Part shown: piece after piece, positions 1 through 64,000 of the stretch
How the letters are laid out: each line of letters starts with the position of its first letter
Numbering within the stretch: position 1 is the first letter of the stretch
IMG/VR virus record: IMGVR_UViG_3300030294_000676
From: a virus
Lineage: Duplodnaviria; Heunggongvirae; Uroviricota; Caudoviricetes
Length of the DNA stretch: 64,000 nt
Strand: one strand, 5' to 3'
The notes under the pieces: generated by a model
The model's database searches: none
The model's input: the letters and a program-made list of their open reading frames with translations, nothing else
Told to the model about the DNA's origin: nothing
Made by a program: the position numbers and the translations under genes

Positions 1-2
1 TT

Positions 3-371
3 ACAACTATAGGTATTCCTTATATTAAACCTGGATCATCATTAATTCAAGCAGGAATTCCTCCATTATATGCATATGCAACTCTTGAATTAGGTGCTTC
101 AGCAGGTGAATTTTCACATCAATTAGATCTTACTGAATCACCAGTACATAATCATCCAAATGGTATTGCGGATGATAATGGTTCTTTCTTTGTATATAAT
201 AAAGTAACTACAGGAATGCCTGGTAATGCTACAAATACAATAGTTGGTGAAAATAATGCACGTACTTATCAAGGTCTTACAGGTAACGCTGGTGGAGATA
301 GTGGAGTAACAATGCCTCATAATAATATGCCTCCTTACTTTGTAGTTAATTATATACTAAGAATAAAATAA
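3..371 (+). CDS. Phage tail-collar domain protein (3' part; gene starts before the window)
   Basis: Frame 3 is open from base 3 to TAA 369-371. It reads ...GEFSHQLDLTESPVHNH...GNAGGDSGVTMPHNNMPPYFVVNYILRIK*, the typical tail-collar C-terminus (HxL.....P.HxH; HNNMPPY.VVNYI). Not in the ORF track. Confidence 0.8.
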   Translation, partial: TTIGIPYIKPGSSLIQAGIPPLYAYATLELGASAGEFSHQLDLTESPVHNHPNGIADDNGSFFVYNKVTTGMPGNATNTIVGENNARTYQGLTGNAGGDSGVTMPHNNMPPYFVVNYILRIK

Positions 372-372
372 A

Positions 373-3300
373 ATGGCATTACCAATAATAAATTTATCAA
401 TAACTAATTCTATATACGGGATTCCTGAATCAGGAACCCTGTTATATGAATATGCTCCTTTTTATAATTTATTGAATCCTAGTGCAACTGTACCTGAAAA
501 ATCTCTTTTACCGTTAAGATTAGATGCTGATGTAGCAAAAGTAAATATTGATCATCCTATAGCGATTACTACTGAAGTATCTTATGATGATTCAGTAAAT
601 ATAATAGTTACGGATGATGTTAATCCTCCTAAAATCATAAATTCTAGATTCTATTTGACAAGTTCAACTGAATATAAAATTGCAGATAGACATGGTAACT
701 TAGACACAAATATTTATTCAGCTGACAATTTTAAAATTGAAGCAAGTTTAATAAAGAATACTAATAAAATTACTACTATTGATTTTTTAGGAATTAAAGA
801 TGGTGGTAATATGAAAGTTGGAAATTATACTTTTTATTTTAAATTAGCAGATTATGATGGAAATGAATCAGATTTTATTGCTGAATCAGGAAAAGTAATA
901 TGTCACATAGGAACAGTAAATTCACCTAAATCAATAAGAGGAGGTCAATTAGATGAGAATAGTAATAAAGTTATTAAATTTAGATTAAACAATTTAGATT
1001 TAGCTTATGATTACATTAATATATATTATACAAGATCTACAGGTGATGGAGATTCTGAAATAGTTAAAACATATTTTATTGAAGACAAATTTAAAATTGT
1101 AAACAATAATACTGAAATTTCTATTACAGGTTATGAAAATCATACTGAAATTACAACAGATAGTATTAATATTAAATATGCAAATTTTGATTCAGTAAAA
1201 ACATTGGCAACTTGTCAAAATATTTGTTTTGCTGGAAATATTACAAATAATTATGAAGTATTTAAAACATTAGAAAAGTATAGTTTATATGCTATACCTA
1301 CTCCTATGTATGATACTAATGGCATTGGATATTTAGATGAAAATTATAATGAAAGATATCCATTTATAGGAAATGAATATTTTAATGCAAATAATATATA
1401 TTATAAATTAGGATATTGAGATGAAGAAGTTTATCGATTAGGAATAGTTTATATTATGAATGATTATACATTATCTCCAGTATTTAATATTAGAGGTAAA
1501 AAAGTTATTAATGAAAATACAATATATTCATATCTTCCTAAAATTGGAGATGATATTAATTATGGAGATGATTATTTAATCGAAGGTACTGATGAAAATG
1601 TAAAAGGTGTATTCAAAATAGATATGACTGAAAAGTCAATGATGAATGGAACTTTATCAATTAAACCAATTGGTTTAAAAGTATCATTTCAAAATGATGA
1701 ACTTGGAAATAGTGTATTAGAAGGATCTGATATAATTGATGGTTTAAAAGACATAACTAAAGGATTTTTTATTGTTAGACAAAAAAGAATTCCTACTATA
1801 TTAGCTCAGGCTGTAGGTATATCTACATCAACAAAAGCATACACTCCAACTTTAAAAATTGTAAATAACAATTATAAAGAAGATATTAATGATGCTCATT
1901 TTGGACAATCTTTCTTAACTACAACTAATAGTCCTACAAATAATTCAGGTAAACCTAAATTAGGAACAAGTTTATTTAAAGTAGATGATATTAATCATAA
2001 TGCATTACTTTGTCCAGAAGCTACTTTAAAAGTAAATACATTTAATTCATTTTTTAATTCATCTGAATTCTTATTAAGAACTACTAAGTATACTCGTTCT
2101 AATAAATCATTTATAAATAATTCCAAAGATTATTTAAATTTAATATTAGAAAATACTATTCCAAAAGTATCAGATGTTACAGAAATTAATACCCCAATTA
2201 CTTTAATTGAACCAGGTATTGAATTAATTAAAAATAGTAAATTCTCATTTAGTTCACAAGCAGGTAATGATATTGATGTTTCTAAATATGCAGATCCTAA
2301 ATATGGAGCATATGAAGATTTAGAAAATACAGTTACTGATGATAATGTAAATTATACATCTACTAAAGTTAGAGGTATATTTAATACTTATTTAGCAACT
2401 GAATCAGATGCTATTGTTGATGGTGAATACTATAATATTTTTCAAAAAGATTATAATTTTAATGTAAGTTGAAAAGATTACTTTAAAATAAGATATAATA
2501 ATTCTTCTCCATTTTTTCCTATTACTGATAGAATTGAATGAAGTAAATTATCTGGAACTGACTCAAAATATATTAATAATATTTTTAGAGGTGATTGTTA
2601 TATAAATACAGTAACTCAAAGAATGACTTGAAATTTTACTGATGGTGAAGTTCCAACTAATAAAAAAATTATAGATCCTTGAACTTGATATAAAAATTTT
2701 AGAGTTATTAATAAAGCTTCTACAATTGTTAAGTCAGGTGGAACAGATGGAACACTTACAACTGAATCATTATCGTATAGAAAACTTTTACCCGTTTTTA
2801 CTTATAGAGGAAACTTTGTTGCATCATTCTCAGGAGAAACTAGTGATGGAGAACCTGGAAATAATTCAATAATTGAAGCTGATGGTAAGAAGTTCAAAAA
2901 GTATTCTGAAATTAATGGATTATTTGGATCACAGAAGATTAATAAACCTGATGTTAATGCAGTTCCTTTAGGTTATTGAGTTACAATTAAAGTTTGCAGT
3001 AATACTAATTTAGCAATGAGAGATGTAGATTTTTCAAATCCAATGGAAGAAGCTGTTCATAAAAAGAAAAGAGGATTCTATCCTTATCATTCAATTGATA
3101 TGCAAGATAGTTTACCTGAATCTCATATAATTAATGGAGGTATTAGTAAATCATTAGGAGATAAAAATTATTTTGAAATCCCTGATGTTCCTTTTATCAA
3201 AACTTCATTTACAAATAGAATCAATTATTCAAATAAATTACAACAATCATCATTTGTAAATGGAACTCGTATATTCGAATCTCCAAATTATCAAGATTAT

Positions 3301-4632
3301 ACTCTTGAACATGGTGAACTTGTAAAATTAGAGGAATGATATGGAACACTTATTGCTGTTATGGAACATGGAGTATTAATGATTCCTGTAAACGAAAGAG
3401 CAATGATGACAAATGCACAAGGAGATAATGTATACATTAATACTGATACAGTACTTCCTAAAAATCCTAAAGTATTATCAAATACATTTGGATCTATGTG
3501 AGCAGATTCTATAATTAAAACATCTAAGTTTATTTACGGTATTGATACTGTTGCTAAAAAGATTTGGAGAACTAATGGACAACAATTTGAAGTTATATCT
3601 GATTTGAAAATTCAAAAATTCTTAAATGATCATATTAATTTAAAAGAATCTGATTATGATAATAGTATAAATGTAAATTTTGTAAAATCACATTATAACG
3701 CATTTAAACAAGATGTTATGTTTGTGTTTAAATATAATAATGTATCTTGACATTTATGTCATAGTGAACTTACAAACAAATGGGTTACTCAATATACATG
3801 GTTTCCAGAATTTTCAGAAAATATAAATAATATTTTTTATACCTTTGCAAATACAGAGAAGCATGAAAATGCATCTAATTACTTGTATAAACACGGATTT
3901 GCGGGATTCGAAGAAGAGCAAGGAACAATTCTTCCAACTTATTGGTATGATGCCCAATATCCATTCGAATTTGAATTTGTTGCTAATGGAATTCCTGGAG
4001 TTCAGAAAATATTTAATAACTTAAAAATTATATCTAATTTAGCAGAACCCAACTCATTTTATTATGAAGTTGTTGGCGAAGGATTTGATTGGAATAAAGA
4101 TAAAGATTTAATATTAAAATTAAATAACATCACAATAAATAATGTTAATGGAGTTAATTTAACTGGAATCACAGATTTAGATGAACGCTATAGACTTTAT
4201 TTAATTGCAAAACCTTTAACACCAAAACTTCCTTATATTATTACACAAAAAGATAGTAATTCTAATAGTGAATATTTTGATATTAATTTACCAAATTCAT
4301 TTTATGGAAATTTAATACGTACTAAAGATATAAGTATTAAAGAACATAATAAAACTAAAGAAAAATTAGTTAACAGTTATCAACAAGGTTTAAACCTTAA
4401 ACAATTTGGTAGAGTAAAAGGTAATATGCAATATATGGAAGATTCTTGAGATATTCAAATTCAACCAATTAATTTTACTTATGCTTATGTTAAAAATAAT
4501 GAATTATTATTTACTAAAGCAAATGAAATGAAAATTAGAGATAAATATATTAAAATACGAGTAAAATATGATGGTACACAATATGCAGTCATTAATGCTC
4601 TAAGAACATTATTCACTATAAGTTATGCCTAA
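373..4632 (+). CDS. crAss-like tail stabilization/muzzle protein, 1419 aa, 11 in-frame TGA read as Trp
   Basis: Track ORFs 373, 1456, 3016 and 3883 share one frame and are separated only by TGA. Read-through restores crAss muzzle motifs YYKLGY-W-DEEVYRLGIVYI, FRGDCYI, DVNAVPLGY-W-VT, EHGVLMIPVNERA, GSM-W-ADSIIKT, YGIDTVAKKIWRTNG and MKIRDKYIKIRVKY. Ends at TAA 4630-4632. Confidence 0.9.
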
Positions 4633-5764
4633 AGAATTAATTAAAAAATATCAAACACCATCTGGATCTTTACAACAATTAAGTTCTAAGAATTCATATT
4701 TATCTACAAATAGTCTAGATATAAATAAAATTATAAAAGGACTTAATAAAAACTTAGGTATGAATGCAAATGGATCTACTATTAAATCAGGTTCAACACA
4801 AATCCCAGGAGCAGCACCCGCTGCTTCTGTAGGATCTGAAATACTTGGAGAAGCTCCACAACTATTAGAAACTGGATTACAAGCAGCAGGTTTAAAACGT
4901 GCTGAAACTGGCTCAGATTTAGAAGAGGGTACAATGGGACTTATGGATAAAGGAGCTGGTATGATGCTTAAATCTGGTAATCCTGCATTAATGGGAATCG
5001 GAGCTGGTCTTACTGCTCTTACAACATTAAATAAATTTGCAGGAACTACAGCTAAAAAGCAAGGTACTACTGGATTAGATACTGGAGCATATTCATTTAA
5101 TATGAATACTAATGCTGGAAAGAAACAGACTTTATTAGGTACTTGAGCTGGTAAAACTAGAAATGCTAACAATTTGACTAAATATGATGATAAACAGAAT
5201 TTACTTGCGGGTAATTCTATGTTTCAAAGTAAACAGAATATGTTAGCTTCTGCGAATTCATTTGGAGACATCGCTACCAAAAATCAACAGAAATTGTTTG
5301 GAGGTATAACAACTAATATATTAGCTGCAAAACGCGGAAGTAAACTACAAATGACTAATATTAAAAATCGGGTTAATTATTCTTTAAGAGTTAAACCGAT
5401 CATAGAAGTAATTGAAGTTCCTGAAATAGATGTATTTGAAGATGGTGGTAAATTTAATGTTATACCTGATGGAGCATTACATGCTAGAAAACACGATCTG
5501 CCAGAAGAAATTTCAGAACAAGTTACTGATAAAGGTATTCCGGTTGTAACAATGGATGAAGGTGGTGCTATAACTCAACACGCAGAAATTGAACTTAATG
5601 AAATCATTTTTAATAAAGATGTTACAGACAAGTTAGAAGAGATGTTTAAACAATATAAAGATGGAGATGAAGACATAGCACTTAAAGCTGGTAAGTTGTT
5701 AGTTTATGAGATATTAGAAAATACTCAAGACAATACAGGACTTATAGAAACTGTTGAAGCTTAA
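4625..5764 (+). CDS. crAss-like virion cargo/structural protein, 379 aa (1 TGA=Trp)
   Basis: ORFs 4625 and 5174 are in frame across TGA 5144. Contains the crAss-type motif FEDGGKFNVIPDGALHARKH...KGIPV...QHAEIE and a Gly/Ala-rich hydrophobic segment. Ends TAA. Confidence 0.75.
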
Positions 5765-5818
5765 TCTTTGTAATTAAAAATTTAATCAGTTTATAGATAT
5801 TATATGGAAAAATTATTA

Positions 5819-5826
5819 TACTTTTG
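5819..5826 (+). promoter_or_regulatory. Bacteroidota-type -7 promoter element upstream of the HNH gene
   Basis: TACTTTTG matches TAnnTTTG. It lies in an AT-rich intergenic gap 21 nt before ATG 5848. Confidence 0.55.
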
Positions 5827-5847
5827 TATAATATCAAAAAATAAAAT

Positions 5848-6495
5848 ATGGGTTATAAGAAAGAATCTAAAATATGTGAACATTGTGGAGCTGAATTTCA
5901 AGGGATAAAAACTAGAAAATATTGCAGTCAAGAATGTTCACATAATTCTAGAAAATTAAGAAAGATATTAATTTGTGAAGAATGTAATAAAGAGTATGAA
6001 GTTCAAGAATATAGAGATTCTAAATTTTGTTCGCATGAATGTAAAGTTAAAAATAAAAGTTCAGATATAATAGCAATACAATGTACTAATTGTGGTTCAA
6101 ATTTTAATAGAAAAGAACATCTTATTAATTCTACAAATAATTTCTGTTGTAAAAAATGTTCAGAAGAATACACAATAGGTAAAAATCATTATGAATGAAA
6201 AGAATGTAATCATATTGAAGGAAGAAAAGACGCATTTAGAAAATGAGGAAAATTAGTAAAAACTCGAGATAATTATACTTGTCAAAATTGTGGTAATTCT
6301 GAAAAAACTATACAACATGCTCATCATATTATTCCAAAATCAATTGATAACTCATTAGAATTTGATGAAACTAATGGAATAACTTTGTGTATATATTGTC
6401 ATTATATTGCTCATGATGGAGATATAAAATCTCAACGATTAATTAATGAATATATAAAAAATTATGAAATATACAATATCAAATCAAATGAATAA
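5848..6495 (+). CDS. Free-standing HNH homing endonuclease with N-terminal CxxC repeats, 215 aa (2 TGA=Trp)
   Basis: Three CxxC...CSxxC repeats. After TGA 6196 and a second TGA the frame continues TRDNYTCQNCG...HAHHIIP...NGITLCIYCHYIAH (HNH fold) to TAA 6493-6495. Confidence 0.85.
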
Positions 6496-6724
6496 TATCC
6501 AAAGTTTTAAATCGGGTGGTATTCATATTAATCCTGCAAATAAAGGAAAATTTACTGCAACTAAAAAGAAAACTGGAAAATCTACAGAAGAACTTACACA
6601 TAGTAAAAATCCATTAACGAAGAAACGTGCAATTTTTGCTCAAAATGCAAAAAAATGACATCATGAAAATGGAGGAATTTTAAATAGTATTATCCCTGAG
6701 ATATTAACCAAATGAAAGAAATAA
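6488..6724 (+). CDS. Small basic crAss-like virion protein, 78 aa (TGA=Trp)
   Basis: FKSGGIHINPANKGKFTA...AIFAQNAKK-W-HH matches, from recollection, the crAss IHIKPENRGKFT...FAxNARKWKH family. Ends TGA-AAG-AAA-TAA overlapping the next ATG. Confidence 0.7.
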
Positions 6725-7290
6725 AAATAGAGATTGGTAATAAAGAATATACGGTTAAACTTGCTGAATCTGATGAAGATCATGATAAAGGATTACAAGG
6801 TGTAACTGAATTACCTGAAAACGAAGGAATGTTATTTATATTTAATGAGCCTGATGAGATTTCTTTCTATATGAAAGATACTCATATTCCATTAGATATA
6901 ATTTTTATAGATGAAGAAATGAACGTTATATCAGTTCATGAAGGAGTACCTGAATCAGAAGACTTAATCACAGAACAAAATGTGATGTATGTGTTAGAAT
7001 TAAACAAAGATTCTGGAGTTAAAGAAGGTGATGAACTAGAATTCAAACCTGATAATAAACTAAAATCAGATAAAATGCACGTGTTAGATGCAGAAGGAAA
7101 TTCTCAAATGGAATTAGTTGGTGGTGAAAGAATATTTAGTCGGACACATACTAAAACATTAATTAAGTTTGCGAAAAAAGCTGCAATAACTAATAATGAT
7201 AATGATTACAAAACATTAGGTAAAAGAATGTTTAAGTTTTTACAGGTACAGTCTGAAACTGATCCTGAATATGTAAAATCCAAAAATTAA
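6712..7290 (+). CDS. DUF192 domain protein
   Basis: VKLAESDEDHDKGL...EGMLFIF...SFYMKDTHIPLDIIFID...YVLELN is the DUF192 signature. Ends TAA. Confidence 0.85.
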   Translation: MKEIKIEIGNKEYTVKLAESDEDHDKGLQGVTELPENEGMLFIFNEPDEISFYMKDTHIPLDIIFIDEEMNVISVHEGVPESEDLITEQNVMYVLELNKDSGVKEGDELEFKPDNKLKSDKMHVLDAEGNSQMELVGGERIFSRTHTKTLIKFAKKAAITNNDNDYKTLGKRMFKFLQVQSETDPEYVKSKN

Positions 7291-7298
7291 TAATTAAA

Positions 7299-7595
7299 AT
7301 GAAAGTAAAATTTTTACAAGAAGGTGGAGCAGCTCCTGCTCCAGAACAAGGTGCAGCTCCGGCAGCAGCACCTGCAGAAGGTGGACAACAAGGTGGTGGA
7401 GCAGAAGAACAAGTTGCTCAAATGGCACAACAAATTGTTCAACAATTAGGACCAGAAGCAGCTGCTATGTTAGCACAAATGATCATGCAAATGCTTCAAG
7501 GTGCACAAGGTGAACAAGGTGGAGCTCCAGAAGCACAAGGTCAACCTACTTACCAAAGAAAAGGCGGTAAACTAGTATTCGTGGGCAGAAAATAA
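7299..7595 (+). CDS. Small Gln/Ala/Gly-rich putative virion protein
   Basis: 98 aa ORF starting MKVKFLQEGG and ending RKGGKLVFVGRK; similar N-terminal motif to neighbouring cargo genes. Confidence 0.6.
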   Translation: MKVKFLQEGGAAPAPEQGAAPAAAPAEGGQQGGGAEEQVAQMAQQIVQQLGPEAAAMLAQMIMQMLQGAQGEQGGAPEAQGQPTYQRKGGKLVFVGRK

Positions 7596-7603
7596 GCCTA
7601 CCT

Positions 7604-7645
7604 TAAAAGGGAAGCAGTAAAAAACCTGTTTCCCTTTTATTGTTT
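7604..7645 (+). terminator. Intrinsic terminator-like hairpin
   Basis: TAAAAGGGAAGCAG-(8 nt loop)-CTGTTTCCCTTTTA followed by TTGTTT, directly after the TAA of the 7299 gene. Confidence 0.65.
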
Positions 7646-7665
7646 AATTTAAAAAAATTATAAAC

Positions 7666-10600
7666 ATGGCATTAGTAAGAAAATTACAAACGGGAAGTAA
7701 AGCTCCTGATCCAAATAATACTCCAAAAGATTATTCTCAGGTAGAAAAGGCATTATACGATAATTTGTATTCGATGTCTTCTAAAGAAGCTAGAAGAGCT
7801 AAGCCTGCTTACGATCAAGTAGCTGCTCTTGTAAAAAGTGGAGCTATGGATAAAGCTTTAAAATTTAATCCAGATCAAACATATAGTATTGACACATCTC
7901 AACTTCCAGAAGAATTAAAGAAATTCAACTGAACAGGTCATGACGAACCTCTTAGTAAAGATATGTTAGGATTAGGTGTTAAGATTAGAGGTAATGATGC
8001 TGATAAAGAATCACTTAGTTCAGCAATGAATGCACTAAGAACACACATAGAGTCAACAAATTCTACTACAACTCCAACAGCGCAAACAGGGTATTCAAAA
8101 GAAGTACAAGGTTTAACTAATATTGTATCAAATAAACATTATCATGATGATGTTAATGCACTTGCTACACATTTAAATACTTTCAAAACTAATGATGAAA
8201 GAAAAGCTAGAGTATTAGGTTGGGCAAAAGAAGGAGTTGATGATTATTTAAATGATTACACTAAGAATAAAGATTCTTACGATTATAAAGATTACGATAA
8301 TGCTCAGGCATTAAAACTTGCTTTAAGTGAACCAAATCCTAATTGGGATAAAGTAACTGAGAAAGCATATGCATTAGGTTGGAAAATGAATGATTATTTG
8401 ATTCCACCAAAAACACAAACTGAATTAGATGCAGAAAAGAAAGCTGCTGATGATGCAGCTGCTTTAACAGCAGCAACTGCTGCAAAAACTGCACCAGTAG
8501 TACCAACACCACATAAACCACAAGCATATATTCGTAAAACAACTACAACTTATTTTCATCCAAAAGAAAAACCAACTGCTACAGGTAGTGGTAAAGTTGG
8601 AGATATGTTATCTGGAAAAGGATCTACAGCAGATTATTTAGATGCTATTGCATTAGGTGGAGATGTTGTAAGTTTAGGTGGAACCGCTGCCGGACTTGCA
8701 GGAGGTTTAACATCAACAGCTGCAACATTAGGTTCAGATATATTACGTGGACATGGATTTGGAGAAACTGCTGGAAATGCTGCATTGAATTTAGGATTTA
8801 CAGCATTATCATTAATTCCAGGAGCAGCATCTGCTAAACTTGGTTTAAAAGGTGCTAAAACAGGTATTGAAATAGCTAAACTTGCAACTAAAGCTGAAAA
8901 GGCTGAACATATTCTTAAAATTGCAAAAACTGCAATTAAAGATGCAGAAGGTGTTGAATTAGTAGGTAAAGAATTATTAAATTTAAATAGAGCTAAAGCT
9001 ATTGTAAAATCAGCTGAGGGTTTAAGTGAAGTTGAAAAAGTTGCTAAAATTGCTAAATATGGAATTCCAGAAACTAAAGCTTTAGTAAAAGGAGCATTCA
9101 AACCAGCATCATCAATAGTATCAAAAGCTGCAAAATTAGCAAAACCTGCATTTTTAGGTTATGGTTTAGTAAATGCTGGAACAGCTGCTAGACAAACTGC
9201 ACAAGATATAGAAGAAGGTGGATTAGGAAATGTTTCTATTCAAGATGCTAGAGGTTTAGTACATGGTGTGCAAGCTGTTAAAGGTTTATATAATTTAGCA
9301 CAAGTACACGCTGGAACTACTAAAATTCAAACACAAGAAGCTAGTACGGACTTTAAATTAAAGAATGTACCAGAAGGTGTTGAATCTAAAATTACAATTC
9401 CTAAAGGAACTGATCCAGAAGTTGCAATTAATGAACATTTTGATAAAGTAATTGCACCTAAAAAATCAGTATTAGATGCTTTAAATGCAAAAGAAACTCC
9501 TGATGAAGGTGCTATTTCTAAACTTAAAGCTGAAATAGAAACTCTTGATGAAGCTAAAAAAGCTGCTAAAATTGATAAAGGTTGGTTAGGTATTAAAGGT
9601 AAAGTAGCTAAGGTTACGGGTATGAATGATAACAAAGCTAAATCAGAACGAGTTATAAAAGAAGAATCTGATCCACGTTCTTGATATGGTAAGAAATTCC
9701 AAGAAAGTGCTATTAGTAAATTACGTCAAGGTGAACAAAAGAATTTAGAAAAACTTAAAGATCCTAAAGTAAAAGCTATTCTTGGATTAGATAGAGCTAA
9801 TAAAGCCACTGATTATAAAAGAAAAATAAGTTTAAACAAAGCCTGAAACAAATATAATAAAAATATGGTAGAACATAAAGAAGGTGGAGTTATACAATTC
9901 CAACAAGGTGGAGCATTTAAAATGGATTTTTCTGTATTAGATAAAGCTTTAAAAGAAGGTAAACTTAGAAAGGCTGGATTTACTAATGAAACAATCGGAG
10001 CTTCTGGTCATACATTTACTAATAATAAAGGTCAATCTATGACATTGCCTGATTCTACAAAACAACCTATTATATCTGCACCTGTTATTAATAAACCAAT
10101 TGTTCCTACTAAATTAGTTGGTACTATTGCACCTAAAGTTACAGTTGCACCAACAGCTAATACTACATATAAACATCCAGGTTCAGGTAATTATTTACCT
10201 TATAGTGATTTAAAAGATGTATCTACATGGCAAACTAAAGATGGAGGGTATACTCCTGAATACACTAATTTTGTTAATGGTCTTGATGAAAATTGGTTAG
10301 CTAGAAATAAAGAAGATTTAAATAAATTTATTCAATCTGCTGGAAGTAATGTATCAGTAAAAGATTTAGCACAAGTTAAAGGATTAGCTACTGATAATAA
10401 ATATGGTCCATATCATAATTATATGACTAATAAATTTAATGAATCTGCTACAAGATTAGAACCTAAAAATAAAGGATTTGATGTTGCCGCAGTAAAACTT
10501 CCAACTAATTTATTTGGAAACACAACTACACCAACTACACAATCTGGAACAACAGTTAATAAACAAAGTGAAGGAATTAAATTTCCTAAACTTAATAAAG

Positions 10601-11574
10601 TTGATTTATTAAATACAGCAATGTATTTAAATACAGTTAGAACTAATAAAGATATTGGAAATGCTCAAAGGAAAGGTGTTGCAGATAGTATGTACACATT
10701 ACCTTATATGTCAAATACTTATATTAGAGCTGATAGACCACATACTTTAGAAGCTGACAAACAAGCTGCTGCTGTTAACAGTAAAACTGCTAGAATGGCT
10801 GCTTCAACTGCTGACATTGATAAAGGATTTAGTGTTAGATTATCTGGAATTAATCAAGGTAATATTTTAAAAGATAAAGCTCAAATGGCAGATACTCAAA
10901 GACTTGATCAAATGCGTGGACAACAATTACAAATGAACGCTAATACCGCTAAATATAATACTGAAGTTCTTGGTAAGAATAGAGGTTTAGCCGCTAACGC
11001 ATTTGGAAAAATCCACGGAATAAATGCGCTTCAAAGTTCAGCTCAGAATACAGCTCTTAATGTTCTATTATTAGCTAATCAGAAAAACGATATAATGAAA
11101 AAACAACGTGAAGGTCAAACTGGAATGTTTAATATTTTACAAGATCCTAAATATAAACAATTAGGTGAAGAGTATAATACATTAGCTGATGAAACTAATA
11201 ATTCATTTAGAAAGAATTATGATACTCAAATGAAAACTCCTGGAATAACTCCTATTGATTGGGAAAAATCATCTGATTATGCTAAATGACAAACTGCTCT
11301 TAAAGCTAAAGAATCTCAAATTAAACCATTTAATGAACGTTTAAAAAATATTCAAATGGCTATGATGTACGGACAATCTTTAAAGAAAGGTGGACAAATA
11401 GCTAAAAAAGTAGAAGCAGACAGAAAACAATTTTATAAAGTAATTCATAGTGTTAATAATCCTGTGGATAAACATAATATAGATTTGAGTCAAACTGAAA
11501 CAAATGCTTTAGATTCAGATAAATTATTTTATGAGACAATAGCATCAAACAATAAGAAAGTAAATGCAAAATAA
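7666..11574 (+). CDS. Large virion cargo (ejection) protein, 1302 aa (4 TGA=Trp)
   Basis: Track ORFs 7666, 7963, 9865 and 11356 share a frame, joined by TGA at 7930, 9682, 9844 and 11287. Gly/Ala hydrophobic stretches and repeated xQxGG motifs. Ends TAA overlapping the next ATG. Confidence 0.75.
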
Positions 11575-13427
11575 TGAAATATAATATAAATAAATTTCAA
11601 CAAGGGGGTGGGTTTGCAACATTCACCCCCATCATTGAACAACAACCTGTACAAGCAACTTCTTCATCATCTAGTTCATCTAAAGAAAGTAAACATACTA
11701 TTTCATCTATGTTAGATGATGATGTATTTAAAGATTTAATGGGTAAAGGTTTAGTAAATGATGTTAACGGATTTGTTTCTGAATTAGCTAAAATTGAATC
11801 AACTAATTCGGGAAGTATGTATCCATATGCTCAAAGTAATAATAGAGCAATGTCATTAAGATTAGTTGGTAAAATTAATGAACTTAAACAAAGTAAATCT
11901 GCTTGAGATGAAGCTGCTAAAACAGCTACTGCTGCAGGAGGTTATGGTGAAGTTGCTGTAAATAATGATATGGTTTATGGTAAAGATGCTAAAGGAAATG
12001 TTAGTGCAATTAACGTTAACGAATACGATAAACACAAAGATCAATATAAACTATTATCTGTTGCAGAGTTATTAAATGAAAGACAATATAATCCTAAATT
12101 ATCAGGACAAAATTCAATATTTGATGTTGCAAATAATGCTATTGGGTTAGATAAAATAAAAACTAATCTTAAAGATTTAATTGCTTCTTTAGGAACAGAA
12201 GATACTCATAATGAAAATTTTTATTCTAAAGATCAAGTTAAAGGACAGTATGATATTTTAAAATCACAAGTATCAGTAAAAGGTCCAACAAAAGAACAAC
12301 AATCTGCTTTAGAAAGTTTAAATCAAATAATTAACACTCCTGGAGATCATTATAAAGTTATTACAGAAAATAGTTCAGAAAGAAATCATATTGATAAAGC
12401 TTTAGACTATTTATGAAAAACAATGGATGTTCATGCTCAACAAAAACTAAAAGCAACTGCTATAGTTAATGGTGGTAAAGATCCAAGAGATTTTATATTA
12501 GATATGTTGATTACTAATACAACTGCTAAAACATCTTCTGCGATTTCTCCAGAGAAATTACCAGGAGCTACAGAAGAAGCTTCAGCCGCGGCAAAAGGAT
12601 TAGCTAATGTATCACCTTTTGAATTATTACATAATGGCAAAACTGGTTCAGCTCCAATGCAATGAAATGATATTACAACTAATAAGAAAATGATATTACA
12701 TGTTACAGGTGCTGCAAGATTAGCTACAGAAGATGGAACTCCATTAGGTATGACTACATTTAAAAATATAATGAATTCTAAAAATGGTTCTCTTGTTGAT
12801 ATGAGTAAGGCTACATTTGGTGATAAAATTATTGGAATGAAAGGCGCTAATGATATTATTTATGATGGTGGAACTGCTGCTAAAGTATATATGCCGTCTA
12901 ATAATGATGGTACTGTTAATTATAATGCACTTAAACAATTTAATGAAGTTCAATCAGAAATTGAAAAACATAAAAATGATTGGTCTCCTGCTATAATCAA
13001 TGATTATTACAAACGTCATGGATTTGGATATGTTCAAGTTGGTAATGATTTTGTAGTACGAGAAAACAATAATATAAAACCATTCTTAATAATGTATGGT
13101 TATACTGCTGAAGGTGCTTCTGAAGCAGATAATAATTCTGAAGTTAAAGCCTTGGACAGTAAAGAACAAGATACTGTATCAGATGCTTTAAAAACAGTAT
13201 GAAAAGATAATAAAGTTAAGGCTCCTACTGGTTGAACTGATATGACAACCACTTATTATAAAGGAATGATTGCAGTTCCATATAAACGAGATGCTTCTAT
13301 ATATGCTGCTTCAATTGCAGGTCATATGCAGAATAAACAACAAAACTTAACAGATGCTAGAGTAGATCTGCAAAAATATGAAACTCCACAAGTTAAAGCT
13401 GATTTCAGTTTTTTCAATAGTAAATAA
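11574..13427 (+). CDS. Virion cargo protein, 617 aa (5 TGA=Trp)
   Basis: ORFs 11574, 11970, 12423, 12690 and 13242 are all frame 0 and joined by TGAs. N-terminus MKYNINKFQQGGGF. Ends TAA. Confidence 0.75.
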
Positions 13428-13435
13428 ACAATAAT

Positions 13436-16400
13436 ATGGAAATTACAAAACCAAATGATATATTTTCTGCATTAGTGCAGAAACCAGATTTAAATTTATT
13501 CGATTTAGCTAGTTCTAATGTTGTTCCAAGTAATACTCAACTATTACCTATGGACGATTATAAAAAATTAGATAAAGTTCAATCGATGTTTAAAGATGCA
13601 TCTGGTAAATTCGATGACAAAACCTTCAACGCAGCTTATCAAAAAGCTGCGTCGTTGTATAATGACCTAGGAAATGATAAAGCTTTAGCTAAAGCGTTAG
13701 AATATGATCCAACAGATTTTACTGCTCCAAAAGGAGCATTACGTGCAGATGTAGCTCCAGTTATAACTAAGGATTATAATCCGTTTAAACAATTATATAG
13801 TAAAACTGGAATAAATAGTATTGATGTATCTGATTTATCTTTAAGAGAATTAGCTCAACAATCAAAAGTATATGATTCTGAATCTAAACAATGATTAGAT
13901 AAATCAGCTAATGACATGGGTTTAATGGGTTCTTTAGTGGGACCTACAATGGTTTATGCTCAGTGGGATGAAGATGGTGCTGATATAGATCCTATGACAA
14001 AAAGACATGTAAATCATAAAAAAGGTGATTGGAAATATGATAAAGATGGAAATCTTTATATTGAAACACTTGGTAAACGTGAAGTATATGGTAAACAAAT
14101 AGTAAATCCTATGGATTTAATTACTGTTGATGGTTCTAAATTAAATAAAGTAGATTTCTTTGATTCTGATGGTAAAGATAAATCTGTATTTGGGACTACT
14201 ATGAAACTTGCTACACAAGTTGCACCTTATTTAATTCCTGGAGTTAATGTATATTATGGTGGAATGAAAATGGCATTAGGTTTAGCTACTGTACTTCCAA
14301 CTTTTTATAAAGCCGCAGAAGCATTATTTACAGGTGATACTGAAAAAGGTAATGAAACATCACTATGGAAAGCAATGAATACTGCACAAGGATATCTTTC
14401 TAAATATGATGTTAGAAGTATTTCAGATGCGGGTTCACAATCTATGTGGAATTATGAACAAATGGGAAGTATGGTTGCAGATACTTTTTCACAAATCTAT
14501 GAACAACGTGCTGCTGGTAGTTTGTCTAATTTATTTTATAAGTCACATGAGACTGAATATTTAGCAAAATTAGCTAATCAAACTGAAGATATTCTTCAAG
14601 ATGTTGCTATTGGTGATGCTGTAAAAGGTATAACTAGAAGTAAAGAAAACTACGAACGTCTTGCTCAAGTTGCCTACGATAAAATTGGAACACTTGAATC
14701 TATAAATCATAAACGATCACAATTAGCTGAAACATTAAACTTAGGTTACATGGCTATGACGCAATCTGCTGATGTTTATGGTGATGCTAAAGCTGGAGGA
14801 TATGATAATAGAACAGCAGGTTTTGCTGCATTATTAGCCGCATCAGGTCAATATGCTTTAATGAAGAATAATAATTTAGGTCACTGGTTTTTAGATAAAT
14901 CTACAGGTTATACTGAAGAAGTTAATAAAGCTGGAATTAGAAGTGTTACTCGTGAATTAATGGGTGAAACACAAGAAGCTGTTAATTTACTTGCAACAGA
15001 TAAAATTGCTGGTAAAAAAGCATTGGGGAATGTATTTTCAAAAGCTAAACAAGGATTTCAAAATTTAATTACACAACCTATTGGAGAAAGTCAATTAGCT
15101 GAAAAATTATTTAAAGTATCAATGATTGAAGGTATTGAAGAAGTTTCAGAAGAACTTGCTTCTGATGCAGCTAAAGGTATTGTTGATATTATGAGTGCTT
15201 GTGGATTTACTAAGAAACAAGGTTCATTTGGAGGATTTGATAATGTATTTAGTAAATCAGGATTTGAACGTTATGTATCTAACTTAGTTGGAGGTATGGT
15301 TGGAGGACCTATGTTTGAATTAGAACATTCAGTTATATCACCTATTTTATCTGGACACGGTATTGAACAAGAAACAAAATATAATGTACTTCAACTTGTA
15401 GCTAATGGTCAAGCAGAAGATTTATATAAAGAAATTGATAAACAAAAAAGTAGATTTGGAAGTACTGATTTATCTCCAGTTACAACTAATGTAGATGGTA
15501 AACAAATTTATCTAGCTAAAGATGGTGATAGTGGAATGAGTCAAGCTGATGTTATTGCTAATGCTACTAAAGCATATATTCAAAATGCTGATAGAATTTT
15601 AAATCTTGAAAACATAAAAGAAGATGATGAATCTGTTATTAGAAAAGCAATTGTTGATGATATTAGAATTGCTGATTTAAAGAAAAACGGAACTGATTCT
15701 TTTGTAAAATCAGATTTTACTCAATTAATTGGAGATATTGTAGATCTTACTACTCAATTAGAAAATGTACAAACTGAAAAAGATGATAAAAGTGTAAATA
15801 AAAATGAAGTAGGTAAAGGTGATATTCAATCTAAACTTAATGAAAAAAGAAAGTTAGTTGAAGAATTATTAAAAGGTGAAAAGGCTGAATACTATCATAA
15901 GTTATCACTATTTACATTAAATAAAAATTTACACGCACCATTTATTTCTTTATCTGTTGACGATTATGTTAAAGATAAATATGATAAAGATTTCTATTCA
16001 CTTAGTGAATCTGAAAAGAAAACTTATAAAGCAGAATTTGATAATATATTTGATGAAAGTAAAGGTGATTTTAAAAACAAAATGAAATCAATGTTTGATA
16101 GATTTTTGGAAATTAATGAAGAGTTCTCACATTCAATTGCAGAGTTTAATGCTGATGGATATGCTAATACTAGAAGTTCATTCTTAGCTAACTTTAGAAA
16201 TAAAGGTAAAGGTTTAAGTTTAACTGACGCTTATACTAACTGACAATGATTACAACAATTAAATACTGAATTAGATAAGAATGGTTTTAGAACTGCAAGT
16301 CTTACATCTGATACTGATATTGATGTTGCTCATTTCTTAAACGATATGAATTTAATTCAAATTGGTTTACCAGAAGAACAAAAAGTTGAAATAATTAACA

Positions 16401-19400
16401 GACGTGATGCTTTAATCAATCCTAAACTTGAAGAATTAAATAAGTTAGAAGAACAATTATCTACTGTTACAGAACCAGATGAAATTAATACAATAAATGA
16501 AAAAATTGCTCCACTTCAAGAAGAAATTAATACTGATATTAATAATGCTGATGTAGAATTAAATCAAAAGAGGGATATTAATACTTTAAGTACTGGAGAT
16601 AAAGAACATTTATTTGCTATTGTAAATTCATTAGGTCTTCCGTCTACAGAGTTAGATTACGGTATTATACAAAAAGCATTTGATGCTTATAACGGAAGTA
16701 AAAATGGACGAGTAAAACAAATCATGGGTGAGAAAGAAACAATTTCTCAATCTGCGGATTTAGCTACAGAAGATGTTCTAATGCAACATTTAGCCAAAGA
16801 TAGTGAAATTACAACTATTGGGAACATTGGAACAATCCACGTTAATGGATATGAAAAGAAAGCTGTTAATAAAGATTTAATAAAATCTAAATTATTAGTT
16901 GAAGCTAATAAAGTATTAGATGAATTATCTAGTGTTACTAATGAAGATGGAATTATTAGTTTTTCTGATGCTGACCAAATTTTAGCAGACTGATTTGACA
17001 AAGATACTGATGAAGTTACTCATGATATTGTTACAGCATTAGATACTTATGTTCAAAATAAAGGAACTGATGTAACACTTACTGAAATTCAAGATGTATT
17101 CAATTCTACTGTTAAAAGTAAAATGGATCAAATATCTATCAATCAAGGAAATTCAGATCCTAAATTAGAAGAAGTTTATAATGAAGCGCTACATTCTGAT
17201 GATGATTATTATACTTTTACAAAAGGCAATGATAAGATTTCACCACGTAGATCTTTATTAATTAAATATGCTAATAATGTAATTGCTAGAGGTGAAGATT
17301 TAGATAATGAAGCGGTTAAAGAATTAACAGATGCTGCTAATGAAATTAGAGTAAATATTCAAAATAGTTCTCTTTCTGCATTAATTCCTGATTTAGATAA
17401 TTTTGAATTCGATGAAAATTCAGAATTAGGTAAAGCTTTAATTGATCGTGGATATAAAGACTATTTAAACATTCATGAAATTCTTAAATACAATAAACGT
17501 AAAATGAATACGTTTTTGGACAAGTTGAATGAGTTTCAGATAAATCTATGAGGTAAAACAGGTCCTATTTCATTCTTTAAACTATTAAGAGATAATTATG
17601 ATTTATTTGATAATATTGTAGCACCGTCTCAATTTATTAGAAATAATGTTCAAATTGATCAATTAAATAAAGCTTTATCTACAATAACTGCTGTACGTTC
17701 TGTAATTTCAGCAATGACTTCTACAGAAGTAGGATTAGGTGGTGATTTGTATGGTTATAATGTTTCATTAAATATGGCTGCTGAAAAGTTCGAAGAAGTT
17801 AGTGGAAAATTTGGATTGGTTGATAGTACGTCAGCTAAGATCATAAATGATGATTTAACTTTCATTTCAGATAAATTAAACTATTTTAAAACTCTTGCAG
17901 AAAGAAACTCTGGATCTTTAATTGAAGAACATAATTTAATCAAAACAGCATTAGTTAGTTCTATTTTAAAAAGAATGACTGATGGTTCTGAAATTTCAGC
18001 AGGTAAACTAACTGTGAATGGAAGAACTTTAATAAATCAAAATGATCTTGATGCTATTAATAAAATAGTTTTAGCTGAAAGTAAACTTGCTGAATTTGAA
18101 CATAGAATTTATACTAATTTTCATAATGCTGAAGGAAACTTGACAGACAAATTAGATGAAGTTTTTGCTCCGTTTAAAGGCAATGATAATTCTGAAAATA
18201 TTATCAAGTCAATTATTGATGGTAAGGATTCTAATCTGACAAAGGATTTGACTCAACTTGAGAAAAAAGATTGATATTTTTATTTACATTCTGTACTGGC
18301 TCTTAGTAGTAAAGATTTTTATCTAAACTATAAAAAGTTACTAGAAAATGAAGTATCTTTGTCGGAAGTAAAAGCTCCATTTTTTGTACAACAATTTGTA
18401 CAAAGACAAGAACAAGCTTATTTTAATGGTAGATTAGGAAAAGATATAATGGCTCATTCTATAGAGTTTGTACAACCTAGTATTTATACTTTAAAGAATT
18501 CTATACTTGCTGATGCAAAAGATGCAGGTACTACAATTACTGAAAAAGAAGCCTATAAACAAGCTATTGATCAATCTAGAAGTTTCTCTATTGGATATGT
18601 ATTTAATGTTCTTGGCTCTGCTGGAACAGGTAAAACTACAATTTTAGGAAACTTTCCTTTAAGAATGATAATTGATTCTAAAGTTCCGAGTGAAAATATT
18701 TCTATTCATGCTTTAGCACCAACACCTAAAACACTTACTGGATTAAAAGAGAATTTAAAGAATCAGGTATCTGTTGAAATAAAAGAAGACTTAATTAAAG
18801 ACTACATTAAAACAATGATTGGTTCTAAGTATGATGAATACATGGAACAATTAAATTTAATAGAACAAGATAAATATGATGATTTAAATCCTGAGATTTT
18901 TATAAAAGGTGAAGGAGATGGTGCAGTTGCTATAAATGAAAAATGGTTAGATTCTGTATTCTTAGGTCATAATATTGAAGGTTCTAAAATTGTAATGATT
19001 GATGAGATGAGTCAATTATCTACACTTGAATGGCAAATGTTTAATTATCTAGCTAAAAACAATAACTACTATGTTATTGCAATGGGTGATAATTTACAAA
19101 ATGGAAGTAAAATTGGTACTACATCATTTTCTACACAGAATATATCTACTCCTAGATCTATTAAACTTAAAAGTACAATTAGATCTAAGAATGTACACCA
19201 TAATGATAATTGTATTCTTATGGAGAATTTTACAGATGCTATTTATAGAGATTCATATTTGAAAGAACCTATTAAATATAGACCTACTTTAGTTTATTAT
19301 GATAAAACATTTTTAAATGGAGATAAGTTTGTAGATAATCTTACAAAAGCTGATCTTTTAAAATTAGATACTTCTAAAGAAATTGTGTTCTTAACTGATA

Positions 19401-21883
19401 GTGGTAAATTATCTGATTCAACACAATCTTTAATTACAAGTACTTTAGGTATTCAATCTGCTGACATTAAAGTTTATTCTAAAAATGTACAAGGTGAAGA
19501 ATTTGATCAAGTAGTAATTCTTGATCCAATTAAAATATCTGATTCTGATTTTGATACTATACGTAGTTTATATACTCTTGTTACTAGATCTAAAATTGGA
19601 ACTTTAATTGTTGGTTCTAAAACTCTATTAGATAATTTTGGAATTAAAACAGAAATGTCATTAAGTACAGAAGAAAAAGTATTTGATAACGATAGAGCTA
19701 AAGATTTCTTAACTAAGAGAATTGATGAATTATCAGATATGACAAAGGATTATAAACAATCTGATCCTATAAAACATAAAGATGTTAAAGTTGTAAATGA
19801 GAAATTTAATACCGATTGGAAAGAAACTTCAGACCCTGAAATAATTACTCCAATTTCTACTACTGTTCAAACTAAAGATCCTAGTAATATATTAGGATAT
19901 TCATTCTTTAATAATATTGGAATTCATGATATTTCTAATAACTTAGATAAAATAATTGGATCTGATATTGATATTGATGACTTAATAAAGAATAGTACTG
20001 GAACTGATTTAGGTTCAATTCTTAGATTAGTAAATATATCTGATCAAAGTGTTAGAGATGTTGTTGGCGATTATATTAAATGGAAAAATTTAGTATTATT
20101 TTCTACAATTGATAACACAATTTATACTAGACCTGATGATTTTAGATTATTTAATAATGATACTAAACAAAAAGATTTAGTAATAAGAAAACTTAAAAGT
20201 GGAGAGTATACTGATCCTTATGGTAAACTAGTAAATAGTAATGCTTTAAAAGGTAAAGATATTTATGTTCTTGGAATGAATGTTGAAATTGGTGGTGCAA
20301 ATCATTTTATAACTCTTTCAGCATTGCCTGATATTTCAAATCCTGCTGTTAAAGCTAATGTTGATTTCGAAAAACTTTCTAAGTTATATGATTTAGCAAG
20401 TAAAGGAGATATTACAGTTGATAGTGCTGATATTAAAACATATATGGGAGTTCAAGTTCCAACTATGAATGATGCTCAAAAAGATGCCTTTAAAAAGGAT
20501 TCTGCTATAACTGTAAAAGATTTAAAAGCTAAATTTCCAGGAGCTTTCATTAGTGAGATTAAAGTATTTAGAGGTCCAAAATATGATGCACATGGTGTAT
20601 TACAAAATGGAGATTATCTTAAATATATTAAAAAAACAATGGAAGAATACAGACAAACTCCTTATAATACTCAAGGTAAGAATGAAACTAATGATGAATT
20701 CACATTAAGAAACTCGGAAGAATATTACAACCGATATGCTTATAGACCTTATGTTACTATTGAATATGTTAAAGGAAATATTAAATATTCTAAATTAGTT
20801 GTATTAAATGCTAAAAGTAGAACTTTAAGTGAAGCTTGAACACAAATAACTACAGCTGATACAGAACTTAAAGCTGATAAGAAATTAAAAAATCAAGAAC
20901 ATCTTGCTGACCATGAAACAGATGTAGATGCTAAATATAAAAAATTAGCATTAATGTCTAAATATACTGGATGGAAAGTATTCTATGATTTCTTAAAATC
21001 TGAACAAGTTGCTGGTAAAAACATTGATACTATTATTGATGATATGGTTAATCATATTTCTTGGAAAAATTATTTATCTAAGAATGATTTAGAATCATTT
21101 CATATTGTAGAAACTTTAATGGATTTAGGGCGATTTATAAACAATGATGCATCAACTCAAAAAACTTTTGATGATTTATTAGAAAATCCTAAATTAAAAT
21201 CCATAATCGGAAATAGATTTAGAGATGTTATACCTGTTAAAATTCCAAATCCTTTATATGTTATACATAATATAATGACAGAAGGTAAATCTCAATACGA
21301 AGATACTGTAACTAGATTTAATAGTTTTGTTCAAACTTATGACAAACCTATCTATTACAATACTATTATTGATTCTCCTGCTGTTAGTGGTGAATTTGAA
21401 GGTAAATTACCAGTATCTACTAATAATAATTATGAAATGCAATATCCTGTTGAACCTAATCAAATTATGTTAAATATGGATAAAATATTAAGTAAGATTG
21501 GTGGAAACGAAGTAAATACTAATAATGTAAAAACTGAACCAACATTAGTTGGAGTAGAAATACCAAATCACATATCATTTGATTTTGAAGGTAATACATT
21601 TGGAGTTCCACTTGGTAATTTGTTTGACAAAGCAAAAGATGTTGAAAAAAGTAAAGCTGTAGTAAGCAAAATAATAAATGGATTTATTGATCAAAATTAT
21701 GATGATTTAGATGTTGAAAATGGAGTGTTAAAGATGGACGGATTAAATATAACTAGTGCCCTAAGTTCATTATTTGAATTAGGTCCTGATAAAAATGTTC
21801 AACTTAATAAAAACAATTCATTAATCAAAAATCTAGTATTAAGTGGATTAAATGATAATAACCAATACAATTGTAAATTTTAA
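13436..21883 (+). CDS. Giant virion protein 1 (2815 aa, 7 TGA=Trp) with SF1 helicase-like P-loop domain
   Basis: Seven track ORFs lie in one frame joined by TGAs. Motifs GSAGTGKT (18614), MIDEMSQL, AMGDNLQ, QGEEFDQVVI and LYTLVTRS. Ends ...YNCKF-TAA. Confidence 0.8.
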
Positions 21884-21890
21884 ATAAAAA

Positions 21891-24800
21891 ATGAGTAAAT
21901 GTTCACAAAATTTTAAAGCAATAATCAAGAAACTGAATGGTGCCAAGGGGATAGAACCCCTTGGTATTTTCGGTTCTGATTTAGTAGATAATGAAAAATT
22001 AAATGAAGAAATATCTGCTGCGTCAGATTTTATATTAAAGGGAATAGAAGAATCTCCTGAAGCACGGGTGTATGATTTCAATTCGTTATATTTATCAATG
22101 TCAAAGTTAAACAAACCTAACTTAACTTCTGATAATATTAATGAGATTATATCTCAAGTTAGATATGGACTATCTAAAACATCTGGATCGTTATCAACTA
22201 ATCCAACTTTAATAGATGCTTCAAATATAGCAAAACTATTAAAACATGATAAATCACTTGAAAATTTTTTAGATTCTGAATTAGAGTACGCTATGTATGC
22301 TGTTTCATTCGTTAATAACGATAACAGGGATAACGGATTTAATAACTTTGTAGTATCTGATTTAGCATTGGAACATAATATCTTTGTTTATAAGAATGAT
22401 ATTTGAAAATATCTAACTAAAGTTTCAGGAGTAACTGAAGTAAAAGATTCTAATCTGTATAATACAGATAAAGATTCTACTGGATCTCGTGCATTTAGAT
22501 TGAATCCTGATTTATTTTTTCCAGATACAGATGGTAAAACACCATATTCTAAAGTATTAGAATCAGTAACAACTAAATTTGAAGCTTTAGATAAATATAG
22601 TATTGATACTAAAGGTATTTCAACTACATCAGGATATATAAGAATGTTGATTCTTACAAATTTTGATAAATTAATGTCAGAAAAACATGGAGATGTAATA
22701 AATGTAAATCCGGATGGGATGAATACATATGCACCTCCTTCTAATAGTGAATTTAAATATACATTAAAATTTAAAGGAGCATCTACTTCAACATGAGCTT
22801 CTGATTCAATAGAAGGAACTGATGTATCACATCATACTTCAAGTTTATTTAAATTACTTTCTAATATCATCCCATTCAAACAACACAATGTAATTGAAGA
22901 ATCTGAAGAATCAAATGGAGATAAAACTTCAGGATATTTATTTGGAAATAATCGTATTACATTAGGAACAACTAGTGTTAATGTTATTGGAGCAGTAATG
23001 AATTCATTACCTCAAGACTTAACACTTAATATTAAAGGTTCAAAACTAACAGTTGATGAAGCATTTGAAAGACATGAACGTGATAATAACGATATACCAT
23101 TCAGAACAATATTAAAAGCTTTAGTAAATGAATCTGATAAATATGATGATTTAAGTATCATTAAAAATTATATGTATAGTATTCATGATTTCTTATATCA
23201 TAGAGATACTGGAGTTGTGGGATTATTTAATGAATGGAAAGCAACTAATATCGGTATATCTGATAAACCAATTGATATTGAACAAATATTAATTCACGCT
23301 ATAAGAAATACAGTTAAAAATACATATAGATCGGAAGATGTAGAAGGAAATGGTACAACTGTTGACAATCTACATATGGATACTAAAGTAGGTGTGGATT
23401 TCAAACAACTTGTAAATAATACAGTTTCTTATAAGCAAAAACTTAAAACAGATTCTACTATATTTAGAGATGCTGATTTTTCTACTTATGGTGGAGTATT
23501 TGCATTTATTGATAAATATGCTGATATACAGTTATCTAAAGAAAGTAAAGAATCATTTTTAGGTTCTACTAAATCTGAATCAGATCCATTAACAGCTAAT
23601 ACTAGAAAATCATTAGAAAATCTTTTAATGAAAGATATTAAAGTTATGAATGAAGATGTCTCTTTAGCTGATAGAGTATTAACTAATGATGAAATTATAG
23701 CTAAACTACAAGAAGATAATGTATCTAAAGAATTTGACTTTAAAAAGTTATTTAAATTAAGACATCAAGAAGAAAAATATAACGTTGTAACACAAGTTAA
23801 AAGTTCGGAAGGTGATTCATGACCAACTATGTCAATTGCTTATGTTGGAGCATTAACTGGAAGATTATTAGCTAAAGCAAATGCTAATACTTTCTTTAAA
23901 CAAAATCCTAATCTAATAAAAGGTACTGCTATTATAAGTGAAGTAGTTGGTAAAAATGAAGCTAAATCAATTGATGAATTAAATTCAAAAGATTTATTTA
24001 AACTTGCATTTACTAGAAATTTCTTAATGTCAAGTATTAATGAAGATAGAATGTTTATTCAACCTTGGAATTTTTCTGATAAAGGTAAGATATTAGCTTT
24101 AGAAATTAATTCAAATGTTACAGATAACTTAGGTGGAACACTAGCTAAATTATCAAGTGATGAATTAAAATCTCACTTTAAACAAAATCAATTACAATAT
24201 TATACATCAGTTATAAATAATATTCATGCTGATTTATTATTGATTGATAATTCATCTTCATTATCTACAGTACGTGATCCTAAAGATAAAATTAGTCAAA
24301 TTGAAGAATTCTTTGAAAAAAATACTAGTGTTAAAGCTATTGAAAAATTAACAAGATCTTATACACATAATCATAGTAATGATGATAATTTTAGAAATCC
24401 TGAAATAGTTAGAGATTTACATTATTCTGAATATTCAGTTGATGGTAAAAAGGCTTTGAAAATTAATCAAGCTCTTAAAACTAATTTCATGATATTTAAT
24501 GATCAATCATTATTTAATGAATGGAGTAAAAATATGGAAGGAAGTTTAGCTTCTTGAACATTAGAAAATACACATATTTCTCCAAAAGAAATCAAATTAA
24601 ATACTAAATTCGAAGGAACTTATCATGTTAAATCTGAACACATTGCTGAACAAATAGCTAAACATTTTAATATAGATGTTGATGATATTTTTGATTATAA
24701 TATGGAAGATGGTAAAAGAATATCAGTTAGTAATCTTAAATTGAATAATGCTGATGGTACTGAACTATCTGAATTAGGTAGAAAATATATGTGGTCTAGA

Positions 24801-27800
24801 AATTTAATATTAAGTCAATATGAAAATCTTTCTACTAAAGGTGCATATATTCACCCATTTAAAAAGAGTTTTATTGAAATCAATACTAAAGAATCAGGAT
24901 GATTTAATGATTGGAGATTAGAAGAAAAAGAAAGAACTACAGGTTTTACAAAACGTATGGTAATTACTGGAGCTAGTATGACAATATTTAATAAAGGTCC
25001 TCAAGGAATTGAACCTCAAATTAAATTAGCAATATTTAAAGATCCAGAAGCTCAAGTATTTAATCAAGTTGGTGCATCAGATGATCAAAAAGTATTTGAT
25101 GGTGGTATTCCTGCTAACCCTTTCTTTGTTGCTCAATCTATATCTGCTCAACCTGGTAAAGGTTTAAACGGAACTCAAAAACCAATTGGTACTTCTATTC
25201 ACAATGGACATAGTACTTTTTTGAAATGTGCTACATTTGGAATGACTAATGAAAATATTAGAACTAGTATCAATTCTCCTTATAATCAAAGAGAATGGAT
25301 GAAGAAAATGAATCATTTTGATATATTCAAAGATTCTGATCATGATAATATATTTACATCTCTTACAGGAGAAGCTTTAAGTATTGATCTTGATAATTTA
25401 TATATTCCAATTAACGGAGAATTTAGACAAGTTATTTCTATTAAAAAAGCTGATGGTAAAGGTAAAACAAGTTATGAATTAAGTTACGCTAATGCAAATG
25501 GAGATATTGAAATTCAACCATTAAAAATTAAAAACTTATTTGATTTATGAGAAGCCTTTGGTGGAGCATTTTCATCTAAAAAGATTACTAAACTTTTAAA
25601 TGGTAGAACGATTGAAAAAATTGTTCAAACTGAACAATCAATTCAAATAGTAAATGAAATCATTAAAAAGCATGCTTTAAATGGAGGATTGAAATTAAAA
25701 GATAAAATGATTGCAATGTTTTTACCTGAATCTGCTGTTAAAAATGGTGCAACTAATATCAATCATACTGATGTTTTACATCATACTAATAAGTCAAAAC
25801 CTAATTGGTTTAACTTTGATACATCATTTTTTGGAATTCAATTAGATGCTGGTCACACTTCTGATGAATCATCTGTATCTGAAATTACACAAGTACTTTC
25901 TGCTGCATCTGAAAACAATGCAGCTCCTGAGTTATTTAATGATTTATATAATGGAATTGGATCAATAATTGATAATACTTTAAAACAATTCCAAAAGTTA
26001 GGTGGAGAAGATAAACTGAAACAACTGACTAAATTATTTGTAAAAAGTTTAGAGAATAGTTCACAAATAAATAACAGTAAAATTATTGTTGATTCTTTAT
26101 ATAAAAATGTTGAAGCTACTTTAAATCCTGCTGATTCTGATTTTATACCTTATGGTAATAAAACAATTTATAAACAATTTGTTTCATCAATAATTTCTAA
26201 AATAAATACGGATTATATTCGTCGTAAATTTAGGGGTGCTGCGATGGTTTTAAATCCATCTCAGGGCATTATGAAGATTTATGAGAACAATGTTGGCAAG
26301 ACATATATAATGGATGATATCCTTAGTAAATTTGATAAACTTTCTGATGAACTTAAAGCATCATTTGTTCCAATTGGTGATACTGAATATGATAAATTAA
26401 AATCTAAGATTGATCATGTTTTAAATTTTTCTGATGAATTCAAACCTAAACCTGTATTATTAAATGAAATCAATCCTTTAGATACAATACGAATTATTTT
26501 TACAGATAATAATGCTGTTGAAATTGGAGGAGTTGAATATAATAAATCTAACAATATAATTAATCTTGATAGAATTGAAAATTATTATAACTTTAAGAAT
26601 TTATTTGAAAATAGTCAATATGAATTTGAAAAAATATATGGACTTACTAGAGATTTAAAACCTGTTGAAATTACTTATAATGTTAATGGACTACGTCAAA
26701 ACTCATTTGATTTAGAAGCAGTTCAACTTAAATGAAATTTTGAACAAGCTATAAAGGTTTGGAAGAAAACTGGAGTATTTGCTCCACATCCACAAGTATT
26801 GAATTTCATTGATTATTTATCAAAGAATGATGAACGTTTTAAATCAATACATAGTATGATGCCATTAGATACTCATGAAACTCATAAAGATTACATGAGA
26901 GATTATTATGAATTTATTGGTAAATATTTGCAAAAATGAGTTAATAGATCATATACTTTATTAGAAAAAGGTGTTATTTTTAAAAGAACATCTGACGCTA
27001 CAACAGCTAATCCTTTTGATGAAATATTTAAATATAAATCAGGTGGTTCTGAAAAGAATGATACATTTGCTTATGGTATTGATCCAGAAGCTGAATATCT
27101 TAGTACAGATATAATTAGTGATTATGTACATAAACATGCTGAAAATATTATTCCTAAAGTTTATCAATCTGAATTTTCATTAGAAGAATTTAAACATGCT
27201 GATATAACTCCGAATTTCTTTGGAAATATTATCAATAATGCATTAAATGTTCCTAGAAAATTAGAACGTGATGTATTTTTATCTGACTCAAAGACTGGAA
27301 AGAAATTAGGTATTATTATAAATTCTGATAATAGATATACAATTGACAATGATGTTTTAAAAAGAAAAGATACTCAAATTGGAGAATCATTTTTTGTTAA
27401 CGAATCTACTGAAAATTTTAATGGAAAGGATGTAAGAGTTCGTAAAGATATGCAAGGTAAAAAGATGTATAATCTTCCAGAAGGTAGTAAATTATTTAAA
27501 GATAAATCAAATAATGAAATGTTAGTTGTTAATTCTTTAGAAGATTTAAAATCATTTATTAGTGGTAGTAAAAACAAATTTGATCTAATTGATGTAAATG
27601 ATTTTATGAACATTAATAAAAATATTGTATCTGATGATAATCTTGATTCTTTATTAGATGTATATAAACTTTTAGTTGATAATACAAATGATGCTGCATC
27701 AAGAACTTATTTGAAAAATAAACAAAAGTATTATCTTGAAATGAAAAATGCTGCTAAAACAGCAGGTTTATCTCAAGATTCTAAAACAAAAGATATTAGT

Positions 27801-30800
27801 AGTTATCTTTGAGATACTGGTGGATATCGTGATAAATTAAGAGAAAGTAGAGCTAAAGACAGTTATGTGTTTAACTTGAAAAATACTATGTTTAATTCAT
27901 GGAAAATGTCTAATCTATCATTAAGTGCTCGTATTCCTGCACAAGCTTATCAATCATTTATGTCTATGAATACTGTAGCATATACTCAAGAACACTTGAA
28001 TAATGCATTTGTATCTCACTGACAATTATGGTTACAAGGTTCTGACTTTGATATTGATAAAGTTTATATGATGATGTATGATTATAGAAATGGTTCTTTT
28101 GAAAAATGATCACCATTCTTTGATTTCTCATCTGATGATAACGTTAGAGATTCTTTAAGACTTCCTGCACCTAATGGAAAGGAATATACTAGAGGAAAGT
28201 TTGAAGGCGAAACATTTGTTATTCCTACAACCATGAATCCATTTAGATTAAAAGAAAGAGCTGATATTTATAACTATTTGAAAGATCATCCTGAAATTAA
28301 ATATATTGATAGTGAAAATGATTTAATTGCTGATAAATTTATTAAACAATTATCTAAACATAATAAATACAATAATGAAAATGGATTTAAAAACTTTGTA
28401 GTTAATAAGTTAATTGCATTAAGTACTAGTCCTAGAAATCAAGTTGCATCTTATTCTCCAATCTCATTTGGTAAGTATACAGAAATTGGTAAGAAAATTG
28501 ATGGTTCTTATGCTTTAAGTAATTATGATGGTCATACAACATTCTTACAACAAGAACAAAATGCTGTAGGTAAAAAAGTAATTGGAGCTGCTGCTACAGG
28601 ACTTAAAGATTATTTTGCTTTAGTTACATATTATTCTAATTATTATAATGGTGAAGTAACATCAGAAGATAATGAATTCTTTAGTAGAAACTTTCATATT
28701 TTAGGTAAGAACTACAATCTTAAAAAGATTGGAGGATTAAACTTAACAGAAAAAGCAACTAAAACTTTAGAAGATATTGTATATAAAAATCTTAAAGAAG
28801 TTAATCTAACTAAGAAAGATGGATCTTTATTTAACGATGAAGAGAAATTAGAGTTATCTAAAGTTCTTGATGAAAATGATCCGGCTTTAAATATATCTGC
28901 TTTATTATCTCTTGCAACTGATAATGCTAAAGAGTTAATGTTAGCTAAAATTAATGCTGGTATAGATTTTGCTTCAATGCATATTTATATGTTAGTATTA
29001 GGAATGGATGAAGCACTTATTGGTAAATTTATGACTAGTGATGATGCGTTAAAAATTAAAGCTGCTTTACAAGAAGACTTCTTTAAATCTGGTAAAAGTT
29101 CATCAATTGATGCACAATTAGGAAAACTTAATCCTGCTAAAGCTGGAATTAATAAAGCTTATTTTGATGAGTTTATTAAAATTTATAACTATTCTAAAGA
29201 ACTTAAAACTTTGGGTGGATTACTATCTGCTAATCAAGGTATTAAAGCTTCTGAAATTGATATATATAATATTGTTAGAAAAATTAATTCAGTTGTTACA
29301 TCTCAACAAAATACAATATTTGAAGAAGTTAAAACGGATTTAAATAATGTTAAAAAACAATGAAATGAAGCATCTTCATCTGAACAAACTTTAATACTTA
29401 AAGAATTTAATAAAACTTTATTACCTGAGTTAGTTAGAATAATTAAAACTGACAAACCTCATTTATCAGAAGGTTATATTAAAGGAAGATTATCTGATGC
29501 TGTATTAGCTGGAATTGTATTTGGTGGAGTTGATATCAATCGTTATTACGAAAGTATGGATCATCCTATTACAACAGAACCAAGATATTTTGAAGCTGTT
29601 ACAGGTTATTATAATTTATTGAAATATACATTCAATGTATTAGATGTTGTAAATAAGTTACCTCACTTTAATGGAATGTTGAAATCATTTAATTATAGTG
29701 AAAAAACAATGAGAACTGATATTAATAAATATGCTTTCGTTACTGATTTTACTCATGCTTTAGTTGATATAGGTAGAGATAATGGTGAATTAGACCATAA
29801 AGATATTGTTAAACAAACAAGAGCAATGTCAAATATCGATAATTCTGTACAACTTAGAGAAAAAGTACTATCTGGAGCAGGTGATGCTTATGATAATTAT
29901 GTATCACAAGAATGGCTTAAAAATTTAAATTTACAATTAGACATTGTTCAAATCATGAAATACTTAAATATAAAAGAGATGAATATACTCGATCCTGATA
30001 AACAAAGGATTAGTACTTCTGAAATTAAATTAAGTACAGATCCTGATACTAAAGAAGAATCTTTAAATACTCCTTATAGAATTATTGATCTTGGAACTGA
30101 ATTTGGATTAGCACAATACAAATATATTATGGAGAATTATTTAATTAATTCACTTAAATCTAAATTTAAGAGTAATAACTTCTTAAAAGATTATAAGTTT
30201 GGAAACAATAAAATATTCAATATGCAACGTCAGATTAAATTCTATGATGATAAATCAAATCATAAAATAATGACTAAGATTCAACATGGTCTCAATTTAT
30301 TTAATGAAAATCGTGATGATAAATATAATTTAAATATCAAAGTATCTCAGACTGATCCTGGATCAAATAAGTACAATTCTGAGAATATTAGAGCTTTAGA
30401 TTTACTATATTTGTATAATCATTTAGTCAACGAAGGACGATTTGGTGGAAATAGAGCAACTATATTTTTCTCACAAGATATGGAAAATCCTAACACTTTC
30501 TCAAGAAAATTCGTAGAATTCCAAAGGATGATGGACTTAGATAAAAATCTAATCCCAAAATTAATGGATAGAATTAAAACTGATAAAGATTTTAGACATG
30601 TATTATATTTACAGATATTTGGAAAGAGAGATTTAGAACAAAAATCTGTAGCTAGATCTCAAGATATGTCTGATATTGAAAATCCAGTTGATATTGTTGA
30701 TTCTGTTAAGAATAGATATTATACTTTATTAGACTCTTTAGATGAATCTGAAATTGCTAGTGAGGAAAGAAAGAATTTAGAAAAACAAATTTTAAATAGT

Positions 30801-30845
30801 CTAACATCTATAAATGGTGTATTAGAAACTAAATGTAATAAATAA
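21891..30845 (+). CDS. Giant virion-packaged DNA-dependent RNA polymerase (2984 aa, 12 TGA=Trp)
   Basis: Frame 0 is open with TGA=Trp. Catalytic region ARIPAQAYQSFM...QLWLQGSDFDIDK (DFDID at 28044-28058, missed by the ORF track). Also LFDL-W-EAFGGA, FLPESAVKNG, GIQLDAGH and RRKFRGAAMVLNPS, typical of crAss-like RNAPs. Confidence 0.9.
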
Positions 30846-33800
30846 TGAGTTGTGAAATAATACTTAACGTTGGAGGTAAGAAATATAATTTAGGTTCAGT
30901 TGAAAAACCTGTTACTGATATTAATGAAATTAAAAAATTATTATCAGGTAGAAGTTTGGATGAACTTAAATCAATTATGGAAATGCTTCCACAATTTGAT
31001 TCAATTGAGAATATTGAACTTACAAACATTAATGAAAATTCCGTGGGGCTTTACAGCCCTGCGGAGTTGATTAAAGATAAGAATGTAATTAAATTAATGC
31101 AAGGACTTAATATTCCTAAACCATCATGGACCTCTAAAATGGTTATTGCTGGAATTGCAAATGAAAACGTAAAAACTCAATTTCATAAAGGTCATATATT
31201 TTTAAATCTAAATTATGCTTATGATGAACAAAATAAGATAATGGCTTTAACTGAGTTGGCATTAAATTTATACGATAATGATAATTACATTAAAAACTCT
31301 GAAACTCTTAGAACTGGTACTGATGCACAAAGAACTGAGATATTAAATAATATAATTAATCCAGGATTTGGAGATAAATCTAAATTACTTAGTAAATTAT
31401 TATTTGTTTATAATGAAGCATCTTATAAAAATACTATAGATGTTAACGGTGTATCAGATTTAATAAATACAAGAGATTCAGCTTACACTATAAAATCTAA
31501 CTTTGAAACTAAAGTATTAAAAGAAAATCGTGATTATTATTATCAACCTGCTGAAAAAACTCTAATTAAAAATCTTAGACAAGGTGATTTAATTGGAGTT
31601 AAATTTGGAGATAAAACTATTTATGAAATCTTTTTTGATTATAAAGTAGATACTGATGGTAATAAAGTTATTACTACAATTTCAGGTGGGGATGGATTAA
31701 CAACACGTAAATCATTACTTAAATCAGATTATATATATTCTAGAAAAGTTGATGATACTACAATTAAACCTGTATACAAATCAAGTAAAACTGAATCTGA
31801 ATTATCTATAAATAAATTTAGTAAAGTTAAGTGAGGTACTATGCTTGATTTAATTAAATCTGGTAGAGTTAAAGTAAAAGTTGGAAGAAGTAAAACGTAT
31901 AGAGAAATTTCTGAAATAAATGGTTCTATGTTAACTGTTAATGGAGAACAAGTTCCAGTAAGTGATATTAAAAACTTTTCAATCGGAACAGATGTTGATA
32001 CAAATACATTTAAAAGTCATACGATTTCAGAAATTGAAAATAATGATGCTTGACAACCTGTACAATTTGGAGTAATGAATGGTGCACACGTTCTTGTTAA
32101 AGAAGATGATAAACTTGTTGATGCTATTGTATTAGCTCATGGTACTAGTCAATCTGATGCAGGAGATAAGAAAATTGTATATTATTTAACTAAGAACAAT
32201 ACTGTAAAATATGTTATGGAAAATAGTATTAAATATGTAACTTCTCCAAGTATTGATCATGTTATATCAGCTACTGAAAAGGTTAGTGTTAAACAATCAA
32301 TTAGTGATGTGTTTAAAACAGATTCAAATGGTAAGATATTAGATAACATGCAAGAAATATTTCTTAGTCCAAAGAAAAATAATCATGGAGCTTTTAAAAA
32401 TTCAGAATTTTCTATAGAGCAAATTAATAGTCAATCTACAATTAATAAAGATGATTTTATATATGATACTTCAACTGGTAATGTATTAAAAGTACTTGAA
32501 TCAGCTTATGATCATATTAAAACATCATCTGAGTTTGGAGGAGTTAATCGTTATATTGATGTAGCTACATCAGATTTAAATTTATCAAGATATTTATTAT
32601 TGAGTAATAAATCACAAAATGAATCTTTTGCTCAAGGTTGAATAATTAAAAACAGATTTAAACTTGGAAACACTCCTAATATAACTAATACTAATAGTCA
32701 AGAAGTTAAAGTTTATCAAAGTAAAACAGGTTATGTTTATAGTAGACCTATATCTGAATCTAAATACGAATCATCTGATATAGATATTACACAGAAATAT
32801 AAAGAGTCTTTAGCTGAACGCTATAAATGAAATTCAATTCCCGATAAACTTTATATGTATGAAGGTAATCCTATTAATGGACAAAAAGGTATATTAAAAG
32901 ATGATTTTAATACAGTAAAAATTGCATTGGATAATACAAGTTTTGATAAAGTATTTCAATATATAGTTCCAGGTTCTTATTTACTTGTAGAAGGAAACGC
33001 TAAACCTTTTATTGTTGAGAAAATGATTGGAGATAAACTATTAGTTTCTGCATATCATTATTCAAATATTCCTAATGTTGGAGACGATAGTAAAATAAAT
33101 CATGTTAAAGCAGAACGATTTTTTATTGGAGTAGATGCTACTAATATAAAACAATTGTTTTTACCAAAATGAGCAACCGATAATTTTGAAAAAGTTAAAG
33201 ATGTTGTTACTCAAAGTAATCCTTCTAAGAGTTCATATGTTACTGCTTACAGTAAATCTGATTCAGTTGAAATAGTTAACGCTATGATTGATGTTCTTCA
33301 AAATAAATTCGGAGTTCCGATCAATATTATTACAAATGATGATTTAAAAGACTTTACACATTTAGATGTAAATAATTCTGCGGCATTTGTTTATGAAGGT
33401 GGAGTTTATGTAAATGTTGATAAAGCTGGAATGGAAGAACCATTACACGAGATTCTACATTTAGTATTAGCTACAATGAAAAGTAATGATTCTGATTCTT
33501 ATTATAGAATTGTGAATTCAGTACAATATCATCCTATGTTTTCAGAAATATCTAAGAGTTATAATGGAGATATAAATGCTGATAAATTAGAGGAAACTTT
33601 TGTTAAATTATTAACAATGACAGTTAAAAGCAATATTAAACCTGATGAATTATTTACTGAGAAAGTATTTAATGAATCTATTAAAAAATCAATATCTGAT
33701 TTATTAAATTTAGATGCTGATTTAAAATGAGAAGATTCAATAGATTTATTAGGTCAACCAATTGATAGTATAATGACTCAGTTTGGTTCTAAATTAATAG

Positions 33801-33913
33801 GTGCAGAAGATGGATTAATTGATACTACAAACGCATTTGAAATGTTTAATGTATCAGGAAAGATAAAACAATTAATAAAAAATGATCAACTGATACAAGA
33901 TTGCAGTTATTAA
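30845..33913 (+). CDS. Giant virion protein 3 (1022 aa, 6 TGA=Trp) with zincin-like HExxH metallopeptidase motif
   Basis: Five track ORFs are in frame. EPLHEILHLVL at 33437-33469 with downstream EETFVK, preceded by AAFVYEGGVYVN. Starts MSC and ends CSY-TAA. Confidence 0.8.
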
Positions 33914-33924
33914 AATAAAATAAA

Positions 33925-36900
33925 ATGGATAAATGTAAATACTATTTAAATATAGACGGATTTAATGCAACTTTTAATTCGGATAAAGAACTAACAGATT
34001 TTGTTAAGAACAATCTGGATAAAGAAGTGGGTGTAAAACACAGTAGATCTGAAGATACACTAACCCAATCTTTACAAGACTTAACTTTAAATGTGTTAGA
34101 AGATAATACAGCAAAATCAAATATCGATCCTAAAGTATCTGATGGATTAACACCTTATAGTTTTATAAAACTTACACATAATATAAACGGGGAAGAGAAA
34201 TTACTCTCCCCCGAATTTATTGAAGCAAATTTTAAAAAGAATCAATTAGCTTTATTAAAAGTTAAATATCCTAATGAATCTGCTGCTGTTCTAATGGCAA
34301 GAGTTAATTTAAATTTATCTCTTGATAATAGAATGATGGAAATGAGTAAAATTGGTTCTAATCTTGTAAGATTGGCTTTATCTGATGCTGGTAAATTATA
34401 TAAGGATAAAGATATTGATATGTATTTAGAGAATCTTATGAAAGAGATTCATAATTATAATCAATTTGCATCTAAAGAATTTGATAAATTAGATGGAACG
34501 TCTAACTTTGAGAAAAAAGAATTTAATTTAGACAATTACAAAATAGCGATTGCTACACTTAAAAATGATTTAATTGTTTGAGGTAGAAAAATGCAATCGT
34601 CTAATAGTATTATTAAAATAGGTCAATCTGTAAACAGTACTGCTAATCATATGAATGGAAATATTCATGTATTAGAAATTGATGATAAAGGAATTCCTAA
34701 TTTATATGAAATTAAAGTTTCAAGAAATAAATATTCTGATTGGGATTCATCTAAGAAATTAGAAACTGATTATATTTTAGGAATAAAACGTCAGTTGTTA
34801 GATAGTTATGTTGATACAGCTCAATCTTCTTTAAATATACTACAATTAATTGTTCCTAAAAAAGGTAATAATATTGAAATAAATCCTAACGCTATTACAT
34901 TAGAAGAAATTTCAGACAGATCAAATTCATCATCAGGATTAGAATATAATTCAGGTAATATGAGTAATGATTTAAGAACTCTTATTCCTTCTAAAATCAA
35001 AAGGGATCATTTATCTACTACTGATTTAGATTCTGAAATTGTTGATACTTGTAAGATTGCATTTCCTGCTTATGATTATAAAACTAAAACAAAAGGTAAA
35101 TCTGTTGAAAATTTAGTTAAAGAGGCTATTGCTCGTTCAGAAGGTCAAGCTAAGATTTATATTGTAAATAATTTAAATACTGAAAGGATTGAAGAAGATA
35201 AAACTAAACTAGGTTGGGAAGAAAGATTTCAAGCTAAAGTTGAAGATTATGTAACAAAATGGACTAATGCTAAAGATAGTAAAATGAATGACCTTGTTAA
35301 GTCATTTAAAGCTGCTAAAAATAAAGAACATGGAATTCTTATTAATGGTAAGGAAGCTCCAATTCAAATGCAAAGAGTACTTAATAAATATTTAACACCT
35401 GAATGGGAAATAGTAAATGATGAAAATTCAATTCCTGAATTATCTCATGCTGGTGTATTATTATTTAGAAACATTAATACTCGAAGTGTAGAAGCTATTG
35501 CAATTACTATTAATGCTTTAGATCAAGTTAATGAATTTACTAGAGGTAATACTATTTTAGGTAAATTTAAACCTAATAAATCATTAGCTAATGATAGTAG
35601 AATACTTACAGCAAGTACAGCTAATATTGAAATAATGAAAGCTTTGACAGTATTAAATGCTTTAACTGATAACTTAAAAGGTTCAACAATTAATAATGTA
35701 TCTGTATATAACTGATTCAGTGATAAAGCGGATTTTATTCCAATTGATAAAGCTATTCATAATTTTAATTTATTAGGTGATGAAATTGTAAAAGTTAAAT
35801 CTGATTTTAAAAACAATTTTAAAACAGGAAATTTAAAAGCATCTGATATGATGAAAACCATATGAGGTGAAATTTTATCTAAAGCTGGTAATATTGATAA
35901 TTCTGCGTTAAAAACAACAATTGCTTCATATCGTCAAGATGATGAAGAAATGTCTACAGCTAATGATAAATTACAATGGTTTTTAAAGTTTAGAAATGAA
36001 CTTCTTGATAAATATGGAAACAGTCTTCAAAATAAAGACCAAACTGAAATTCAAGATTTCTCAGACCCTTTGAATTATATATACTATCTTGTATCATTAG
36101 GTGTATCATATTACACTAATTTAAATGATACATTTGATTATGCAACTCCTAGATATGGAATTAGAATTGGTGATGCTACTGATTGAATTAGAACTATGGT
36201 TATGGGAACATCTCCAGAATATGATAAGAATGGTAATAAGATTGTAGGTTTATTTCAAGGTCAACATTTCAATACTGCCGATGCTCTACAATCACAAGCT
36301 ATGACTCGTTTACACGGTATGATTACCATTGCACATAACAAAATTGCTTCTGAATTTAATAAAGAATCTGCTTCAATTGTAAGTGCAACTAATAAATACT
36401 ATGAAGCAATAGGTCGTTCTACTCTTCAAAAAATAATTATTGGAGATGCTGATCAATATCACAAAGTTTTCTTTGAACAACATAATGGTGTTATTGATAA
36501 TGATTTTAGATTTAAAAATCCATGAGATCTTAAATCTAATCTTGATAATCCTCAAAGAGCTTATTTAGAAACAGTAGTATTCAATATGTTTAAATATAGT
36601 CCTATAAATAAATACAATATTGAAACATTAGAAGAATTTAAAAAGCACGAAAACTTTAGTGAATGAACATCTATTGGATCTGATTTATTTAAAGCTCCAC
36701 TTGTTAAGAAAATGAGTTTAAGTAAATGAAAATCAATTACTACAGATGGTTTTAGAAAAACTGTTGGTAAATTCTGAGATGATACTAAAGGTTTATTAGA
36801 TCCTAGAGATATTACAGAAGAACAACGTGTTGAATCTTATGAATCAGTTAATGGATTTAAACGTATGTATAATCAATTTAAAAATACTAATGACAATTAT

Positions 36901-38595
36901 AGATTAAGTTTAATTGAAAAATATGGAGTAAATGCTTTTGAAGTAAACTTAGATGTTATTGGTTTAAAATATGCTTTTGAAAATATTAGAGAAAAACACT
37001 TTAATACAGTACTTCCTAATATACATTCTGCATTAACAGTAATGAAGTTTCACGGATGAAGTTCAGGAAAGACTAAAGAACTTACAGAAGCTCTTGAAGA
37101 TTTCTTTAATCAAATGAAAACTGCTGTATATGGTCAATCGTTAGTAGCTGATAAAGAAGGTGCAGAAGCATTAGCTGTTATTAAAAAGGTACAAAAAATA
37201 TCGAGTTTAATGGCAATTTCATTAAGACCTGCATTATTAATTAAAGAGTTACTTGTTGGAACAGTTAAGAATACATCTTATGCATGAAGTAAAATTTATG
37301 GAGATGATAGTTTTAATGGAGATCATCTTGCAAAAGCTTATAAATTAGTATTAGATCCTAATAAAGAAACATATGCCTTAAATGAAGCTATCAACTTAGA
37401 AATGCGTTTTGCTAATCAAGATTTAAATCACATTGTTGATAGAAAGAAAGTTGATAAATTCGGATTTAACTTCTTGGGTGAAAATATGTATTGATTCAAT
37501 ACTGCACCAGATTATGTAAATCGACTATCCTTATTATTTGCAAAAATGATTCATGATGGTTGTTATGATGCACATAGTTTAAATTCAGAAGGACAACTAC
37601 AATATGATCCTTCTAAAGATAAAAGATATGCTCATTATTTTAAAAATCGCGAAGCTAATGGATATCAATATAATGCATCTGATGAATTATACAATAAACA
37701 ACGTAGTTTGTATTTAACTATAATTGACGAGTTTAATGGTGAGAATTCTTCGTTTGGTGAAAAACTTTTAACTGAAAAAGATAATATTCCATCAGCATAC
37801 ACATCTAAAGAACGTGGTAGTATTAAGAATTTTTCTGATATGGCTTATGGATTTTATGATCAAGATATGTCACCTTTGATTAAACATACTGCAATGGGTA
37901 TTATTTTTGGACAATTCTTAACATTCTGACCATCTAAAGTTAAATATTATTTTGGTAAACCTGATCAAAAATCTCCTAGAGGTTATATGGGTCAAAAGTT
38001 TACAATTGATGATAATGGAAATAAAATTCTATATTATCAAAAAATGACTACTGATGAAAATGGTAAACCTGTAATTGATGAACAAGGTAATTATGAAATG
38101 CAAGAAGTAACTAAAGATCAATTAGGTTCTAAAGATCCTATTATTCCTGCTAATGCTTGAATTGGTTCTCCTAGTGAAGGTTTAATGTATTCATTAGGTT
38201 TAACTATTAGAGCTCTTGCTACTGGTGATTTAAAGAATACTGATCCTCAAAGATTAGCTAATGCTAAAGTTGCGTTACATGATTTATTAATCGCTATGAT
38301 GATGATTTGATTAGGACATATATTAATGTCTAAAGGAGAAGATGGTATGAAACCAATGAAAGAAATGTCTCAATACGAACAACTAGCTACTAAAGTAGGT
38401 ATGAAGAGTTTTGGGGAGTTTGATCCATTTGGTGGTGTATTTGGAGCATTAAGTTGAGAACCAGCTTTTGCTTCAATTATGACTAATACTATGACCGATT
38501 TTAAGAGTGTACTTGCAGGTAAATCTGATTTAGTTACGTTTTTAAGAGGTAATTGAAATATGATGGAAATCTTACCAACTGTTGATAGAAAGTAA
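33925..38595 (+). CDS. Giant virion protein 4 (1556 aa, 16 TGA=Trp), degenerate PD-(D/E)XK-like domain near the N-terminus
   Basis: Frame 1 is continuous with TGA=Trp to TAA 38593-38595. Includes FKNP-W-D, APDYVNRL, MIHDGCYDAHS, YTSKERGSIKNFSD and GQFLTF-W. Confidence 0.8.
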
Positions 38596-38640
38596 AAAAA
38601 AATCCCCTAACCGTTAAGGCTAGGGGATTTTCTTGTTTTA
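38596..38640. terminator. Bidirectional intrinsic terminator between the convergent arms
   Basis: AAAATCCCCTAACC-GTTAA-GGCTAGGGGATTTT, flanked by an A-run on the left and a T-rich tract on the right, between the stops at 38595 (+) and 38638 (-). Confidence 0.8.
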
Positions 38641-39345
38641 TTTAGTTGTGTAAAAAGTATTAGCGTAAGATTCACGTTCTTTATTATATTTCTTCATACG
38701 TTCATATTTATTAGCAAATGCATAAGCTGCTTCTGCTGGAGATTTAGCTTGTAATATAGCTGCTTTTGCATGCTTTTGTGTATTATTTAATTCTCAATTA
38801 ATAAACTCTAATTGATCTTGTGCTGTAGATGAATGTACATCTTTACCCATAATGCGTTTAAAATCCGCTTGTCTTGGTCCTTCTCATTGAGCTAAACCAA
38901 ATCCTGGACCGCCATTATTTTGAGGTCGCATATGATTTAAACCTGATTCTGCATATAGATTACCAGTAATACCAGAAGCTACTTCTTTAGTATAACCTTT
39001 ACCCATAAAGAATTTAATTGCTTCTTTAGCTTTTTGAGAAACAGATACTTTTGGTGTAAAAACAGAAGCATTAACATTAATATCATTTAATGCTTTTTCA
39101 GGAGTAGACATTGGAACTTTAGTTAATTTATTAACTAATAACGCAGCTATATCGGTATCTTTACTAGGTGTAGAGATATTAGGAATTGATTGTGTAGTAG
39201 TAGCTTGATCTAAAAATTTAGTCATAAAAGGATTGTCTGGAACAAGTCCATTATCTTGATAATATTGTCTAGCTTCTTGTGCTCGAGAGTCATTAGCTAT
39301 TTCTATAGGTTTGAATGTTGCAAATTGGTTTAATTCATTAGGCAT
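38638..39345 (-). CDS. Phage tail-type lysozyme (Phage_lysozyme2-like), 235 aa (2 TGA=Trp)
   Basis: ASGITGNLYAESGL...GFGLAQ-W(TGA 38884)-EGPRQADF...QDQLEFIN-W(TGA 38794)-ELN...SPAEAAYAFANKYER; ends TAA 38638-38640. Confidence 0.85.
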
Positions 39346-39370
39346 AATAAAAGTGTTTTAGTTTAACTCA

Positions 39371-39398
39371 CAAAAGTAATAATAATTTTTGGAATAAA
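39371..39398 (-). promoter_or_regulatory. Bacteroidota-type promoter for the lysozyme gene
   Basis: The minus strand reads TTTATTCCAAA-N7-ATTACTTTTG; TACTTTTG matches TAnnTTTG, 25 nt before the ATG. Confidence 0.6.
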
Positions 39399-39407
39399 TA
39401 TCATAAA

Positions 39408-39460
39408 TTAAAAAAAAATAGGGGAACCCACAGCTTTCGCCATGAGTTCCCCTATTTAAT
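39408..39460 (-). terminator. Strong intrinsic terminator ending the replication arm
   Basis: The minus strand reads ATAGGGGAACTCATGGC-GAAA-GCTGTGGGTTCCCCTAT followed by a T-run (17-bp stem with G-U pairs, GAAA tetraloop). Confidence 0.85.
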
Positions 39461-39479
39461 AATTTACTTTTCAACAACA

Positions 39480-39674
39480 CTATTCATCTCCATAGATTTT
39501 CATTTTCTCCTCACATTTATCACAAAACTGCGCAGGTATTTTAATTTCCCCACTTGCAGCTTTAGTTTCATCTTCTGTAAAATGATGAGAATACTTTATA
39601 ATCGTACTACATTTAGAGCACAATAATACAGGATTCCCACCATTTAATTTAAATTTTGCTTTCGATTTCGCCAT
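39480..39674 (-). CDS. Small Zn-ribbon protein (CxxC...CxxC)
   Basis: MAKSKAKFKLNGGNPVLLCSKCS...FCDKCEE; ATG 39674 preferred over the track start; TAG stop. Confidence 0.65.
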   Translation of the reverse strand: MAKSKAKFKLNGGNPVLLCSKCSTIIKYSHHFTEDETKAASGEIKIPAQFCDKCEEKMKIYGDE

Positions 39675-39954
39675 TCTTTGTATGATAATTATAAAACATT
39701 GCGTTACATTGAATGTGACCCATATGAGATATTCCTGTCTCAGAATCAAATTGTTCACCATCCATCAAAGCAGCTAAGTGTCGTTGCATAGATTCTAAAA
39801 TTTTATTAGTAGGCATACCTTTTTTCCAGTTATCCCTATCATATTTTTCACATCCAAATTCTAAAACTCTAACCATTGGTTCTAAACTTTTATAATGAAC
39901 TAATGACCATTGAGGTTTTCCTTCATTATAACGTTTCGCTTGTTCCTGTTCCAT
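39649..39954 (-). CDS. dATP/dGTP diphosphohydrolase domain protein (DUF5664-like)
   Basis: AKRYNEGKPQWSLV...VLEFGCEKYDRDNWKKG...SMQRHL...DSETGISHMGHIQCN. Confidence 0.85.
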   Translation of the reverse strand: MEQEQAKRYNEGKPQWSLVHYKSLEPMVRVLEFGCEKYDRDNWKKGMPTNKILESMQRHLAALMDGEQFDSETGISHMGHIQCNAMFYNYHTKNGEIESKI

Positions 39955-41059
39955 GTTCTAATAAATAACGATATTGAATAAATCCTTTAAAATTATTACA
40001 CCAACCATAGATTGATTTAGGATTATCGGATTCATCTTCTTTAGTTTTACCTCTAATAAATAAATGATATTCTTCCTCAGTCATTACACGAGCACAATGT
40101 TCAAATGGTGACATATGTTTACTATTAAGTAACATATCATGAAGTTGAATATCTTTGTTATAATCAATTTCTCCATCAAATGTCATATAAGATAGACGAG
40201 CTGCACGAGCAGTTGCTATTTTTAATGCAATTTTTTCTAATTCTGCATCATGACCTTCTGCTGTAACCCATTGAACATCTTGAGTTCTAAGAAAATCTTC
40301 AATTTTATCTTCTGAAAATATTTTATCACCAAAAGGAATATGCCATTCACCTGCTTCCAATAAACTAGGCTTAGATTCGTTCTGGACATCCCACATAGCT
40401 TCAGCTAATGCTTGGATATGTATTTCTGCTTGTGAATAATTAATAGATTGCCAATATTCTGTATTATATATACTTAAATTAGTATTAACTCCACCATTTT
40501 CTAAATAAAATTTAATCCAATCTTTTCTAGATTTAAAATATGTTCCTGTAGTAATATTATAATACTGAGGACATCTTAACTTATAAAAGTTTTCAAGTTC
40601 AGTAGTAGTTACTAAACAAGTATACCATTGATAAGGTTCAAGTAAACGATTACAAAGTTGTTTAGTTACTCCCATTTGAAGAGGTATATCTGTTCCATCA
40701 TATATGTAATAATCTCCATGTAAATTTTCACTATGATTTACTGCTTCATCTCTTGCAAATAACCATTGTTTAATACAATTTTTAATTTCAATAGGATCAA
40801 CAATATATTTAGTTCCCTGCATTCCTTTATGATCCTTTTGCCAAGCAATTGGAATAAATGGATCATCTTCTACAGATTTAACCATTTTATTAAAAGGAAT
40901 AGCTCTACTAGAAGCTGCATTCCTTGAGAATACTCTGTGAGTCATCATCTCAGCATGAATAATTCTCGGGTAAGTTAACACGAAAGTAGTGATTCTATTG
41001 CCTTGTGAGTTAATAGAATCAGCTACTATCTTTGCATTAATAGTATGTTTCACCATCAC
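39926..41059 (-). CDS. thyX: Flavin-dependent thymidylate synthase (ThyX/Thy1), phage type
   Basis: THRVFSRNAASSRAIP motif, KQLCNRLLEP, ARAARLSY and HMSPFEHCA. Confidence 0.8.
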   Translation of the reverse strand: MMVKHTINAKIVADSINSQGNRITTFVLTYPRIIHAEMMTHRVFSRNAASSRAIPFNKMVKSVEDDPFIPIAWQKDHKGMQGTKYIVDPIEIKNCIKQWLFARDEAVNHSENLHGDYYIYDGTDIPLQMGVTKQLCNRLLEPYQWYTCLVTTTELENFYKLRCPQYYNITTGTYFKSRKDWIKFYLENGGVNTNLSIYNTEYWQSINYSQAEIHIQALAEAMWDVQNESKPSLLEAGEWHIPFGDKIFSEDKIEDFLRTQDVQWVTAEGHDAELEKIALKIATARAARLSYMTFDGEIDYNKDIQLHDMLLNSKHMSPFEHCARVMTEEEYHLFIRGKTKEDESDNPKSIYGWCNNFKGFIQYRYLLEHGTGTSETL

Positions 41060-41546
41060 CTAAAATTGTTTTACAATTTAATTCAAAATCATCATCTTCT
41101 ATAATTTTAGGACATTCTTTGTCTAAAATCTCATCATCTTGAGCATTAGGTAAAACTTCAATAGTTTCAATCTCTGCATCTTCATCAACGTCTACAAAAG
41201 TTATTACATGTTGACCATGTTCTTCTACTTCTACTAATTGATTATGTAATTCAAATGATTCTACATAACCTCCACCAAATTCGTATGCAACTCCTATAAT
41301 GTCTACATTATATTTGTTACATAAATGATGAAAGAATTGTAAAGGAGCTACCCATTTACTACCAACTTCAAAATAACATTCAATTTCGTATTCATCTTCA
41401 CAATCTTCTGCATTACAGTATTCTGGATATAAACTACTAAAATTTTCTTGTAATTCTTCGTGTAATAATCTTGATGTCTTTAATTTTAATTCCTCAGTTT
41501 CATCAAAATATGTTACGTTAATTATGTTACTGCATAAATTTGCCAT
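41037..41546 (-). CDS. Hypothetical protein, possibly YubB/DUF1281 ferredoxin-like fold
   Basis: MANLCSNIINV...SKWVAP...AYEFGGGYV resembles the MPNWCxN...TAWxPP...YxExG pattern; acidic tail. Confidence 0.45.
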   Translation of the reverse strand: MANLCSNIINVTYFDETEELKLKTSRLLHEELQENFSSLYPEYCNAEDCEDEYEIECYFEVGSKWVAPLQFFHHLCNKYNVDIIGVAYEFGGGYVESFELHNQLVEVEEHGQHVITFVDVDEDAEIETIEVLPNAQDDEILDKECPKIIEDDDFELNCKTILGDGETYY

Positions 41547-41552
41547 AATATT

Positions 41553-41804
41553 CTAATTTAAGCCGCAACATTTTTTGTACTTCAATCCACTATTACATGG
41601 ACATTTCTCATTTCTACGAACCTTTGAGGACTCACGTCTTTGAGGTTGTAGTCTTACACCTAGTGCATCTCTTCCAGCTCTAGAGTATAATAATCCGGAT
41701 TGCATGATCTCGTTAAATAACATTTGATCTTCTTTCGCCTGGATTAATTCTTCAGAGAACTTATCGTCTAAGTTCTCTGCAAATTCTTGTTCTTGTTCTT
41801 GCAT
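41553..41804 (-). CDS. SEC-C motif protein
   Basis: C-terminal KVRRNEKCPCNSGLKYKKCCG; ATG at 41802-41804 overlaps the upstream stop. Confidence 0.8.
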   Translation of the reverse strand: MQEQEQEFAENLDDKFSEELIQAKEDQMLFNEIMQSGLLYSRAGRDALGVRLQPQRRESSKVRRNEKCPCNSGLKYKKCCGLN

Positions 41805-42130
41805 TACCAATTGTATGTATATGATTTTTTAAATGCATTTAGCATTTCTTCTTTTACATTATCTATGATAGTTTCATCAATACCTTGATTAGCTAATCTT
41901 GTAACTAAATCTTCAACACTGCTAACGCTGTATTTATCAGCATCGTTATAATAAACGGATACATCCACAAAATGTGAATCAAAGTAGTAGTAATCATCTT
42001 CACCTAAACCAGATCTTACGAATTCATACCACCTTTCACTTAATGGAATACTTTTATCCATAACATATTTCATCATATGCTTAGTTGCTGCACTTTTAAG
42101 TGCTAAATAATTATCTACTATTTCTTTCAT
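41804..42130 (-). CDS. Hypothetical protein
   Basis: 108 aa ORF tightly coupled to both neighbours. Confidence 0.6.
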   Translation of the reverse strand: MKEIVDNYLALKSAATKHMMKYVMDKSIPLSERWYEFVRSGLGEDDYYYFDSHFVDVSVYYNDADKYSVSSVEDLVTRLANQGIDETIIDNVKEEMLNAFKKSYTYNW

Positions 42131-42843
42131 ATCTTATTGTATTTAAATTTATTATTTTCATAACTGTAATATTCATCGTGTTCTAAACAATCTGCTAATA
42201 ACAGATTTTCAACTTCTTGTGGTGAATTCTTTCTAATTCTAGTGTGTCCTACTACTTGGATATAACCATCAATCATATCTTGTAATAAACTTACAGGACG
42301 AACCCATAAAGGTCCCTGCCATAAATCATCACCAGAACCGTCTTGACAAAATTCTTTACAAATAAAATCATATTTATCAAGACACGTTTTATCTTCAACA
42401 TGTTTTCTAAAATCCTCATTTAAACCATCTTCATCAAAAGAAAGTTCAGATTCATCTAGCCAAGTTTTAGTAAATCCTGCATGAGAACATACTATATTAT
42501 CATCAATAAAGTGACATAATTTAATAACTCCTGTCTTAATTGCATTATAAAGAACTGGAGCCATATTTTCATAAGTTCCATCAACATATCTACATTTATT
42601 AGCAAAACTTTCAAATGCAGCTAAATCATGATTTCCTATAAGCATTATTACTTTAGTTGGATTGGCTATTTTAAATTCAAGAATATCGTTAAAATTACGA
42701 ACCATATCAACAAGTGATATAGTCCAATCATAAGGATCAAAATAATCTCCCATGAAGATAAACTCATCAGCATCCTTTTCTTTCTCAACTATCTGTTTCC
42801 AGTTAGTTCTTCCATGGATATCTCCAATTATTATTTTTTTCAT
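42127..42843 (-). CDS. Calcineurin-like metallophosphoesterase
   Basis: IIGDIHG, FMGDYFD, LIGNHD, SHAG and VVGHT. Ends in TGA (ATGA overlap) with a TAG three codons later. Confidence 0.85.
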   Translation of the reverse strand: MKKIIIGDIHGRTNWKQIVEKEKDADEFIFMGDYFDPYDWTISLVDMVRNFNDILEFKIANPTKVIMLIGNHDLAAFESFANKCRYVDGTYENMAPVLYNAIKTGVIKLCHFIDDNIVCSHAGFTKTWLDESELSFDEDGLNEDFRKHVEDKTCLDKYDFICKEFCQDGSGDDLWQGPLWVRPVSLLQDMIDGYIQVVGHTRIRKNSPQEVENLLLADCLEHDEYYSYENNKFKYNKI

Positions 42844-43499
42844 TATTCTTCTTTTTTATTAAAATATAAAAGCGTTGGATTATTCTTTTGAATATCAAAA
42901 GGATGTAACGCTTTAAAAGGTTCAATCTGTTTAAGATTAAACGGGTGTGTTATAATATGATATCCATTTACAGTTGGAATTAAAGCAATTGTATTTTGAT
43001 ATACTGGAATTCCACTTGTACTTTCACCTATTTTAGGTCGATTAGATTGACATTTAGTAATTTCATAAATTGTTTTAGATACAAGTTCCATATTTTTTTC
43101 ATCAACATCAATAATCCATCGTTTATCACCAACATTAGATTCTTTAGCACCTACTACAGTTTCATAAGCACGATATACATGCTCATATTGTTTGAATATA
43201 ATTCGATTAACTGTTTCTTTAGTTAATTGTAAAGCCGCTTTCTCAAAGCTTTTGGTATTAAGATTTATGTATGCACGAGCATTAAACATTTCACACAATC
43301 CAATAATTTCGGATTTCTTCGACTCTAAATACTCAATATTTTTTATATAGTAGGTCTTAACACAACGAGCATTGTTATTACGAGCTCGTTCATGCTCTGG
43401 ACAATCTTTCTTTCTTTTCAGAATCTGAAGATGATAAAACTCATCCTCAGATTTGAAAGTTAAAAGTTGTTTAATTTGTTCAAAATTATCAACTATCAT
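42843..43499 (-). CDS. Conserved phage protein with AEP/prim-pol-like DxD and TxNGxH motifs
   Basis: KRWIIDVDEK...IPTVNGYHIITHPF...NPTLLY. Confidence 0.55.
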   Translation of the reverse strand: MIVDNFEQIKQLLTFKSEDEFYHLQILKRKKDCPEHERARNNNARCVKTYYIKNIEYLESKKSEIIGLCEMFNARAYINLNTKSFEKAALQLTKETVNRIIFKQYEHVYRAYETVVGAKESNVGDKRWIIDVDEKNMELVSKTIYEITKCQSNRPKIGESTSGIPVYQNTIALIPTVNGYHIITHPFNLKQIEPFKALHPFDIQKNNPTLLYFNKKEE

Positions 43500-43501
43500 T
43501 A

Positions 43502-43648
43502 CTATTTTTTAATTGTTCCACACACAGTGCATTTAGCACCTTTACCTACAAGTTTTTCGTTATGCAAACGCATTCCTTTACCATAAGTTTTGTCTTGAAA
43601 TTCTGCAGCAGGTCCTGTGCAGTTACATTGTTTTACTGTTGTAGCCAT
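43502..43648 (-). CDS. Small Cys/His Zn-binding protein, 48 aa
   Basis: MATTVKQCNCTGPAAEFQDKTYGKGMRLHNEKLVGKGAKCTVCGTIKK-TAG; below the track length cutoff. Confidence 0.7.
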   Translation of the reverse strand: MATTVKQCNCTGPAAEFQDKTYGKGMRLHNEKLVGKGAKCTVCGTIKK

Positions 43649-43649
43649 T

Positions 43650-43931
43650 TTAATTGATTTTATTTATTACTCTATAAGTAAAATTTTTATATTTATTCGA
43701 ATATCCTTTAATTCCTAATGATTTTGCAGAAAGTAGTGATGTATTATCACTCCAAATTAATACATAATCATTTTTTATAATTATATCACTAAAATATAAA
43801 TATATATATTCAGATACTTTCTTATTAACCATTTTATTATTAAAATTCATTTTATGAAAAGATGAATTTTTTATAAATTTTTTAAAATCGGATAATATTT
43901 TATTTTTTAAATTACTTTTATCGTTTTTCAT
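43650..43931 (-). CDS. Hypothetical very AT-rich ORF
   Basis: 93 aa, Lys/Asn/Phe-rich; fills the gap between neighbours; no motif recognised. Confidence 0.4.
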   Translation of the reverse strand: MKNDKSNLKNKILSDFKKFIKNSSFHKMNFNNKMVNKKVSEYIYLYFSDIIIKNDYVLIWSDNTSLLSAKSLGIKGYSNKYKNFTYRVINKIN

Positions 43932-44154
43932 TTGTGTATAACTCTTCTCCTTTATCAGAGAATATTTTTAGAGTAGCTTCACCACCCTCTACTGGGGTGA
44001 TGAATTTCTCTGTTGCTGTTTTGTAATTTTCATCTTCGATAAAGTTAACTTGACCAGATGGAATATTTTCAGCTTGTTGCAGTATTTCAGCTAATGGAGT
44101 TCTTGATTCTAAATCAGCTTTAATCCACACTTCTACTTTATATAATGCATACAT
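43918..44154 (-). CDS. Hypothetical protein
   Basis: 78 aa ORF in the operon. Confidence 0.55.
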   Translation of the reverse strand: MYALYKVEVWIKADLESRTPLAEILQQAENIPSGQVNFIEDENYKTATEKFITPVEGGEATLKIFSDKGEELYTNEKR

Positions 44155-44165
44155 AATTTTATTTT

Positions 44166-44420
44166 TTAAACATTAAAAGATTCTAGTATCTTTTCTTTAG
44201 ATACTGAACCTACAGTTTTACCCACTTGTTGATCATCTACAAAATAGATGATTGTTGGAATATTACGTACATTGTAATATCCTACTAGATTATTATCGTC
44301 TTCATCAATGTCGATGTGTTCAATAACAATATCAGTTTCTTTTCTCAATTCGATAAGAATTTTATCGACAGTTTTACATGGAACACACCAATCGGCTCCG
44401 AATTTAATTAGTTTTCGCAT
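44166..44420 (-). CDS. Thioredoxin
   Basis: IKFGADWCVPCK...YNVRNIPTIIYF...GKTVG. Confidence 0.85.
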   Translation of the reverse strand: MRKLIKFGADWCVPCKTVDKILIELRKETDIVIEHIDIDEDDNNLVGYYNVRNIPTIIYFVDDQQVGKTVGSVSKEKILESFNV

Positions 44421-44423
44421 CGT

Positions 44424-45620
44424 TTATTTTTTATCAATATCCTCATCATATCTAACAGCTTGAAATATAGTTTGGATAGGAATTCCATCAATAGAATAGT
44501 TAAAGTATTTAACTTTACCTTTATGTCCAATAATATCATTAATATTTTCTAAATACCAAGCTTTCAACTCTCTATCACCAATTGGCTTCGCAGCAAACGG
44601 TTTACCATCTTTAGTTTCACAAATAAAACAGAAGTCTTCTGGTCTCAATCCATCTTGATAATCAACAATTAAAAATTCATCATCTTTATATTGTTTAACT
44701 TTAATCATAGTTGAACCACGTTTACCAAATTCATACATTTTATCAGGCTTACGCGCAACTAATCCTTCAAATCCTTCAAGTACCCAACGATCATGTAATC
44801 GTTGAATATCATCCCAACTAGAACTTAAAACATGTTCAATTACTTTAATTTTATCAAATTCAGGTTTTTCACATTCAAATGCAAATTCTTCTAAAATTGA
44901 AAGTCTATCCGTAAATATCATATCAGGAATAGCTAAATCATAAATCCAAAATTCTAACATATCACAACGATCTTCCCAAGTTTTAAGTCGAGCAACACCT
45001 GATATAGTTTGTAAATGTGTTCCATGATGATATAATTCACCATCAAATACATAAGTTGGATGTTCTTTTAAAAATGATTCAAGTTGAGCCATAATTTTAC
45101 TAGCAGCTATATCATAGTCTTTACCACCTCTTGAAACTGTAACTACTTTTTGAAGTTCTTCATCCCATTTGATTTTAATCATACACCTTACTCCATCAAG
45201 TTTTCTTGAACAATAAAGTGGTTTATTAAACACAGAATTTTGACAGTCTTCTGATTTTTTAGCAAGCATTGGTTTAAGATTACCATTAGTATCAGAACGA
45301 AGTGTTGGAACAATATCATTGATTTCGGACTCAGATAATTCCTCAAACTTTTTAGTTGTTAAACTGTCTAATCGTTTATATCCTTTATCAAGATATTTAT
45401 TGATTTTACTGTTAAACTCTAAATTAGCTTGTTCAATAACAGACCTCTTAGCTTTACCTCTTTCAATAGTAACTTCTGGTTGTTCTGTCATTTTACCTTG
45501 ATATTGTCCGGTTGACCTTTTAATAGTAAAGCTATTACCATTTTGTTCTAATTCAGCAACTACAACTTGAACTTTATCCCTTGCATTTCTTGTTACTAAA
45601 TGTATTTTACTTACTATCAT
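44424..45620 (-). CDS. lig: ATP-dependent DNA ligase (crAss type)
   Basis: KPMLAK, SRKLDGVRC (motif I), FDGELY, FEGLVARK and MIKVK. Confidence 0.9.
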   Translation of the reverse strand: MIVSKIHLVTRNARDKVQVVVAELEQNGNSFTIKRSTGQYQGKMTEQPEVTIERGKAKRSVIEQANLEFNSKINKYLDKGYKRLDSLTTKKFEELSESEINDIVPTLRSDTNGNLKPMLAKKSEDCQNSVFNKPLYCSRKLDGVRCMIKIKWDEELQKVVTVSRGGKDYDIAASKIMAQLESFLKEHPTYVFDGELYHHGTHLQTISGVARLKTWEDRCDMLEFWIYDLAIPDMIFTDRLSILEEFAFECEKPEFDKIKVIEHVLSSSWDDIQRLHDRWVLEGFEGLVARKPDKMYEFGKRGSTMIKVKQYKDDEFLIVDYQDGLRPEDFCFICETKDGKPFAAKPIGDRELKAWYLENINDIIGHKGKVKYFNYSIDGIPIQTIFQAVRYDEDIDKK

Positions 45621-45774
45621 CTTCTAATTTTTCCAATTGTAAAAACGAAACTACTTCATCTGCATCTTCAAAAAGTCTATCTCTAATAGCTTCTTGAATA
45701 ACTTCCATATCATCACTGATAATTCCTAGTTCTTCTGTATAAAATATTTGATCGTATGTTACTCTAATTTTCAT
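45607..45774 (-). CDS. Small acidic hypothetical protein, 55 aa
   Basis: MKIRVTYDQIFYTEELGII...EDDSK-TAA; TAATG-coupled to the upstream gene; not in the track. Confidence 0.55.
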   Translation of the reverse strand: MKIRVTYDQIFYTEELGIISDDMEVIQEAIRDRLFEDADEVVSFLQLEKLEDDSK

Positions 45775-46052
45775 TACCACCAATGTTTTAATAATAGTTC
45801 TTCTCCTAGTTCTAACTCACATTCAGAGCATAACCAGTTATCTAAAATACTAAGTTCGCTAATATCACAGATTTCATTTCCATCTTCATCTTCTTTATAT
45901 TCATATTCTGATGAATCTCCAACGGTATAATCAACCCATACATCATTACCAATATTGTCATAATAATCAAAAAAGAATCTCCTAACATCATCAGGCATTT
46001 TTGGAGTACCCCATTGGACATCCAAAATTTTCATTGTTTGTAGTTTACTCAT
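45774..46052 (-). CDS. Hypothetical acidic protein
   Basis: 92 aa ORF coupled by TAATG overlaps. Confidence 0.6.
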   Translation of the reverse strand: MSKLQTMKILDVQWGTPKMPDDVRRFFFDYYDNIGNDVWVDYTVGDSSEYEYKEDEDGNEICDISELSILDNWLCSECELELGEELLLKHWW

Positions 46053-46537
46053 TATTTTACCCCACTTGCTCCAAATCCTGTTTTTCCTCTATCTGATTCA
46101 TCCAATGTTTCAACTTCATTCCATTCACACAAACATACTTTCCCAAGTACACCTTGTGCAATTCTATCACCATGTTGAATTTCAAATACATCATCACCTA
46201 AATTCATAAGGATTACTCCCCATTCGTTACGATAACCTGCATCTATTGTTCCTGGAGTATTTAGAACAGTTATACCTTCTTTAAGAGCTAATCCACTTCT
46301 AGGTCTAACTTGAAATTCATATCCTGGTGGAAATGAAGTAAATAGACCAGTAGGAACTAAGTATCTACCACCTGGGTATACTAATACAACTTCTCTTACT
46401 TCATCATAAACAGCACCATACATATATTCATCACTAATTCCTCGTGAGAAATCAGCTCTTAAATCCATACCAGCATCACCTGGTTTAGCATATTCAGGAA
46501 GTTTATTTGTACTTTTATTTATTACGTTTACTTTCAT
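46052..46537 (-). CDS. dut: Trimeric dUTPase
   Basis: AGMDL, VRPRSGLA, GTIDAGYR, RIAQG and RGKTGFGASG (motifs I-V). Confidence 0.95.
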   Translation of the reverse strand: MKVNVINKSTNKLPEYAKPGDAGMDLRADFSRGISDEYMYGAVYDEVREVVLVYPGGRYLVPTGLFTSFPPGYEFQVRPRSGLALKEGITVLNTPGTIDAGYRNEWGVILMNLGDDVFEIQHGDRIAQGVLGKVCLCEWNEVETLDESDRGKTGFGASGVK

Positions 46538-46708
46538 TTAGTCAATTTTAGTAATAATTAAACCTAGTGGAATAGATGCAATTGTATTATTATTCTTATC
46601 TCTAAGTAAGTTTATACCTGCTTGATAATGTGCATATACATCATGTGCTTCTATTTCAATCGTTTTATCTAAATTATTATTGTCTACATATATTCTATAT
46701 TTACTCAT
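46538..46708 (-). CDS. Small hypothetical protein, 56 aa
   Basis: MSKYRIYVDNNNLDKTIEIEAHDV...IITKID-TAA; fills the gap; not in the track. Confidence 0.5.
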   Translation of the reverse strand: MSKYRIYVDNNNLDKTIEIEAHDVYAHYQAGINLLRDKNNNTIASIPLGLIITKID

Positions 46709-46970
46709 CACTCATTTTCTTAATTAATTCTACTTTCCAATCTGGGTTTTGTTCACTCCAAATAGCAGTGTATTCTTCAAGATTCTCATCCTCCAATACT
46801 ATTAACGGAAGTTTTTTTGTTCCGTGTCTTTCCATTATTTCACGAGCTTTTTTTCTATCTTGACGATAACTGATGTTATATTCCTCTAAGATATGAGGTT
46901 CAGTTACTTCAGCAACAATTTTCATAATGAATTCACACTCATTATTATAAATTACTTTAATTACTTTCAT
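46701..46970 (-). CDS. Glutaredoxin/thioredoxin-fold-like protein (single Cys)
   Basis: VIYNNECEF...IMERHGTKKLPLIVL resembles a glutaredoxin cis-Pro loop; the CxxC is incomplete. Confidence 0.5.
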   Translation of the reverse strand: MKVIKVIYNNECEFIMKIVAEVTEPHILEEYNISYRQDRKKAREIMERHGTKKLPLIVLEDENLEEYTAIWSEQNPDWKVELIKKMSDE

Positions 46971-47140
46971 TAATCTTCAATTAATATTTCTTCAATTTCA
47001 AAATCTGTATGACGTAAATCTCTAGTTAATATAGTCATAGTTTCTTCTCTTAATATATCATCAGTTGTATCAATAGGTACTTCTACACTCATTGTCAACA
47101 TTACTGTAATATCAACTGTTTTTAATTCTTCTGGTTCCAT
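46970..47140 (-). CDS. Small acidic hypothetical protein, 56 aa
   Basis: MEPEELKTVDITVMLTMSVEV...EILIED-TAA; not in the track. Confidence 0.5.
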   Translation of the reverse strand: MEPEELKTVDITVMLTMSVEVPIDTTDDILREETMTILTRDLRHTDFEIEEILIED

Positions 47141-47143
47141 ATT

Positions 47144-47461
47144 TTATAAAAATAATATTGTTATAAATACAATTAATGCAAATATACCAATCATAGTATA
47201 CATACATCCTTGATTAGATGAATTAGATGATAATATTTCTTCATCAGTTAATTCATTTTCAGAAATACCTTGTCCAGGTTTAAACATATGACCACAATTT
47301 ATACATGTTATTTGTATCTTATTACTACCAATAAAACCAGCAGTTAATCCAATACCACCAGTTAATAATCCACCTATTACAGCTTTTCCTCCACTAAATC
47401 CTTTCTTGTTTGCTGTTAATTTATCTGAACTACATTTTGGACATCTTATTTTATTTTCCAT
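47144..47461 (-). CDS. Zn-ribbon/glycine-zipper membrane protein
   Basis: CPKC...KKGFSGGKAVIGGLLTGGIGLTAGFIG...CINC, plus a C-terminal hydrophobic helix MIGIFALIVFITILFL. Confidence 0.7.
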   Translation of the reverse strand: MENKIRCPKCSSDKLTANKKGFSGGKAVIGGLLTGGIGLTAGFIGSNKIQITCINCGHMFKPGQGISENELTDEEILSSNSSNQGCMYTMIGIFALIVFITILFL

Positions 47462-48341
47462 AATTTTCTTCTTTTATCCATTTATATTTTTTATATATCT
47501 CACATTTATTATTGTAACAATCTCTAATTCTACTAATAGAGTATCCTAATTCTTGATGTATTTCAACAGCACAGCTCCATCTTTTTATTATATTATTATT
47601 AGAATCTAATTGTAAAATTGGAATAGATCTAGGATTTTTATCTAATGTTTTTCCATACATTGAATTTCCTTTACCTTTTCTAGCATTACTCATTTTTTCT
47701 TTAACTTTATTAGAAAATTTACATCCAGCTGTTCCTTCACCTCCATTTGTTTCATTATATCCAAATTTAGGATTATTTGATTCAAATAAATTAATAAATT
47801 CTATTTCTTTTCCACAAATAATAGAATCTATTAATTTTTTATTTTCTTTATTGTTATCAACTATTTCTGTTTGATATAATACATGTTTTTCAAATACATT
47901 TCATCCATATTTACGGATGGATCTATAAAAATAGTAATCAGAATGTTTTGATTTATTTAAATGTGCAGAAAATCTACTACTTAATTTCATAATTGTTTTT
48001 CCAATATATTTTTTATTATTTATAGGATTTATAAATAAATAAATAGATCCTATTATTTCTAATTTTCCTGAAAGTTCAATCGGATTTGAAACAATATAAT
48101 TAGATAATTTTATATTTGGAATTTTTGAAATATCGTTTCGCTTTTTTAATTTAGAACAAGCTGGACACCCATGATTATCTAAATGAATATTCGGAGTTTG
48201 TTCAAATTCACCATGTTCTTTACATACAATTATTACTTTCTTAGATGATTTTTTATAATCAACTTTAGAATAATCGTATTTTTCATTATGAACTAATTTT
48301 GCTTTCTCAATAAATTCTTGTGTTGTTAATGTTTTACCCAT
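47451..48341 (-). CDS. Free-standing GIY-YIG homing endonuclease (N-terminal Zn module, NUMOD3/NUMOD1-like tail), 296 aa (1 TGA=Trp)
   Basis: Track ORFs 48341 and 47693 are one frame joined across TGA 47901-47903: GSIYLFINPINNKKYIGKT...RKYG-W-NVFEKHV...GKEIEFI...GYNETNGGEG...MSNARKG...PILQLD...KRWSC. Confidence 0.85.
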
Positions 48342-48364
48342 ATTTTATAATTTTTTAGTTTATA

Positions 48365-48372
48365 CAAAAATA
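48365..48372 (-). promoter_or_regulatory. TAnnTTTG -7 element upstream of the GIY-YIG gene
   Basis: The minus strand reads TATTTTTG(TA), 23 nt before ATG 48341. Confidence 0.5.
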
Positions 48373-48426
48373 ATAAAATAATTTTATGAAAAAACTATAT
48401 TATGTAAAAACTATAAAATATAATGA

Positions 48427-49191
48427 TTAGGATACAACTCCAAGCATTTTTCCTATTATAATTGACTTTTCGAATTTATTAACAATATCCTTTTTATCAT
48501 CGGTAATAATTTGAGTAAATGCATTATATACATCAAACATATTCGGATCTACTCCTTCTGGAATGTAATAAGCACTGTCTTGATCAATGAATAATTGCTT
48601 ATAAGCATCAATCGGGGTGGATACTGCAATTTTTACTTTACCATATCCATAGTCTTGACTTTCACGCATTGAATAGTCAACCCACTCACCTAAGTATTGT
48701 TTTCTCAAATTTCTACTAATAGTTGTGGCTTTTAATTTCTTTAATGTTGTTTGAAAATCGTTGGTTTGTTCCATCAATTGTTTAACAGCATTGTAATTTA
48801 AGGGATCACCAGGAGTCATTTCTTGCACATCCATCCACTGAGGATTGAATACTGTCAAGTTAGTACATGCTTGGTTTAAATACCCTCTATATATTTTAGC
48901 AACAGGTTTCTTAACATCAATACCATATAAAAAACCGATAACTTCATCATGGTCATCAATTGAATGTTCTCTCGGCATCACTGCTTGAATAAGAACTCTA
49001 TTATAAGTTAAATCAGTTGCATCTTTGCTACCTGTCATTTGATCAGGCATTTTAACCTGAATACGAAAATCATCTGTAAATGCAGACATTCTTTCCAAAA
49101 AAGGCTCTGCATAATTTTTAGTTTGGAAAAATTCTTTATTTTTTATAATTGTTGCTTTTCCTTTCAACAATTCCGATACACTAATATCCAT
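48427..49191 (-). CDS. Conserved crAss-like protein (DUF932-like)
   Basis: ELLKGKATIIKNKEF...EPFLERMS...TYNRVLIQAV...ACTNLTVF resembles the family seen in crAss replication modules. Confidence 0.6.
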   Translation of the reverse strand: MDISVSELLKGKATIIKNKEFFQTKNYAEPFLERMSAFTDDFRIQVKMPDQMTGSKDATDLTYNRVLIQAVMPREHSIDDHDEVIGFLYGIDVKKPVAKIYRGYLNQACTNLTVFNPQWMDVQEMTPGDPLNYNAVKQLMEQTNDFQTTLKKLKATTISRNLRKQYLGEWVDYSMRESQDYGYGKVKIAVSTPIDAYKQLFIDQDSAYYIPEGVDPNMFDVYNAFTQIITDDKKDIVNKFEKSIIIGKMLGVVS

Positions 49192-49562
49192 TATATTTTA
49201 CTGTATTCATTGATAATTTCTTTGTATCTATTATATTGTTCTTCGGAGATTTCTTTAATTTCAAAATCAGTTTCTTCACAATTATAACCATCTTGACCAG
49301 ATAGTTTCATAACTTTGTCATAATCATCAGGTTTAAGATAATATTCAAAATCAGTTTCATCATCATCATCAAAATATAAATCCATTTCTTCATCTTTACA
49401 ATCCAAATAATCATTATAACGATATCCACTAATATATGTTCCATCAATTGTTATACCTGATTCTTCATCATCCTCAATAACTTCTTTTGTTTCTCCTCCA
49501 AAATCTGGAGTACCGTGGGGATCGTAAAACCACGTTGTTTCTTTAATTAAATAATACTTCAT
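49191..49562 (-). CDS. Hypothetical acidic protein
   Basis: 123 aa, coupled by overlaps. Confidence 0.6.
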   Translation of the reverse strand: MKYYLIKETTWFYDPHGTPDFGGETKEVIEDDEESGITIDGTYISGYRYNDYLDCKDEEMDLYFDDDDETDFEYYLKPDDYDKVMKLSGQDGYNCEETDFEIKEISEEQYNRYKEIINEYSKI

Positions 49563-50143
49563 TATAAACAGTGTTTACATATATCACGGATTGTTCCGTG
49601 CATTGAATAATTATCTGTAATTTGTGATTTATTAATTGGAATAACTTTCTTTCGGATAACATCCTGAATAAGCTTATTTTTATAGGCTTTACAAGGAGTT
49701 TCGGTTATTTCAGGAAAAATTGACCACAAAGTTTTTTTAAGTTGTTGAATTTCATCATTATACACATAAGCAAAATATGATTCGCTATTTAATATAAAAA
49801 CACTAAGTTTATATTCAACTTCGGCTTGTTCAAACATCCATTCATACATTAAAGCTTGAACTAATTGTTGTTTTAATTGCCAATCTGTATAAGCTTTTTT
49901 AAACTTAACTTCTTGAATTCCCATAAAAGTTTTACCTCCATAAGAAAATTCAATCAATCCATCTGTTGCACATTTAGAAAATGGTATAGTCTTTTTAAGA
50001 GTTTTCATTCTCATATTAGACACTACCATATAATTATGTTTGTAAATGTCTTCGATTTCAGGTTCTGCCGAAGCAGGCCTGAAATCTTCTAACATTTGCT
50101 TTCCCCATAATTCTTTTGTAAAATCACTAGGAAGTCTTTTCAT
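49562..50143 (-). CDS. Putative PD-(D/E)XK-fold protein
   Basis: CATDGLIEF...GIQEVKFKK...QLVQALMY pattern. Confidence 0.45.
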   Translation of the reverse strand: MKRLPSDFTKELWGKQMLEDFRPASAEPEIEDIYKHNYMVVSNMRMKTLKKTIPFSKCATDGLIEFSYGGKTFMGIQEVKFKKAYTDWQLKQQLVQALMYEWMFEQAEVEYKLSVFILNSESYFAYVYNDEIQQLKKTLWSIFPEITETPCKAYKNKLIQDVIRKKVIPINKSQITDNYSMHGTIRDICKHCL

Positions 50144-50144
50144 A

Positions 50145-50480
50145 TTAACTGTATTGATTCATAAAATTATCAAATTCGACATTAAAAATAAATCCAGCAT
50201 CTAATAAATTTTGATGAATTTCTTCTTTTGTATCACCTATTTCTACTTCAAATACTGATTCTAATAATTCAGTATCACATAATCCAGCTTTAATTAAAGC
50301 TTCGTTATTTACATTATGTCCACCTAAATCATCAGATTGACAGTGTTCTTCATTAAACCATTCAATTGTAGTAAAACAAACTGTCCAACCTACAGCCCAA
50401 TAATCAGATGAATCTTCTTCTGGATCTTTATAAATTGAAAAATACAATTCATGAGGTTGATATATTTTTTCTTCTTCCAT
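50145..50480 (-). CDS. Hypothetical protein
   Basis: 111 aa acidic ORF in the operon. Confidence 0.55.
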   Translation of the reverse strand: MEEEKIYQPHELYFSIYKDPEEDSSDYWAVGWTVCFTTIEWFNEEHCQSDDLGGHNVNNEALIKAGLCDTELLESVFEVEIGDTKEEIHQNLLDAGFIFNVEFDNFMNQYS

Positions 50481-50481
50481 A

Positions 50482-51864
50482 TTAACTTAATACTAAACGA
50501 GTTTCTAAAATACTATCACCATCTACAATATCGAAATCACAAGCTGCTGGTGTATTACCAAAGTTTTTATGAATCCATTCACTAGAACCAAAGAATGAAG
50601 CTACTGCTTTATATCTGAACTTTTTAGCATAAGTAGTTGCAGATTGATGTAAATCACCTTTTATAAAGTGAACATTTTTACCAGTAATTTCATTATAATC
50701 CAAGTATTCTCTGATTTGATTTTCGGTCTTATCGTTGATTACAAGTGGCATATTTCTAAATACATCCTTTGCATCTTTACCATGACATAATACAAAAGTA
50801 TGATTACCAACTGTAAAGTGTTGAATATATTTTTCAAAAATTTCAACTTCAATATTAGGATTGATTACTTCTAATACAGCTTCTAAAGCTTTATTTGCAA
50901 CAAATCCAAAATCTCCATCATGGTTTCCACCTTCAACACTAACATATTTAATGTTAGAGAATTGACCACAAGAAGAAAGATTAGAGAAAAATTTAGTCAT
51001 CATTTTTACATAATTCTTAAATTGATCTTTATTATTCATATTTTGAGGTAAAGTATGACCTCCACGAGTTGTTTCAGCATTATAACCATCTAAGGCATCA
51101 CCATTATTACAAACAATTATATTTGTAGCTCCGGTTACTAATGCTAATGAACGTGCTTTTTCATAGATTTTGAATAAGCGTTCTGTTGCTACATCATAAT
51201 CAAAACGGTTTCCATATATAGAATAATCTGAAACTTCGGCACCAATATGCATATCACTTAGATATACCATAAGTGTAACATCATTTTTTACTAGTGGAGT
51301 ATTTACTACAGCTGTTCCAGTGATGTTTAATGAACTAATAAATTCTGAAAAGTTTGCGACTTGTTGTTTCAAGTCATAATACTTACCAGTCATTTCTCTT
51401 AGTTTGGTTTCAGTTAACCGAGTTCTATCTTGTTCTAATTTTCTTAGAAAATCGTTTTCTTTGTTTTGTAGAGTTAATGTGATTAACTCATCTGTTGATT
51501 TCTCCTCAATAACATGCGGTGCTATAGGAGAAGCGGCTTTGGTAACACCAAAGGCTTTTAATATCTTTTTGAAATCCTGAAATGTATAGTTCGGGAAATA
51601 TCTTGATATTGTGCGTTGAGTTAAATTTGATCCTTCGGCAGAATACAATCTGTACATTAAGTCAACTTCTTCGCGGGTAAATTCACCTTCAATGGCTGGT
51701 TTATTACGAACTAAGATCTTAAACTTATATCCAGATATCTTGCCAACTGTTTCTGAACCAATCTTAATTGATTGCGAATTATCTCTATCAACTGAAATCA
51801 GTGTTCTTCCATCAAATGCGGCATCTACTGAAGCATCGCTTTTTACTACTTTCTTTTTATCCAT
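50482..51864 (-). CDS. Metallophosphoesterase/nuclease (Mre11/SbcD-like fold) with N-terminal extension
   Basis: LSDMHIG, NNGDALDG, EGGNHD, LCHG and KGDLHQ. Confidence 0.75.
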   Translation of the reverse strand: MDKKKVVKSDASVDAAFDGRTLISVDRDNSQSIKIGSETVGKISGYKFKILVRNKPAIEGEFTREEVDLMYRLYSAEGSNLTQRTISRYFPNYTFQDFKKILKAFGVTKAASPIAPHVIEEKSTDELITLTLQNKENDFLRKLEQDRTRLTETKLREMTGKYYDLKQQVANFSEFISSLNITGTAVVNTPLVKNDVTLMVYLSDMHIGAEVSDYSIYGNRFDYDVATERLFKIYEKARSLALVTGATNIIVCNNGDALDGYNAETTRGGHTLPQNMNNKDQFKNYVKMMTKFFSNLSSCGQFSNIKYVSVEGGNHDGDFGFVANKALEAVLEVINPNIEVEIFEKYIQHFTVGNHTFVLCHGKDAKDVFRNMPLVINDKTENQIREYLDYNEITGKNVHFIKGDLHQSATTYAKKFRYKAVASFFGSSEWIHKNFGNTPAACDFDIVDGDSILETRLVLS

Positions 51865-51901
51865 TTATTTTTTGTATGTGCTGTTACGCCGTTATGTTTA
51901 T

Positions 51902-51942
51902 AAAATGAAAAAGGCCGATAGAAATTAATCTATCGACCTTTT
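51902..51942 (-). terminator. Intrinsic terminator after the 51992-52678 gene
   Basis: The minus strand reads AAAAGGTCGATAGA-TTAATT-TCTATCGGCCTTTT followed by TCATTTT. Confidence 0.7.
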
Positions 51943-51991
51943 AAAAATATTAGCTATTTGTCTAAAGACTGGGTTGCTAATTCCCTAGTGA

Positions 51992-52678
51992 TTACTCTTG
52001 TACGAAAAACAAGAATTTACCTAATTTTGCAGATTTTGATGGAGTATATTGTCCATAACCTGCATATTTTTGACCGTCAGTTACTTCTTTTACGATTTCA
52101 ATAACGTAGTCTTTTTTGTTTGCTTCGATCAACTCTTTCATGATTTTAAGAGCTAAATCTTTTTTATCAGCACGAGCTTCAACAGCACCGGTAGCGATAA
52201 CTTTAACTTCAGGAATTTCAACTTCTTTAGTTTTGGTTTCTAATTCACCATCCTCATTTTTGAATTCTACTGTAATTGTTTCTTTACGATAAGGAGATTG
52301 GAATTCTACTTCTTTTTCTTCTTTTGTTTCTGGATCAATTACTGTTTTCTTTTCAGTATGAAATTTAACTGCTAGTTCAGCTTCTTTGATTTGGTATACT
52401 GTGATAGTTTTACGTTTTCCAATAGTTGTTTCATTAATCACACTATATGGACGTAAACGAGTATCATCAGACGCTGCATCAACTACTAAATAAGCACCAA
52501 CTGCTTTATTTTTCTTGATATAATCAGCCATGAAACGATTAAGATCTTTTGTATTTACTGGAGATCCTTCTTTTTTCCATGCTTGTGTAGCGTTTTTCAA
52601 CATTTCTAATTTCACGTCTAATCCTGTTGCTTCTAAAGCTGCTTGTTTGTTGTACCCTTGTACTTCTACTGTTTTCAT
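51992..52678 (-). CDS. Conserved crAss-like hypothetical protein
   Basis: 228 aa; bracketed by its own promoter element and terminator; ends YTPSKSAKLGKFLFF. Confidence 0.65.
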   Translation of the reverse strand: MKTVEVQGYNKQAALEATGLDVKLEMLKNATQAWKKEGSPVNTKDLNRFMADYIKKNKAVGAYLVVDAASDDTRLRPYSVINETTIGKRKTITVYQIKEAELAVKFHTEKKTVIDPETKEEKEVEFQSPYRKETITVEFKNEDGELETKTKEVEIPEVKVIATGAVEARADKKDLALKIMKELIEANKKDYVIEIVKEVTDGQKYAGYGQYTPSKSAKLGKFLFFVQE

Positions 52679-52745
52679 AAGTCCTTTTACATTTTTTGTA
52701 ATAATTTAATTTTCATCTATGCGTTTTCCTCATCTAATTACAATA

Positions 52746-52776
52746 CAAAGATAATGCTTTTATTTGGAATAAAAGC
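52746..52776 (-). promoter_or_regulatory. TAnnTTTG promoter with an overlapping 9-bp inverted repeat
   Basis: TATCTTTG at 52746-52753; GCTTTTATT-TGG-AATAAAAGC at 52756-52776. Confidence 0.55.
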
Positions 52777-52797
52777 TATACACCTTGTTAAAAAATG

Positions 52798-53745
52798 TTA
52801 AATTCCCAATACTGTTTTGTGTATAGGAGATTCCATATAACTTTTTTTATCTCTCGGAGAATCAATTTTTGCAATTGCTTCATCCACAGAGTAATCCAAT
52901 AGATATATACTAATATATAATTCTTTCAGATCAGCTAATGAAAACTTATCCGACTTTTCTACAAGCTCGGCAATATCAGCACTAGGAACATTTTTATGTT
53001 CAAAATATTCTTTACGTGTGTTTTCACAAGGTAAAGGTATTTCTATTTTTAAGTCTATACGACTTGGTCTTAAGAAAGTATCAGGAATTACTTGAGTATT
53101 ATTTGTTGTTGCAATAACAACATGATGATCTAAATGGGTTTTACCATCTAAAAAATCTAATAATTCCATCTCAACATCTTCATACTGATCCAAATCTTCA
53201 AGAATTGTTATAACCGGAGTATCTGGTTGTACTTTTCTAAAACATGTACGTAGAAATTCTACATAATGATCTAAATTACGATAACCTGTAATTTTAAATA
53301 CAACACCACCTCTGTTCATAATTTCTTTCGATAAGATTGAAATGATTGAACTTTTACCAGTTCCAGGATATCCTTCTAAAAGAATACCACGTTTGTGAAT
53401 TAATTTGTTTTCTTTATAACGATCCGCTTTATCCCAAAACATGTTAATTTCTTCCATTAGTTTTGTTGTAATTGAATCACTAAATACAAATAATTCATCA
53501 GACTTTACATCCATTTGTTTTATAAATAAACCTGCTTCTCTAGAATAATCAACTGTATAAACACCTGGTTCTAGTTTTTCAAATTTTTCTTCATCAATTG
53601 ACGCACGAATAATATCTCCGGTTTTAACCCATATTGATACTTTGTTTTCTTCGTCATCTTCTTCTCTACTATTTTCTCTATGCATTTCTATAAAATCTTC
53701 TAATACAAATAATTGTGGTACGTCTGGGTCTAAAATGGAAGCCAT
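52798..53745 (-). CDS. AAA+ ATPase
   Basis: GILLEGYPGTGKS, ILEDLD, IATTN and LRPSRID. Confidence 0.85.
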   Translation of the reverse strand: MASILDPDVPQLFVLEDFIEMHRENSREEDDEENKVSIWVKTGDIIRASIDEEKFEKLEPGVYTVDYSREAGLFIKQMDVKSDELFVFSDSITTKLMEEINMFWDKADRYKENKLIHKRGILLEGYPGTGKSSIISILSKEIMNRGGVVFKITGYRNLDHYVEFLRTCFRKVQPDTPVITILEDLDQYEDVEMELLDFLDGKTHLDHHVVIATTNNTQVIPDTFLRPSRIDLKIEIPLPCENTRKEYFEHKNVPSADIAELVEKSDKFSLADLKELYISIYLLDYSVDEAIAKIDSPRDKKSYMESPIHKTVLGI

Positions 53746-54116
53746 TGTGATAAAATTTCTTTAATTTTGTTAATAATCTCTTGTGAGGTTTTCATACCAC
53801 AAGTGTCAATCTTTGTGCACCCATAGGATAAATCTTCAACAAGAATTGCAAGAGCTTCTAAGAACTGATAAAAACCAGAATTACTCTTTTCTTCTCTTGT
53901 AAGTTTCATCAGCAGTTTTAAAGGTGTCATTTCCACATCTTTTTCTTTCATCTTTCTATAGGCTAAAGCAACTAATGAAATTAGCATCAACTTATCATTC
54001 ATATCACCAGACTCAAAATTGCCTAATGAAAAAACTTTATGGTAAACACTTCTTTTATCATCACAAACTAACCCATTTAAAGTAATAACAGTAGATTCTA
54101 CTGAATGTCTATCCAT
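53730..54116 (-). CDS. Conserved crAss-like hypothetical protein
   Basis: 128 aa, overlaps both neighbours; TAG stop. Confidence 0.6.
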   Translation of the reverse strand: MDRHSVESTVITLNGLVCDDKRSVYHKVFSLGNFESGDMNDKLMLISLVALAYRKMKEKDVEMTPLKLLMKLTREEKSNSGFYQFLEALAILVEDLSYGCTKIDTCGMKTSQEIINKIKEILSQWLPF

Positions 54117-55131
54117 GTGTAACTAATATTAATAATTTTTTGAATTCAGCAAGACCTTGTTTAATGTGACCATTTGTAACAGGAATTACTTTAGATTTAT
54201 ATGTAGGAATAGTTTCAACAACTACCATATTCATTTTACATTGATAATCGATTCCTGATGATTGCATTAAGCAACTCATTAACCAACCATACATTGCCAT
54301 TTGTCTATAATAGTGAAATTTTTGAAAAGATCCTTCGTGTTGAATAGTATCTCCTTCTGCATTTACAGATTTTCCTCCCATAAAGAAATTCACTGGTTTA
54401 CCTGTTGTTTTAAGATCATTTAGTGTAAGTTCTTTAGTTTCATGATTAACTGTAAAATTATCAAGTTTGGCTTTTAATTTAGCTCGTTTAGTAATTCCGT
54501 CAACTGTTACATCAACTTCTACAAATATTGCATATTCATTAAAAACTTCAGGAGTTTGTAATAATCCTTCAGGATATAATACTTTTTTAATTGCAGGATT
54601 AGCTGCAATACCATTCATACATAAATCATGTTTATCTTGCGTTGCTTGAGATAAGTATAATGTTTGTGTTCCAATTATTTCTTTAGCTCTTAAACGATTG
54701 ATATAAAAAGGAAGTGCAGTTTTTAAAGCTGTACTGATTCTAGTTTGTGTAAATTGACTAGAATAATAATCCGCCGATACAGAAGCTAACTTCATTGAAT
54801 CTTTAATACTGTATCCTTCTTTTCGAAATTTATATACTTCCTCAGTAAATAAGCCAAGTTTACCACTTGGTTTAGCTAAATTAGAAATCGTATAAAATTC
54901 TGGTTGTAATACACTAGCATGAACAGCAGATCCTAGTTCATAAGAACTTGAAAATCCACCTGAATATCCGTTAATATAATTCTCCATAGATCCTCCTTCA
55001 CTAGGGTCTATCAATGATAGTCTAGAATTAGAAATATAGTCTTTATATTCAGCACTGAAATATTCTTCATCACTAATTTTAATTAATGTAAAAGTGCCTG
55101 GAATTATTTTTATTTCCGCAATTTGCGCCAT
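54109..55131 (-). CDS. PD-(D/E)XK exonuclease (RecE/DUF3799-like)
   Basis: YISNSRL, ELGSAVH, KAKLDNF, LNDLKTT and YYRQMAMY. Confidence 0.8.
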   Translation of the reverse strand: MAQIAEIKIIPGTFTLIKISDEEYFSAEYKDYISNSRLSLIDPSEGGSMENYINGYSGGFSSSYELGSAVHASVLQPEFYTISNLAKPSGKLGLFTEEVYKFRKEGYSIKDSMKLASVSADYYSSQFTQTRISTALKTALPFYINRLRAKEIIGTQTLYLSQATQDKHDLCMNGIAANPAIKKVLYPEGLLQTPEVFNEYAIFVEVDVTVDGITKRAKLKAKLDNFTVNHETKELTLNDLKTTGKPVNFFMGGKSVNAEGDTIQHEGSFQKFHYYRQMAMYGWLMSCLMQSSGIDYQCKMNMVVVETIPTYKSKVIPVTNGHIKQGLAEFKKLLILVTHG

Positions 55132-55616
55132 AAACTTAATATAGTTTCGATATCTAATGTATAGATTCGATATTCAGTGTTTATGTGTTGATTGTGAGGA
55201 GCATCCATAAGTAAACAGAAAATTCCGCTCTTATTACATTCTTTAAATGTTTCATATTTATCATCAATAAATAAGTCACAATCTAAACTCTTCAACAACT
55301 CCACTTTACTCTGACCCCAGTGTACTTGGTGTACATTGCTTCTTCCGGGTATATTATGTTTCCTCAAGGACGCTATCGTCCAATCTTTATTAATACCTCG
55401 TGCACTTACGAAACCTCTTGGGATAAAGTTCGGTTTGTTTTTAATTGTCAAATTCATCCAAAAATCCTTTTCATCAGAAAGAATTTTTAATCGTTTACCC
55501 ATTCGCTTAGTCTTATCCCATTTACTAGGAACCGCACAATTAAAGCGTTTAGCATAATCACGATGCCAATCAAAAATAACGTCATCAATATCTAAATATA
55601 CATTCATATTCTTCAT
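55110..55616 (-). CDS. HAD-family 5'(3')-deoxyribonucleotidase-like protein
   Basis: YLDIDDVIFD, FVSAR, SK, LFIDD and APHN. Confidence 0.75.
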   Translation of the reverse strand: MKNMNVYLDIDDVIFDWHRDYAKRFNCAVPSKWDKTKRMGKRLKILSDEKDFWMNLTIKNKPNFIPRGFVSARGINKDWTIASLRKHNIPGRSNVHQVHWGQSKVELLKSLDCDLFIDDKYETFKECNKSGIFCLLMDAPHNQHINTEYRIYTLDIETILSLWRKLRK

Positions 55617-55633
55617 TTTATTTTTTAATTTAT

Positions 55634-55843
55634 CTATTTTTCTATCAACACATTGTTCAAACTTAATTGACCAATATATTCTTCAGAAGATTCTTTATTC
55701 CAACCTGTAGAAAAATATCCTAAAGTTGAATAATCCTCTGTTTTAATAATAAATCCTTCGTAACATTTACGATCTGGATTTATATCAGTTTTAGTACAGA
55801 ATATTACAACTGTACCTAATTTGTAAAGCTTACCTTTTATCAT
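55634..55843 (-). CDS. Small hypothetical protein
   Basis: 69 aa; TAG stop. Confidence 0.5.
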   Translation of the reverse strand: MIKGKLYKLGTVVIFCTKTDINPDRKCYEGFIIKTEDYSTLGYFSTGWNKESSEEYIGQLSLNNVLIEK

Positions 55844-56231
55844 TATGACTTTTTAATAATTCATAAAAAAATTCTTTTGGAATAATAGCGTACTCACCGT
55901 TTGAAGTAATATTTGTATTTCCTTCTTTCTTTTCCTGTATATTCCATATAATACACAAAGGTTTATCCTTTAGTCCAACTTCTGCATTAATTTTCTTAAC
56001 GCTTGGGGTACTTTGTGTTTTCTTAGTCTGAATATAACAAGGAATAGCATTGTCGGGATCTGAAATATCAATTTTCATATCATCTAATTTCTTAGATTCA
56101 CTTCGTGCAGTACATATGTTCTCATTACCTGTTAATTCTTTTAGCTCATTTACAATTTGTCTTTCGTAAGTATTACCTTTTTGTTTGGAATAACCCGAAC
56201 TCCTTTTCTTCTTCGGTTTTTCAACCGTCAC
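55830..56231 (-). CDS. Holliday junction resolvase-like PD-(D/E)XK nuclease
   Basis: SKQKGNTYER...KIDI...YIQTKK; next to the primase. Confidence 0.75.
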   Translation of the reverse strand: MTVEKPKKKRSSGYSKQKGNTYERQIVNELKELTGNENICTARSESKKLDDMKIDISDPDNAIPCYIQTKKTQSTPSVKKINAEVGLKDKPLCIIWNIQEKKEGNTNITSNGEYAIIPKEFFYELLKSHNDKR

Positions 56232-56239
56232 CTCTCCTT

Positions 56240-57253
56240 CTACTCAAGTGGTAGATTCGTCTTTCTTTTTTCTAGCCATTCTTCTATTAAATTAAATGTT
56301 TTTAATGTTCCATACTTTTTGACATAATCAGTAAAGTCTTTTACTTTTGGAACTAAGAGTACTTTTACACCTGGAAAGGCTTTCCTAATTTTATTGGCAG
56401 CTTTAACACCCGGTAGATCCCTATCGTATAACAAATAAATATCTTTAAATTTAAGCTGTAATTTTTCATACTGAGCTTGAGTTAAGAATATATTTTCACT
56501 ATTAGGGGCTACTGCTGTTATACCAAATTCATCTAAAGCCATTACGTCTTTAAGTGATTTAGTTATTACAATGAAATCTCCAGATTTTGATAGTTGTTTG
56601 GCACCTTGAATCATCGTTGATTTCCAATTGCTAAGAAACCTATAGTTTCTTTTAGTTGGCATATATAATCGCCACAACTCATCACCATCTGAAGTATTTC
56701 CACCATAATATCCATAAATAGGACAAGATTCTGTAGAAGATGAAAAATAAACTCCATTTAAGAAAACAGATTTTATAGAAAACACCTTATACTTTTTAAG
56801 GGTTACGATTGATACACCAAATGAATTCCACCAATCCAATTCTTTTCGGCTAAAGTCCTTGACTTCAACTTGAATGTTCGCCTTTTCAGTTTCCTGTAAG
56901 ATTGAACCTGAATATGGTATAAGTGGAGGATTCATTTGCATATTATCTACTTTTATAATTCCAAAATCATTAGCAATAATTCTTAAAGCTTTATAATAAT
57001 TACATTGAAAAATATGCATTACTGCGCCGAGAAAGTCGAAACTTGGTCCAGCAAAGTCTTTAAAAAATAGAGTACCTTTTTTATCCTTATAAAAGCTACA
57101 TGTTGGTGTATGATCAACCCTCAAAGTGGGTGGACTCTTGAATAGTCCTTTTTTAATAGATACTCCCAAGTAATGTTCCATGAACGTTTCTTGGGAGTAT
57201 TTTGTGAGTAAAAGTTCTTTAGTTATCTTTGGTGCTATATCTAATTCGTACAT
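56240..57253 (-). CDS. dnaG: DNA primase (crAss DnaG-like: Zn-binding-like N-terminus + TOPRIM)
   Basis: RVDHTPTCSFY...FKDFA, VITKSLKDV, LLYDRDLPG and KDFTD. Confidence 0.8.
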   Translation of the reverse strand: MYELDIAPKITKELLLTKYSQETFMEHYLGVSIKKGLFKSPPTLRVDHTPTCSFYKDKKGTLFFKDFAGPSFDFLGAVMHIFQCNYYKALRIIANDFGIIKVDNMQMNPPLIPYSGSILQETEKANIQVEVKDFSRKELDWWNSFGVSIVTLKKYKVFSIKSVFLNGVYFSSSTESCPIYGYYGGNTSDGDELWRLYMPTKRNYRFLSNWKSTMIQGAKQLSKSGDFIVITKSLKDVMALDEFGITAVAPNSENIFLTQAQYEKLQLKFKDIYLLYDRDLPGVKAANKIRKAFPGVKVLLVPKVKDFTDYVKKYGTLKTFNLIEEWLEKRKTNLPLE

Positions 57254-57273
57254 AGTATTAATTGTTTAAGTCA

Positions 57274-57281
57274 CAAAGATA
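57274..57281 (-). promoter_or_regulatory. TAnnTTTG -7 element upstream of the primase
   Basis: The minus strand reads TATCTTTG(TG), 20 nt before the ATG. Confidence 0.55.
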
Positions 57282-57292
57282 ATCAAAAGTTT

Positions 57293-58009
57293 TTACAAAT
57301 TTGGCATTTCAAATGAGAAATCTAAAGGATCGCTCTGGGTTGTTGTTATATTAATTGGAGTATTAGTACGTGCCGTATTAGCCATTGGAGTTGGTCTTGC
57401 GGTAGCTGCGTTATTAATACGAGTAAGTTCATAAGTACTAAACGCTAGTTTTTCACCCATGAAGTTATTTCTGATATACGCTTTACCTTCTCTACTCACG
57501 CCTGAGAAGAATCCTGGAAACTGTGCTTCTCCTTTATTATTAATCATTAATTTGATTTTAGTTTCAGTACCTTTACCTGAATCAAGAATTTGTGAAACTA
57601 AAAGTCTCAATCCATTCCAATCTGGTGCTCCAAGGTTTTTAGAACCATCATCGATTTGTTTACCTACTTTTGGTGCAATAGCATCAATCGCATGTTTAAA
57701 CAATAACATCATATTTTCTACTCCAGATGCTTGTGGAATTTTTTCAGTCTTACCGTCTTTAGTGAACTCAGTCTCTGTTCTGCTAAAATCCGCTTGCTTT
57801 GGTTCAAAAATAGTATGTTCAAAAGTTCCATCTTCGTTAGAAAATTTCAATTTCAAAACTTTATACGTCATAGATGGATCTTTAACACCTTTGATATCAA
57901 CGATTTCACAACCGTCAAATTTTACAGTATAGATATCATTACCTGTTAATCTCGATTTTGCAGCACTTTGTGAAGCACCTGCTGTTGTATTAAATGAAAA
58001 TGCACTCAT
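57293..58009 (-). CDS. Putative single-stranded DNA-binding protein
   Basis: Beta-rich core, flexible linker and acidic/aromatic tail (DPLDFSFEMPNL); lies between the primase and the AAA_24 gene as in crAss modules. Confidence 0.65.
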   Translation of the reverse strand: MSAFSFNTTAGASQSAAKSRLTGNDIYTVKFDGCEIVDIKGVKDPSMTYKVLKLKFSNEDGTFEHTIFEPKQADFSRTETEFTKDGKTEKIPQASGVENMMLLFKHAIDAIAPKVGKQIDDGSKNLGAPDWNGLRLLVSQILDSGKGTETKIKLMINNKGEAQFPGFFSGVSREGKAYIRNNFMGEKLAFSTYELTRINNAATARPTPMANTARTNTPINITTTQSDPLDFSFEMPNL

Positions 58010-58021
58010 TATTTATTATAA

Positions 58022-58591
58022 TTACAATTTAAATGTGAATTCATCTATTTGGGTAGTTTCATCTGATTCAACTAACAAGTCAGGCTCAGTAGCCTCTGCT
58101 TGTGAGATAACGTCCTCTAATGAGAACGAAGGAGTTGGCGATTGCTCGTTGCTCACTTCTTTTTTAGGTGTTTTGGAAACTAATTTCCATACACCTTCGG
58201 ATAATGGTTCCAAAGTAAATTCAGAACCAAATTCAGCTAATACTGTATTTGCCTTACCTTTATATGTTACCGTATTAGATTTAGTTACTTTGTTACCAGC
58301 TTCTTCATCTTTACGAATAATAGGGGACATTACTCTACCTGATTTTTTATATTCAATCACAATACGCTGTTCGTATTCTAGTTCCATATCGGCAACAGCT
58401 TTATTATTGAATACTAATTTATTAGATTCTAGGGTGATTAAGGACTCGCTTGCCATTTCTTCGACAGCTTCTTTTAATTTCTTAGTGGTAGTAGTTTTTT
58501 TAGCTTTTACTTCACTACCTACGGTTTTAATATTCGTAACTTCTTCAGTCTCTGTATTAAAATCAAATGTTATTGCAATTTGTTTGATCAT
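58022..58591 (-). CDS. Conserved crAss-like hypothetical protein
   Basis: 189 aa; GNKVTKSNTVTYKG motif. Confidence 0.6.
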   Translation of the reverse strand: MIKQIAITFDFNTETEEVTNIKTVGSEVKAKKTTTTKKLKEAVEEMASESLITLESNKLVFNNKAVADMELEYEQRIVIEYKKSGRVMSPIIRKDEEAGNKVTKSNTVTYKGKANTVLAEFGSEFTLEPLSEGVWKLVSKTPKKEVSNEQSPTPSFSLEDVISQAEATEPDLLVESDETTQIDEFTFKL

Positions 58592-59289
58592 TACTCTGCG
58601 TTATTATATTCGTTGATTTTATCAAATACAAGTTGTAAATCGTTGTCGATATACAATTCATCAAAACATCCCATAGGAGTTTTGGCTGTAGTTGTTCCAT
58701 CTGTTTGAGTCATAAATTTATACTGCATGTTACCTTCATCATCTTTAGTATTACAAGTAAAAATTACATAAGTAAATAAACCTTCAACAGTAATCATGTT
58801 GTCAATCATTTTACCCATAGTTTTAATCTTGAAACTAGGATTCAAAGCATCACCAATATTTTCAGAATGAGTAAGTATAAATACTTTTAAATCATCCCTC
58901 ATATTCATACCTTCTTTTAATACCGAATAAAAGTGCTGAGCAATTTGTGTAAACTTGTCAAACCCCTTTTCAGAGGCTCTATCCATCGCTTCAAAACTCA
59001 TTAAATATTGACTATCGTCAATAATAACTTGTTCAATGTGTGGCATTGTCATGTTTATCACTTTTAAAATTTGTCCGATTTTTTCAACACTTGACGTGTT
59101 ATAAAGATTTCCAACATAACCACGTCCATCAGGAGCTGGGGTTAATGCTTTATAATTCTTTCTAAACCCTCTGATCGGAAGGGGTTTGTTTGCTACATTT
59201 ATCACAAATGTTTTTGTTGGGTCTAAGTTTCTAAGAGAGGTTGATTTTCCTGAACCACTACCTCCAACGATTGCGCCTAATTCTGCCAT
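58591..59289 (-). CDS. AAA_24/Sak4-like ATPase (ssDNA-annealing)
   Basis: IVGGSGSGKSTS, IIDDSQY, ILTHSE and AKTPMG. Confidence 0.85.
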   Translation of the reverse strand: MAELGAIVGGSGSGKSTSLRNLDPTKTFVINVANKPLPIRGFRKNYKALTPAPDGRGYVGNLYNTSSVEKIGQILKVINMTMPHIEQVIIDDSQYLMSFEAMDRASEKGFDKFTQIAQHFYSVLKEGMNMRDDLKVFILTHSENIGDALNPSFKIKTMGKMIDNMITVEGLFTYVIFTCNTKDDEGNMQYKFMTQTDGTTTAKTPMGCFDELYIDNDLQLVFDKINEYNNAE

Positions 59290-59291
59290 TT

Positions 59292-60362
59292 TTAAAATTT
59301 AAATACGTTTTTTTCATCAATTTCTTCATCTGGTTTCGTATTTATCTGTGTACTATGATTTAACGTTAAGTATGGCTCATAATCGCCAATTTCCTCTGGT
59401 TTAGGTAATTCTCTAAACATTCCTATTTCTCCATAAAAACCTAATCCTAAATTAACATCAGACTGTCCATAACGATTCTTAAGAATCTGACATAACCTAA
59501 AGCGTTTCTTTAGTATGTTTTGTATTGGATAACCCTCGCATCTAGCAATTTTTTCTCTATGAGGGAAGTATAGACCTATAACAACCTCAGAACCATCAGT
59601 AGTTCCAGAAGTGTCTTTGAAATCATCCAATTGGATAAGTTCATAACCGGAGTTTTTTCTCTCCATTGACTTAGCACCTCTATTTAATTGTTGAACAAAT
59701 ACGCCAGTTAAACCACATTTATTTCTTAAATAAATCATAGTATCAACTACTGTATCAATCCTAACTTTTTTAGAGTCAGTACCACTTATAAGACCAACGT
59801 GATCTATGAGAACAACCTTATAACGACTAGGATCACTATCCTTATAGTCCTCAGTGTGTTCATCAACTTGAATGAATTCGCCGAATTGACTTAGCCAATT
59901 TCTACAAGTTACATAAATTCCATTAGGTGTTAATGCTTTGTCATAGATAACAAGATGTTTCTCTAATCCTAATAACCATCCTTCGGACCTGCGCACAAGC
60001 TCCATGTGACGGTCAGATATTGGTGATGTAAGAGATAAAATATCCTCATAGGTTACAATTTCTCCATATGCATCCCATATATGACGCGATAACAATTTGG
60101 CATATAGCACATCGGCAGCCATTTCAAAAGAATAGTATAAAATGGAAATGGGAGTATTTCCTGCATTCTTAATAAGATTATAAATAAAGACATCAAGCGC
60201 GAATGATGTCTTACCTCCCGAGGTATCAGCCCCAATGGTATAAAGATATTTCTTTTGGATTCCATAAATTACTTTATCCAATTTAGGAATTCCAGTTGAA
60301 ATTCCAATATTTTTACCTTGTTGACCCCTCTTTACGTTTTTATATAATTTAGCTACACCCAT
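59292..60362 (-). CDS. dnaB: DnaB-like replicative helicase
   Basis: IGADTSGGKT, YSFEM, VLIDHVG, QQLNR and ILKNRYG. Confidence 0.85.
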   Translation of the reverse strand: MGVAKLYKNVKRGQQGKNIGISTGIPKLDKVIYGIQKKYLYTIGADTSGGKTSFALDVFIYNLIKNAGNTPISILYYSFEMAADVLYAKLLSRHIWDAYGEIVTYEDILSLTSPISDRHMELVRRSEGWLLGLEKHLVIYDKALTPNGIYVTCRNWLSQFGEFIQVDEHTEDYKDSDPSRYKVVLIDHVGLISGTDSKKVRIDTVVDTMIYLRNKCGLTGVFVQQLNRGAKSMERKNSGYELIQLDDFKDTSGTTDGSEVVIGLYFPHREKIARCEGYPIQNILKKRFRLCQILKNRYGQSDVNLGLGFYGEIGMFRELPKPEEIGDYEPYLTLNHSTQINTKPDEEIDEKNVFKF

Positions 60363-60976
60363 TACAATAGTTCTGAATTATTGTAGCCATTCACATTACC
60401 ACTATCTCTTATATATTCAATCTCAACCCATTTATGAGATGCGATGTATTCAATGATAGAATAAGCAATTAAATTATGCTCTTTTCCATATTCAAGGGCA
60501 TTCATAACTCTTTCATGAGTTACTCCAGCAGCCTTTATCGCCTTCGAATAATATAAACAAAACTCATCAAACGAGTACAAACCAGCTTTGGTAAAGTTTT
60601 TAATGCTACACATTTTACCATTAATATTGATAAAAGGTGGGTAAGCATCAAATAACTCTTTTCCAATCTCATTAGATTCTCGAGCATACATTTTAATAAA
60701 ATTCTTATTAAAAGGTATATTTTGATAGTTCAACGATTCTCCTTCACAGGGTACTTTAAATGTTGATAGTATTACTTTCTTCTCTTTTAGTGAAACTAAA
60801 ACCTGTCTAAATAATTGTTTTCCGTCTTGAACGTTTGACAAATAATTTATTAATTGGCTAGAGTCACCATCAATTGCTAAAAATAGTAATCGTAATATAA
60901 ATAGTTCTGTAGGTGTTAACCCGCTATTTATATAAATATTGATTTCTTCTTTCGAAGAAAGTTCAAATTGTTGCAT
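60362..60976 (-). CDS. Hypothetical protein, possible replication initiator/helicase loader
   Basis: 204 aa, TAATG-coupled to DnaB; function inferred from position only. Confidence 0.5.
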   Translation of the reverse strand: MQQFELSSKEEINIYINSGLTPTELFILRLLFLAIDGDSSQLINYLSNVQDGKQLFRQVLVSLKEKKVILSTFKVPCEGESLNYQNIPFNKNFIKMYARESNEIGKELFDAYPPFININGKMCSIKNFTKAGLYSFDEFCLYYSKAIKAAGVTHERVMNALEYGKEHNLIAYSIIEYIASHKWVEIEYIRDSGNVNGYNNSELL

Positions 60977-61070
60977 TAATTGTAGTTTAAAACTACGCTT
61001 TCCTTTCCTGTAATATCCTTTAAGGGATTGTAATAATGGGTTTTTGGTAAGTTGTGGGTTTATAAAAAAC

Positions 61071-61358
61071 TTATCTAATCATATCACAAGCACAGTCATG
61101 ACCAATTAAGGCTTCTTCCCATGTTGAATATCGATCTTGATACATATCGTATTCTCCACCAAAGATCATTGTTTCAAATAATAACGGAACACCGTCACCA
61201 AATTGATGATCTATAGCTAAAAATACTGTTGAAACTTCAGCACAACCAATAACAGTCTTTGCGACTATTCTGTTCATTGTTGACATCTGTATCGACCACT
61301 CTGTTAAATCATCACATTTAACAGGTGTTTTTCCGTCTAAAATATACATTCCATTCAT
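61071..61358 (-). CDS. Conserved phage hypothetical protein
   Basis: VSTVFLAIDH...LFETMIFGG...RYSTWEEA..GH motif. Confidence 0.65.
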   Translation of the reverse strand: MNGMYILDGKTPVKCDDLTEWSIQMSTMNRIVAKTVIGCAEVSTVFLAIDHQFGDGVPLLFETMIFGGEYDMYQDRYSTWEEALIGHDCACDMIR

Positions 61359-61361
61359 ATT

Positions 61362-62594
61362 CTAAAATCTAAACATTTGACCTACTTCTTTGGCTTCATG
61401 AACCAAATTTTCAGACTCATTGAAGTCTAGTATTTCATCTAATTCAGCTTCAGTTATTTCTATATAACTTTTACCTGCTGATGATGTACTAAACCATCCC
61501 TCTTCCATAGTTCCCTTGATAACAAGTGTAAATATTTCAGCTTTCTTACCTTCTTCATACCGTATAACTCTTCCAACTCGTTGAGTTTTCTGAGTTTGTG
61601 AGGATGTATTAGATAATACAACTGCAACACTTAAACCTTTAACATCAGCACCTTCATCCAAACTTTTCGCAGTATGTACAACACCTGTTGATAGTTTAGC
61701 GAAATCTTCCATTGTTATTCTGTTCTTCTTTTTAGTGTTACCAGAATGGACAACAAATCCTCCACCAATCTTTTCAGCTTGTGCTATTGTTGACGAAAAC
61801 GTAATTGCCTTTTCATTTGGTCTGGCAGCTAAAATTTTACGAGCAATTTCTATTTTCTTAGGATGTTCCATTACGTATTTCTTACGAGCACGTAAAGCTC
61901 TTCCCCAAGTAAAAACAACTGCATCTAATTCTGCAACAGCCATACCCATTTTCTTTCCATATATTCTACGGGCAATTATGTTAGTCATACAATCCATAGC
62001 TAACTTAAAGTCGAAATCAAATACAGCGAACGCTTCATTGAATTCTCTATTTGCCTTTTTATATATTTCAATATCATCAGGTTCAATAATTATCTTATAC
62101 TCAACGTAAGGGGATAACCATTTGTTTTCAATAGCTTCTTTAACAGTAACTGTATCACATACTGGGCAATAACGCTCAAGTAATTCGTGTCTACCATCAA
62201 GTCTACTAAAAGTTGCTGACAAACCTAATACTATTTTCGGTTGTCTATTTTGAAATATATTATAAAAAGTATCAGATGCATATCTATGACATTCATCTAA
62301 TAAAATAAAATCAACTTCGGATTTTATTTTTGCAGCAGTATTAATTATCTCAACAGATACTGCATAAAGAAGATTGTGTTTCGATAGTTCTTGAATCCAC
62401 TGAATTTTTAAATGTTCAGTAGGTACAACAACCACAATAACTCGATCTTTGTTTTTAGTTAGAAATGCTTTGATAGCCATAATGGCACTAAATGTTTTCC
62501 CGAATCCGGTACAATACATCCAACTACCTCTACAGCCATTCGCCATCCACTTTCTAACTCCTTCTTTTTGACGCTCGGTTCTATCAAGTGTCAT
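61362..62594 (-). CDS. Superfamily 2 (DExH) helicase
   Basis: CTGFGKT, LDECH, LSAT, SLDEGAD and QRVGRVIR. Confidence 0.9.
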   Translation of the reverse strand: MTLDRTERQKEGVRKWMANGCRGSWMYCTGFGKTFSAIMAIKAFLTKNKDRVIVVVVPTEHLKIQWIQELSKHNLLYAVSVEIINTAAKIKSEVDFILLDECHRYASDTFYNIFQNRQPKIVLGLSATFSRLDGRHELLERYCPVCDTVTVKEAIENKWLSPYVEYKIIIEPDDIEIYKKANREFNEAFAVFDFDFKLAMDCMTNIIARRIYGKKMGMAVAELDAVVFTWGRALRARKKYVMEHPKKIEIARKILAARPNEKAITFSSTIAQAEKIGGGFVVHSGNTKKKNRITMEDFAKLSTGVVHTAKSLDEGADVKGLSVAVVLSNTSSQTQKTQRVGRVIRYEEGKKAEIFTLVIKGTMEEGWFSTSSAGKSYIEITEAELDEILDFNESENLVHEAKEVGQMFRF

Positions 62595-62650
62595 TTAAAA
62601 AATTTATTATCATACTTTTAAGTACTTGGTTGATTAAAAATTTATCTACA

Positions 62651-62658
62651 CAAAGATA
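62651..62658 (-). promoter_or_regulatory. TAnnTTTG -7 element upstream of the SF2 helicase
   Basis: The minus strand reads TATCTTTG(TG), with a TTG about 20 nt upstream; intergenic. Confidence 0.55.
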
Positions 62659-62697
62659 CAAAAAAATCTTGACATATACAACTAAATTAACATATAT

Positions 62698-63999
62698 TTA
62701 GAATAATGATAACTGAGTTGATTCAATTTGATTAATAATTTTCTTGGCTTCAAGTATATAGAAATCATAATTTATATCATATTCACCCATAGGTTTTTCA
62801 ACATAGGTGTTGAATATCGTAACTATAAATCCTATATTCACTCCAGATATCTTACCATTATTAAAATTCTTTCTTAATGATCCTCCGTGATTGGAGATAT
62901 AATATCGGGTAGTTCTACTTAAATCCATTACTTTTATTTGTTGAGCTTCTTCATCAATATATTTATACTGTGCAGTAGAATCTCTATTAGTTCTTAATCT
63001 CATTCCAAAATCATAAATATTGGTGTGACTTCTAATAGTAGTTTCTACAGGTATTCCATCAAAGAAATACTTCTCTAATGCAATACGTACAACTTTCATT
63101 GATGGATCTTTATGTAATTCTCTATCAATTTCAAAATCGCCTTTAGCTTTAATTTTTCCATCAATATATCTAGCAGAATAGTTGTTAACATCTCTAATTA
63201 CCATTTTATTATAATAGTTAGCTTCATAACTTAATCCTACAGATTCACATAATTCAGTAGACAACTGCAAAATACCTTCATGATGTTTTCTTGGAATACG
63301 CATAGTCCAACCATCAGTATTTACTTGAATAATTGTAACATCATCAAATTTTTCACATACTTTCTCCATCCACATTGAGATGAATATTTGACCACTAATG
63401 GTCGTTGTTAAGGTATACAACGGATCATATAACCAACTGTCTTCAGAATTAGTTTTACCGTAACTTCCATTGGCAGCAAGTTTAAATCCTTCAACAATTA
63501 CAAAATCTCGTTCCTTTTTCGGTTTCTTCTTTTCAGCTAAACGTTTAGAAACGATTTCTCCATCGTAGATATCCACAAATTCAGATCCTAAATGCTCAGG
63601 AAATACTCTTTGTGAAATACCTAACATTGGATACATTGCATCAACATCTACATCAAGTATCATATAATAATCATCTGCATTATAAACTCCAGCTTTAATT
63701 GAAGCATGAGCTCCTCCTGCACCAAAATCTATTTTTGTTTGATTATATATGACACTATGTGCAAATACACCTTTTAAAATAGCATCATGAATATGTGTTG
63801 ATCGAAACTTTTCAACCAATCCTAAGAAAGGTTTAGTTCGTAGGTCACACCAAGCTGGAATACAATCATCTAATTTAATTAGAGGTCTGTAACTTCTAGC
63901 TTTTCGAACTTCTTTCATATTGAAACCAAATTTATCACAATAAAGTTTTAAAATTAATTCAGTACCTAATTTAATATCGTTGTAATTAATACAATCAAT
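62698..63999 (-). CDS. polB: Family B DNA polymerase (C-terminal part; gene runs off the window end)
   Basis: LDVDVDAMYP (motif A), KLAANGSYGK (B) and QVNTDG (C); the frame stays open to 63999. Confidence 0.9.
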   Translation of the reverse strand: MDCINYNDIKLGTELILKLYCDKFGFNMKEVRKARSYRPLIKLDDCIPAWCDLRTKPFLGLVEKFRSTHIHDAILKGVFAHSVIYNQTKIDFGAGGAHASIKAGVYNADDYYMILDVDVDAMYPMLGISQRVFPEHLGSEFVDIYDGEIVSKRLAEKKKPKKERDFVIVEGFKLAANGSYGKTNSEDSWLYDPLYTLTTTISGQIFISMWMEKVCEKFDDVTIIQVNTDGWTMRIPRKHHEGILQLSTELCESVGLSYEANYYNKMVIRDVNNYSARYIDGKIKAKGDFEIDRELHKDPSMKVVRIALEKYFFDGIPVETTIRSHTNIYDFGMRLRTNRDSTAQYKYIDEEAQQIKVMDLSRTTRYYISNHGGSLRKNFNNGKISGVNIGFIVTIFNTYVEKPMGEYDINYDFYILEAKKIINQIESTQLSLF

Positions 64000-64000
64000 T

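Follow-up and report, generated by a model that had tools for sequence, protein, structure and literature searches.

Paired cysteines at the facing ends of crAss-like phage cargo proteins and a candidate head-to-tail disulfide chain

The locus described here raises the question of why four consecutive giant proteins that are nearly free of cysteine should carry this residue at every end that faces a neighbor in the gene order, and at neither of the two outer ends of the series. The proteins (P1 to P4) are encoded at positions 13436-38595 of the window, by which we mean the entire 64,000-nucleotide stretch of viral DNA that was analyzed (IMG/VR record IMGVR_UViG_3300030294_000676). The reading that we favor, with a probability of about 0.6, is that such proteins would be joined head to tail by intermolecular disulfides, giving a redox-cleavable pseudo-polyprotein of ejected cargo. 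No phages are more abundant in the human gut than Crassvirales. Their storage and ejection of ~5 MDa of cargo protein, which includes the RNA polymerase that initiates infection, is acknowledged as a gap in the literature: the cryo-EM map of PhicrAss001 does not show the cargo, and a 2026 paper on phage N4 describes the crassvirus ejection proteins as still to be resolved.

The cargo block of the window

When read with translation table 11, the region 13436-38595 falls apart into ~20 ORFs, and the in-frame stops are all TGA (7, 12, 6 and 16 in P1, P2, P3 and P4, respectively). With TGA read as tryptophan, the region comprises four consecutive plus-strand ORFs of 2815 (P1, 13436..21883), 2984 (P2, 21891..30845), 1022 (P3, 30845..33913) and 1556 residues (P4, 33925..38595), which together amount to 8,377 residues and are closely spaced, with gaps of -1 to 11 nt.

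The initial annotation had labeled these proteins as helicase, RNA polymerase (RNAP), zincin and nuclease-like; the first three labels hold up in the form of a Pfam P-loop match, a DFDID motif with an hhalign match, and an HExxH motif, while the fourth is weakly supported. P1, the first member of the series, contains a helicase-type P-loop domain at residues 1722-2054 (Pfam AAA_30/UvrD_C_2), with the Walker A motif GSAGTGKT at 18614-18637 of the plus strand. P2 is a homolog of the virion RNAP and carries the catalytic metal-binding motif of two-barrel RNAPs, DFDID, at residues 2052-2056 (28044..28058, plus strand), as described for phi14:2 gp66 (bioRxiv 10.1101/2020.03.07.982082); furthermore, the profile of its clade aligns over 308 columns with the RNAP profile of PhicrAss001, phi14:2, DAC15 and cr111_1 (Steigviridae; hhalign 97.7%, E 1.6e-12). 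P3 carries a predicted zincin-like HExxH site (HEILH, residues 868-872, 33446..33460, plus strand), in which H868, E869 and H872 do not vary among family members; the AF2 model of a full-length P3 homolog is low in confidence (pLDDT 58.8, pTM 0.31) and too poor for an end-to-end distance. In P4, the last member, a weak PD-(D/E)XK-like region is centered near residue 262, and its residues 1449-1469 (38269..38331, plus strand) form a transmembrane-like segment (Kyte-Doolittle, 19-residue window, score 1.83), which is the sole strongly hydrophobic segment among P1-P4 and is situated near the free C-terminal end of the series.

In PHROGs and Pfam, P2, P3 and P4 gave no match and P1 matched only through its helicase P-loop. 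A phmmer search of PDB sequences with P2 found nothing, a scan of viral contigs with P3 found no relatives, and tblastn against a phage collection matched only MT835470 and MT835492. BLASTP of the window proteins against the PhicrAss001 cargo returned nothing except the muzzle protein, and in hhalign comparisons with the Steigviridae profiles the match of P2 was clear, that of P4 was weak, and P1 and P3 matched neither the upstream nor the downstream profiles.

The 1419-residue protein encoded at 373-4632 matches the PhicrAss001 muzzle gp44 (BLASTP, E 2e-9) and phrog_15100, cargo-like ORFs with no cysteine in 2,588 residues occupy 4625-13427, upstream of P1, and minus-strand genes for thymidylate synthase, ligase and exonuclease lie downstream of P4. 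This succession of muzzle/tail, small cargo, giant block and opposite-strand replication arm is that of the Crassvirales RNAP cargo module. By best explanation, the phage is crAss-like but very divergent, and P1-P4 are probably the cargo block that it packages in its virion.

Terminal cysteines at gene splits

The initial annotation had counted only 11 cysteines in the 8,377 residues and assigned six of these to the three junctions; the codon positions proved to be exactly as claimed. P1 has cysteines at residues 589, 1926 and 2813, P2 at 4, 1113 (the sole internal one) and 2982, P3 at 3 and 1020, and P4 at 4, 376 and 1213; also borne out was the claimed lack of an N-terminal cysteine in P1, of a C-terminal one in P4, and of any further cysteine in P3. 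At each junction a donor cysteine at position -3 faces an acceptor cysteine at position 3 or 4, all on the plus strand: the P1 end YNCKF (codon 21872..21874) precedes the P2 start MSKC (21900..21902), the P2 end TKCNK (30834..30836) precedes the P3 start MSC (30851..30853), and the P3 end QDCSY (33902..33904) precedes the P4 start MDKC (33934..33936). The P3 donor closes a conserved tail, L-I-x-x-[GN]-x-L-x-[EQ]-x-C, and the P4 acceptor is part of a conserved start, M-D-K-C-K-Y-Y-L. The chance that 11 randomly placed cysteines hit all six given 5-residue windows is P ~8e-14, or ~9e-8 when calculated from the terminal-cysteine rates that these phages show in 246 other ORFs (5.3% near the N-end and 8.5% near the C-end).

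The same annotation had predicted that, across Crassvirales, each split in the RNAP cargo cluster would come with a cysteine pair, and this is what was found in the order and its relatives. In a survey of 26 crAss-like genomes, which include PhicrAss001, phi14:2, p-crAssphage, DAC15 and Flavobacterium phage Fpv1, cysteine is present on both sides of 47 of 47 junctions (donor offset -1 to -9, acceptor position 3 to 5) and at none of 45 free chain ends (0/19 N-ends and 0/26 C-ends; Fisher p 1e-37). All 94 junction ends thus have the residue, encoded by TGT in 84 cases and by TGC in 10, and the internal cysteine density of the chain proteins is 0.093% (154,832 residues) versus 1.34% in 246 control ORFs. 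In PhicrAss001, gp47 has a single cysteine at -3, gp50 has Cys5 and a cysteine at -9, and gp49 has a single cysteine at position 5; the phi14:2 cargo contains 4 cysteines in 5,398 residues, every one of them terminal; and in Fpv1 the lone cysteine of a 4,401-residue protein is found at -2, with the next protein starting MAC. A seeming exception in crAss002, where the first cysteine is at residue 35, is removed because an in-frame M-S-C start lies 32 codons inside the annotated gene.

The P3 homologs, at identities of 31-81%, all retain the form M-x-C at the start and C-x(1-2)-stop at the end, with M1, C3 and C1020 of P3 invariant in 7 homologs of 32-81% identity, and on the contigs that encode them cysteine is kept at all three junctions. 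One RNAP homolog of 3,049 residues has its two terminal cysteines as its only ones, and lineages whose sequences bear hardly any similarity to the window show the pattern as well. Judged from sequence, the terminal-cysteine pattern is order-wide, and neither chance nor local.

An unbiased profile search over 1.84 billion representatives found cysteine at -1 to -4 in 106 of 106 family C-ends and at 3 or 4 in 30 of 30 N-starts. Where the C-terminus of a family member carries another, additional domain, there are again exactly two cysteines, one at position 3 or 4 and one as the final residue; by the measure of these homologs, the cysteine belongs to the chain ends, independent of the domains that are found there. 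The P2 and P3 donors have one motif in common, as do the P3 and P4 acceptors.

As read from the gene arrangements, the count of cysteine pairs equals the count of gene splits, one for one. Genes that are fused, either upstream protein with RNAP (Suoliviridae, Fpv1) or RNAP with downstream protein (Intestiviridae), are without the pair, additional splits (P3/P4 in the window and a split P1 in MT835492) have gained one, and intron-type interruptions of RNAP genes, by inserts with homing endonucleases, show none. The natural fusion P0131 has no cysteine from residue 5 to 1407 and reads Glu-Asn-Gly at the site where donors read Cys-Asn-Gly/Tyr-stop, and its AF2 model contains a strand-turn-strand (beta-hairpin) exactly at the Glu-Asn site, with a local pLDDT of 90-91. 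The acceptor-side register of P0131 derives from weak local alignments (z 0.6-3), used because MAFFT had twice placed P4 N-terminal fragments wrongly on P0131, and the AF2 fold had no alignment rows for that part.

The proposed chain and its alternatives

In the favored reading, the donor tail (L-x-E-x-C) would pair with the strand that begins the next protein (M-x-C-x-Y-x-L), the two forming a beta-hairpin, and the two cysteines, located at the position of the turn, would form an intermolecular disulfide where a fused polyprotein, ancestral or alternative, would have a peptide bond. The product would be a single covalent chain, of ~8,400 residues in the window and of three proteins in PhicrAss001 and phi14:2. 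The junction cysteines would be oxidized inside the virion, and the chain may then cross the tail as a single, partly unfolded thread. Since the stubs beyond the bridges are very short, such a thread could pass the channel and its members would be delivered together and in order, presumably to be separated by the reducing cytoplasm of the host. The fuller proposal, in which the giant proteins are joined within the capsid, the RNAP travels through the tail in a disulfide thread of 0.7-1 MDa that is cut by host thiol reductases in the cytoplasm, and evolution alternates at the same sites between peptide bond (fused genes) and disulfide (split genes), is more tentative, and we would give it somewhat less than even odds.

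PhicrAss001 virions do contain intermolecular disulfides, and gp47, gp49 and gp50 are virion proteins within the unresolved cargo zone of the capsid (PMC10172136); the presence of the cargo proteins in the virion is known only for PhicrAss001 and phi14:2 (PMC10172136; bioRxiv 10.1101/2020.03.07.982082). When natural homologs were co-folded (residues 790-1022 of a P3 homolog, residues 1-330 of a P4 homolog), the score was 0.56 versus 0.00 for the best control, with a partner pLDDT of at least 73 and at least 37% of contacts shared between runs. This score, which came with no list of contacts, falls in the weak band of a calibration in which 58 of 80 solved complexes and 2 of 110 mismatched pairs passed, scores of 0.60 or under comprising only 7 of the 80 solved complexes and both mismatches.

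Several points count against the favored reading. The reducing cytoplasm of the host and the anaerobic gut are both adverse to disulfide formation. A search of the phage's record for an Erv1/ALR sulfhydryl oxidase gave no match, but control genomes gave none either, and it weighs on neither side. Bayfield et al., who analyzed virions with and without reduction, say nothing of a high-mass cargo species, recombinant phi14:2 RNAP is active alone, and in the PhicrAss001 clade the RNAP donor cysteine is 7-9 residues from the end. The sharing of motifs among donors and among acceptors also counts against it, as the enforcement of order is left unexplained.

The alternative that survives best, which we consider rather unlikely, is that the intermolecular disulfides serve assembly, either by locking a folded RNAP holo-complex or by ensuring equimolar co-packaging, and that no threading through the tail takes place. 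In fact, the rule of splits and fusions demands covalent coupling, not threading, disulfides found elsewhere in PhicrAss001 virions act as structural staples (PMC10172136), and the co-fold, with its weak score, suggests a docking of folded domains. However, a structural staple could sit at any position of an interface, whereas the cysteine is always 1-9 residues from the chain end, whatever the domain, as would fit short stubs for passage through a channel, and the cargo must partly unfold for constrictions under 50 Å (PMC10172136).

It is less likely still that the thiols bind a metal jointly, or remain free within a non-covalent docking motif, with no disulfide being formed. A shared metal site had been allowed for from the outset, and the reducing cytoplasm in which assembly takes place favors thiolates, but each junction offers two cysteines only, with no conserved His, Asp or extra Cys nearby across 125 donor ends and 107 acceptor ends, and the natural fusion P0131 has a plain Glu-Asn turn rather than substitute metal ligands. 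As for free thiols, hydrophobic docking alone needs no cysteine in proteins that are otherwise purged of it.

Other pairings, namely donor-donor or acceptor-acceptor homodimers, or cyclization of a protein through its own N- and C-terminal cysteines, appear improbable. Sequence alone cannot settle which cysteine pairs with which, and the RNAP and P3 do have one at each end; however, donor and acceptor come and go jointly at splits and fusions, and the first protein never has an N-terminal cysteine nor the last a C-terminal one (0/45). Many members contain a single cysteine (PhicrAss001 gp47 and gp49, the 4,401-residue Fpv1 protein), which makes an intramolecular bond impossible, and cyclization would leave both cysteines unpaired in two-protein systems. 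For P3 itself, intramolecular pairing is argued against on these grounds because the AF2 model is too poor.

We attach marginally less weight again to an unrelated chemistry, such as lipidation, a catalytic nucleophile for self-processing or protein ligation, or anchoring to DNA or to some further part of the virion. C-terminal cysteines are known from eukaryotic prenylation and N-terminal ones from lipoproteins and inteins. Against this, an attachment to a third partner would leave the strict polarity of donor and acceptor unexplained. CaaX prenylation, which calls for a cysteine fixed at -4 with aliphatic residues behind it, was rejected for want of a register, the donor offset ranging between -1 and -9 and the residues that follow the cysteine being polar; a lipoprotein signal, for want of a signal peptide or lipobox, the acceptor cysteine being found at 3-5, right after Met; and a split intein, for want of room for a HINT fold, whose halves measure from tens to about 100 residues (with Cys1 opening the N-intein and Asn-Cys at the border of C-intein and extein), with 0-8 residues after the donor cysteine and 2-4 before the acceptor (47 junctions). 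Finally, chance, composition or a nucleotide-level boundary signal such as translational coupling, as might be suggested by the tight gene packing and by a TGT codon that is AT-rich like the genome, is refuted by the 26-genome survey, in which 94 of 94 junction ends stand against 0 of 45 free ends. TGT and TGC are both used, and offsets vary; moreover, donor and acceptor genes are on opposite strands and apart in PhicrAss001, DAC15 and IAS virus, the opposite orientation of PhicrAss001 gp47 excluding a gene-junction or nucleotide artifact.

Relation to known systems

The conserved end rule predicts which protein ends touch, and so offers a first concrete model of cargo organization; it also accounts for the free fusing and splitting of cargo genes, and corrects the start-codon annotations of crAss002 and cr11_1. 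PhicrAss001, DAC15 and phi14:2, all of which carry the pattern, are cultured phages. If true, the disulfide chain would represent a new viral delivery route for a multi-protein machine, as well as a natural case of disulfide and peptide bond as interchangeable chain links.

The closest likeness is to PhicrAss001 gp47-gp50-gp49 and phi14:2 gp67-gp66-gp65 (GenBank Phi14:2_gp078-077-076), where, as in the window, a giant two-barrel DFDID RNAP is flanked by giant neighbors, one of which has a zincin-like HExxH motif, downstream of muzzle/tail and small cysteine-free cargo genes. The terminal cysteine pattern of these blocks is that of the window, and their products, which virions have been found to contain, are expected to undergo ejection; the window differs in that its proteins are barely alignable with them (RNAP core only), in having four proteins rather than three and in reading TGA as Trp. 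The structure of the phi14:2 RNAP is PDB 6VR4, as cited by Drobysheva et al. Published descriptions of the PhicrAss001 and phi14:2 cargo blocks leave the cysteines unmentioned, the phi14:2 structure preprint has no word on termini or cysteines (bioRxiv 10.1101/2020.03.07.982082), and we found no paper that describes end-facing cysteine pairs in crAss cargo. The intermolecular disulfides of the PhicrAss001 gp57 dimer and of the tail hub and ring (PMC10172136) show that such bonds do form between virion proteins of a crassvirus, but they are staples of folded structural subunits in the capsid vertex and tail, and neither terminal nor in cargo.

Compared with the crAss block, the cassette of the Schitoviridae (N4-like phages), with a single-chain vRNAP of 3,500 residues (N4 gp50, DEV gp71) and gp51/gp52 (gp72/gp73), is similar in that an RNAP packed in the virion is ejected before or with the DNA, its domains being arranged like beads on a string. 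The ejected proteins of Schitoviridae are strongly depleted of cysteine, which has been ascribed to passage through the periplasm (PMC11445570; PMC13434306), and the crAss chain proteins show such depletion as well. However, the N4-type vRNAP is one polypeptide, essentially cysteine-free, whereas the crAss cargo consists of several polypeptides with cysteines at their facing ends, and the RNAP folds differ.

Diphtheria toxin, the clostridial neurotoxins and ricin keep a single interchain disulfide through translocation, and this is then reduced in the cytosol. The resemblance is one of analogy and not of homology, as the two chains of these toxins arise from a nicked precursor and their bridge is not at the termini, whereas the proposed crAss chain would link the products of separate genes by their termini within the virion, as many as five in succession.

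Reading frames and cysteine content of the cargo block

Under the standard code, 13436-38595 breaks into about twenty ORFs. All in-frame stops of the four plus-strand frames in this region are TGA (7, 12, 6 and 16, in gene order), and each frame terminates with TAA. With TGA read as Trp, the frames encode four consecutive giant proteins: P1 (13436-21883, 2815 aa), P2, the virion RNA polymerase (RNAP; 21891-30845, 2984 aa), P3 (30845-33913, 1022 aa) and P4 (33925-38595, 1556 aa). The late plus-strand arm (373-38595) reads TGA as Trp throughout, with 41 in-frame TGA codons in P1-P4 alone, such re-reading is almost never needed in the minus-strand replication genes (39480-64000), and stop-codon recoding in the window is confined to late genes. 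The full record of the phage comprises 112 kb, at an estimated completeness of 63%.

The four proteins together contain 11 Cys residues in 8,377, six of which are located at the three junctions, where the C-terminal end of one protein (the donor) faces the N-terminal start of the next (the acceptor): YNCKF-stop/MSKC for P1/P2, TKCNK-stop/MSC for P2/P3 and QDCSY-stop/MDKC for P3/P4. The Cys residues of P1 are found at positions 589, 1926 and 2813, those of P2 at 4, 1113 and 2982, and those of P4 at 4, 376 and 1213, while P3 is Cys-free apart from positions 3 and 1020. The outer ends of the series, the P1 N-terminus and the P4 C-terminus, carry no terminal Cys. The probability that 11 randomly placed Cys residues fill six given 5-residue windows is about 8e-14. 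Re-translation reproduces exactly the Cys count and coordinates of the initial annotation, which had proposed a Cys-linked, head-to-tail ejection chain.

P1-P4 form the block of virion cargo and RNA polymerase genes in a very divergent crAss-like phage. P1 contains a helicase-type P-loop domain (residues 1722-2054; Pfam AAA_30, AAA_19, UvrD_C_2), while P2 carries the motif DFDID (residues 2052-2056), and its family profile aligns with that of the PhicrAss001/phi14:2/DAC15/cr111_1 virion RNAPs (hhalign probability 97.7%, E 1.6e-12). The HExxH motif of P3 is invariant and recalls the zincin-like neighbor of the phi14:2 polymerase. P4, which includes near its C-terminal end the sole transmembrane-like segment among the four proteins, gives a weak profile match to the C-terminal part of PhicrAss001 gp49-like proteins. 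Upstream of the block are a muzzle-protein homolog and five cargo-like plus-strand ORFs (4625-13427; 379, 192, 98, 1302 and 617 aa) with no Cys in 2,588 residues, matching the Cys depletion reported for the ejected proteins of N4-like phages. Amid these Cys-free genes lies an HNH homing endonuclease (5848-6495, plus strand; PHROG 1271, E 8.5e-25) with 18 Cys residues in CxxC repeats. Immediately downstream of the cargo block, in the opposite orientation, is a lysozyme/transglycosylase-like gene with two TGA codons (38638-39345), a place that glucosaminidase or lysozyme genes occupy in homologous loci.

Terminal cysteines among crAss-like phages

The arrangement is conserved in close relatives of the window. 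All six P3 homologs (31-81% identity) start M-x-C and finish C-x(1-2)-stop, and their contigs keep the four-gene order, with Cys flanking each of the three junctions. One polymerase homolog of 3,049 residues has exactly two Cys, one per end, and all seven true P4 homologs start M-[DKS]-[KN]-C-K-Y-Y-L but have no Cys at the C-terminal end. A profile search of the P3 family against 1.84 billion cluster representatives returned 556 relatives; among the best 150 of these plus the starting set, Cys is found at -1 to -4 in 106 of 106 matches that reach the C-terminal end and at position 3 or 4 in 30 of 30 that reach the N-terminal start. In members where a further domain of ~200 residues follows the zincin-like one, there are still exactly two Cys, at position 3/4 and at the very last residue, so the Cys tracks the end of the chain rather than a domain.

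The rule persists in phages whose cargo proteins cannot be aligned to those of the window. The survey covered 26 genomes or contigs: the window's clade; MT835470 and MT835492; Steigviridae (PhicrAss001 and relatives, DAC15, cr111_1, cr108_1, IAS virus and phi14:2); Intestiviridae (p-crAssphage, crAss002, ctbg_1 and cr11_1); Suoliviridae (cr50_1, cr1_1, cr109_1, cr118_1, cr60_1 and cr7_1); and Flavobacterium phage Fpv1. The expectation of the initial annotation, that a Cys pair should appear at every split of the RNAP cluster across Crassvirales, is borne out at 47 of 47 junctions, with the donor Cys within the last nine residues (offsets -1 to -9, mostly -2 or -3) and the acceptor Cys within the first five (positions 3-5). 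At free ends, terminal Cys occurs at none of 19 N-termini and none of 26 C-termini (Fisher p 1e-37 versus junctions). Internal Cys density is 0.093% in the chain proteins versus 1.34% in 246 other ORFs of the same loci, of which 5.3% have a Cys near the N-terminal and 8.5% near the C-terminal end. The junction Cys codons are TGT (84) and TGC (10).

In PhicrAss001, the lone Cys of gp47 (2341 aa) lies at -3 and that of gp49 (1349 aa) at position 5, and two occur near the ends of the polymerase gp50, as Cys5 and Cys -9. Since gp47 is encoded on the strand opposite to gp50 and gp49, neither gene adjacency nor a translational-coupling signal can account for the pattern. The three consecutive phi14:2 proteins, 5,398 residues in total, contain four Cys, every one at facing ends. 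One internal Cys occupies a roughly similar relative position in many RNAPs (P2 Cys1113, 25227-25229; Cys1140 in compared locus L005; Cys1334 in PhicrAss001 gp50).

Furthermore, the pairs follow the splitting and fusion of genes. If a single gene encodes the upstream protein with the polymerase (Suoliviridae, Fpv1), or the polymerase with the downstream protein (Intestiviridae), the pair is found at the remaining junction only; the fused Fpv1 protein has one Cys, at -2, in 4,401 residues. An extra split brings an extra pair, as at P3/P4 in the window's clade and in MT835492, where the upstream protein is cut in two. Polymerase genes interrupted by inserts encoding LAGLIDADG or HNH-like homing endonucleases lack a Cys pair at the breaks; this interruption is RNA-level, and the inserts, of about 0.9-1 kb (14247-15308 in locus L001, 14326-15245 in L056 and 4390-5218 in L046), are probably group I introns.

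The only apparent exception is crAss002 gp33 (L064 13088-13184), where an in-frame M-S-C start follows the annotated start by 32 codons. In cr11_1 gp66 (L074 13148-13190), the annotated start is itself M-S-C, and the first in-frame ATG precedes it by 14 codons. Start codons of the fused RNAP genes in these two phages may be chosen with the terminal-Cys rule as a guide. Smaller cargo proteins upstream of the chain in p-crAssphage (gp47, L061 1588-4161; QSCR-stop) and crAss002 (gp30, L064 2393-4066; FRCGGKKKIA-stop) have a lone Cys near the C-terminal end, and the matching acceptor Cys is absent from the next protein.

Structural context of the junction

The conserved flanks of the donor (L-[IL]-x-x-[GN]-x-[LI]-x-[EQ]-x-C) and acceptor (M-x-C-x-[YNI]-x-[IL]-x-[IL]) both alternate in beta-strand fashion. 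One motif is common to the P2 and P3 donors and one to the P3 and P4 acceptors, and such motifs would not by themselves fix the order of the chain. P0131, a natural fusion of 2,006 aa, combines a zincin-like domain (residues 110-264, E 3e-27) with a P4-type protein (436-1942, E 4e-30 and 3e-53) and is Cys-free between residues 5 and 1407. Its segment L344-T-K-A-E348-N-G350 aligns with the donor tails L-T-E-K-C-N-Y/G-stop, and the continuation Y-I-L-E-G-H-L-F-K-S-E-Q-E-L-D-E-F resembles the P4 start (C-K-)Y-Y-L…F-N-S-D-K-E-L-T-D-F in an alignment that is weak but holds one register across the eight members. Residues 96-480 were modeled with AlphaFold2 (mean pLDDT 69.9, pTM 0.62; local pLDDT 90-91 at the junction site), and here the last zincin-like helix is followed by a strand (L344-A347), a two-residue turn (E348-N349), a second strand (G350-L353), a third strand and a helix. 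In a model of a different P3 homolog, which is of low confidence, an N-terminal hairpin starts at Cys3 and the C-terminal tail lacks structure. Taken together, the alignment and the two models suggest that the junction is a split beta-hairpin, in which donor tail and acceptor head would supply the strands and both Cys would lie at the turn of the fused form.

Co-folding of residues 790-1022 of the nearest relative's P3 homolog with residues 1-330 of its P4 homolog, each with its family alignment, scored 0.56 (runs 0.58, 0.49 and 0.56) versus 0.00 for the best control, a result in the weak band for which no contacts are given (partner pLDDT at least 73; contact agreement between runs at least 37%). 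Of the 80 solved complexes used for calibration, 58 reached the mark, as did 2 of the 110 mismatched pairs; just 7 of the 80 complexes, and both mismatches, did so at 0.60 or under.

Proposed linkage and comparison with known cargo modules

The best reading of each junction is an intermolecular disulfide in place of a peptide bond, and members with a single Cys, being incapable of an internal bond, favor intermolecular pairing. Such disulfides would join separate gene products into one covalent chain, and the terminal placement would leave stubs just a few residues long, compatible with threading; by analogy with disulfide-linked two-chain toxins, the chain could be released through cytoplasmic reduction. 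Alternatively, the link may serve co-packaging only, not threading. Any oxidation would be set in a reducing cell and the anaerobic gut. A thioredoxin-like protein of 84 aa with a WCVPC active site (Pfam PF00085, E 4.4e-16) is encoded in the early/replication arm (44166-44420, minus strand), and p-crAssphage, cr111_1 and cr108_1 likewise have annotated thioredoxin genes; a tie to the redox chemistry of the cargo is possible.

In further support of the disulfide reading, intermolecular bonds of this kind were seen in PhicrAss001 virions elsewhere than in the cargo, and gp47, gp49 and gp50 are virion proteins of the unresolved capsid cargo zone that need partial unfolding to pass constrictions under 50 Å (PMC10172136). 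Full-text literature searches found no description of the terminal cysteines, which go unmentioned in the PhicrAss001 atlas, the phi14:2 polymerase paper and the 2024 and 2026 N4-type papers. Cys has been purged from the proteins that N4-like phages eject, a loss ascribed by the authors to passage through the periplasm (PMC11445570), and against this the Cys retained in crAss-type cargo stands out. The cargo module is of a known kind, with the terminal-Cys linkage as a feature not yet described for it.

Follow-up and report, generated by a model that had tools for sequence, protein, structure and literature searches.

The lysozyme unit between the two arms

The window, the whole stretch of DNA that was analysed, comprises 64,000 nucleotides of an IMG/VR record of 112,425 bases, which is estimated to be 63% complete and has 29% G+C. 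A match to Crass_capsid (PF23898; E 8e-13) lies just outside the window, at L093:9502-10929, and the phage is therefore placed in the Crassvirales. Between an arm of late genes and an arm of replication genes stands a lysozyme gene, and the features of this region are the following.

373-38595, plus strand: late arm, ten large genes, uninterrupted only with TGA as a Trp codon
38596..38634, both strands: two-way terminator, a hairpin that has one T-run per strand
38638..39345, minus strand: lysozyme gene, 235 aa with TGA read as Trp, ending in TAA at 38638
38794..38796, minus strand: in-frame TGA, codon 184, at the Trp of QLEFINWEL (QLxFIxWEL)
38884..38886, minus strand: in-frame TGA, codon 154, at the Trp of GLAQW
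38947..38949, minus strand: codon of Glu133, the presumed catalytic residue
39370..39390, minus strand: putative host-type (Bacteroidota-like) promoter region, made up of TACTTTTG and an upstream AAAAATTATTAT extension
39371-39378, minus strand: promoter element TACTTTTG, of the TAnnTTTG type, 25 nt 5' of the ATG
39407..39457, minus strand: upstream intrinsic terminator, a 19-pair hairpin (39416-39457) followed by a T-run, which ends the replication and nucleotide-metabolism operon
39480-64000, minus strand: replication arm, approximately 40 replication and nucleotide-metabolism genes, including ThyX, ligase, dATP/dGTP pyrophosphohydrolase and a Metallophos phosphoesterase

The gene upstream of the lysozyme stops at 39480, and the hairpin and T-run that follow it are unusually stable (-30.7 kcal/mol, z -7.5; 0 of 200 shuffled sequences were equally stable). 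Downstream, the two-way hairpin (-24.5 and -18.4 kcal/mol) occupies the 42 nt that separate the lysozyme stop from that of a convergent late gene encoding a 1556-aa protein. The TAnnTTTG motif is not enriched over the AT-rich window as a whole, with 101 occurrences found and 113 expected; in the gaps upstream of minus-strand genes it occurs six times in 933 nt, which is an approximately 10-fold enrichment (Poisson p 5e-5), and the lysozyme promoter would presumably be used by the host RNA polymerase. Promoters of sigma-70 consensus were also considered and were rejected, there being 55 matches against 49 expected. The claim of an earlier note on this DNA, that the lysozyme is an isolated transcription unit with a strong upstream terminator, its own TAnnTTTG element and a bidirectional terminator downstream, is borne out by these features.

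The unit was compared across the window and eight further lineages, with protein identities ranging from 89% to about 50%, and the order terminator, promoter, lysozyme, terminator is common to all nine. Their upstream hairpins range from -23 to -32 kcal/mol, with the T-run ending 62-65 nt 5' of the ATG, the TAnnTTTG element lies 22-26 nt 5' of the ATG, and there is a hairpin 3' of the gene as well; the stems of these hairpins vary among lineages by compensatory changes. At every locus that reaches far enough, the next gene past the lysozyme is a convergent, TGA-containing gene of the late strand, which encodes about 1,550 aa on those contigs that contain it completely (L097 has one additional small ORF in between). 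That diverged lineages share this layout indicates that the unit is real, old and conserved.

The lysozyme domain and its two in-frame TGA codons

Residues 105-233 of the lysozyme match Phage_lysozyme2 (PF18013; E 1.3e-31, 110.1 bits against a cut-off of 28.2), and a search of the genome with the PF18013 profile recovers the same gene again, with both TGA codons within the match. Among proteins of solved structure, gp13 of phage phi29 comes nearest with its N-terminal lysozyme-like domain, in sequence as well as in predicted fold: the structure model of the lysozyme has pLDDT values of 83-95 across most of residues 100-235, and its best Foldseek matches are 3csq and 3csr (probability 1.0, TM-score 0.66 by target). 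The motif GNLYAES of the lysozyme aligns with GNMQSES of gp13, so that Glu133, which is nearly invariant in the homologue alignment, corresponds to Glu45 of gp13, which we take to be the catalytic residue there. The gene product is best explained as a ‘tail lysozyme’ (PF18013) of the phi29-gp13 type, which would hydrolyse peptidoglycan, its activity being predicted from sequence and from the structure model. Residues 1-100 form a clade-specific N-terminal region that is modelled with low confidence; longer, fused relatives of these 100 residues were searched for and none was found, and DNA searches of cultured-phage records returned no close relatives.

Decoded with table 11, the lysozyme frame yields a product of 153 aa (38884..39345, minus strand). 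As Glu133 precedes codon 154, this product retains the glutamate and loses approximately 80 of the roughly 130 domain residues. The Trp encoded at codon 154 is invariant in 19 homologues and that at codon 184 is Trp throughout the phage clade, while phi29 gp13 has Trp at both aligned positions. Downstream of the first TGA, dN/dS between the lysozyme and seven relatives is 0.17-0.5, which indicates that this part is translated and under purifying selection. The earlier note had placed the TGAs at conserved Trp residues of GLAQW and QLxFxxWEL, and had stated that standard decoding truncates the domain just past the region of the catalytic Glu; the alignment of the 19 homologues and of gp13 confirms the first of these points and the 153-aa stump, which keeps Glu133, the second.

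The frame is open to TAA in all nine lineages, and seven of them have TGA at both conserved Trp sites; among these, six have TGA as the only Trp codon of the gene and one has three TGA and one TGG. The other two, L100 (89% identical) and L096 (78% identical), have TGG at both sites (0/2 TGA each). The late neighbour gene of L096 is 77% identical to that of the window, and at two aligned positions its Trp codon is still TGA, so this phage recodes late genes and does not recode its lysozyme. The lysozymes of L100 and the window differ by a dS of about 0.4, at which two synonymous flips are unremarkable. The lysozyme alleles look mosaic: P0005 combines the N-terminal half of P0004 with the C-terminal half of P0002, while the window lysozyme resembles P0004 in its C-terminal half and P0002 in its N-terminal half, and TGG/TGG goes together with a single C-terminal allele. 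From sequence, this suggests that recombination between co-occurring phages may lie behind alleles P0001, P0002, P0004 and P0005.

Across the window, Trp codons are divided sharply between the two arms, the late arm having 66 in-frame TGA and 41 TGG and the replication arm 0 TGA and 73 TGG, the latter counted with the GIY-YIG endonuclease gene left out (Fisher p 9e-21). The lysozyme gene, on the replication strand, has two TGA and no TGG. The statement of the earlier note that TGA use is not set by strand therefore holds, in that TGA tracks gene class (66:41 late, 0:73 replication, 2:0 lysozyme); that the lysozyme is made late would follow from this use of TGA by gene class. Only one replication-arm gene, that of the Metallophos phosphoesterase (42127-42843, minus strand), terminates in TGA. 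A TAG stands two codons further on (TGA AAG AAA TAG), so read-through late in infection would add only three residues.

Besides the lysozyme, a second minus-strand gene requires TGA to be read as Trp and lies inside the replication arm, and this gene and an HNH endonuclease gene share with the lysozyme an extended form of the promoter, AAA(A)TTATT..TAyTTTTGT, of which there are only three copies in the 112-kb record.

47451..48341, minus strand: GIY-YIG/NUMOD3 homing-endonuclease gene, with an in-frame TGA at 47901-47903 in the catalytic domain (RKYG-W-NVF)
5848..6495: HNH endonuclease gene, TGA-containing, with the extended promoter
39370-39390 (minus), 48364-48385 (minus) and 5808-5827 (plus): extended promoter copies before the lysozyme, GIY-YIG and HNH genes, respectively

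Each copy lies 20-24 nt 5' of the ATG of a stand-alone TGA-containing gene, and TGA-free replication genes bear elements of the TATCTTTG type. A second TGA-containing HNH gene has a TATCTTTG promoter instead, so the link between the extended promoter and TGA is not absolute. In a relative, the gene that immediately precedes the lysozyme unit (L004:3-662, plus strand; found again at L003:2-538) encodes an endonuclease-like protein with a T5orf172 domain; with four TGA and no TGG, it is a recoded gene of the selfish type on the replication strand.

About 70 TGA codons require decoding as Trp, and no tRNA gene with a UCA anticodon was present among the 22-24 tRNA genes of the 112 kb of this 63%-complete record, when searched with ARAGORN under default and relaxed settings, the Rfam tRNA model and a motif scan. 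A release-factor gene (PF00472) was likewise not found in the genome. In the tRNA array, which lies outside the window, 12374-12541 of G000 C1 includes a tRNA-like gene in which a C(UUCG)G tetraloop replaces the anticodon loop and, adjoining it at 12460-12541, an atypical tRNA-Trp(CCA) whose variable arm is long.

Virion enzyme or endolysin, and the meaning of the TGA pair

The lysozyme carries no signal sequence, SAR or other membrane segment, its N-terminus being hydrophilic, and no holin, spanin or other membrane-protein gene lies beside it; its neighbours encode a zinc-ribbon protein and the 1556-aa late protein. Nor was a holin or spanin gene identified anywhere in the 63%-complete record, for which a hydrophobicity scan gave too much noise to single out holin candidates, and Amidase_2 was not found in it. 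The genome does hold a second muralytic gene, with both of its Trp codons TGA and none TGG, approximately 11.6 kb before the start of the window.

L093:12111-12626, minus strand (G000 C1 110110-110625), late strand of the genome: GH24 Phage_lysozyme gene, 170 aa (PF00959, E 3e-29)

Only one gene, of 331 aa, separates it from the Crass_capsid gene. The phage therefore encodes another muralytic enzyme besides the PF18013 lysozyme, and this GH24 lysozyme of the structural arm is the likelier endolysin of the two. Cultured-phage records with a PF18013 domain number 254; the approximately 120 matches listed from these carry annotations such as tail lysin, tape measure, gp13 homologue, baseplate hub and structural protein, and none of those listed is annotated as an endolysin. 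Taken together, the missing signal or SAR segment, the lack of an adjoining membrane-protein gene, the GH24 lysozyme elsewhere, the PF18013 annotations and the context of the related segment in IAS virus, described below, make it more likely that the lysozyme is virion-associated, or a wall hydrolase used at entry, than that it is the endolysin. Two points count against a virion role: endolysin-like stand-alone PF18013 proteins with a peptidoglycan-binding domain exist in other phages, and it would be unusual for a virion component to be encoded by a stand-alone gene with its own promoter.

The earlier note had taken the TGAs to lock a lysis gene as a timing device. Stated in full, the lysozyme would be an endolysin or lysis accessory whose TGAs are selected because they prevent wall damage before the code switch and so time lysis. 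Several of the observations above are those expected of such a lock: standard decoding truncates the domain, seven of the nine lineages have TGA at both sites and six have no TGG at all, the gene is insulated under its own promoter, and stand-alone PF18013 proteins of endolysin type do occur. An early enzyme confined to the cytoplasm should in this case be harmless, given that there is no signal or SAR segment and no adjoining holin gene, as holin-endolysin biology has it that an endolysin confined to the cytoplasm does no damage early. Preferential recoding of lysis genes has been published (Borges et al. 2021 preprint, 10.1101/2021.08.26.457843), and by that measure the lysozymes do not stand out, since their pooled TGA share, 18/23, is not above that of the neighbouring late genes, 86/128 (Fisher p 0.34). 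Close relatives carry TGG/TGG alleles, and L096 among them still recodes its late neighbour. A GH24 lysozyme is encoded elsewhere, and the PF18013 family is annotated overwhelmingly as virion-associated, in tail and other virion proteins. The timing claim is weakened by these findings, and we consider a selected lock possible but doubtful. The TGAs of the lysozyme behave as ordinary synonymous Trp codons, without detectable selection as a lock; there may be weak selection for TGA at the conserved sites, as seven of the nine lineages keep both.

The extended promoter invites a further, speculative proposal, which we regard as unlikely: that it forms a separate class which links the code switch with the transcription of enzymes that could be harmful, and that the lysozyme is a free-standing, ejected, wall-cutting cargo of the crAss-like virion that acts with the adjacent giant cargo proteins.

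It is very improbable that the host itself reads TGA as Trp (code 4), in which case there would be neither a switch nor any gating. Such a host would account for the finding of no suppressor tRNA or release-factor gene in 112 kb; against it, the replication arm has 73 TGG and not one TGA despite 29% G+C, one replication-arm gene uses TGA as its stop, the Bacteroidota-type TAnnTTTG promoters and the Crass_capsid gene point to a Bacteroidota host with the standard code, and Yutin et al. (2021, PMC7886860) report the same pattern for crAss-like phages whose hosts use the standard code. That the gene is decaying, or that the 153-aa product is the real protein with the part downstream untranslated, is scarcely credible: table 11 does give an ORF of 153 aa, which public gene callers list as well, but dN/dS downstream is 0.17-0.5, the conservation extends to phi29 gp13 and the frame is open to TAA in 9/9 lineages.

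On balance, and with modest confidence, we favour the reading in which the lysozyme is a self-contained, late-made and probably virion-associated hydrolase, whose TGAs drift like synonymous codons. The unit would run from the terminator through the host-type promoter and the lysozyme to the two-way terminator, where the replication and late arms converge, and full-length, active enzyme would arise only as long as UGA encodes Trp. That requirement would put the lysozyme in the post-switch, or late, translation class despite its position on the replication strand. In this AT-rich lineage, its Trp codons would pass back and forth between TGA and TGG with no dedicated safety lock.

An insulated gene with two recoded codons, and with natural TGG alleles in sister phages whose late genes are still recoded, offers a compact test of the effect of recoding, as a comparison of the TGA and TGG alleles would tell gating from drift that is neutral. 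The present evidence speaks against a lock that is obligatory.

Comparison with known recoded phages and wall hydrolases

Reading of TGA as Trp in late genes is known from crAss-like phages, and recoded genomes without a detectable suppressor tRNA have been reported, so that recoding and suppressor do not always occur together (Yutin et al. 2021, PMC7886860). In the preprint of Borges et al. (2021, 10.1101/2021.08.26.457843), recoded structural and lysis genes are described beside replication genes in the standard code, a role of recoding in lysis timing is proposed, and a recoded endonuclease gene is described within an early gene. The present genome resembles these published cases of late-gene recoding, TGA-to-Trp or TAG-to-Gln, which come from crAss-like and other phages of hosts with the standard code, in having in-frame stops in its late genes and standard replication genes. 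It resembles them too in that homing-endonuclease genes embedded among early genes are recoded, the GIY-YIG gene being the parallel of the recoded endonuclease of Borges et al. (10.1101/2021.08.26.457843). It differs in that the recoded muralytic gene lies by itself on the strand of the replication genes, with a promoter and terminators of its own, in that this gene is not preferentially recoded, and in that close relatives have reverted both codons to TGG.

Among wall hydrolases, the nearest characterised counterpart is phi29 gp13, the structural prototype of PF18013 (PDB 3csr/3csq), with which the lysozyme shares the domain, the equivalent of Glu45 and both Trp positions. In gp13, which sits at the tail tip of a podophage of Gram-positive hosts, a second, C-terminal domain is a peptidase; the lysozyme has a clade-specific N-terminal region of about 100 aa and no second enzymatic domain. 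Within the Crassvirales, gp063 of IAS virus (Steigviridae) contains a PF18013-like segment with 36% identity over residues 102-207. This protein is a 466-aa fusion with an SGNH hydrolase (L101:8353-9753; NC_049978.1, 36089-37489), and its gene is not stand-alone, lying in a virion module between the genes for an IHF-like protein and a tail tubular protein.

In its architecture, i.e. a single gene with its own promoter and flanking terminators at an operon junction, the unit is reminiscent of phage ‘morons’. Classical morons are accessory genes of temperate phages that are expressed in lysogeny, whereas the lysozyme unit has a core muralytic function and has been kept across lineages down to 50% identity. 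Set beside these systems, the lysozyme is a clean, ordinary instance of published late-gene recoding and adds little to it; what is distinctive is that it stands alone on the strand of the replication genes and that natural TGG alleles exist.
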